The notes under the pieces were generated by a model that was given only the letters and a program-made list of their open reading frames with translations, was not told where the DNA came from and did not search any database. Of a stretch of DNA of 18,454 nucleotides, positions 1-18,454 are shown in pieces. The position numbers and the translations under genes are program-made. The DNA lies in NCBI GenBank assembly GCA_937889645.1, contig CALBZE010000083.1, positions 1 to 18,454 on the forward strand, in the 5' to 3' direction. Position 1 is the stretch's first letter. The number at the start of each line of letters is the position of its first letter. This DNA is from an uncultured bacterium. Its GTDB lineage: Bacteria; Gemmatimonadota; Gemmatimonadetes; Longimicrobiales; RSA9.

Positions 1-110
1 GGGCTCAGGGCCTAGGGCTCAGGGCCTAGGGCTCAGGGCCTGGGGCTCAGGGCCTGGGGCTCAGGGCTCAGGGCGTGGGGCTCGGGGCGGCGGCCGGGAT
101 TGCGGGCGGC
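1..110. repeat. G-rich tandem heptad array, (GGGCTCA/GGGCCTA/GGGCCTG) x about 13; left arm of composite repeat copy 1; G3N4 G-quadruplex motif on + strand
   Basis: Direct reading: gggctca gggccta gggctca gggccta ... in strict 7-nt register. Its reverse complement TGAGCCC is the heptad of the C-rich arm at 355-410. Confidence 0.9.
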
Positions 111-114
111 GTCG

Positions 115-320
115 GTGTGGAAACTTCCCGGGCGTGGGCGCGTGAATCGACAGTCGCTCGGTTTTCCCTCCCTAATGCGGAAATGCAGCAGGCGTGAACG
201 GGTGGGATGTTTGCCACGATATCTGTGCAAAAGTAGCGGGGAGGAAAAATGAGGGTGTTCCGTGCCGGGTTTGCACACGCCGGCGCCGGTGGAGGCGCCG
301 GAGGAGAGGCTTCGGCCGCC
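115..320 (+). repeat. Conserved core of about 205 bp of composite intergenic repeat, copy 1 (orientation A)
   Basis: Aligns by eye, block for block, with the reverse complements of 6092-6306 and 18205-18420. Shared blocks: gtggaaac, taatgcggaaatgcagcagg, gggtgggatgtttgccac, cggggagga, gtttgcacacgccggcgccggtggaggcgccgg, tttcggccgcc. Confidence 0.85.
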
Positions 321-354
321 TGGCGAGTCCCGCGCACCCCAACAACGCTCCGAC

Positions 355-410
355 ACCACCCTGAGCCCCAAGCCCCGAGCCCCGAGCCCCAACACCCGAC
401 ACCTACCCCC
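355..410. repeat. C-rich heptad array (CCCTGAG/CCCCGAG/CCCCAAG), right arm of repeat copy 1
   Basis: ccctgagccccaagccccgagccccgagccccaac...cccccc. This is the reverse-complement polarity of the 1-110 array, so the two arms are inverted repeats around the core. Confidence 0.8.
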
Positions 411-573
411 CAACCACCCGCGATACATCTCGTCCGCACGAGACCCTTCATGGCGCCGCACCCGTCAATGGCACGCCCTCTGAACTGGGAGACCATTCGT
501 GCGGCGGGGCGCGTGGGCGCGAGTCGTCGGCGTGGGGGTGGGGGTGTCGTAATCCTGGGCAAGGAAGGCGGGA

Positions 574-1128
574 ATGAGAGGATCGTGGCGAAACGGAGCG
601 GTGGTGCTGGCGCTCGTGGCGGGGTCGCTGGCGGTGGCGGTGCCGGGTCGGGCGCAGACGCCGCAGCCGGCGCCGCCGGTTCCGGACAGCGTGCGGCAGA
701 TGCTGATGGAGCTCCAGCGGGTGGGCGAGGAGCTGGAGCGGATCCAGGAGGCGACGCTGGCGGCGAACGAGGGGCTGAGACGGCAGCGGCAGTCGGTGCA
801 GGCGGCGGTGGAGCGGGCGATGGTGGAGGTGGACCCGCGGAGCCGGGGGCGCCTGGACCGGCTGCGGCAGATCGCCGGCGAGCTCCGGCAAGCGCAGGAA
901 CGGCAGGACACGGCGCGGGTGCAGGCGTTGATCGCGGAAGCGCAGCGGCTGCAGCAAGAGTTGCAGCCGGCGCAGGCGGCGGCGATGCAGCGCGAGGACG
1001 TGATGCGGCAGGTCCAGGCGTACCAGGAACGGCTTCTCGCGGCGATGCGGGCGCACGACCCGCGGACGGACGAGCTGATCGCGCGGCTCGAGTCGCTCGC
1101 CATGCGGCTCCAGGCGGCGTCGCCGTAA
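574..1128 (+). CDS. Secreted/periplasmic coiled-coil protein (signal peptide plus Q/R/A/E-rich helical repeats), function unknown
   Basis: ATG at 574 preceded by aaggaagg, a Shine-Dalgarno-like motif. N-terminus MRGSWRNGAVVLALVAGSLAVAVPGRAQT is signal-peptide-like. Strong GC3 bias. 184 aa. Confidence 0.6.
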   Translation: MRGSWRNGAVVLALVAGSLAVAVPGRAQTPQPAPPVPDSVRQMLMELQRVGEELERIQEATLAANEGLRRQRQSVQAAVERAMVEVDPRSRGRLDRLRQIAGELRQAQERQDTARVQALIAEAQRLQQELQPAQAAAMQREDVMRQVQAYQERLLAAMRAHDPRTDELIARLESLAMRLQAASP

Positions 1129-1200
1129 CGGCCGGGCGCCGTCGCGGCGGCGGTCTCGACTCGCGCGCGGTGCCGCGCGGCCGGAGCGCCGGGGCGGTCG

Positions 1201-2028
1201 ATGGTGTATGTTATCGTCGACGGCCGCCACGGACGGACCGTGGGGCGAGTGACGCGAGGCGAGATGACGTATTGGGTGAGGCGGCTGATCGTCGCCAACG
1301 TGGTCGTGTTCGTGGTGACGTATGCGGTGCCGGAGCTGTACCGCGCATGGATGTTCGTGCCCGCGTGGGTGCTGGTGCGGCCGTGGACGGTCGTGACCTA
1401 CATGTTCCTGCACGCCGGGTTCGGCCACCTGTTCTTCAACATGATCGGCCTGTTCTTCTTCGGGCCGCGGCTCGAGGTTCGGCTCGGCTCGCGGGCGTTC
1501 CTGCAGCTGTATTTCCTGAGCGGGATCGGCGGCGCGGTGCTGTCGTTCTTCTTCGCGCCGATGGCGGCGGTGGTGGGCGCGTCGGGCGCGGTGTACGGGA
1601 TCATGTACGGTTTCGCGCGCTTCTGGCCGACGGACGACATCTACATCTGGGGCGTGCTGCCTATCCAGGCGCGATTCTTCGTGGCCGGGCTCGCGACGCT
1701 GTCGCTCTACTTCGGTGTCGTGGGCGCCGGGGGCGGGATCGCGCACTTCGCGCACCTGGGCGGTTTCGTCGGCGGGTGGGCGTACCTGCGGTGGTGGTCG
1801 CGGCGTCGGCAGAAGACCGCGTGGGCGACGGCGCAGAAGGCGGCGGAGATCGTCTCCGGTGCGATGCGTCGTGAAGAGGAGCAGTGGCGCCGGATCCGGC
1901 TCGAGATGCTGCACGAGATCAACCGAGCGGAAGTCGAGCGGATCCTGCACAAGCTGGACGAGGCGGGCGCGCGGTCGCTCACGCCCGACGAACGCGCGTT
2001 CATGAACCGGATGGCCGGCGGCATCTGA
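1201..2028 (+). CDS. Rhomboid family intramembrane serine protease with a C-terminal cytoplasmic extension of about 60 aa
   Basis: Catalytic GASGAVYG motif (Ser) and HLGGFVGG (His) lie in hydrophobic TM-like segments. An alternative start at the ATG at 1264 (MTYWVRRLIV...) is possible. Confidence 0.85.
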   Translation: MVYVIVDGRHGRTVGRVTRGEMTYWVRRLIVANVVVFVVTYAVPELYRAWMFVPAWVLVRPWTVVTYMFLHAGFGHLFFNMIGLFFFGPRLEVRLGSRAFLQLYFLSGIGGAVLSFFFAPMAAVVGASGAVYGIMYGFARFWPTDDIYIWGVLPIQARFFVAGLATLSLYFGVVGAGGGIAHFAHLGGFVGGWAYLRWWSRRRQKTAWATAQKAAEIVSGAMRREEEQWRRIRLEMLHEINRAEVERILHKLDEAGARSLTPDERAFMNRMAGGI

Positions 2029-2064
2029 GGCGCCCTTGCGCGGGCGCGCGGCCTGCGCGAGGAT

Positions 2065-3648
2065 ATGTTCATGCCGACATCCGACGCACGATCCGACACT
2101 CTCGAACACAACCCGTCGCCCGGCGAGACGGAATCGAGCGCGGCCGCGGGAACCCAGCCCGCGGCCGCTCGTCATGCCGAGCCGCCCTCGTCGGAGTCGC
2201 CGTCGTCCTCGCCCGAAGTCTCGGCGTCCGGTGGTGCGACGCCGCGGGGGGCGGGACGACGCTTCGACCGCTCGATCGTCGAAGGCCCCATCCTCCCGGC
2301 CGTCTGGAAGCTCGCCTGGCCGACGATGCTGCACAACCTGATCGGCGGACTGCAGGGGATGGTCGACCACGCGATGGTCGGCCATTTCGTGGGGTACACG
2401 GGGAACGCGGCGATCGGGGTGAGCCTTCAGATCTTCCTGGTCGTCGTCGTCTTCATCTCATCGCTGTACACGGGGATGGGCGTGTTGGTCGCCCGGTTCG
2501 CCGGCGCGGGCGACGAGGAGAAGGTGAACCGCACGGTCTACCAGGCGTTCATCACGTCCGCCGCGCTGTCGATCCTGGTCCTCGCGCCGGTCGGCTACTT
2601 CGCGGCGCCGGCGCTGCTCGGGCTGGTCAACGCCGCGCCGAAGGTGCAGGCGGAGGCGCTGCCGTACCTGCGGATCATGTTCCTGTGCAGCTTCGGCACG
2701 ATGTTCTTCTTCATGCTGGGCGGCGCGCTGCGTTCGGCGGGCGATGCCAGGACGCCGCTGCGGTACGGCGTGGTGGTGACGGTCGTGAACATCGCGCTGA
2801 ACGTGATCCTGATCCCGGGGCTGGGGCCGGTGCCGGCGCTGGGGACGGCCGGCGCGGCGATCGGGACGGCGCTGGCGACCGGGGGCGCGAGCCTGTACGC
2901 GCTCTACGCGCTACGCCGCGGGCGCTGGGTCGTCGCCTTCCCGCGCGGGATGAGCCTGAAGCCGGACTGGGAGGTGATCCGCGCGCTGTTCCGGTTCGGT
3001 CTACCGACGGGGATCCAGGGCGTGGCGATGAACGTGGGCGGGGTGCTGCTGCTGCGCTTCATCGGCTCGCTCGAGCAGAGCGCGGAGGCGCAGGCGGCTT
3101 ACGCCGTCGCCTACACGGAGATCTTCTCGCTCGTCAGCATGATGGCGATCGGGATCATGGGCGCGACGGCGGCGGTCGTGGGGCAGAACCTGGGCGCGCG
3201 GCGGGTCGACCGGGCGACGCGGGCGGTCTCGGTCGCGTCGCGGATCGGGCTTACCGGCGCGGGCACGCTCGGGCTGCTCTTCCTCACGATCCCGCACGTG
3301 CTGCTGGGCGCGTTCGGGATGACCGACCCGGGCGTCGCCGAGCTGGGCGTGCAGCTGCTGCGGTTCCTGACCGTCTCGAGCTTCTTCCTGACGCTGGCAC
3401 TCGTGTACACGGGCGGGCTGCAGGGGACGGGCGACACGAGGAGCCCGCTCTACATCTCGCTCATCTCGCAGATCGCCGTGCCGCTCGGGCTGTGCTACCT
3501 GTTCCAGCAGACGCGAGGGTTGGAGCCGGGCGACATCTGGCTCGCGATCATGCTCGGGCACATCACGCGCGGGACGCTGAGCGTGGGGCGGTTCAGGCAG
3601 GGGAAGTGGCGGGAGATCGTGGTGGACATCGGGCCGGCGCGGGCGTGA
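2065..3648 (+). CDS. MATE family efflux transporter (NorM/DinF-like) with an N-terminal low-complexity extension of about 75 aa
   Basis: gagga sits 8 nt upstream of the ATG. WPTMLHNLIGGLQGMVDHAMVGHFVG is a MATE N-terminal signature. About 12 hydrophobic segments. Residues 1-75 are S/P/E/A-rich and non-hydrophobic. Confidence 0.85.
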   Translation: MFMPTSDARSDTLEHNPSPGETESSAAAGTQPAAARHAEPPSSESPSSSPEVSASGGATPRGAGRRFDRSIVEGPILPAVWKLAWPTMLHNLIGGLQGMVDHAMVGHFVGYTGNAAIGVSLQIFLVVVVFISSLYTGMGVLVARFAGAGDEEKVNRTVYQAFITSAALSILVLAPVGYFAAPALLGLVNAAPKVQAEALPYLRIMFLCSFGTMFFFMLGGALRSAGDARTPLRYGVVVTVVNIALNVILIPGLGPVPALGTAGAAIGTALATGGASLYALYALRRGRWVVAFPRGMSLKPDWEVIRALFRFGLPTGIQGVAMNVGGVLLLRFIGSLEQSAEAQAAYAVAYTEIFSLVSMMAIGIMGATAAVVGQNLGARRVDRATRAVSVASRIGLTGAGTLGLLFLTIPHVLLGAFGMTDPGVAELGVQLLRFLTVSSFFLTLALVYTGGLQGTGDTRSPLYISLISQIAVPLGLCYLFQQTRGLEPGDIWLAIMLGHITRGTLSVGRFRQGKWREIVVDIGPARA

Positions 3649-4403
3649 CGGTGGTGGCGCTGGCCGGGTAGCGGCGGGGACCAGCGGCACGCTTCGCGTG
3701 CGGGCGCGGCCGCGCTGCGCGCGGCGGGGGGCGGCACCGCTTCGCGGCGCGGGGGGCAGCCGGCCGCTGGCGCGGCCGGCGGGAGGCGGCCCCTGCGGGG
3801 CGGGTGGCGGCGCCCTCGGCGCCGCGGGGGAGCCGCCTTCGGCGGCGGGTGGAGCCGGGCCTTCGGCCGGCGCGGGAGGGTGGCGGCCTGGCGGCCGCGG
3901 GGCGACGCGTTCACGATCCGGATGAGCAGATCCTCCGGCGCCTCCCAGCCGCCGAGCTGTTCCACGTCGCTGGCGTACCTGCCGTTGCCCGAGGCGTAGT
4001 ACACCTCCTGCATGGTCGCGAGGTTCTCGAGCGTGGAGCGGATCGTGGCCATCGTCTCGGCCGGCAGTGCGCGGGTCGGCTGCTCCTGGCCGGCCCCGTC
4101 GTCCGCGATCACGCGGGTGGGGGCGCGCTCCGCACCTTCCAGGGCGTAGAGCTCGAGGTACTCGACATCCATCTCTTCGCGGCCGGGCCGGCGGACCCAC
4201 AGGTGCCCCTGCGGGCTGACCTTCACGTACCGATAACCGACCTTCGGGTCCGGCGGCGGCAGCCGGTCGATCGCCGCGTGCACGACGCCGCGGCCACGAC
4301 CGAGTTCGCGGCCGTCGACCCAGCTCGGATCGTAGAGCCACTCGTCGAAGATGAAGCCGCGCCGCCGGCGCTCCCCTCTATTGCCGTCGCACGTCCAGCT
4401 CAC
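3495..4403 (-). CDS. Hypothetical protein; boundaries unresolved. Coding-like composition is confined to about 3906-4370, and the in-frame ORF reaches a stop only at 3495, after running through the hairpin array and 150 bp of the MATE 3' end
   Basis: Strong GC3 periodicity across FIFDEWLYDPSWVDG...ATMQEVYYASGNGRYASDVEQLGGWEAPEDLLIRIVNAS. No ATG is present; candidate GTG starts are at 4403 and 4283. The P/R/A-rich tail is encoded by the hairpin array and is probably not genuine. Confidence 0.3.
   Translation of the reverse strand: MSWTCDGNRGERRRRGFIFDEWLYDPSWVDGRELGRGRGVVHAAIDRLPPPDPKVGYRYVKVSPQGHLWVRRPGREEMDVEYLELYALEGAERAPTRVIADDGAGQEQPTRALPAETMATIRSTLENLATMQEVYYASGNGRYASDVEQLGGWEAPEDLLIRIVNASPRGRQAATLPRRPKARLHPPPKAAPPRRRGRRHPPRRGRLPPAAPAAGCPPRREAVPPPAARSAAAPAREACRWSPPLPGQRHHRHARAGPMSTTISRHFPCLNRPTLSVPRVMCPSMIASQMSPGSNPRVCWNR
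3680..3900. repeat. Array of 8-9 tandem GC-rich hairpins, each followed by a G-run (GGGNGG), in a convergent intergenic region
   Basis: Hairpins read directly: gcacgc-ttc-gcgtgc; gcgcggccgcgc (12-nt palindrome); ccgc-ttc-gcgg; gccggccgc-tggc-gcggccggc (9-bp stem); gcccc-tgc-ggggc; ggcgcc-ctc-ggcgcc; gccgcc-ttc-ggcggc; ggcc-ttc-ggcc; cggcc-tggc-ggccg. Each is followed by ggggg, gggtgg or gggagg. Confidence 0.7.
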
Positions 4404-4893
4404 CGCGCAGCAGCGTCGTCGGTCCGAAGGTCGGGCGGCCGAACGGGCCGGCGTCGACGGCGAACCGGCCGTCCAATCGGTACGCGACGGTGCGCTCGGT
4501 GAGGAAACGCACGGCGGCATCGGCCAGGCCGGGGACGTCGGCGAAGCTGATGGTGACGTCGATCGGGACGACGGTGTCCTGCTGCGCGCGGAGCGGGAGC
4601 CCGAGCGGGAGATCGACGGCCGCGGCGCGCGCGCCCTCGAGGAGCAGGTCGCCCTCCAGGGTGGAAAGGGTCAGGCCGAAGGCGTTGGGGTTCTGGACGC
4701 GCGTCCAGATGCGGATCGCGGCGCCGCCGAGCGGCCGGGTCGAGGACGGGCCGAGGAGGCGCAGCTCGGAGCGACGGTCTTCGGCCGCCTCGAAGCGCGG
4801 CGGCTCGACGCGGATCAGTTCGGAGACCGTCGCACAACCGGCCACGAGGAGCGCGGCGGCCAGCCAGAGGTGCGTATTCCGTTTCGGCATCAT
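4378..4893 (-). CDS. Lipoprotein with LEA-2 / WHy-like (late-embryogenesis-abundant 14-type) domain
   Basis: MMPKRNTHLWLAAALLVAGC has a lipobox LVAGC. An NPN-containing beta-rich domain (RVQNPNAFGLTLSTLEGDLLLEG...YRLDGRFAVDAG) resembles bacterial LEA_2 proteins. Confidence 0.55.
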   Translation of the reverse strand: MMPKRNTHLWLAAALLVAGCATVSELIRVEPPRFEAAEDRRSELRLLGPSSTRPLGGAAIRIWTRVQNPNAFGLTLSTLEGDLLLEGARAAAVDLPLGLPLRAQQDTVVPIDVTISFADVPGLADAAVRFLTERTVAYRLDGRFAVDAGPFGRPTFGPTTLLRGELDVRRQ

Positions 4894-4990
4894 GGAGTGC
4901 TCCGGTATGCGGAAGAGTGGCGCCCAGGCTCGTCTCGTGCCGCAGGGTCGCCGGGTCGTCGGGCCTCCGGGGTTTGCCGCGCGATCACGA

Positions 4991-5013
4991 CCGTGGCAAG
5001 TTATCGGCCACGG
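4991..5013. promoter_or_regulatory. Inverted repeat CCGTGGC-N9-GCCACGG with an AT-rich centre, in the divergent intergenic region between the LEA-like lipoprotein gene and the CPBP protease gene
   Basis: ccgtggcaagttatcggccacgg read directly. It lies 53-75 nt upstream of the CPBP ATG (5066) and about 100 nt upstream of the lipoprotein start (4893). Confidence 0.3.
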
Positions 5014-5065
5014 GACTGCGTCACCAGGCCCCGTCGCCGGAACCGAGGTACACACGAAGAGCGCA

Positions 5066-6022
5066 ATGGCGAATCGGACCGAACTCGCGACTGCCCAACG
5101 TAGGCGCCGACTCCGCCGCGCCCATCGACTCCCGGCCCTGCTGCTCGTTCTCGCCGTCGCGGCGCCGGTCGCGGCGCAGACGGCGGGCGACACGGTGCCC
5201 CGGAAGCCGAAGATCGGCGCGCAGTTCGTGATCCCGGCCGCGAGCATCGTTGCCCCCGGGCTCGGTCAGTACCTGCACGGTGCGTACTGGCCAGGCATGG
5301 GGTACACGGGCACGGCGGTCGGCGGGGCGGCGGTGGCCGCCTGGGCCGACGACGGCACGGGGTGGAGCGGCTTCCCGCGCCATGGGCGCGACCAGCTCGA
5401 GTACGAGGCGACGCACGTCGTCCAGTCGGCCGGGTTCCTCAGCGCGTGGGATGCGTTCCGGCGGGCGGTCCCGTCGCTGCAACGACAGGGGAAATACGAA
5501 TTCCTGACGACGCACGAGACGCTGGGCGACCTGCTCACGGCGCCGTTCGATCCCGAGTTCCTGCGTCGCCCGACGACGTGGGCGCACCTGGCGTACACCG
5601 GCCTCGTCGCCGCAATGGTGGTCAGCACGCGGCAATCGGGCGTCGCGTACGAGCCGTTCCGTGCGCAGGACGCGGCGTTTGCGACGTCGCTCTCGTACAA
5701 CGCCGGCGTGAGCGAGGAAGCGCTCTTCCGCGGGTGGCTGTTCCCGGTCCTGTACCAGAACATGGGCCAGCGGTTCTGGCTCTCGAACGCGGCCCAGGCC
5801 GGGATCTTCGGTGCGCTGCACCTCGAGCAGGCGGGCGCGTTCGCGGCGGCGATCACCGCGTGGGCGCTTTACGAAGGGTGGCTGACGCGCCGCAACGATT
5901 GGAGCATCCGGGAGTCGATCTTCCACCACTTCTGGTACGACGTGGCGGCGGTCGTGGTGCAGATGCTGGTGGAGGAGCGCGGCCGTGGGGTTGGGGTCAC
6001 GGTGCCGGTGGTGAGGTTTTGA
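5066..6022 (+). CDS. CPBP family intramembrane glutamic endopeptidase (CAAX protease / bacteriocin-processing family)
   Basis: Three CPBP motifs in order within hydrophobic segments: SEEALFRGWLF (EExxxR), AGIFGALHL (FxxxH), IFHHFWYDV (HxxxD/N). Signal/TM N-terminus. The TGA stop at 6020-6022 abuts the heptad array. Confidence 0.8.
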   Translation: MANRTELATAQRRRRLRRAHRLPALLLVLAVAAPVAAQTAGDTVPRKPKIGAQFVIPAASIVAPGLGQYLHGAYWPGMGYTGTAVGGAAVAAWADDGTGWSGFPRHGRDQLEYEATHVVQSAGFLSAWDAFRRAVPSLQRQGKYEFLTTHETLGDLLTAPFDPEFLRRPTTWAHLAYTGLVAAMVVSTRQSGVAYEPFRAQDAAFATSLSYNAGVSEEALFRGWLFPVLYQNMGQRFWLSNAAQAGIFGALHLEQAGAFAAAITAWALYEGWLTRRNDWSIRESIFHHFWYDVAAVVVQMLVEERGRGVGVTVPVVRF

Positions 6023-6055
6023 GGGCTCAGGGCTCAGGGCTCGGGGCTCAGGGGG
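6021..6055. repeat. G-rich heptad array (GGGCTCA x4), left arm of repeat copy 2
   Basis: gagggctcagggctcagggctcggggctcagggggg begins inside the stop codon of the CPBP gene. Confidence 0.85.
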
Positions 6056-6091
6056 GTGTCGGAGCGTTTTGGGGGTGCGCGAGACTCGCCG

Positions 6092-6306
6092 GGCGGCCGA
6101 AACCTCTCTTCCGGCGCCTCCACCGGCGCCGGCGTGTGCAAACGCAGCACGGAGCGCCCTCTGCGTACCTGCCCGCAATATTTGCGCATGTAGGGTGGCA
6201 AACATCCCACCCGTCTCCCGCCTGCTGCATTTCCGCATTAGGGAGGGCAAATCGAGCAAGCGTCCATTCACACGCCCACTCTTGGGATGTTTCCACACGA
6301 ACGTCG
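6092..6306 (-). repeat. Conserved core of composite repeat, copy 2 (reverse orientation relative to copy 1)
   Basis: The reverse complement of 6092-6306 aligns with 115-320. For example, ggcggccgaaacctctcttccggcgcctccaccggcgccggcgtgtgcaaac is the reverse complement of gtttgcacacgccggcgccggtggaggcgccggaggagaggcttcggccgcc. Confidence 0.85.
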
Positions 6307-6311
6307 CTGGC

Positions 6312-6458
6312 GCCCCCGGCCACCCCGGCCGCTGCCCCGTGCCCCGTGCCCCGTGCCCCGTGCCCCGTGCCCCGTGCCCCGTGCCCCGTGCCCCGAGCCC
6401 CGAGCCCCGAGCCCTGAGCCCTGAGCCCTGAGCCCCAAGCCCTGAGCCCCAAGCCCAA
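6312..6458. repeat. C-rich heptad array: (CCCCGTG)x8 perfect tandem, then (CCCCGAG)x3, (CCCTGAG)x3 and CCCCAAG/CCCTGAG variants; right arm of repeat copy 2
   Basis: Read directly: ccccgtg ccccgtg ... x8 without interruption, then ccccgag x3 ccctgag x3 ccccaag ccctgag ccccaag cccaag. The - strand carries G4-type G3-4N3-4 repeats. Confidence 0.9.
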
Positions 6459-6497
6459 GTACCCGCGGCGGCGGTCATCCGGAGCGTTGCCCTCCCC

Positions 6498-6998
6498 TCA
6501 ACCCAACCCGTCACACTCCTCCAACCTCCCAACCAAGCGTCGTGCGCTTTCCGGTGTGAGGTGCGCGAGGTGCTGGTTGGTGAATGTGGGGTCGTCGGTG
6601 ACCTCACGGAGGAGGGCGATTCCGGGTGGCGCGGGCGGGAGCGGCTCGTCGGGCGCGTCGAGCTCGACCTCCGCGATGGCGAGTCCCTCCAGGGGGCCAC
6701 GGAAGATGTCGATTTCCCACCGATCGATCACGTAGCGGACCTTCTCCAGCCGCCGGTCGCCCGCCAACTCGAAGAGTGCGCGGGCGGTCTCTTCGTCGAC
6801 GCCGATCTCTACCTCGCTCCGCACGCGGCCACGGCCGGCTTTGATCGTGAGCAGGTACTGACCGTCGCGGGCGCGGATGCGCACGGCCGGCTCGCCGCGG
6901 GTGATGTAGCCCTGGCGGATCTCGGCGCGGCGCGACGCCGTCCGCAGCACGTCCGGCTCGACGACGCGGCACAGGAAGCGACGTTCGATCTCGATCAT
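6498..6998 (-). CDS. CYTH-domain protein (triphosphate tunnel metalloenzyme; CyaB / thiamine-triphosphatase-like)
   Basis: N-terminal MIEIERRFL matches the CYTH EIERKFL signature. About 166 aa. Its start overlaps the stop of the upstream ATPase by ATGA at 6995-6998, indicating translational coupling. Confidence 0.7.
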   Translation of the reverse strand: MIEIERRFLCRVVEPDVLRTASRRAEIRQGYITRGEPAVRIRARDGQYLLTIKAGRGRVRSEVEIGVDEETARALFELAGDRRLEKVRYVIDRWEIDIFRGPLEGLAIAEVELDAPDEPLPPAPPGIALLREVTDDPTFTNQHLAHLTPESARRLVGRLEECDGLG

Positions 6999-9900
6999 CC
7001 GGCCTCCGAGGCGAGGTTGGCGGCCGTCGACGCGTCAGGGGAGGAGTGCCCGGACCCGGTCGCGATGGTGCAGGCGGCGACGATGCGGTCGACGATCTCG
7101 ATCCCGATGAGCCCGCGCTCGATGTCGCGTGCGACCGCGCCGATCACGCGGGCGCGGACCTCGTCGGGCGAGAGCCGGTCGCGCGGGTCGAGGTAGCCGT
7201 GGCGCTCGAGGTATTCACGCAGCGCGTCGCAGGCGCTCGTGCGGAAGCGCGGGATCCGCCGCTGCTCGAGCGCGTCGATCAGCCGTGCGGCGTCGCCGCG
7301 GAGTTCCCGGCACAGTTCGTCGACGGCGTCGAGGAAGGCGCCGGTGATCGCGCCGGACTCGGCGAGCACGGCGCGGTCGACGGGTCGGCCGCGGCCGATC
7401 CTGGCGGCGGCGACGGCGGCCGCGAGCGCGCGGGCGGCGGCTCCGGCGCGGGCGTAGGCAGCCGCGTCGTCGCCCAGCAGCGTAAGCCCGCCGTGTTCGA
7501 CGAGGTTACGGAGCGCGCCCCACGTCTCGACGCGGAGCGAGAGGAGCCGATGGAGGCGCTCCGGATCGTCGAGAAGGTGCCAGAGGTGCGCCGTCTCGGG
7601 GTCGGCGTGGACGTCGATCGGCGGGACGCCGAGGACGCGGCCGTACTCGAGGTACGACGCGCCGGCGGGCGCGGGGATCGACGTCGCCGGCGGGTCGACG
7701 ACGGGGAGCGGCGTCGCCTGGCCGTCGCGGGCGATCCGCCGCACGTGGGCGAGGTCGATGAAGCGGGCGGGGACGTCGGGCCGGCTCTGGAGCACGCCGC
7801 GCCACTTTCCCACCTCGTCGGGCTGGGCGGTGAAGTAGAAGACCTGGCGGCCGTCGGCGGCGAGGGCGACGGCGGTCTCCATGATGGCGCGGGCGCGGTC
7901 GTCGTCGCTGTTGCCGAGCGTCTCGTCGAAGAGGAGCGGCAGGCGCGCGCCGGTCTCCTGGCTCTCGACGAAGGCGATGCGGACGGCGAGGAGGAGCTGG
8001 ACGCGCGTGCCGCTGGAGAGTTCGTCGAGCGCGCGGCCGACGCCGGTCGTCGTGTCGTAGGCGCGGAACGCGGGCGGCTCGCCGTCGTCGAAGTCGAGGC
8101 GGTAGCGGCCGTGCGTGATGCGGGCGAACAGCTCGCGGGCGCGGTGGAACACGTCGGGGCGGTGCTGGTCCCGGGTCGCGCGCTGGATGAAGCGGACGAG
8201 CGTGCCGGCGACGACGGCGTCGACATCCCGCTCGCGCGCCTCGCGCAACGCGTCGCGGGCGCGGGCGAGCTCCGCGAGTGCGGCCTCGAGGTCGTGGCCG
8301 CGCTTGGCCTGGTCGATCCGCTCCTCGATCCGGGCGATGCGGTCGCGAAGCTCTTGCGCCTCGTCGGCCTCGCCGCGCGCGGCGGCGAGGGCGTCGTGGA
8401 GCGCGGCGACGTCGTGCGCCTCGAGGCCGGGCTCGTAGCCGGGCTCGCGGGCGAGGCGATCGAGCGTCTCCTGCCGGCGGCGGGTCGCGTGGGCGAGCCG
8501 ATCGGCGGCCTCGCGGTAGGCGTCGAAGCGGTCGCACCAGTCGCGGACGACGGGTTCGTCGTCGGGGCCGAGGCCGAGGCGGTCGAGTAGCGCGCGGCGC
8601 TCGGCTTCGAGCGCGGCGATCGTCGTCTCGGCGTCGGCCAGGCGACGGCGCGCGTCGTTCGCGGCGGCGCTCGCCCGGGAGTGGGCCTCCCGGCGGCGTT
8701 CGAGGTCGGCGACGGCGGCAGAGAAATCCGCGACGGCGGCCGCGGGTTCGGCCCCGGGCATGACCCCGCACGGCACATACGGCGCGATCCGCTCCCACGC
8801 CTCGGCCAGCGCGGCGTCGAACTGCGCCCGCGCGTGGGCGAGCTTCGCCTCGACGCCGGCGACGGCCGTGGCAGCGTCGTGCCAGCGGGCGATCCCCTGG
8901 GCGAGCCAGACCAGTTTGCCGGGGTCGGTCTCGGGGCGGACGCCGAGCCGGGCCGCGATCGCGGCGCGGCGGCGTTCGAGGTCGTCGAGCGCGGGGTCGA
9001 GGTCGGCGCGCCGTCTGGCCAGGTCCGCGCGGCGGCGGGCGCGCTCGGCATCCAGCCGCGCCTCGGCGACTCGCCGTTCGAGGCGGTCGAGCGCGGCGGC
9101 GACGTCGCTCTCGGTCCAGCGGCCGGGCCCTTCGACGCCCCACCGGTCGAGCCGCAACCGTTCGAACTCGGCGCGGTGTACGGCGCGCGCATCGGCGGCC
9201 GCGGGTGTGCGGCGCAGGAAGATGCCGAGGATCACCAGGGCGACGAGCGCGAGCGCGATCCCGATGGCGCGCCCGACCCACGTGCCGGGGAACGCGACTC
9301 CGGCGAGCCACGCACCGGCGAGCGACGTCGCGAAAAGCAGCACCCCGATCACCACGCCGAGCGCGCGCAGACGGCGCTCGCTGCGCCCCTCCCCGGCCGC
9401 ATCGGCGTCGCCGCCGGCGCGGAGCCAGCGACGGAGCAACGCGGCGCCTTCCGCGAGGGCGTCGGCCGCCGCCCCATCGTCCGCACCGACGTCCTCGCCG
9501 AGCCACCGGAGCTCCGCGTCCGCCGCGGCTTTGCGGCCGAGGAGGTCCGCGGCGTCGCGGGCGAAGTCGGCGAGCTGGTCGATGGCGGCGGCGCCCTCCA
9601 CCGCGCCCGTCTCCGTCCACGCGGCGTCGATGTCGCGCGCGACCGCGTCGCGCCTGGCGACCGCGTCGTCGAGCTCGCGCTCGAGGGCCCCGATATCGCG
9701 GCGCAGCTCGTCCAGCTTCGCGGCACGCGCTCGCAGCGCGGTGATCGTCTGGTGCGGCACGCCGTCGTCGGGGAGTCCGGCGTCCCGGCGCTCGGCCTCC
9801 GCGGCCTCGAGGTCGCCGGCGGCGCGGGCGTGCCGTTCGCGCGCGTCGTCGAGCTTTGCGCGAATCGTCTCGAGGCGATCGGCCTCGTCGCCTTTGAGGC

Positions 9901-10603
9901 TTGCCATGGCGGCCGGGAACGCGTCCAGCGCGCGGCGGGCGTCGGCCTCGTCAGTGACGGCGCCGGCGTGCTCGATCGCGAGCTCGAGGAGGCGGACGCG
10001 GTCGGCGGCCCGGGCGGCGGCGGAAGCGCGTTCGCGAAGCGTCGCCAGCTCGCGCTCGTCCTCGCGCAGCTCGGCGTGGCGCGCCTCGGCCTGGCGCACC
10101 TTCTCGCGCGCGGCCTTGAGCGCGGCCAGCTCCTTGGAGCGACGCGATGCGCCGTCCTGCGCGCCGATCGCGTCGGCCGCGCGGGCGAGGTCGTAGCCGC
10201 CGGCGGACTCGCGGAGGATTTCTTCGGCGAGGGCGCGGTCCTCGGCGGCGAGGAGTTCGTGGAGCGAGAGGCGGTAGCGGTCGCGCGTCTCCGCGGGCGG
10301 GAGCGGCGGCGCGGACGCGTCCGCGCCGCCGCGCTGCCACCGCGCGCGCCCGGCCTCCGATTCGACGTACCACTCGTCGCCGGCGACGCGGAACCATCCC
10401 GCCAGCGACGCCCGGTCGGGCGCGGCCGCGCGTGGCCAGAGGAGCGCCTCGATCGCGCGCGCCGTCGTCGTCTTCCCCGACGCGTTCGGCCCGTGGACGA
10501 CGTTCACGCCGGGCGAGAGGTCGTCGAGGCGGTAGCCGCCGTCGTCCACGCCGGGCATGCGGCGGATGGCGACGCGTTCGAAGCGGAGCGCGTCGCGGCT
10601 CAT
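6995..10603 (-). CDS. SbcC/YhaN-like SMC-type AAA ATPase, membrane-anchored by two central TM helices, with a C-terminal extension of about 270 aa
   Basis: Walker A VNVVHGPNASGKTT at aa 33-46. Long Ala/Arg/Glu coiled-coil. Hydrophobic pair LGVVIGVLLFATSLAGAWLAGVAF / AIGIALALVALVILGIFL at aa 414-463 (nt 9215-9364). ABC signature/Walker B LDELSSGTRVQLLLAVRIA...LPLLFDETLGNSDD, then D-loop/H region. An extra tail of about 270 aa covers nt 6998-7810. Confidence 0.85.
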   Translation of the reverse strand: MSRDALRFERVAIRRMPGVDDGGYRLDDLSPGVNVVHGPNASGKTTTARAIEALLWPRAAAPDRASLAGWFRVAGDEWYVESEAGRARWQRGGADASAPPLPPAETRDRYRLSLHELLAAEDRALAEEILRESAGGYDLARAADAIGAQDGASRRSKELAALKAAREKVRQAEARHAELREDERELATLRERASAAARAADRVRLLELAIEHAGAVTDEADARRALDAFPAAMASLKGDEADRLETIRAKLDDARERHARAAGDLEAAEAERRDAGLPDDGVPHQTITALRARAAKLDELRRDIGALERELDDAVARRDAVARDIDAAWTETGAVEGAAAIDQLADFARDAADLLGRKAAADAELRWLGEDVGADDGAAADALAEGAALLRRWLRAGGDADAAGEGRSERRLRALGVVIGVLLFATSLAGAWLAGVAFPGTWVGRAIGIALALVALVILGIFLRRTPAAADARAVHRAEFERLRLDRWGVEGPGRWTESDVAAALDRLERRVAEARLDAERARRRADLARRRADLDPALDDLERRRAAIAARLGVRPETDPGKLVWLAQGIARWHDAATAVAGVEAKLAHARAQFDAALAEAWERIAPYVPCGVMPGAEPAAAVADFSAAVADLERRREAHSRASAAANDARRRLADAETTIAALEAERRALLDRLGLGPDDEPVVRDWCDRFDAYREAADRLAHATRRRQETLDRLAREPGYEPGLEAHDVAALHDALAAARGEADEAQELRDRIARIEERIDQAKRGHDLEAALAELARARDALREARERDVDAVVAGTLVRFIQRATRDQHRPDVFHRARELFARITHGRYRLDFDDGEPPAFRAYDTTTGVGRALDELSSGTRVQLLLAVRIAFVESQETGARLPLLFDETLGNSDDDRARAIMETAVALAADGRQVFYFTAQPDEVGKWRGVLQSRPDVPARFIDLAHVRRIARDGQATPLPVVDPPATSIPAPAGASYLEYGRVLGVPPIDVHADPETAHLWHLLDDPERLHRLLSLRVETWGALRNLVEHGGLTLLGDDAAAYARAGAAARALAAAVAAARIGRGRPVDRAVLAESGAITGAFLDAVDELCRELRGDAARLIDALEQRRIPRFRTSACDALREYLERHGYLDPRDRLSPDEVRARVIGAVARDIERGLIGIEIVDRIVAACTIATGSGHSSPDASTAANLASEAG

Positions 10604-11985
10604 GCGCCCTCCTTCTGCGCGAGCAGCTCGTCGAGTAGGAGCGCGGCCTGGCGCGCAAGCGCTCCAGCGGCGACGGCGCGGGCGTCGACGTCGTCGCCCA
10701 GGCCGAGGTAGGGCTTCGCGGCGTAGACGTCCTGGACCGCGGCGGCCGCGTCGCGGAGGAGCGGCTCCAAATCCTCCGACACCGCGACGCCGGCACCGAT
10801 CGGCGCGCCCGCGTCGGCCGGGGGCGCCGCCTTCCCCCTGCTCTCTCCTGCCGCACCGGCTGCGGTCGCCGCCTCATCCCTGCCCTCCCCGCCCGCCTCC
10901 AGCGCGAGCAGCAACCGCGCGAGCAACCCGACGGGGTCGTTCCCCTGTGCCAGCTCCGCCAGGTCGCGCGCCGGGCGAGTCCGGACCTCTACGCTCTCGA
11001 CGTACCCCGCGACCGGCCCGGAGCCGAGCTCGAGGTCGGTGCGGAGCGCCTCGAGCCGCGCGGCGATCGAGCGGTGCAGCGGCGTCCGGCCCACGACGCG
11101 GAGCCGGCAACTCAGGTGGCGGAGCGCGTCGCCGCCCGAGGCAACGTCCGCGAGGTGCGCACGCAGCGCCGTCGTCACGCGCCGGTCGACCTCCGCCGGG
11201 TCGGCCACGCCGTCGACATCGACCTCGACGGCGTCGTAGCGCACCGAGGAGAGCGGGACCATGCGCGCGCGGAACGAGCGCCCGGGCCCGACCTCCACGA
11301 TCCAGACGCCGTGCGCGCCCGGCTCGCCCGGGTCGAGCGCCTGCGGCGAGCCGGGGTAGAGGACTGGCGCGGCGCCGGGCTCCTCGAACAGCCGCGGCGC
11401 GTGGATGTGGCCGAGGAGCCAGAAGTCGACCGGCGCGGCGCGCAGCTCGGCGAGCGAGACAGGCGCATAGTCGCTCCCGGGCTGGTCGAGGTCGGCGTGG
11501 AGGAGGCCGAGGACGGGCGCGTCGTCGCCCGGCGAGCCGAGCGCGAACGAGCCGAGGGGGCTCTCGCGGACGCGCGCCTCCGGAAACGACCAGCCGACCA
11601 CATGGATTGCCTCGCCCCCGCGGCGTGCAGTCACCCGCTCCCAGCGCCCGCCGCGCCCCAGGAGCCGGAACCGGTCGCCGCCGAGCTCGTCGGCGAGGCG
11701 CGGGAAGACGTCGTGGTCGTGGTTGCCGGCGACGGCGACGGTCAGAATCCCGGCCTCGGCGAGGCGGCGGATCCCGGCCTCGAGCGGGCCGGTCGCCTCG
11801 TAGTACCGGTTCGCCTGGTCGACGACGTCGCCGCTCAGGGCGACGACGTCGACCTTCTCGGCGAGCGCGAGGTCGACGATCCGCGTCCAGCACGCGGCGC
11901 TCGAGACCTCGCGGCCGTCGACGTGCTCCGGCAGTCGCGCCGAGCGGCGGCCGATGTGAACATCACCGCAGCAGAGGATCTTCAC
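10600..11985 (-). CDS. SbcD/Mre11-like calcineurin-family metallophosphoesterase (DNA repair exonuclease subunit, YhaO-like)
   Basis: VKILCCGDVHIG, GDVVD, GNHD and GHIH motifs are the Mre11/SbcD phosphoesterase motifs I-IV. Stop and start overlap (ATGA) with the downstream ATPase at 10600-10603. Start chosen at the GTG at 11985 (VKIL...); the ORF track's alternative ATG at 12102 would add a 39-aa R/A-rich leader. Confidence 0.8.
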   Translation of the reverse strand: MKILCCGDVHIGRRSARLPEHVDGREVSSAACWTRIVDLALAEKVDVVALSGDVVDQANRYYEATGPLEAGIRRLAEAGILTVAVAGNHDHDVFPRLADELGGDRFRLLGRGGRWERVTARRGGEAIHVVGWSFPEARVRESPLGSFALGSPGDDAPVLGLLHADLDQPGSDYAPVSLAELRAAPVDFWLLGHIHAPRLFEEPGAAPVLYPGSPQALDPGEPGAHGVWIVEVGPGRSFRARMVPLSSVRYDAVEVDVDGVADPAEVDRRVTTALRAHLADVASGGDALRHLSCRLRVVGRTPLHRSIAARLEALRTDLELGSGPVAGYVESVEVRTRPARDLAELAQGNDPVGLLARLLLALEAGGEGRDEAATAAGAAGESRGKAAPPADAGAPIGAGVAVSEDLEPLLRDAAAAVQDVYAAKPYLGLGDDVDARAVAAGALARQAALLLDELLAQKEGA

Positions 11986-12156
11986 GGGCAGTCGGCTCGT
12001 GACGGTCGTGTGTTGCGGGGCGACGCGGGCCGCCTTGGCGCCCGGCCGGGGGGCGACGCGGCCGGTCCGGGCCCGCCGGGTCGCCTCCCCCTGGCGTCGC
12101 ACTCGCCCCCCAAGGTAGCGCGACCGGCTGACAACGGCACGGGTGGGGTCGCCCGG

Positions 12157-13671
12157 TCACCCGCCTTCCGCCCACCTCCGCACCAGCTCCGCCCCGCCGT
12201 GCATCCCCTGCGTCCCGATGAGCACGAGCAGGTCGCGGTCGCTGATGCGGTCGAGCGTGTGGCGGATCGCGTCGTCGAGGCGGTCGTGGTGCACGACGTC
12301 GACGCCGCCGACCCGCAGCGCGTCGAGGAACGCCTCGCGCTCGTCGTCGGCGACGCGGTTGGCGGCGTCCACGGCCTCGCGGCTGCTCGTCGCCGTCAGC
12401 GAGTCGAACCGCAGCCGACGCGACCAGATCGCGATGGTCTCGCCGTAGCGGCGGTTGAGCTCGACGCCGCGGCCGCCGCGGATCGCGGCGACGAGGTGTA
12501 CCCGGTTGCGGCGGAGCCCGGCGACAACGTCGAACAGGACGCAGAGCGCGTCGGGGTGCGTCGCGGTGTCGTCGAGGAGCGCGAAGCGGCCGCAGCGCTC
12601 GTACTGGAGCCGCCGCGGCGGCGGGCGCACGGCGGCGAGCCCTTCGCGGACCTGCTCCGGCGAAGCGCCCAGGCAGAGCCCGGCGACGGCCGCGAGCGCA
12701 GCGTTGCGCGCGTTCGACCGGCCGAGCAGCCCGAGCCCGATCGGGATGCGGCCGGGCGGGACCGTGCCGCCGTCGACCGTCGGGATCGGCCGGGCGACAT
12801 CCAGGAGAATGCTGCACCCGCGCGCGCCGTGGCGACGTCGCCGGACCCGCACGCTCGCGCCGCGGCCGGGGCCGCACGCCACGCCCGTGACCGGACTCGC
12901 CTCGACCAGCCGGCCGACGATCCGCTCGTCGCGCGGGTAGACGACGACGCCGTCCGGGCGGACGTGGTCGAGGAAGCGCGACTTCGCCTCGACATAGCGG
13001 CGGAAAGAGCCGTGGTAGTCCCCGTGCTCGAGGGGCGCGATGCAGGTGAAGACGCCGAGCGCGAAGTCGAGGCCGTGGATCCGGTCCTGGACCAGCCCCT
13101 GGCTGGTCACCTCCATGGCGCAGACGGTGCACCCCGCCGCGGCGACGCGGGCGAGTGCGTCGTGCAGCGCGAGGGGGTCCGGCGTGGTGAGCTGCTGCGG
13201 CTCGTGCGGCTCGCCGGGGAGCCGCATCCCGAGGAAGTCCGAGCCGATGATCCCCGCGCACACGCCGGCGCGCCCGAGGATCGCGTCGAGCATGTTCAGC
13301 GTCCCTGTCTTGCCGAACGAGCCGGTGATCCCGACGAGGCGGAGTCGCCGGCCAGGCCAGCCGTACCACGCGGCGGCCAGCTCGGCCAGGGCGCGGCGGG
13401 TGTCGGGCACGCGGAACGCCGGCGCCGCCGCATCGACCGCGGCGCCGTGCTCGACCACCACCGCCGCCGCGCCCCTCCGCACGGCCTCCCCCACGAACAG
13501 GTGCCCGTCGGTCCGGCGGCCGCGGAGCGCGACGAAGAGGTCGCCGGGCTCGACCTCCCGCGCGTCGAAGACGATGCGCCGCGCTCGGACCTCGCCCGCC
13601 CCGGCCGGCGCTTCGACGCCGGTGAGCCCGCGGAGCAGCGGGGCGACGGGGCGAGCAGGGCCGGGGCGCAT
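12157..13671 (-). CDS. Mur ligase family protein, MurE/MurF-type (UDP-N-acetylmuramoyl-peptide ligase-like)
   Basis: N-terminal domain FDAREVEPGDLFVALRGRRTDGHLFVGEAVRRGAAAVVVE matches the MurE/F pattern DSRxVxxGDLFVAxxGxxxDGHxF...GAxA. ATP-binding LVGITGSFGKTGT is present. The C-terminal LLDDTATHPDA is a divergent version of DDSYNANP. Start MRPGPARP at 13671. Confidence 0.7.
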   Translation of the reverse strand: MRPGPARPVAPLLRGLTGVEAPAGAGEVRARRIVFDAREVEPGDLFVALRGRRTDGHLFVGEAVRRGAAAVVVEHGAAVDAAAPAFRVPDTRRALAELAAAWYGWPGRRLRLVGITGSFGKTGTLNMLDAILGRAGVCAGIIGSDFLGMRLPGEPHEPQQLTTPDPLALHDALARVAAAGCTVCAMEVTSQGLVQDRIHGLDFALGVFTCIAPLEHGDYHGSFRRYVEAKSRFLDHVRPDGVVVYPRDERIVGRLVEASPVTGVACGPGRGASVRVRRRRHGARGCSILLDVARPIPTVDGGTVPPGRIPIGLGLLGRSNARNAALAAVAGLCLGASPEQVREGLAAVRPPPRRLQYERCGRFALLDDTATHPDALCVLFDVVAGLRRNRVHLVAAIRGGRGVELNRRYGETIAIWSRRLRFDSLTATSSREAVDAANRVADDEREAFLDALRVGGVDVVHHDRLDDAIRHTLDRISDRDLLVLIGTQGMHGGAELVRRWAEGG

Positions 13672-13675
13672 CGCA

Positions 13676-15775
13676 TCACCTCGCGGGCGGCGGGGTGGCA
13701 GCGGGGACCGCGAGCGTGTCGGTCGCGACGCGTGGCCGGGCCCGGCCCCTCGGCCGCGGCCGCGGCGTGCCACACGCGACGTCGCGCACCGTGGTCGCCA
13801 GGAAGTACTCGGTGCGGGCGACGCCGTCGAAGACGCAATCGGGGCGGTAAACGCGCCCGGCATCGTCGACGCGCAGCTCGAGCACCGACGCCGGCATCGC
13901 CCACCCCGCCTCGCCCCGTGGCGCGATGCGTCGCATGATCCGACCCCAGAGCCTAGGCGCGACGCGGTCGCCCGCCGTGCCCCGGATGATCGGCCGCGGC
14001 AGGTCGAACCCGATCCACACGACCGCGACCCGGCTCGGCGTATACCCCGCGAACCAGTAGTCGACCGAGTTGTTGGTCGTGCCGGTCTTCCCGGCCGCGG
14101 GGCCGCGGTACCCCGCGAGCCGCACGGCGGTGCCGGTCCCACGGTCGACCACGTCGCGCAGGATGTCCGTGATCAAGAAGGCGACGCCGGGGTCGAGCAC
14201 GGCCTCGACCTTCGGGTCCTGACGCCAGACCTCGGTGCCGTCCGGGCGCCGGACGACCGACACGATGCGCGGCTCCGGCCGGCTGCCGAGGGTCGCGAAC
14301 GCGGCGTACGCGGCGGCCAGCTCGAGCGGCGTCGCCTCCGCGATCCCGAGCGCGAGCGACGGGACGCGCGGGAACGGGCCGCGCAGCCCCATCCGCCCGG
14401 CGAGCTCCGCGACGCGGTCGAAGCCGACCGCCTCGGCCAGCCGGATCGTCGCCGTGTTGCTCGAGACGACGAGCGCATCGCGCAGCGAGATCGACTCCGC
14501 GTAGCGGCCGTCGTAGTTGCGCGGCGCCCAGACCCGCCCGCCGCCCAGGTCGCGGCGGATCGGCGAGTCGTCCAGCTGGTCCGCGGGCGAGTAGCCGGCC
14601 ATGATCGCGGCGGCGTAGATGAACGGCTTGAACGTGCTCGCCGGCTGGCGCCACGCGCCGACCGCGCGGTTGAAACGCGAATGCGAGAAGTCCCGCCCGC
14701 CGACCATCGCGAGGACGTCGCCCGTCGCCGCGTCCAGCACCAGGACCGCGCCCTGGAGGTACGGCGTGCCGTCCGGGCGGGCGGCCGCGGTGTCGTCGTA
14801 GACGGGGTGCTCCCAGGGGCCGTACTGCCCGGCTTCCATCTCCGCGAGGAGCGCGCGCAGCTCGGCCTCGGCGACCGCCTGGGCCCGCGCGTCCAGCGTC
14901 GTGTGGATCGTGTAGCCGCCGGCGTAGAGCGCGTCGCCGATCTCGCGCTCCATGTAGTTGCGGACCTCCTCGACGAAGTACGGCGCGAGGTCGCCGGCGT
15001 CGGCCGTCGCCTCCGCGGTCACGAGCGGCGCGTCGTCCGCTTCGTTCGCTTCGTCCTCCGTGATCAACCCCTGCCGCCACATCTGGTGCAGCACGACCCA
15101 ACGCCGGCGATACGCGAGGACCGGGTTGCGGTGCGGGTCGAGCTGGTTCGGCGCGGTGACCATCCCGGCGAGGAGCGCGGCCTCGGCCAGGGTGAGCGTC
15201 GACGCCGGCTTGCGAAAGTATTCGCGCGCAGCCGCCTCGATCCCCCACGCGCCGCGGCCGAAATAAATATGGTTCAGGTACAGCTCGAGGATCTGGCGCT
15301 TGGTGTAACGCTCCTCGATCGCCGTCGCGACGCGCATTTCCGCGAGCTTGCGGCCGAGCGTGCGTTCGGTGTACGGAAGCCGGTCGGGGAACGCGTTGCG
15401 GGCGAGCTGCATGGTGATCGTGCTGAACCCTTGCCGGACGCCGAGCGAGCGGACGTTGGCGAGGAGCGCGCCGAAGGCGCGTCGCCAGTCGATCCCGCTG
15501 TGCTGCCAGAAGCGCTGGTCCTCGATCGCGACGAACGCCGCGGGTACGTGGGGCGGGAGGGAGTCGAGGGGGATGATCTCGCGCTGGACGACGTAGAGCC
15601 GGGCGAGTTCTACACCGTTGCGGTCGAGGACGACGGCCGCGCGGTCCGGCACGTACCCGTCCAGCCGTTCGATCTCCGGGCACCCCCCCACGCCGCACCG
15701 CTGCCAGAGCAACCAGGCCAGGCCGGCGAGGGAGAGCACTCCCAGGAATCCAATGATGCGTGGCCGGGTGGGCAA
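13676..15775 (-). CDS. Class A penicillin-binding protein (PBP1A; GT51 transglycosylase plus transpeptidase)
   Basis: N-terminal TM anchor. GT51 motifs EDQRFWQHSGID and TITMQLARNAF. Transpeptidase motifs STFKP (SxxK), SSN and KTGT. Confidence 0.9.
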   Translation of the reverse strand: MPTRPRIIGFLGVLSLAGLAWLLWQRCGVGGCPEIERLDGYVPDRAAVVLDRNGVELARLYVVQREIIPLDSLPPHVPAAFVAIEDQRFWQHSGIDWRRAFGALLANVRSLGVRQGFSTITMQLARNAFPDRLPYTERTLGRKLAEMRVATAIEERYTKRQILELYLNHIYFGRGAWGIEAAAREYFRKPASTLTLAEAALLAGMVTAPNQLDPHRNPVLAYRRRWVVLHQMWRQGLITEDEANEADDAPLVTAEATADAGDLAPYFVEEVRNYMEREIGDALYAGGYTIHTTLDARAQAVAEAELRALLAEMEAGQYGPWEHPVYDDTAAARPDGTPYLQGAVLVLDAATGDVLAMVGGRDFSHSRFNRAVGAWRQPASTFKPFIYAAAIMAGYSPADQLDDSPIRRDLGGGRVWAPRNYDGRYAESISLRDALVVSSNTATIRLAEAVGFDRVAELAGRMGLRGPFPRVPSLALGIAEATPLELAAAYAAFATLGSRPEPRIVSVVRRPDGTEVWRQDPKVEAVLDPGVAFLITDILRDVVDRGTGTAVRLAGYRGPAAGKTGTTNNSVDYWFAGYTPSRVAVVWIGFDLPRPIIRGTAGDRVAPRLWGRIMRRIAPRGEAGWAMPASVLELRVDDAGRVYRPDCVFDGVARTEYFLATTVRDVACGTPRPRPRGRARPRVATDTLAVPAATPPPAR

Positions 15776-15848
15776 GTGGCGTACCCCCTGGGTCGCGGCG
15801 GAGTCGGTGCTTCGGTGGGGGTATGCGGCAAGGGGGATACCAGGGGGA

Positions 15849-15981
15849 GGGCTCGGGGGTTCAGGGCATAGGGCTTGGGGCTCAGGGCTCAGGCGGGCGT
15901 CCGCCGGAGGCGGCGGGCCGTTCCCTGAGCCCTAGGCCCTGAGCCCTAGGCCCTGAGCCCTAGGCCCTAGCTCTAGGCCCC
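15849..15981. repeat. Solo (coreless) copy of the composite repeat: a G-rich heptad arm, a spacer of about 30 nt, then a C-rich heptad arm, forming a long imperfect inverted repeat
   Basis: gggctcgggggttcagggcatagggcttggggctcagggctcagg | cgggcgtccgccggaggcggcgggccgtt | ccctgagccctaggccctgagccctaggccctgagccctaggccctagctctaggcccc. The arms are heptad-level reverse complements. Confidence 0.85.
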
Positions 15982-16011
15982 GGGGGCGGCGGTGCGGGGG
16001 GATGCCCCCGC

Positions 16012-17343
16012 TCAGTCGCCGCCAGCCACGACCGGCTCCTTCTCCGCCGGCGCGCCCACCCGCCGGGTGGCGGCGCGGAGGATCTCCTCGACGCTGATGC
16101 CGTACGTCGCCGCGAACTGCTCGAGAATCGAGACGGCGGCGAGCACTTTTTGGTTCGCCGCGTTGGCGAGGCCGTGGCCGTCGCCGGAGTCGACGACGAC
16201 GAGGCGTTCGACGTCCATGTCGCGGACGGCGTCGGCGGTGAGGCCGAGCAGTTGCGGGAGCTTTTCGGCGATGAAGATCGCGAAGCCGTTCGGGCCGCTC
16301 TCGATCTGTTCGCGGAGCGCGCGGAGCGCTTCGGCCTGCGCGCGGCCGGTCTCGATGATCGGCGCGGCGGCGGCCTTGGCGCGGGCCTCGGCGGCCTGGC
16401 GCTCGGCCTCGGCGGGCGCGACGACGTCGGCGGCGAGGCGCTGGCGTTCGGTCTCGACGCGGCGCGCCTCGAGCTCGCGGCGGGCCTCGATCTCGGCCTG
16501 CTCGGCGGCGACGCGGGCGAGGCGCTCGGCGGTCTCGGCGTCGCGGGCGAGCTCGGCCTGGCGCACGCGCAGGCGGTTCTGTGCCTCGGCGATCCGGATC
16601 GCGGCCTCGGCCTCGGCCGTCTCGGCCATCTGCCGGTACTCGGCCTGCATGCGACGGGTCTCGGCCTCGTTCTCGGCCTCGGCGACCTCCGCCTCCTTCT
16701 TCACGATCGCGGTCTTCTTGCGGCCGATCGCATCCAGGTAGCCGGCCTCGTCGGAGACGTTCTGGATCTTCAGCACGTCGAGCGAGAAGCCGAGTTTCTT
16801 GAGGTCCTCCTCCGCCTCGGCGGCTAGGCTCTCCGCGAACTTGAGCCGGTTCTCGTTGACCTCCTCGGGCGTCAGGGTGGCGAGTACGCCGCGCAGGTTA
16901 CCCATCAGCGTCTCGCGCGCGAGCGCGGCGATCTCGCCCTCGCTCTTCCCGAGCAGCCGCTCGACCGCGTTGTTGAAATCCGTCTCCGGCTCCGACGCGA
17001 TCTTCACGTTCGCGATCGCCTGCACCGTGAGCGGGATGTTCCCCTTGGAGAAGGCGTTCGAGACCGTCAGTTCGAGCGGGATCGTCTCGAGCGACAGGTG
17101 CTGGACCCGCTCGATGATCGGGATGCGCAGCGTGCTCCCGCCGATCACGGTGCGGTAGCCGACGATCTGGCCGTCGGGGAGACGTCGCTTGCGGCCCGTG
17201 ATCACCGCCGCCTCGTTCGGCGGCACGATGACGATCAGGCTCTTGATCGCCAGGATCAGGAACAGCACGGCGACGAGGACGACGACGCCGCCGACGATGC
17301 CGACGTTCCCGATGCTCTCCAGGATCTGCTCCATCGCCTGCAC
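16012..17343 (-). CDS. floT: Flotillin-like SPFH/band-7 domain protein (FloT/YuaG-like)
   Basis: N-terminal TM/hairpin. SPFH domain (IVPPNEAAVITGRKRR...LTVQAIANVKI). Long EA-rich coiled coil (AEVAEAENEAETRRMQAEY...). Typical flotillin C-terminus. ggag sits upstream of the ATG. Confidence 0.85.
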   Translation of the reverse strand: MQAMEQILESIGNVGIVGGVVVLVAVLFLILAIKSLIVIVPPNEAAVITGRKRRLPDGQIVGYRTVIGGSTLRIPIIERVQHLSLETIPLELTVSNAFSKGNIPLTVQAIANVKIASEPETDFNNAVERLLGKSEGEIAALARETLMGNLRGVLATLTPEEVNENRLKFAESLAAEAEEDLKKLGFSLDVLKIQNVSDEAGYLDAIGRKKTAIVKKEAEVAEAENEAETRRMQAEYRQMAETAEAEAAIRIAEAQNRLRVRQAELARDAETAERLARVAAEQAEIEARRELEARRVETERQRLAADVVAPAEAERQAAEARAKAAAAPIIETGRAQAEALRALREQIESGPNGFAIFIAEKLPQLLGLTADAVRDMDVERLVVVDSGDGHGLANAANQKVLAAVSILEQFAATYGISVEEILRAATRRVGAPAEKEPVVAGGD

Positions 17344-17432
17344 TCCGGTTCAGAGTGTGAATCCGGGGCGGGTCATGCCCCCGTTCCAAAGCTTCGAGGA
17401 GGGCGCGGCGCGAACCGCCGCGTCGATGCCGA

Positions 17433-17978
17433 TCACGCGTTCGGCTCCTCGAGCGGAGCGACGAGCGCCGTGCCGTCCTCGATCGCGACCACGACGACGC
17501 GGGTCCAGCGCTCCGACCCGGGCGCGTCGGGGTCGAAGGCGCGTGCGCGGAGCTCGAACTCGCGGTTGCCGCGTCGCACGACCACGCGCCCGGACCGGTC
17601 CCGGGCGAGGGCGAGCGAGACGCGGCCCGTCGTGCCGACGAAGCTCTCGTCGGACGGGCGCGTGCCGCTGTCGTGCCTGCGCACGTAGGCGAATGCCGCC
17701 GCCGCGAGGGCGACGGACGTGAAGCCGACGGCGGCTGCGACAATCGCGGCGAGCGCCGATCGCGCACCGCCCCACATCCATTCGAGGAGCAGCCCCGTCG
17801 CGCCGAACGCGAAGACGAAGTAGGTGGCGTTGCGGATCGAGAAGATCCGGAACGCGTCGGTGTCGTCGACGTCGATGTCGGCATCGGCGTCCACGGCGCC
17901 GCCGAAGACATCGCCGAGGGCGGACACGGCGAGGAGACCGCCGCCGACGATCAACGAGAACCAGTAGAGTCCTTCCAT
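17433..17978 (-). CDS. NfeD-like membrane protein (YuaF-like flotillin partner) with a C-terminal OB-fold-like domain
   Basis: N-terminal hydrophobic helices. C-terminal GTTGRVSLALARDRSGRVVVRRGNREFELRARA resembles the NfeD beta-barrel. Sits immediately upstream of flotillin, as in yuaF-floT. Confidence 0.65.
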   Translation of the reverse strand: MEGLYWFSLIVGGGLLAVSALGDVFGGAVDADADIDVDDTDAFRIFSIRNATYFVFAFGATGLLLEWMWGGARSALAAIVAAAVGFTSVALAAAAFAYVRRHDSGTRPSDESFVGTTGRVSLALARDRSGRVVVRRGNREFELRARAFDPDAPGSERWTRVVVVAIEDGTALVAPLEEPNA

Positions 17979-18128
17979 ACGTCGAGCGCCGCGCCGACGA
18001 GGTGTCCCGGTGCTCGCGCGGTCGGCACCGGCGGGACACGCCCTGTCTGGCAGGAGAGGCAGGGCGGAGTTGGTTGGAATATGGGATGATGTGTGTGGGG
18101 GCGCTACGGGGCGGCGGACGGTCTGGGG

Positions 18129-18166
18129 GGTCAGGGCTCAGGGCCTAGGGCTCGGGGCTCAGGGGG
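18129..18166. repeat. G-rich heptad array (GGGCTCA/GGGCCTA), left arm of repeat copy 3
   Basis: ggtcagggctcagggcctagggctcggggctcagggggg. Confidence 0.85.
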
Positions 18167-18204
18167 GCATGGGAACGTTCCAGGGGGTACCCCGGTCTTG
18201 CCGT

Positions 18205-18420
18205 GCGGCCGAAACGTGGCACCCGGCGCCTCCGCCGGCGCCGGCGTGTGCAAACTCAGCACGGAGCGCCCTCTGCGTTCCTCCCCGTTATATTTTTGCG
18301 CATATGGGGTGGCAAACATCCCACCCGTCTCCCGCCTGCTGCATTTGCACGTTAGCGGGGGCAAATCGAGCAAGCGCCTATTCACTCGCCCACGCCTGCC
18401 AAGTTTCCACACCAACGTCG
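18205..18420 (-). repeat. Conserved core of composite repeat, copy 3 (reverse orientation, same as copy 2)
   Basis: Near-identical to 6092-6306 apart from small indels. For example, cggccgaaac...ggcgcctccgccggcgccggcgtgtgcaaac...ggtggcaaacatcccacccgtctcccgcctgctgcattt...gcaaatcgagcaagcg...tttccacac. Confidence 0.85.
18287..18315 (-). promoter_or_regulatory. Candidate sigma70-type promoter inside repeat core copy 3: TTGCCA -17 nt- TATAAC on the - strand, directed toward nfeD-floT
   Basis: - strand -35 is the complement of tggcaa at 18310-18315. The -10 is the complement of gttata at 18287-18292, and the spacer is exactly 17 nt. This is the only AT-rich patch in the region. The homologous positions in copies 1 and 2 are degenerate (TAGCGG; TATTGC with 15-nt spacer). 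Confidence 0.4.
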
Positions 18421-18454
18421 CCCGCGCCCCCGCCCCCCCGCCCCCCCGCCCCCC
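18421..18454. repeat. C-rich (CCCCCCG)n tract, right arm of repeat copy 3 (truncated by the window end)
   Basis: cgcccccgcccccccgcccccccgcccccc. Confidence 0.7.

Follow-up and report, generated by a model that had tools for sequence, protein, structure and literature searches.

An 18,454-nucleotide stretch of DNA (the window) from an uncultured, soil-type, Longimicrobiales-like member of the Gemmatimonadota contains four intergenic elements in which a G-rich tandem-repeat array is followed by a C-rich one, and in three of them the two arrays enclose a conserved non-coding core. The array pair is a layer of its own and exists in this clade independently of the core. The reading that we favor has two layers, namely repeat-armed hairpins at gene boundaries and a passenger core nested in their loops, and we regard it as evenly poised between right and wrong. 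To our knowledge, the Gemmatimonadota, which are abundant in soils, are almost unstudied genetically and the ends of their transcription units are uncharacterized.

Anatomy of the elements

The core-bearing copies are numbered 1, 2 and 4 (1-420, 6022-6458 and 18125-18454) and the coreless copy is copy 3 (15848-15981). Element sizes range from 130 to 440 bp, and direct inspection and Tandem Repeats Finder place all four copies where an earlier, sequence-only reading had put them. Copy 1 opens with a long 5′ G-array of GGGCTCA/GGGCCTA/GGGCCTG heptads on the + strand (1-95), truncated by the window start, continues with the core in forward orientation (96-358, + strand; alignments, nhmmer E=2e-80) and closes with a short 3′ C-array of CCCTGAG/CCCCAAG/CCCCGAG on the + strand (359-420) that decays into ACACCCGACACCT. 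Copies 2 and 4 lie on the - strand, and alignment confirms that their cores are flipped relative to that of copy 1, as had been proposed. In copy 2, the short arm (6022-6053), a 3′ C-array in element orientation that reads as a G-array on the + strand, is followed by the core, reversed on the + strand (6054-6333; alignments, nhmmer), and by the element's long 5′ G-array (6334-6458; GGGGCAC and then GGGCTCG/GGGCTCA, 17.6 units). Copy 4 has the same order, with a short arm (18125-18164, the 3′ C-array in element orientation), a core reversed on the + strand (18165-18420; alignments, nhmmer) and a distal array on the - strand (18421-18454), an octamer (GGGGGGGC)n on the element strand that is truncated by the window end. 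Copy 3 consists of a left G-arm (15848-15893, + strand), a GC-rich spacer or loop of ~35 nt (15894-15928) and a right C-arm (15929-15981, + strand), both arms being detected by Tandem Repeats Finder, and its RNA folds with z = -5.4 and -7.4. The spacer has no significant similarity to the core; the idea that it is a deleted core was rejected, as local alignment scores fall within the shuffle range.

These elements are not an assembly artefact, since independent metagenome assemblies (JGI, ENA and Logan) span all four: copy 1 in contig L003, copy 2 in L099, L101 and L105, copy 3 in L098 and copy 4 in L109. Contigs with identical proteins in other assemblies all break in the repeats, and none extends the window ends. 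Nearly all contigs recovered from the lineage terminate in these elements, whose practical effect is to break its short-read assemblies.

The repeat arms

Tandem Repeats Finder reports period-7 arrays at 1-74, 364-392, 6022-6053, 6334-6456, 15848-15893, 15929-15980 and 18127-18164 and an 8-mer array at 18421-18454, built of 4.1-17.6 units of GGGCTCA, GGGCCTA, GGGGCAC or GGGGGGGC. All arrays of the window are intergenic, and a two-heptad probe with up to two mismatches finds 28 matches, every one within an element, against 0.28 expected. Arm length differs among copies (26-123 bp), and the arms are asymmetric in a manner tied to core orientation: the G-array 5′ of the core is long (copy 1, at least 95 bp; copy 2, 123 bp), and the C-array 3′ of it is short (~32-40 bp). 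The long arm of copy 2 is shorter by 35 bp, exactly five heptads, in L099 and L101, where the core differs by one SNP.

Across 1.29 Mb of fetched DNA, the G-rich array is on the left and the C-rich array on the right in 15/15 rows of complementary array pairs (Tandem Repeats Finder, ~11 distinct loci), in keeping with the invariant polarity suggested earlier. Whichever strand is read, the G-rich arm comes first. The arms had also been described as mutual reverse complements. They do pair with one another in general, but the description fails for copy 4, whose distal octamer arm (CCCCCCCG)n and proximal heptad arm are not reverse complements. Inverted pairs of tandem arrays, G-rich and then C-rich, are present in distant relatives too, and coreless pairs are widespread, older and phylogenetically wider than the core.

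Turnover of the repeat unit at orthologous sites

A protein query was aimed at relatives of three loci, and the NhaC site alone could be followed that way. Four versions of this site, which lies between the NhaC and chlorite-dismutase-like (Cld) genes, occur among relatives: GGGCTYR arms with a forward core (L005), a coreless pair (AGGTGTC)6-12 nt-(CTGACAC)6 (L116), a hexamer (GCGTAM)n hairpin (L123 and L125) and a G-array with a diverged core in reverse orientation (L118). Upstream of PBP1A, the GGGCTCA/TGAGCCC pair of the window is matched by GGTCTCA/TGAGACC in L019, and L018 shows one arm, the C-side (CCTGATA)n, because its contig ends there. Relatives without arrays carry plain GC hairpins at the same place (the 5′ end of L116; L118 170-250). 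Since orthologous pairs persist while the unit changes, the conserved property is arm-to-arm pairing and not G3 runs or quadruplexes. The relatives therefore provide a natural series in which the hairpin is kept at orthologous gene ends and the arms are rewritten from unit to unit (heptamer or hexamer), and which separates selection on structure from selection on sequence or on a quadruplex.

This series bears directly on the proposal that the arrays act through G-quadruplexes (G4), as a G4/R-loop block on G-rich non-template DNA that forms a bidirectional polymerase barrier. Every array in the window matches the G3+N1-7 motif, the left arm on the + strand and the right arm on the - strand; each arm in the genome carries the motif repeated at least four times, always G-first, and analogous heptads of Xanthomonas form G4 in vitro (PMC4692102). 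However, the orthologous pairs of close relatives use GGTCTCA, AGGTGTC and GCGTAM, which are devoid of G3 runs, and the complement of the C-side arm of L018 has G2 runs only, so that a quadruplex mechanism appears very improbable. The G4 motif reported in the sequence-only reading is thus real in every arm of this genome but does not seem to be the defining feature of the family, and quadruplex potential would be a by-product of the unit that this genome happens to use.

The core

The conserved core extends over ~260 bp (window 96-358), rather than the 215 bp first assigned to it, and occupies at least four loci. Its copies at four loci are 78-84% identical (16-22% diverged) and roughly equidistant from one another. 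The building blocks of the core are a 16-nt box, CSTGCNNNRTTTSCNC, present in either orientation, and an invariant 8-bp GC hairpin (CCGGCGCC-GGTGGA-GGCGCCGG, 280-301 in copy 1). Within the window, the box is found 10 times and only in cores, against 0.63 expected: twice in copy 1 (177-192(-) and 261-276(+)), four times in copy 2 (6136-6151(-), 6172-6187(+), 6221-6236(+) and 6245-6260(-)) and four times in copy 4 (18248-18263(-), 18335-18350(+), 18359-18374(-) and 18395-18410(+)). Four more boxes are found in the L118 core, which keeps the layout (three direct boxes at ~60-nt spacing and one inverted) within diverged intervening sequence and has neither the invariant hairpin nor a C-arm. Box conservation rests on few sequences, because four close cores and one diverged core were recovered, and the clustering of invariant positions is modest (P = 0.024). 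Also present in the core are two imperfect palindromes of 22 nt, TTTGCC-N10-CGSAAA, whose starts are separated by 49 nt. Promoter-like motifs (GGAAAC-N16/17-GTGAAT and TTGCCA-N15-17-TAnnnC) were read by eye in the core alignment. Candidate parS, DnaA-box, dif, IHF and sigma-54 matches within the core were likewise judged by eye and are unconvincing.

The core is non-coding. Its variable sites are spread evenly over the three codon positions (23/26/24) and its copies differ by frameshifting indels; coding potential was rejected on both counts, in agreement with the earlier statement that no ORF is conserved. Pseudo-protein searches with forward- and reverse-frame translations of the core, aimed at mis-called ORFs on other copies, returned nothing.

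As had been supposed, the core belongs to a dispersed family. An additional full copy lies on another contig, L005, and a diverged copy in L118, a relative whose adjacent NhaC protein is 87% identical. An nhmmer profile run against ~1.3 Mb of Gemmatimonadota and Acidobacteriota loci recovers only the same population, L005 and L118. Among metagenome contigs, an 18-mer from the core has 14 matches, of which L005 alone is a true copy; the others fall in low-GC contigs and are due to chance. The pattern GGGATGTTTGCCAC-N40-66-TTTGCACAC has 0 matches in a collection of genome contigs. The core has no match among plasmids, phages and viral contigs.

Presence, absence and orientation of the core

Comparison of relatives reveals the polymorphism that the sequence-only reading had suggested looking for, in orientation as well as in presence. 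Besides the four versions of the NhaC/Cld site, the site of copy 2 between the CPBP and CYTH genes is fully syntenic in L018, with 34 nt in place of the whole element. At this site, the arrays and the core were gained or lost together, which looks more like transposition than like conversion into an existing pair. No direct repeat is seen in the flanks of copies 2 and 3, and the empty site of L018 shares no alignable spacer that would fix the exact junctions. The start of the L018 contig was considered as a core remnant, and its alignment is unconvincing.

Such a site invites comparison with a classical miniature element (MITE), in which the arrays would be terminal inverted repeats and the whole unit, arms and core, would move by cut-and-paste through a transposase whose gene lies elsewhere in the genome. 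Inverted arms, a length below 500 bp, intergenic location, non-coding content, multiple copies and the coexistence of filled and empty sites all suit such an element, and the direct and inverted internal boxes resemble multiple transposase-binding sites. Nevertheless, the arms have no fixed termini and vary in both length and unit (heptamer or octamer) between copies, a target-site duplication is not discernible at copy 2 or elsewhere, and the copies are too diverged to count as near-identical. Coreless array pairs, moreover, are widespread and predate the core, and the core itself resembles nothing in plasmid, phage or viral-contig collections. A MITE is therefore unlikely, and the earlier proposal of a mobile element bounded by terminal inverted repeats is not supported in its classical sense: the termini are not defined, and a related transposase did not turn up in the window and short contigs.

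Placement at gene ends

The elements of the window sit where a transcript end is expected, which gives firmer shape to the earlier remark that they lie at operon boundaries, and none is found in the divergent LEA_2/CPBP promoter gap. In this clade, repeat-armed hairpins occur 0-40 nt past a stop codon or else in the interval that separates a stop from the following promoter. The first base of the copy 2 array is the final A of the CPBP stop (TGA, 6020-6022), as had been noted, and the long arm of this copy starts 40 nt past the CYTH stop. Copy 3, read on the - strand, starts ~30 nt past the end of the SPFH gene (stop at 16012) and stops just short of the sigma-54-like PBP1A promoter. The operon 3′ of copy 1 (a 174-aa hypothetical protein, rhomboid and MatE) starts at 604, and the short arm of copy 4 is ~150 nt upstream of the start of the NfeD-SPFH operon (17978).

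Copies 1 and 4 are both oriented toward the next downstream operon, which favors viewing the core as a regulatory DNA cassette, with operator- or enhancer-type sites or a promoter before operons and the arrays as an upstream terminator or insulator. The two palindromes, the promoter-like motifs of the by-eye reading and a box pattern typical of protein-binding DNA fit the same picture. On the other hand, a strict scan for sigma-70 promoters is negative in every scanned copy, copy 2 is directed at the 3′ end of a convergent gene, and the L118 core is inverted relative to that of L005 at the same site, which means that orientation relative to genes is not fixed. A role of this kind seems improbable.

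Folding of arms and core

Against shuffled sequence, the arm hairpins stand out as far more stable (z = -4.4 to -7.7). When a full element is folded, the arms pair with each other and enclose the core (copy 2, z = -7.0; copy 1, z = -2.1), consistent with the long stem that had been envisaged. No U-tract terminator was found by a terminator scan of the three core-bearing element regions (copies 1, 2 and 4). In 7/9 coreless pairs, the better fold is that of the antisense strand; mismatches are A-C in sense RNA and G-U in antisense RNA. Selection acting on a sense-RNA hairpin would predict the reverse, and a role at the DNA level is possible.

The same folds might be taken to indicate that the core is a small or processed RNA, released when the G- and C-arrays form a double-stranded stem that is cut by RNase III, separating the messages on either side. 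The 8-bp GC hairpin is invariant across the aligned copies, and in 4/4 copies the RNA of the forward strand is more stable than that of the reverse strand. Against this, the strand asymmetry is accounted for by the long G-array alone. The core finds nothing in Rfam 15 at the gathering score, with chance-level matches only at E up to 10, so that the check proposed earlier yields no family. In the consensus structures, compensatory pairs are few (3/67 forward, 3/61 reverse), amounting to no meaningful covariation on either strand; several candidate helices of the core are broken without compensation, and neither the invariant hairpin nor the C-arm is present in the L118 homologue. An RNA product of this sort is highly unlikely.

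A proposed two-layer model

According to the two-layer reading, the arms would form a long hairpin in single strands or a cruciform in duplex DNA, and the hairpins may serve as gene-boundary signals, either in 3′-end formation or protection or in insulation between transcription units. The arms could evolve by replication slippage and arm-to-arm template switching; under this proposal, they would stay complementary while the unit sequence drifts. The core, non-coding and ~260 bp long, occupies the hairpin loop with at least 4-5 boxes and a GC hairpin. It has the character of a non-autonomous passenger, which close relatives acquire, lose or invert within their array pairs. Its spread would most likely proceed through homologous recombination or gene conversion, with the arrays as portable homology. 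The inverted arms would also allow it to flip. If the core does move between loops via arm homology, this would represent a simple, transposase-independent dispersal of non-coding DNA.

A box-binding protein may alternatively move the core. A more far-reaching version of the recombination reading treats the element as a transposase-free mobile element. Because the hairpins of the genome share the same simple-repeat arms, these would provide portable homology by which the passenger of one loop could be copied into any other loop, and recombination between its own inverted arms could flip it; the box array would bind a dedicated DNA-binding protein, and the hairpins would be the clade's boundary signal, maintained by template switching while the unit changes. 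We consider it possible but doubtful.

Comparison with known systems

Canonical intrinsic terminators share a GC-rich hairpin with the present elements and differ in their T/U tract, which the three scanned core-bearing regions do not have. Closer in this respect are the "I-shaped" GC hairpins, which lack a U-tract and have been proposed to terminate transcription in high-GC bacteria (mycobacteria and actinobacteria). These, like the elements of the present 73% GC genome, are stable GC-rich hairpins right after stop codons with no T-run, whereas the stems described here are tandem repeats of 30-120 nt with large loops and are terminators only putatively.

Bacterial MITEs with internal structure include Correia/NEMIS in Neisseria, BOX in pneumococcus and ERIC, and such elements can bring a promoter or a processing site with them; the internal tandem modules of BOX vary in number. 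Like them, the present elements are small, non-coding, dispersed and intergenic, have inverted ends and vary in presence between close strains. Unlike them, they have no defined inverted-repeat termini, their copies are 16-22% diverged, their repeats are at the ends and not inside, and their arm pairs exist independently of the core and over a wider phylogenetic range. Bacterial interspersed mosaic elements (BIMEs) are built from REP sequences, an example being BIME-1/RIP of E. coli, with an IHF site between inverted REPs, and their proposed roles are mRNA 3′ stabilization, termination and topology. Both BIMEs and the present elements are extragenic mosaics at the 3′ ends of transcription units, in which inverted, hairpin-forming units surround a conserved, putative protein-binding motif. 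In contrast to REP palindromes (20-40 nt with a GT[AG]G head), of which no unit is visible here, the arms are simple tandem repeats, and the internal module is ~260 bp, compared to ~30 bp in a BIME, with no sequence similarity.

Close counterparts are the G-rich heptamers of Xanthomonas and Nostoc, GGGAATC and GGGGA(C/T)T (Rehm et al. 2015, PMC4692102). Xanthomonas genomes each contain 70-75 "convergent" inverted pairs whose type is preserved between species, and the GGGAATC repeats occur as convergent, stop-proximal pairs placed on the coding strand (PMC4692102). Paired G-rich heptamer arrays with an identical polarity and placement relative to genes are therefore already known, and it is the core and the composite architecture, out of what the sequence-only reading took for an undescribed family, that appear to be new. 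The arrays of both groups are intergenic tandem heptamers with G3+ runs, over-represented in non-coding DNA, highly variable in length between close relatives and rare between divergent genes; the elements of Xanthomonas and those described here further share convergent inverted pairs in which the G-rich strand is the coding strand just past a stop codon. The Xanthomonas/Nostoc-type unit is GGGNATC, with a strong preference for four units, compared to GGGCTCA-like units here with no such preference. Besides the difference in phylum, the present unit turns over completely between relatives, unlike the Xanthomonas and Nostoc heptamers, and many of the present pairs enclose a ~260-bp core that has no counterpart in either. 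On these analogies, the elements are perhaps best read as gene-boundary, repeat-armed hairpins like the GGGAATC inverted pairs of Xanthomonas, with a core that seems to behave like a BIME or MITE, and the argument for structure over sequence drawn from unit turnover applies also to the unexplained heptamer repeats of Xanthomonas and Nostoc.

Architecture of the four copies

The four repeat elements of the window (copy 1, 1-420; copy 2, 6022-6458; copy 3, 15848-15981; copy 4, 18125-18454) are bounded by tandem-repeat arms, a G-array on the left and a C-array on the right, which in copies 1, 2 and 4 enclose a core. This array-core-array architecture, proposed by a sequence-only reading, was confirmed by inspection of the regions, by TRF and by a probe scan. 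TRF detects period-7 arrays in the window at 1-74, 364-392, 6022-6053, 6334-6456, 15848-15893, 15929-15980 and 18127-18164, and an 8-mer array at 18421-18454. A two-heptad probe with at most two mismatches matches the window 28 times (0.28 expected), and all 28 matches fall within the four elements. Coreless copy 3, upstream of the PBP1A gene, reads (GGGCCTA/GGGCTCA)n, a 35-nt spacer and (TGAGCCC)n. The elements are not assembly artefacts, because independent JGI, ENA and Logan assemblies reproduce all four copies (copy 1 in contig L003, copy 2 in L099, L101 and L105, copy 3 in L098, copy 4 in L109).

When aligned, the inter-arm sequences of copies 1, 2 and 4 share 78-84% identity across ~260 bp, which makes the core longer than the 215 bp first assigned to it. 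It lies on the + strand in copy 1 and is reverse-complemented in copies 2 and 4. In a common orientation the layout is asymmetric, with a long G-array, the core and a short C-array. The arms had been described as reverse complements of each other; this fails for copy 4, whose distal arm is an octamer array not complementary to its proximal arm. All arms in the window match the canonical quadruplex motif.

Genomic context

The window has a GC content of 73%, and its PBP1A protein places the host in the Gemmatimonadota, near Longimicrobiales MAGs (amino-acid identity at the best loci: 90% in L019, 87% in L018 and L022, 77% in L020). This Longimicrobiales population is represented in DRR731770-75, ERZ777003, ERZ27254884 and JGI 3300027664, 3300009095 and 3300002531. 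GC3, Pfam and gene tables from identical contigs served to call the genes. Copy 1 is followed on the + strand by genes for a 174-aa hypothetical protein (604-1128), a rhomboid protein (1201-2028) and MatE (2071-3648). A 302-aa hypothetical protein (3495-4403) and LEA_2 (4378-4893) are encoded on the - strand, and a CPBP/Rce1-like protein (5066-6022) on the + strand runs up to copy 2. Genes for CYTH (6498-6998), SbcC (6995-10603), SbcD (10600-12102), Mur ligase (about 12157-13700) and PBP1A (about 13676-15775), all on the - strand, separate copy 2 from copy 3, and those for SPFH (16012-17343) and NfeD (17433-17978), also on the - strand, separate copy 3 from copy 4. Elements thus occupy the convergent CPBP/CYTH ends, the gap between the SPFH stop and the PBP1A start, and positions upstream of two operons, while the divergent LEA_2/CPBP promoter gap is free of them. 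This gene map would put the elements at expected transcript ends. The window both starts and ends inside arrays, and nearly all contigs of the population break in arrays, which suggests many element copies per genome.

The same region holds several other features. A sigma-54-type -24/-12 motif, CTGGTATCCCCCTTGCC, with GG-N10-GC spacing lies just upstream of the PBP1A gene (15826-15842, - strand) as the sole match in the window (0.02 expected). It recurs at L018 106-122, L019 228-244 and L098 109-125, and as CTGGCATCCGCCTTGCC in L020 (about 9922-9938) and GTGGAACTGCCCTTGCT in L021 (about 2721-2736); this motif upstream of PBP1A is kept in relatives down to 60% protein identity. ARAGORN reports a 92-nt tRNA-Ala(CGC) at 8628-8719 (+), within the SbcC gene but antisense to it; in GC-rich DNA such a call is almost certainly spurious. 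Just past the MatE stop and within the - strand 302-aa gene, positions 3601-3900 are 85% GC and contain about 5 copies of a 23-25-nt tandem repeat (GGGGGCGGCCGCGCTGCGCGCGGCG). The operon for SbcCD, a nuclease of hairpins and palindromes (6995-12102), directly adjoins long palindromic elements, which large loops and imperfect arms may make tolerable to the nuclease.

Complementary arms as the conserved feature

The arms were surveyed by running TRF across fetched loci that total about 1.29 Mb. Inverted period-7 array pairs also occur in distant Gemmatimonadales and Longimicrobiaceae (two each in L033 and L049, one in L047), with the unit GGGGACA/TGTCCCC and a location between genes of an operon. 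The arms are therefore more widespread and older than the core. In all 15 complementary-pair rows, which amount to about 11 distinct loci after duplicates from different assemblies are merged, the left array is G-rich and the right one C-rich, and this is a real polarity rule, because the order is identical when read from either strand. The folded array pairs form hairpins whose stability far exceeds that of shuffled sequence (z = -4.4 to -7.7). One intergenic period-7 pair, at L069 3008-3189, is an exception to arm complementarity: it consists of (CAGTAAY)8, 92 nt and (CCGACTA)5, the latter array ending at a start codon.

Orthologous sites separate structure from unit sequence. Upstream of PBP1A, L019 carries (GGTCTCA/GGTCTTG)n and (TGAGACC/CCTAACC)n around a spacer of about 30-50 nt, depending on the arm ends chosen, and L018 shows (CCTGATA)7, the C-side arm at which that contig ends. 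In the gap between the NhaC gene and a chlorite-dismutase-like gene (the NhaC site), L005 has a forward core with GGGCTYR arms. At the same site L116 (95% NhaC identity) has the coreless pair (AGGTGTC)6-12 nt-(CTGACAC)6, L118 (87%) a long degenerate G-array and a diverged reverse core without a C-arm, and L123 and L125 (82-85%) a hexamer hairpin, (GCGTAM)n-GGRAAACC-(KTACGC)n. Relatives without arrays have plain GC hairpins at the same position. These comparisons indicate that the conserved feature is a hairpin with mutually complementary tandem-repeat arms. Because G3 runs are not conserved at orthologous sites, quadruplex potential is probably specific to the unit of this genome and not the selected property, so that the quadruplex-centred interpretation of the elements is not sustained. 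These repeat-armed hairpins are a clear case in nature of conserved structure without conserved sequence.

Array length also varies. The long arm of copy 2 (6334-6458) is exactly 35 bp, or five heptads, shorter in L099 and L101, from two other samples of the same population, with one SNP in the core and identical flanks; this difference reflects either genuine VNTR-type variation or a collapsed assembly. Such length polymorphism supports the view that the arms evolve by slippage. A further probable process is arm-to-arm template switching, or quasipalindrome correction, an established mutational mechanism that would preserve complementarity as the unit sequence changes.

At the NhaC site, four relatives share a conserved motif, TGTACATT (L116 about 3090-3100, L118 about 3862-3872, L123 about 10670-10680, and L125), at a distance of about 75-190 nt upstream from the chlorite-dismutase-like gene. 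The motif resembles an extended -10 promoter element (TGn-TACATT), which suggests that ordinary sigma-70-type promoters are used in this clade.

Composition of the core

The four close core copies are roughly equidistant (78-84% identity). Their variable columns are spread evenly over the three codon positions (23/26/24), and 1- and 2-bp indels shift every long frame; the core is therefore non-coding, in agreement with the initial view that it holds no conserved ORF. Consensus folding of either strand yields 3 compensatory pairs of 61-67, and several candidate helices are broken without compensation. Conserved RNA structure is thus unsupported in a set of four sequences, which has little power.

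A 16-nt box, CSTGCNNNRTTTSCNC, matches the window ten times with at most one mismatch (0.63 expected), always inside the three cores, and the diverged L118 core contains four matches. Both orientations are represented, and copy 2 includes a box pair at 6221-6260; L118 has three direct copies at 60-62-nt spacing and one inverted. The core also contains two 22-nt imperfect palindromes, TTTGCC-N10-CGSAAA, 49 nt apart from start to start, and an 11-nt inverted repeat, CGTGTGGAAAC...GTTTGCACACG, that brackets its central part. An invariant hairpin, CCGGCGCC-GGYGGA-GGCGCCGG, is shared by the four close copies; L118 lacks it. The L118 core keeps the box layout despite diverged intervening sequence, which suggests that the boxes are the functional parts of the core, most simply protein-binding sites.

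Core half-sites TTTGCCAC and GCGCAAAT occur at L116 30-75 with a spacer of 20 nt instead of 10, upstream of a cystathionine-synthase-like gene. L005 has the C-array tail of an element at this same site. The half-sites may be a remnant or an independent binding site.

Distribution and mobility of the core

A gapped core pattern has no match in one genome per GTDB species. An 18-mer of the most conserved core block finds one true extra copy in JGI metagenomes, on L005, a 3.3-kb contig of 72% GC where G-array, core and C-array directly follow the NhaC gene; the opposite contig end carries the C-array tail of a further element. Searches of viral contigs, plasmids and phages gave no match to the core, nor did Rfam, whether at the gathering score or with E values up to 10. 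The core is therefore a dispersed family of at least four loci, confined to a narrow lineage among the data searched.

From PBP1A to CPBP, L018 shows full synteny with the window, and its CPBP and CYTH stops lie 34 nt apart, versus the 437-bp copy 2 in the window. At the NhaC site the core is forward, reversed or absent, with arrays in every version. Given this empty site and these variants, the core, and sometimes the whole element, appears to be gained, lost and flipped on a timescale of 5-13% protein divergence, as the sequence-only reading had proposed for flipping. Its picture of a transposon bounded by terminal inverted repeats does not hold: no fixed termini were found, no target-site duplication was discerned at the elements, and no related transposase was found in the 18-kb window and short contigs of this organism. 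The arms offer tens of bp of identical, mutually inverted sequence at many loci. The core would therefore most simply spread from one locus to another by homologous recombination or gene conversion, and flip by inversion within a locus. At the copy 1 locus, a Logan contig (L001 1-172) has a core whose 5′ part resembles copy 2 and whose 3′ part resembles copy 1, switching inside a 33-nt block invariant in all copies; this mosaic reflects either ectopic recombination or a chimeric k=31 assembly.

Possible function

Elements start 0-40 nt past stop codons, avoid the divergent promoter gap and are replaced by plain hairpins in relatives. These features bear out the claimed boundary location and argue for a gene-boundary role, which could be 3′-end formation, 3′-end protection or insulation. 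A terminator scan of three core-bearing regions found no U-tract at the element hairpins. When the coreless pairs were compared by strand (window 15845-15985, L019, L033, L116, L123 and L125), the strand antisense to the flanking genes folded better than the sense strand in 7/9, because arm mismatches are A-C in sense RNA and G-U in antisense. This systematic asymmetry is at odds with selection for a hairpin in the sense RNA; a DNA-level role, such as a cruciform or template-strand hairpin, is possible. That the core acts as a promoter-type cassette for the downstream operon is improbable: copies 1 and 4 do point at such an operon and promoter-like motifs can be read in the core, but a strict scan detects no promoter there and core orientation is not fixed at orthologous sites.

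Relation to known repeat elements

Overall, a dispersed, flipping, non-coding and boundary-located element emerges, for which neither a quadruplex-centred reading nor that of a transposon with terminal inverted repeats is supported. A literature search found no published description of such elements in Gemmatimonadota, and the nested core appears to be an undescribed element. The composite recalls BIME mosaics, but has no REP unit. It also recalls structured MITEs such as Correia and BOX, but without defined terminal inverted repeats or discernible target-site duplications. The Xanthomonas GGGAATC repeats (PMC4692102) differ in arm unit and copy number, but are alike in arm polarity, pairing, stop-proximal placement and length variability; their pairs are reported in a "convergent" arrangement (PMC4692102), which is the G-left/C-right order of the arms described here.

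Follow-up and report, generated by a model that had tools for sequence, protein, structure and literature searches.

In Bacillus subtilis, the SMC/Rad50-like ATPase SbcE (YhaN) binds the SbcD-like phosphoesterase SbcF (YhaO) and acts in double-strand break (DSB) repair as well as in competence at the cell pole; its central domain is unique, hydrophobic and insoluble and contains a conserved proline (PMC2811018). The genes for this Firmicutes pair belong to yhaONM, the third gene of which encodes the OB- and HD-domain protein YhaM. SbcCD and Mre11–Rad50 are likewise encoded as two-gene nuclease–ATPase operons, and their ATPases form antiparallel coiled coils. Within Escherichia coli the order is sbcD–sbcC, with the nuclease first, and the order of archaeal mre11–rad50 operons varies. 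A further described protein of relevance is NeuTTM (NE1496) of Nitrosomonas europaea, a single-domain CYTH enzyme that is a specific PPPi hydrolase and has been discussed as a metabolite-proofreading enzyme (PMC3440374).

The locus described here lies on an 18,454-nucleotide stretch of contig CALBZE010000083.1 from an uncultured member of the Longimicrobiales, phylum Gemmatimonadota, and the whole of this stretch is referred to as the window. As in SbcE/SbcF, a gene for an SbcD-like phosphoesterase stands immediately 5' of a gene for a Rad50-like ATPase, so that the nuclease is first; unlike in yhaONM, the third gene encodes a CYTH protein. The locus is judged to be an uncharacterised, long-tailed SbcEF variant to which the CYTH gene is a lineage-specific add-on.

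Organization of the locus

The open reading frame listing of the window confirmed three overlapping genes on one strand, and a GC3 frame plot backed the frame of each (Table 1). Overlaps of the ATGA type, reported in the initial annotation for both junctions, were found at both, and a 4-bp overlap between the phosphoesterase and ATPase genes also occurs in lineages L001, L002, L004, L005, L007 and L011. Housekeeping genes (class A PBP, Mur ligase, SPFH, rhomboid and MatE) surround the operon, and this block is fully syntenic in a relative whose ATPase is 71 % identical.

Table 1. Positions within the window of the three genes, their junctions and the regions of the ATPase
Feature	Position	Strand	Details or basis
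Mre11/SbcD-type (SbcF/YhaO-like) metallophosphoesterase gene	10600..11985	-	461 aa, GTG start
Rad50/SbcC-like, SbcE/YhaN-type ATPase gene	6995..10603	-	1202 aa
CYTH/TTM gene, NeuTTM-type	6498..6998	-	166 aa
ATGA stop/start overlap, phosphoesterase/ATPase junction	10600..10603	-	
ATGA stop/start overlap, ATPase/CYTH junction	6995..6998	-	
ATPase N-terminal head lobe, Walker A GPNASGKT (residues 38-45)	10154..10603	-	AAA_23/AAA_27 matches, invariant residues, PDB profile match
ATPase central hydrophobic helical hairpin (residues ~411-468)	9200..9373	-	hydropathy, sequence, AF2
ATPase C-terminal head lobe: signature LSSGT 862-866, Walker B LPLLFDE 888-894, D-loop, FTAQ Q927	7802..8146	-	hhalign, column frequencies
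ATPase family-defining C-terminal tail (~residues 935-1202)	6998..7801	-	

The phosphoesterase and the ATPase head

The phosphoesterase scores 45 bits against Pfam Metallophos and 43 bits against NCBIfam sbcd, the latter under that model's cut-off; its best PDB sequence matches are Mre11/SbcD, and each of the five nuclease motifs is intact (GDVH 7, GDVVD 52, GNHD 87, LLHAD 161 and GHIH 192). Its gene is directly upstream of the ATPase gene, with a 4-bp overlap, in 100 % of loci whose upstream region is on the contig, and a natural phosphoesterase–ATPase fusion (P0268) was also found. The conserved unit is the two-gene phosphoesterase–ATPase pair, which belongs to a large and coherent family.

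The 1202-aa ATPase consists of a split ABC head, two long coiled-coil arms, an apex hairpin predicted to be membrane-embedded and a family-specific C-terminal tail. Pfam matches are confined to the N-terminal P-loop (residues 7-70): AAA_23 exceeds its cut-off of 27 bits with 27.6, and AAA_27, with 21.2 bits, falls 0.8 bit short of its gathering score of 22. Given this shortfall and the score of the nuclease under the sbcd cut-off, the proteins are distant relatives of characterised ones. Residues G38, P39, N40, G43 and K44 are invariant across the family. A PDB search with the family profile hits the N-lobe of Rad50 (E = 3e-9), and Foldseek ranks SMC/Rad50 complexes highest for the full-length AF2 model (pLDDT 81.7). 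Walker A, Walker B, signature and D-loop are invariant or nearly so in the column frequencies of 70 family members; at the H-loop, where His is expected, the ATPase instead has Gln. This substitution points to a slower, switch-like turnover of ATP, and the ATPase cycle could be substantially unlike that of Rad50.

As initially annotated, the pair resembles YhaO/YhaN: homologues are named 'YhaN' in JGI, PF13514 is present in close homologues, and the C-terminal head lobe shows clear homology to the YhaN-like protein P0104 (hhalign E = 5.6e-24). There are also differences: in full-length comparisons only the head resembles YhaN-type proteins (13-15 % coverage, E ~1e-8 to 1e-10), YhaN has the H-loop His that is Gln here, and the ATPase exceeds SbcE/YhaN in length by ~130-240 aa on account of its helical tail. 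With SbcCD and Mre11–Rad50 the locus shares phosphoesterase motifs I-V, Walker A, Walker B, signature, D-loop and best PDB matches to both partners; it differs in scoring far under the NCBIfam equivalog cut-offs, in having neither a zinc hook nor the H-loop His, and in its apex (a predicted membrane hairpin) and added tail domain.

The apex hairpin and the C-terminal tail

The central hairpin comprises two hydrophobic helices of ~22-25 residues joined by PGT, with Arg-rich flanks on both sides, and AF2 places the helices at 406-435 and 440-461 (model numbering). Judged from hydropathy, it would insert in the membrane, and it appears to occupy the coiled-coil apex where Rad50 has its zinc hook; no Cys is present in the sequence of the apex region. 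The two central transmembrane helices noted at the outset are present as a hydrophobic hairpin, but they are not peculiar to this locus, since hydropathy analysis finds the hairpin in 38 of 38 aligned family members and it corresponds to the hydrophobic central domain described for SbcE (PMC2811018). SbcE also has long coiled coils, lacks a CxxC zinc hook and carries its conserved proline after the hydrophobic domain; here the hairpin is followed by P493 (69 of 70 members) and W496 (70 of 70).

The extra C-terminal region, initially put at about 270 aa and devoid of any obvious motif, proved to be a real, unannotated tail of ~265 aa, in which a Pro-rich linker of ~40 residues precedes a ~200-residue helical domain at ~residues 984-1180. 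No match to the tail was found in Pfam or the PDB, and its predicted fold is confident and all-helical; the YhaN-like comparator stops ~20 residues past the equivalent of ATPase residue 941. The domain occurs in ~1,990 clusters at 50 % identity, always at the C terminus of proteins of ~1150-1200 aa, and may be a regulatory module or one that binds a partner or DNA. The tail fold and the H-loop Gln are both new relative to YhaN.

The CYTH gene

The assignment of the third gene to the CYTH family, made initially from its N terminus, is borne out by Pfam (25.6 bits, cut-off 23.2) and by a match of residues 1-146 to NeuTTM (PDB 2FBL/3TYP; E = 2.5e-13). The two single-domain proteins, of ~155-166 aa, align end to end, and the conserved residues Y31 and K54 align with Tyr-28 and Lys-52, the proposed catalytic dyad of NeuTTM (PMC3440374). 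Differences from NeuTTM are the N-terminal ExExK motif, which reads EIERR rather than EIERK, and the translational coupling of the gene to one for a Rad50-like ATPase; triphosphatase activity is predicted.

The three genes do not form a conserved system across the family. A CYTH gene is 3' of the ATPase gene in four of the 52 lineages with downstream sequence, and because all four cases fall within one subclade they represent a single evolutionary event; three other members of that subclade (L001, L014 and L015) have neither the gene nor a remnant. Nor do CYTH homologues share a neighbourhood, as orthologues at 60-62 % identity stand alone beside bPH_2/ClpP or aminotransferase/amidase genes. 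Absence from the operons of close relatives, named in the initial annotation as the mark of chance adjacency, is thus seen in part. Nevertheless, position and orientation are kept in the four lineages while ATPase identity falls to ~51-74 %, and this persistence exceeds what pure chance adjacency predicts and counts against the gene being a mere passenger.

It is unlikely, though, that in this clade the CYTH protein belongs to the machine as a true third subunit or an accessory enzyme, one that might dock on the tail or hydrolyse a triphosphate ligand or end (PPPi, NTP or 5'-triphosphate nucleic acid) alongside end processing. Such a role would be consistent with the translational coupling in the window and in L011 (a GTGA overlap), the short spacers in L007 (33 nt, with GGAGG) and L021 (27 nt), and the retention of gene order at ATPase identities down to ~51-57 %, yet the single origin and the three subclade members without the gene argue otherwise, as does its absence from the 48 other lineages. 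The K-to-R change in ExExK might have been taken as a specialization of the clade; however, EIERR is common to the stand-alone orthologues P0117, P0119 and P0128, so the motif is not an operon adaptation. Sphaerobacter has a CYTH gene of a different type 0.7 kb from the pair, but this arrangement is confined to that lineage, and ~0.4 chance co-occurrences would be expected over ~55 lineages (a rough figure based on usual CYTH copy numbers rather than a computed value). Among the 150 best tail-domain matches, of which four unusually long proteins were scanned with Pfam, there were no CYTH fusions.

Distribution and neighbours of the long-tailed family

In contrast to the Firmicutes SbcE/SbcF, the long-tailed family ranges over the Gemmatimonadota (Longimicrobiales), Chloroflexota, Acidobacteriota and haloarchaeal megaplasmids, ten of which carry the module. 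The neighbourhood of the pair differs in almost every lineage, with DNA-repair genes recurring sporadically: UvrD/AddA-like genes in four lineages, two cases each of LigD, RecQ and AddB-type genes and one of UDG, with AddB/AddA directly 3' of the pair in L002.

A variable neighbourhood, carriage on megaplasmids and tethering at the site of foreign DNA entry would also suit a defence-type module, as initially suggested, in which the pair, with or without CYTH, would degrade phage or plasmid DNA at the membrane. Pairs of an SMC/Rad50-like ATPase and a nuclease are frequent in defence systems, Lamassu LmuB and other PADLOC ATPases among them, and the ATPase has weak PADLOC matches to LmuB, mad3, AriA and PtuA. 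These matches span only the ~45-residue P-loop region, however (residues 9-55 and 41 bits for LmuB), and the nuclease and CYTH have none; unlike Lamassu, the locus has a predicted membrane hairpin and a tail and lacks an LmuA/LmuC-type partner or defence-island context. With no matches among 50,697 phage records or on bacterial plasmids, with the syntenic housekeeping block around the operon, and with repair rather than defence genes as recurrent neighbours, a defence function is considered improbable.

An envelope role without DNA, e.g. in membrane or cell-wall remodelling, has very little probability. The phosphoesterase would then have a lipid or a nucleotide as its substrate, with the ATPase serving as a membrane-anchored mechanical element, in keeping with the predicted hairpin, the sub-cut-off SbcD/Mre11 scores, weak matches of the ATPase family profile to EnvC coiled coils, and the class A PBP and Mur ligase genes that adjoin the pair in the window and in L007. 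That synteny is nevertheless restricted to the closest relatives, the upstream regions of L001 and L011 being different, and Mre11 and Rad50 are the best structure and sequence matches; the recurrent repair genes, together with the DSB-repair function of the characterised relative SbcE (PMC2811018), point the same way.

Functional implications

The locus probably encodes a two-gene SbcF/SbcE-type Mre11/Rad50 complex from a distinct and widespread long-tailed clade, with a CYTH gene that has been captured but is not required. If Rad50/SbcCD and the published work on SbcE are a guide, the ATPase would dimerise via its ABC heads and fold into long antiparallel coiled coils, the two-helix hairpin at the apex would insert in the cytoplasmic membrane, and the head and both arms would remain cytoplasmic. 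The head would bind the Mre11-like phosphoesterase with its five catalytic motifs, and a nuclease so held by a membrane-apex ATPase would allow DNA ends, e.g. at breaks or on incoming DNA, to be held and processed near the membrane; the envelope-proximal DNA processing envisaged initially agrees in this respect with the SbcE work. The CYTH protein, a predicted NeuTTM-like inorganic triphosphatase, would have been captured at the 3' end of the operon in one Longimicrobiales-like sublineage, where it may be co-expressed with the pair and yet be no required component of the machine.

Organization of the operon and its surroundings

The GC content of the window is about 75 %, so that plain lists of open reading frames are noisy. 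A GC3 frame plot backs three consecutive minus-strand genes, which encode a phosphoesterase, an ATPase and a CYTH protein, and an ATGA stop/start overlap joins the phosphoesterase to the ATPase gene and the ATPase to the CYTH gene. Since the GC3-backed frames, the ATGA junctions and the Pfam and PDB matches all agree, the gene coordinates and sequence-level claims of the initial annotation are correct. The operon is flanked on one side by genes for rhomboid, MatE, LEA_2 and CPBP-protease proteins, and on the other by genes for a Mur-ligase-family protein, a class A penicillin-binding protein (PBP) and an SPFH protein. The entire block is syntenic in L007, a metagenomic relative in which the ATPase is 71 % identical, and the nearest named homologues come from Longimicrobiales/Gemmatimonadota MAGs. 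Consensus scans of the window found no promoter-like site, as expected at 75 % GC, and a single terminator-like match, which lies inside the ATPase gene and is not above the number predicted by shuffles at that composition.

Coordinates of the features discussed (window positions unless another locus or protein numbering is named)
Feature	Position	Strand	Remarks
Phosphoesterase gene	10600-11985	minus	461 aa, GTG start; ORF and GC3 plot
ATPase gene	6995-10603	minus	1202 aa; ORF and GC3 plot
CYTH gene	6498-6998	minus	166 aa; ORF and GC3 plot
Nuclease motifs	GDVH 7, GDVVD 52, GNHD 87, LLHAD 161, GHIH 192		phosphoesterase protein positions
FTAQ (H-loop)	7823-7834	minus	ATPase residues 924-927
AF2 ATPase head	N-lobe 1-111; C-lobe ~832-952		protein positions; split head, N-lobe beta-rich
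AF2 ATPase arms	~154-393 and ~496-811		protein positions; helical
ATPase-CYTH junction, window			ATGA overlap
ATPase-CYTH junction, L011			GTGA overlap
ATPase-CYTH junction, L007			33-nt spacer with GGAGG
ATPase-CYTH junction, L021			27-nt spacer
Class A PBP open frame	13676-15775	minus	
Mur-ligase-family gene	12157 to ~13680		three domains
ORF without Pfam match	3495-4520	minus	good GC3 signal over ~3600-4320
MatE gene	2065-3648		convergent with the preceding ORF
Inverted 7-nt-unit arrays	6022-6053 and 6334-6456		AGGGCTC x4.6; GCCCCGT/GCCCCGA/GCCCTGA x17.6
Spacer between arrays	6054-6333		~280 bp, lower GC, non-coding
CyaB-like CYTH, L005	2355-2867		Sphaerobacter sp. MAG
AddB-like (PDDEXK_1)/AddA genes, L002	10557-16962		directly downstream of the pair
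Plasmid loci L086 and L087	1-9477 in each		Haloarcula plasmid CP010531 and Natrinema plasmid CP100447

Three other features of the window can be recorded. The Mur-ligase-family gene, also on the minus strand, follows close behind the PBP frame (the two are 3 nt apart in L007), and together they sit just upstream of the nuclease gene, across a gap of ~170 nt in the window and 92 nt in L007; this arrangement is seen in the closest relatives only. The 3' end of the ORF that lacks a Pfam match would overlap the MatE gene by ~150 nt, and its L007 equivalent is a 432-aa gene, also without a Pfam match. Lastly, the inverted arrays, whose 32-nt arms are 97 % complementary, occupy the interval where the CPBP-protease and CYTH genes converge. 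Since syntenic L007 has only 53 nt at that position, the stretch looks like an insertion. The arrays have no Rfam match, and their motif occurs in 0 of the 87 fetched loci.

An Mre11-like nuclease paired with a Rad50-like ATPase

All five calcineurin-like motifs (DxH, GDxxD, GNHD/E, H and GHxH) are intact in the phosphoesterase, which scores 45 bits against the Metallophos model of Pfam (cut-off 21.5) and has Mre11 and SbcD as its best PDB matches. Although it shares these motifs with SbcD/Mre11, it does not reach the cut-offs of the curated models; the sbcd model TIGR00619 gives 43.1 bits against 77.65, and the other NCBIfam SbcD/Mre11 models, NF041754 and NF008206, give 20-30 bits against cut-offs of 450-750. 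Its gene lies directly upstream of the ATPase gene in every locus with that region on the contig, among 59 distinct lineages drawn from 66 metagenomic loci found with a probe for the C-terminal tail of the ATPase plus loci from protein look-ups. The probe was an eight-sequence tail alignment, a 26-sequence version being too diverse for pattern scans. The 4-bp overlap between the two genes recurs in six diverse loci, those whose called gene coordinates were read. At the gene level, then, the phosphoesterase and the ATPase form an obligatory pair, and a physical partnership between them is putative. One homologue, P0268 (1654 aa), carries in a single chain a Metallophos nuclease (residues 3-220), a P-loop (494-534) and the tail (1397-1649), and is either a Rosetta-stone fusion or the product of a frameshift at the 4-bp overlap.

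The ATPase has ~100 full-length homologues of 1130-1280 aa, assigned by their sources to Longimicrobiales/Gemmatimonadota, Sphaerobacter/Thermomicrobiales, Thermoanaerobaculia, Wenzhouxiangella and the haloarchaeon Haladaptatus. Its first ~70 residues match AAA_23 at 27.6 bits (cut-off 27), and the same N-terminal region scores 21.2 bits against AAA_27 (PF13514; cut-off 22). Conservation was read from two alignments, one of 38 and one of 70 members; across the 70, the Walker A motif GPN(A/G)SGK(T/S), the signature LS(S)G(T)R, the Walker B motif P-L-x-x-DE and the D-loop D900 are invariant or nearly so. As in Rad50/SbcC, these ABC-type motifs are split by an antiparallel coiled coil, and the N- and C-lobes of Rad50 are the best PDB sequence matches of the family profile. 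A near-full-length AF2 model (pLDDT 81.7) likewise predicts an SMC/Rad50-like architecture, with a split head, helical arms, two helices at the central hydrophobic hairpin and a helical tail set apart from the rest. In Foldseek the model matches SMC5/6, condensin, Mre11-Rad50, MukB and JetC best.

The initial annotation had likened the pair to YhaO/YhaN of Bacillus, also known as SbcF/SbcE, and the comparison is supported. Many ATPase homologues are annotated by JGI as 'uncharacterized protein YhaN', precomputed PF13514 assignments exist for the close homologues P0001-P0003 and many others, and hhalign aligns residues 754-911 of the family profile with residues 893-1052 of the 1075-residue YhaN-type protein P0104 (E = 5.6e-24). 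The likeness extends to a hydrophobic central domain, a conserved proline and the lack of a CxxC hook. Two differences set the family apart. Where YhaN-type proteins have an H-loop His (FTCH/FTHH), the window family has the Gln of FTAQ, preceded by Ala, in 66 of 70 members; and whereas YhaN-type proteins end shortly after the C-terminal head lobe, the window ATPase continues into a tail of ~260 aa.

SbcE of Bacillus subtilis interacts with SbcF (YhaO), and the two have roles in double-strand break repair and in transformation at the competence pole (PMC2811018, 2009); a 2019 survey still calls the role of SbcEF 'poorly characterised' (PMC6452273). A search of the literature on membrane-anchored Rad50, COG4717, Rv1278 and the SbcEF mechanism returned nothing beyond these two papers.

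A central hydrophobic hairpin and a C-terminal helical tail

A double hydrophobic segment of ~45-50 residues is present at positions ~400-470 in 38 of 38 ATPase members. In the window protein the hairpin (~411-468) reads ALGVVIGVLLFATSLAGAWLAGVAF-PGT-WVGRAIGIALALVALVILGIFL and has Arg-rich flanks on both sides; just after it lie P493 and W496, conserved in 69 and 70 of the 70 members, respectively. Whereas Rad50 and SbcC carry a CxxC zinc hook at the apex of the coiled coil, the apex here is a hydrophobic hairpin, and residues 396-505 hold no Cys and thus no such hook. Among YhaN-type proteins, P0102 and P0103 also have hairpins, and in P0104-P0106 no segment passes the hydropathy threshold used for the others. 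The 'unique central domain' described for SbcE is hydrophobic in its first half, has a conserved proline, lacks CxxC and is insoluble on expression (PMC2811018). Given that description and the conservation in every member aligned, the two central helices, noted at the outset as transmembrane, are a family trait and not a peculiarity of this locus.

The extra C-terminal region is equally real. It is an addition of ~260 residues, because the YhaN-type comparator P0104 ends ~20 residues past the aligned region. AF2, run with the 26-sequence alignment, predicts an all-helical domain after a Pro-rich linker (pLDDT 89.3). The tail has no Pfam match at E <= 10 and nothing significant among PDB sequences (best E 0.18), and its model finds nothing in Foldseek at E < 1. 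An exhaustive profile search of 1.84 billion representatives recovered 1,989 clusters at E <= 1e-3, including 1,448 at E <= 1e-30, and in the best 150 of the 1,989 the tail is always C-terminal in proteins of ~1150-1200 aa; shorter proteins that end in the tail are most simply fragments at contig ends.

The CYTH gene as a probable lineage-specific addition

The third gene does encode a CYTH protein, as the initial annotation had it. Its Pfam score of 25.6 bits is marginal (gathering cut-off 23.2) and is accepted because the protein aligns end to end with NeuTTM (NE1496; PDB 2FBL/3TYP) at E = 2.5e-13. NeuTTM is a specific inorganic triphosphatase that has been discussed as a metabolite-proofreading enzyme, and Tyr-28/Lys-52 is its proposed catalytic dyad (PMC3440374). 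Y31 (RQGY) and K54 (LTIKAG) of the window CYTH align with the dyad positions. The ExExK motif reads E3-I-E5-R-R7, with Arg in place of Lys; this EIERR variant is not an operon-specific adaptation, since the stand-alone CYTH orthologues carry it too.

What does not hold is a conserved three-gene system, a counterpart of yhaONM with CYTH in the third place. When six-frame ORFs of all loci were searched with a 36-sequence CYTH profile, a NeuTTM-type CYTH was found directly downstream of the ATPase at four places only: the window, the L007 group, and loci L011 and L021. An unbiased census with Pfam, which took in 83 genes probably downstream of the ATPase in 52 lineages, returned the same three CYTH loci and no others. 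CYTH adjoins the pair in just 4 of 52 lineages. In a tree of the tail domain the four fall in one subclade alongside L001, L014 and L015, in which neither a CYTH gene nor a tblastn remnant was found. The orthologues P0119, P0120 and P0117 (60-62 % identity) stand in unrelated neighbourhoods with the pair not nearby, the first two flanked by bPH_2 genes and ClpP and the third by aminotransferase and amidase genes. Nor does any other gene take the place of a conserved third member, as even the most frequent neighbour reaches only 4 of the 59 lineages.

Most simply, a housekeeping-type CYTH gene was captured once, by one sublineage, at the operon's 3' end, and some descendants kept it while others lost it; on this reading the tight translational coupling in the window reflects that lineage-specific capture. 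A real functional tie between CYTH and the pair within the clade is unlikely. The Sphaerobacter locus L005 has, 0.7 kb upstream of the pair, a CyaB-like CYTH that belongs to another subtype, and a small gene on the opposite strand stands between the two. This CYTH was rejected as a second, independent association, being found in no other lineage, and its position is compatible with chance.

A probable role in DNA repair rather than defence

A defence-type module had also been suggested. With PADLOC 2.0, matches of the ATPase are confined to the P-loop region and there are none for the nuclease or CYTH; the family has no phage matches, and its plasmid matches are to ten haloarchaeal megaplasmids only, where the genes are annotated 'SMC family ATPase | DNA repair exonuclease'. 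The neighbours that recur belong to repair: UvrD/AddA-like genes in four lineages, the maximum recurrence (4/59), and, in the downstream census, LigD and RecQ twice each, PDDEXK twice and UDG once. The AddB-like/AddA genes of L002 are one such case. The PADLOC and phage nulls, together with the repair neighbours, favour a role in DNA repair or DNA processing over defence.

Two side observations belong here. AddB-like and AddA/UvrD-like genes are also directly beside the pair at L026, L037 and L048. On the plasmids of L086 and L087, two extra genes precede the pair with identical spacing in two genera, one for a protein of >1200 aa ('ATP-binding protein' in Haloarcula, 'hypothetical protein' in Natrinema) and one for a 562-aa hypothetical protein; in archaea these genes possibly travel together as a larger mobile module.

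Possible mechanism and significance

Judging from its positive-inside flanks, the hairpin may dip into the cytoplasmic membrane and leave both its ends on the inner side; it would take over from the zinc hook as apex and dimerization element. As has been suggested for SbcEF, the ATPase head and the nuclease would process DNA ends close to the membrane. The H-loop Gln might make ATP turnover slow and switch-like, and the tail could be a regulatory or a partner- or DNA-binding module. A mechanistically distinct, membrane-embedded Rad50-type machine, in which tail and H-loop Gln gate the nuclease and an accessory CYTH docks on the tail, is decidedly improbable as a whole. If true, it would aim the nuclease at membrane DNA, e.g. 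incoming or envelope-associated, and in the Longimicrobiales subclade the CYTH would link triphosphate or polyphosphate chemistry with DNA-end processing.

Overall, the original observation is borne out and its interpretation survives in part, the Mre11/Rad50-like pair being supported and the CYTH triad and a defence role not. The CYTH gene should thus not be taken as a component of a new three-part system; the notable object is an uncharacterized, widespread, long-tailed variant of SbcEF/YhaON. SbcEF/YhaON is the least understood bacterial Rad50-like system, and no mechanistic explanation has ever been given for its 'unique central domain'. Here is a large sister family in which three features are consistent: the hairpin is of membrane type, the Mre11-like partner is obligatory, and the extra tail is a confidently folded domain without Pfam or PDB match. 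With ~2,000 clusters at 50 % identity, in several bacterial phyla and on haloarchaeal megaplasmids, its size and spread give a wide basis of comparison for the question of why certain Rad50-type machines are tethered to the membrane.

Follow-up and report, generated by a model that had tools for sequence, protein, structure and literature searches.

A coreless pair of opposed G-rich heptamer arrays at the floT/PBP1A operon boundary of a Gemmatimonadota bacterium

What occupies the 236-nt spacer between the stop codon of the flotillin gene floT and the start codon of the PBP1A gene in an uncultured bacterium, and does it act on either neighbor? The spacer lies in a complete metagenomic contig of 18,454 nt (GCA_937889645.1 CALBZE010000083.1:1-18454), the whole of which is referred to here as the window, and the source organism is a Gemmatimonadota bacterium. 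A first-pass annotation described positions 15849–15981 as a coreless, solitary ("solo") copy of a repeat family whose other members enclose a core. It read this copy as an excision footprint or minimal progenitor of the family and as a candidate terminator or attenuator hairpin, or G-quadruplex (G4) roadblock, between two operons. Herein, we follow these claims through the anatomy and folding of the pair, its neighboring genes, the core-bearing copies of the window and the orthologous sites of related bacteria.

The gene context given by the annotation was upheld: floT ends at 16012–16014, and PBP1A begins with TTG at 15775, a start that agrees with the gene calls of relatives. The flotillin gene floT (Band_7/SPFH) spans 16012–17334 and encodes 440 amino acids according to the public record, with a 100% identical record (P0001) and a Pfam Band_7 match (E 5e-26). 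A 443-aa floT ORF was rejected for its wrong start, the 440-aa version having been found in the public record by homology search. The PBP1A gene (13676–15775, minus strand) is the first of PBP1A-murE-sbcD-sbcC-CYTH, and the sequence upstream of its start, GAGGGGG/CAGGGGG, is as in relatives with the same called start. Record P0121 is 100% identical to PBP1A. The nfeD gene most likely occupies 17433–17978 rather than a longer, wrong-frame ORF. From floT to PBP1A, the spacer and its borders contain the following features:

16012–16014, minus strand: TGA stop codon of floT, from the ORF list.
15994–16011, minus strand: small GC hairpin GCGGGGGCATCCCCCCGC directly past the floT stop (DNA fold −9.8 kcal/mol, z −3.5).
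15921–15984, both strands: right arm of the pair, C-rich on the plus strand and G-rich on the minus strand.
15894–15920: central GC spacer CGGGCGTCCGCCGGAGGCGGCGGGCCG, with TT onward to 15922, predicted to form the tip hairpin of the long stem.
15843–15893, both strands: left arm of the pair, G-rich on the plus strand and C-rich, G-poor on the gene-sense strand.
15827–15842, minus strand: sigma54-type promoter-like box TGGTATCCCCCTTGCC, about 50 nt upstream of the PBP1A start.
15773–15775, minus strand: TTG start codon of PBP1A, from the gene calls of relatives and identical upstream sequence.

At 15846–15984, the pair itself comprises two opposed heptad arrays with the GC spacer between them: the top strand carries (GGGCYYA)n and the bottom strand (GGGCCTA/GGGCTCA)n. 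Read in gene sense (minus strand), the order is floT stop, small hairpin, 12 C-rich bases, G-rich array, GC spacer, C-rich array, and TGGTATCCCCCTTGCC. Tandem Repeats Finder reported the left array at 15848–15893 with period 7 (unit AGGGCTC, 6.4 units) and the right array at 15923–15980 as a 14-nt dimer, CCCTGAGCCCTAGG, with 95% matches. On the plus strand, the left arm reads GGGCTC GGGGGTTCA GGGCATA GGGCTT GGGGCTCA GGGCTCA GG; its sense strand is 54% C and 23% G, and it adjoins the sigma54-like box directly. The right arm on the minus strand reads GGGGCCTAGAGCTA, next (GGGCCTA GGGCTCA)x3, next GGGAA, and its first G tract, on the coding strand, comes about 28 nt past the floT stop. Toward PBP1A, it is the noncoding strand that is G-rich, 57–70 nt from the start. 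The unit table of the solo pair lists GGGCTCA, GGGCCTA, and GGGCTTG. Canonical G4 motifs of the (G3N4)n type are present on the plus strand at 15832–15897 and on the minus strand at 15923–15967, again convergent, and every other pair of the window also carries G4 motifs on both strands. The GC spacer described in the first pass stands, but not its length of 30 nt: between the arms as delimited there, it measures 29 nt (15894–15922).

Structure prediction bore out the proposed architecture. The inverted-repeat search returned 50-nt arms at 15857–15906 and 15911–15960 that are 76% complementary, together with further 31-nt arm pairs of 81–84% complementarity; the two arms are unequal in length. 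The RNA fold of the minus strand (gene sense) reached −103.3 kcal/mol (z −5.4) and that of the plus strand −128 kcal/mol (z −6.5), and 0 of 200 shuffles folded as stably as the native RNA. DNA folds gave −54.7 and −48.6 kcal/mol (z −5.4 and −4.9). In these models, each strand is able to form one long imperfect hairpin, with z of about −5 to −7. The claim of opposed heptad arrays able to form a long hairpin or cruciform is thus confirmed by Tandem Repeats Finder, the inverted-repeat search, and folding of both strands. The small hairpin past the floT stop is 18 nt in all (7-bp stem, 4-nt loop, no U-tract), and a GC hairpin directly follows the floT stop in every related lineage, each time with a different sequence. 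A terminator scan of 15600–16200 found 0 sites, with C-rich sequence and no U-tract after both the small and the long hairpin; the solo therefore lacks the intrinsic-terminator layout of a GC hairpin followed by a U-tract. Rfam 15 returned nothing for the window at gathering thresholds, and the only models returned by a permissive search were animal miRNA hairpins far below threshold.

The sequence between the pair and PBP1A bears directly on any regulatory role. TGGTATCCCCCTTGCC has the −24 GG/−12 GC spacing and is the sole match to TGGYAYN5TTGC in the window, where 0.02 would be expected by chance. Across five lineages, CCCCTGG[T/C]ATCC[C/G]CCTTGCC is invariant, and these five include an outgroup whose PBP1A is 77% identical, with another upstream gene and no arrays. 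As the box is invariant even in this outgroup, the conserved sequence indicates that PBP1A-murE-sbcDC very probably has its own promoter there, and a well-conserved sigma54-type box is hereby flagged ahead of this operon. The pair occupies the stretch from the close of the nfeD-floT unit to the promoter-like box of PBP1A, and this stretch is an operon boundary. The boundary between nfeD-floT and PBP1A-murE-sbcDC drawn in the first pass accordingly gains a marker, the sigma54-like box found in five lineages between the pair and the PBP1A start. The suggested attenuation of PBP1A's own transcript does not survive if the box is the promoter, because the pair lies upstream of it. The four floT-linked lineages share a hairpin after the stop and a C-rich, G-poor sense-strand heptad array that abuts the box; over the 70 nt of sense strand before the box they have 41–56% C, 10–23% G, and 18–26 YC dinucleotides. 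In the outgroup, with no floT upstream, G exceeds C before the box.

The 18-kb contig holds at least four heptad-array pairs. Its core-bearing copies are as follows:

1–399: copy A, with G-arm 1–91 (cut by the contig end), core about 92–358, and C-arm 359–399.
6022–6464: copy B, with G-arm 6022–6057, core about 6058–6330, and C-arm 6331–6464 (19 units).
18125–18454: copy C, with G-arm 18125–18168, core about 18169–18416, and a C-rich right arm that the end of the contig truncates.

Copy A lies upstream of a plus-strand gene (574–1128), and its core is inverted relative to those of copies B and C. Copy B is located between convergent Rce1-like and CYTH genes, its G-arm starting within the Rce1-like stop codon, and copy C lies upstream of nfeD. 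The core measures about 255–275 nt in alignments and not the 215 bp first assigned to it, whereas the coreless state of the solo and the likeness of its arms to those of the full copies were both upheld. The right-arm 14-mer GGGCTCAGGGCCTA is also the repeat unit of copy A's arm. Four copies of the core are known, three in the window and one (L023) in a public metagenome, all of the window lineage; L023 was the sole extra copy from a metagenome scan with a core 20-mer. The four cores show 85% identity per column and no conserved ORF. No match to the core was found among plasmids, phages, and viral contigs, the paired-heptad pattern occurred 0 times in viral contigs, and Rfam returned nothing meaningful for the core. 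In RNAalifold, the covariation term across the four cores was about 0, which lends no support to a structured RNA gene. Two candidates inside the core were rejected: a sigma70-like promoter in copy C (TTGCCA-17-TATAAC, toward nfeD), which the consensus scan did not support and which is not conserved, and a small ORF from 249 in the core of copy A, which is not conserved elsewhere in the family and whose GC3 pattern is wrong. The spacer of the solo resembles the central hairpin of the copy C core at 19/22 positions, a weak similarity matched by 8/500 shuffles. CGGGCGT at the solo arm junction also occurs at the L023 core end, and the cores of L023 and copy C both have this motif, as well as CGTTCC further in, at their left end. 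No target-site duplication is evident in the sequence at the solo.

An assembly artefact was ruled out by independent assemblies for both the solo and a full copy. Assembly L019 repeats the floT-proximal 75 nt of the solo pair, and L029 contains copy B, including all 24 heptads, identical base for base. Analogous structures are present at the loci of relatives in JGI, ENA, and Logan assemblies. Both window ends fall within heptad arrays, as do the ends of most related contigs, which suggests that such repeats break short-read assemblies. Of the window's intergenic regions, those exceeding 100 nt all have arrays (4/4), and the short intra-operon spacers have none.

Through homology searches and exact-protein look-ups, three further lineages (FloT 92–94% identical) contributed loci in synteny with the window (nfeD-floT-PBP1A-murE-sbcD-sbcC-CYTH). 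At the floT/PBP1A site, opposed coreless arrays are present in three of the four lineages, sometimes nested, with relatives using GGGCTTA, GGTCTCA, and other heptads. Loci L009–L012 have outer GGGCTTA/GGGCGTA arms, a CCGCC pentad run inside them, and an inner (GGTCTCA/GGTCTTA)n array facing TGAGACC-type units, and L021 shows a different arrangement of G modules with a long C-arm. Loci L024–L026 (L001 lineage) carry an unrelated hairpin with a 13-bp stem and then a single (CCTGATA)7 array with no G-arm. The L024 site has neither a long hairpin nor a G3-type G4 motif, so these two structures are not conserved at floT/PBP1A. Orthologous spacers with paired arrays keep sense-strand RNA hairpin potential (z −3.2 to −7.2). 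No core or full copy was found at this site in four lineages and more than 10 contigs (including L009–L012, L021, and L024–L026), nor do the relatives have an empty site; they carry other coreless heptad arrays instead. The proposal of a solo-TIR or excision footprint lost ground in this comparison, since no related locus held a full copy. Its companion, a minimal progenitor, fits better in the sense of an empty form, coreless pairs being common in relatives that yielded no core.

The other two intergenic sites vary in a comparable series. Upstream of nfeD, the window has copy C, whereas L009, L010, L020, and L021 have coreless nested pairs whose outer C-arm beside nfeD is orthologous; in L001/L024, a G-array accompanies a different insert of 295 nt. 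At the Rce1/CYTH site, copy B of the window is replaced by a plain 52-nt GC hairpin spacer in L009, L011, and L030. Alignment of the copy B site with the L009 empty site showed no clean boundaries and no definable target-site duplication. The core gave 0 hits in about 94 kb (partly redundant) of near relatives. No transposase was found in any fetched locus, and no RAYT gene among the available loci (about 18 kb of the source genome). Because the nfeD site holds a core in the window and coreless pairs in relatives, the arms would be the shared part and the centre the variable one; arms and occupancy of the site by a pair thus appear to be the widespread, older component. As to whether the core was gained or lost, the polarity rests on few lineages with no clean outgroup. 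Period-7 arrays are confined to the window and to loci with FloT at least 92% identical, and none were found in about 123 kb of relatives at 65–73% identity or in L022 (82%). A scan of related-genome contigs returned mostly distant relatives, without synteny or heptads.

Array length changes quickly at these sites. FloT is identical in L009, L010, L011, and L012, and yet their inner arrays comprise 10.4, 10.4, 8.4, and 6.4 units and their outer arrays 6.3, 8.3, 6.3, and 6.3 units, respectively. The arrays therefore differ by two or four heptads, i.e., in 14-nt steps, inner or outer, and change faster than one amino-acid replacement in floT. Such variation among strains with identical proteins makes the arrays possible strain markers. 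Heptad variants are lineage-specific and reused at several unlinked sites: GGGCTCA/GGGCCTA/GGGGCAC in the window, GGGCTTA/GGGCGTA/GGGGTTA/GGTCTCA/GGTGTTA in the L009 group, and GGAGTCA/GGTATCA in the L024 group. Within a pair, the two arms have matching variants. At two sites of L010, the order of variants is mirrored across the arms, with the GGGCTTA type outside and the GGTCYYA type inside. The order is convergent (top-strand G-rich array, then bottom-strand G-rich array) at 6/6 distinct sites. One L010 pair (1355–1480) lies within a divergent promoter region. The lineage-specific heptads and their mirrored order would point to inverted duplication plus a homogenising or spreading process.

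Our preferred explanation, which we consider probable with room for doubt, is that the solo is a slippage-driven convergent heptamer pair whose RNA hairpin would incidentally insulate floT from PBP1A, within a fast-evolving system of one Gemmatimonadota clade. The arrays would lengthen and shorten by replication slippage. The likeness of the arms would be maintained via inverted duplication or gene conversion and not by strong selection for pairing; their unequal lengths and 76–84% complementarity argue against strong selection for perfect pairing. The 255–275-nt core would be an insert particular to one lineage, placed at the centre of some pairs; the solo would then be the empty basic form and not a scar. 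For a transcript that continues past floT, the predicted fold is an imperfect hairpin of about 45–50 bp (−103 to −118 kcal/mol); such a stem may impede transcription running on into the PBP1A promoter and shield the 3′ end of the floT mRNA. Any such insulation would most likely be a side effect and not the work of a dedicated canonical terminator. Several observations count against this explanation: L024 lacks the second arm, there is no U-tract, and the L010 pair at 1355–1480 has a divergent promoter region around it, an unlikely place for a terminator. The heptad variants common to unlinked sites, the mirrored nesting, the weak likeness of the spacer to the core's central hairpin, and the few lineages behind the polarity weigh against it as well.

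Several other explanations were weighed against this one. The pair could be a neutral or selfish hypermutable repeat in a non-essential spacer with no meaningful effect on transcription, as the rapid turnover of sequence, copy number, and architecture at one site might suggest. One lineage does without the pair, the arms are just 76–84% complementary, and relatives manage with a plain 52-nt hairpin at Rce1/CYTH. We nevertheless regard this as rather unlikely, for the arrays follow strict rules at six sites and in Xanthomonas (convergent order; G-rich coding strand after stops) that suggest constraint, and an RNA hairpin of −100 kcal/mol or below in a read-through transcript would hardly be without effect. 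Descent from a full MITE-like element, with the solo being a TIR pair left by excision or the product of an internal core deletion, would account for the family likeness between its arms and those of the full copies, the 14-mer common to the solo and copy A, the weak spacer similarity (19/22; 8/500 shuffles), and CGGGCGT at the junction with CGTTCC further in, two motifs that the L023 and copy C cores also have at their left end. The full element is moreover present or absent between lineages at the Rce1/CYTH site. However, the orthologous site is free of full copies in four lineages and more than 10 contigs, relatives that yielded no core often have coreless pairs, and a scar of this core would leave the relatives' nested pairs of other heptads unexplained. 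With no definable target-site duplication and no transposase in the fetched loci to set beside these, we judge such a descent quite improbable.

Selection may instead act mainly on G-quadruplexes: as DNA or RNA, the G3N4 arrays would fold into G4 structures that obstruct polymerases or recruit proteins, with pairing secondary. Canonical convergent motifs occur on both strands at all window pairs, and the G-rich coding strand about 28 nt past the floT stop follows the positional rule of Xanthomonas and Nostoc (PMC4692102). G3 potential is not conserved, though: the inner GGTCTCA and GGTCTTA of relatives and the GGTATCA of L024 contain GG runs only. The G-tracts would also be paired when double-stranded or in the hairpin, and even the Xanthomonas repeats are without demonstrated function, and we judge a G4 role quite improbable. 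The composition of the spacer raises a further candidate, namely that the C-rich sense array beside the promoter is a rut site ending floT read-through, with the G-arm dispensable. It would fit the C-rich, G-poor 70 nt of 4/4 floT-linked lineages, the excess of G over C in the outgroup with no floT upstream, and the L024 lineage, which retains just the C-rich array. Rho needs unstructured RNA, however, and the window G-arm would sequester the C-arm in a very stable hairpin; the same composition would also be the trivial result of G-rich heptamers on the opposite strand. A rut site is likewise quite improbable in our view. Independent slippage would not predict mirrored nesting or the sharing of variants among unlinked sites, both of which hint at active spreading or homogenising. 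On a speculative view, to which we give little credence, the pairs of this clade would be made by an active process that generates repeats symmetrically, and not by passive slippage. This process could be fold-back (hairpin-primed) repair of breaks at palindrome tips, or both 3′ break ends could be extended with the lineage's current heptad and then rejoined. It would yield head-to-head pairs, mirrored nested variants, and a lineage's own heptads at unlinked sites, and it would make the centres of pairs preferred points of insertion, where inner pairs or the 255–275-nt core are captured. If true, the floT/PBP1A solo would be the basic unit of a new self-propagating palindromic repeat system.

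Returning to the preferred explanation, a slippage-driven pair with incidental insulation, the solo can be placed among known repeats and signals. Like an intrinsic terminator, the solo region has a GC-rich hairpin past a stop codon and before the next promoter, but it has no U-tract and its stem is 5–10 times longer than usual. REP/BIME/REPIN sequences are abundant intergenic imperfect palindromes at the 3′ ends of genes and between operons, mobilised by RAYT. In REP doublets, inverted units and a short spacer make a hairpin of about 100 nt that stabilises upstream mRNA and attenuates read-through. REPs are targets for the insertion of other elements and consist of single 20–40-nt palindromic units with a GTAG motif. 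The solo likewise has hairpin-forming inverted units around a short spacer, and the variable centres of its family parallel insertions into REPs, whereas its arms are tandem heptad arrays and not a GTAG-headed palindromic unit. Neisseria Correia elements have TIRs that flank a core, occur in long and core-deleted forms, are intergenic, form RNA hairpins, and show presence/absence polymorphism among strains. The window family similarly has core-bearing and coreless forms, and copy B is absent in relatives; unlike Correia elements, its arms are variable-length microsatellites without a defined terminus and not fixed TIRs, and coreless pairs occur in lineages that yielded no core. REP/REPIN sequences and MITEs with deleted forms are analogies of function. 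To our knowledge, no autonomous partner of the window heptad-pair family is known.

Heptamer repeats form a closer comparison. Mazel and colleagues reportedly described cyanobacterial STRR in 1990 as tandem intergenic heptamers. TAACTGA direct repeats were reported in Beggiatoaceae, Cyanobacteria, and Bacteroidetes (MacGregor 2015, PMC4679880), where they sit immediately ahead of start codons, and they are not G-rich (PMC4679880). Like the solo, both consist of 7-nt tandem units that are intergenic, variable in copy number, and of unknown function; unlike the solo, they are mostly single direct arrays, and convergent pairing does not define them. The nearest described counterparts of the solo are the G-rich heptamer repeats reported by Rehm et al. 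(2015, PLoS One, PMC4692102), with the unit GGGAATC in Xanthomonas and GGGGAYT in Nostoc, and the solo belongs to this class of paired G-rich heptameric SSRs by all structural features save the heptad sequence. Xanthomonas genomes contain 70–75 convergent inverted pairs of GGGAATC arrays each, one array per strand (PMC4692102). In two xanthomonads, the heptamer repeats are 89–93% intergenic, at a mean of 28 nt from the ORF on the 5′ side (PMC4692102). The G-rich strand is the coding one after stops (within about 50 nt) and the noncoding one upstream of ORFs (PMC4692102). Between Xcc and Xac, length and sequence vary and location and type are kept (PMC4692102). G4 folding of the Xanthomonas and Nostoc repeats was shown in vitro only, by circular dichroism, and their function is unknown (PMC4692102).

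As in Xanthomonas, the solo has 7-nt units with a G3+ tract, is intergenic and convergent, and keeps its location with variable length. It matches the stop-side rule of the class, and its distance on the PBP1A side, 57–70 nt, is slightly over 50 nt. In the L024 lineage, the type at this site shifts from a pair to a single array. The GGGCTCA/GGGCCTA heptads of the solo, in Gemmatimonadota at 73% GC, differ from GGGAATC and GGGGAYT, which makes it the same class in another sequence family, and arrays in this clade often have a 14-nt dimer register, in contrast to Xanthomonas. Our search of the literature for such repeats in Gemmatimonadota (repeats, heptanucleotides, G-quadruplexes) found none. 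In high-GC bacteria, convergent heptamer pairs may arise repeatedly at operon boundaries, as a solution or a by-product. The series of natural variants at one site (simple pair, nested pair, single array, core-bearing copy) offers material to separate the contributions of the hairpin, the G4, or neither. The class of paired G-rich heptamers, known from Xanthomonas and cyanobacteria, now extends to Gemmatimonadota, and this clade adds to it mirrored nesting, lineage-specific heptad units, and a core-bearing variant, which were not reported for Xanthomonas (PMC4692102).

The arm-core-arm copies in the window and in a public-metagenome contig (L023) carry the following cores between their arms.

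Window 92-358: core of copy A
Window 6058-6330: core of copy B
Window 18169-18416: core of copy C
L023 3024-3296: core of the copy in the public-metagenome contig

These four copies define a conserved core of 255-275 nt with a column identity of 85%. Nested inverted repeats were found inside it, comprising a CCGGCGCC-N6-GGCGCCGG hairpin, the pair GTGTGCAAA/TTTGCRCA, and the pair GAAAC/GTTTC. The core contained no ORF, matched nothing in Rfam or among plasmids, phages, and viral sequences, and was not found in ~94 kb of near-relative sequence.

Copy B was compared with the same site in relatives, where no more than 52 nt, containing a simple hairpin (GCCGCCGCCGGTCGCCGGCGGCGGC), separate the convergent Rce1-like and CYTH genes.

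Window 6022-6498: full copy B site, flanked by the same two convergent genes
L009 13773-13824: 52-nt spacer
L011 11406-11457: 52-nt spacer
L030 3357-3408: 52-nt spacer

The whole arm-core-arm unit is thus polymorphic for presence or absence at the Rce1-like/CYTH site. No target-site duplication was cleanly definable there. Between the window and the L009 lineage, the Rce1-like protein adjoining copy B (window 5006-6022, compared with L009/L030) shares only ~61% identity, versus 93% for FloT and 88% for PBP1A, and divergence across the syntenic block is thus very uneven.

Repeats also occupy other sites and lineages. In L010, a divergent promoter region separates an MFS transporter gene from an MGS-domain gene, and a coreless convergent pair, (GGTCTCA)n opposite TGAGACC-type units, lies within it at 1355-1480; pairs thus also occur elsewhere than at gene 3′ ends. 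Upstream of nfeD, the L001/L024 lineage has a (GGAGTCA)n array and then a distinct 295-nt insert of higher AT content, and the C-arm is absent. This insert contains three GCTGAAGCCGGG copies and was found at the nfeD-upstream site only. In L022, whose FloT is 82% identical, heptads are replaced by repeats of 11 nt (GTCCGCGCGAC) after floT and of ~37 nt upstream of nfeD. In that lineage, these same two spacers attract tandem repeats with other period lengths.

L024 106-400: 295-nt insert
L025/L026 60-354: 295-nt insert
L001 1266-1560: 295-nt insert
L022 4545-4644 and 2380-2530: non-heptad repeat regions

Both ends of the window, which is an entire metagenomic contig, fall within heptad arrays (1-91 and 18417-18454), and the majority of related contigs likewise end in arrays (ends of L012-L020, L023, and L024-L027). 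Heptad repeats systematically break up short-read assemblies. Other tandem repeats, of 24-25 nt in 3-5 copies with 66-84% matches, were located at 3702-3876 within a minus-strand ORF (3495-4520) that has no Pfam match; this region is probably a low-complexity stretch of protein.

The operon directly downstream of the floT/PBP1A palindrome encodes SbcCD (sbcC and sbcD, window 6995-12102), a nuclease that cuts DNA hairpins and cruciforms. The genome being dense in long imperfect palindromes, SbcCD could shape turnover at the pair centres, but its adjacency is probably a coincidence.

A sigma54-type promoter-like box precedes the same operon.

Window 15827-15842, minus strand: box, ~50 nt before the PBP1A start
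L009 ~4305-4320; L021; L024 ~2634-2649; L028 ~9943-9958: equivalent boxes in relatives

Its consensus, CCCCTGG[T/C]ATCC[C/G]CCTTGCC, is invariant in five lineages with divergent flanks, and the box is the sole match within the window (chance expectation 0.02). This invariance and single occurrence suggest that PBP1A-murE-sbcDC is RpoN-dependent. In all floT-linked lineages, the 70 nt upstream of the box on the sense strand (window 15843-15912, minus strand, with the equivalent 70 nt in L009, L010, L021, and L024) contain 41-56% C, 10-23% G, and 18-26 YC dinucleotides. In the outgroup L028, G exceeds C in the equivalent flank. The C-rich, G-poor flank before the sigma54-like box resembles a Rho-utilisation site in composition.
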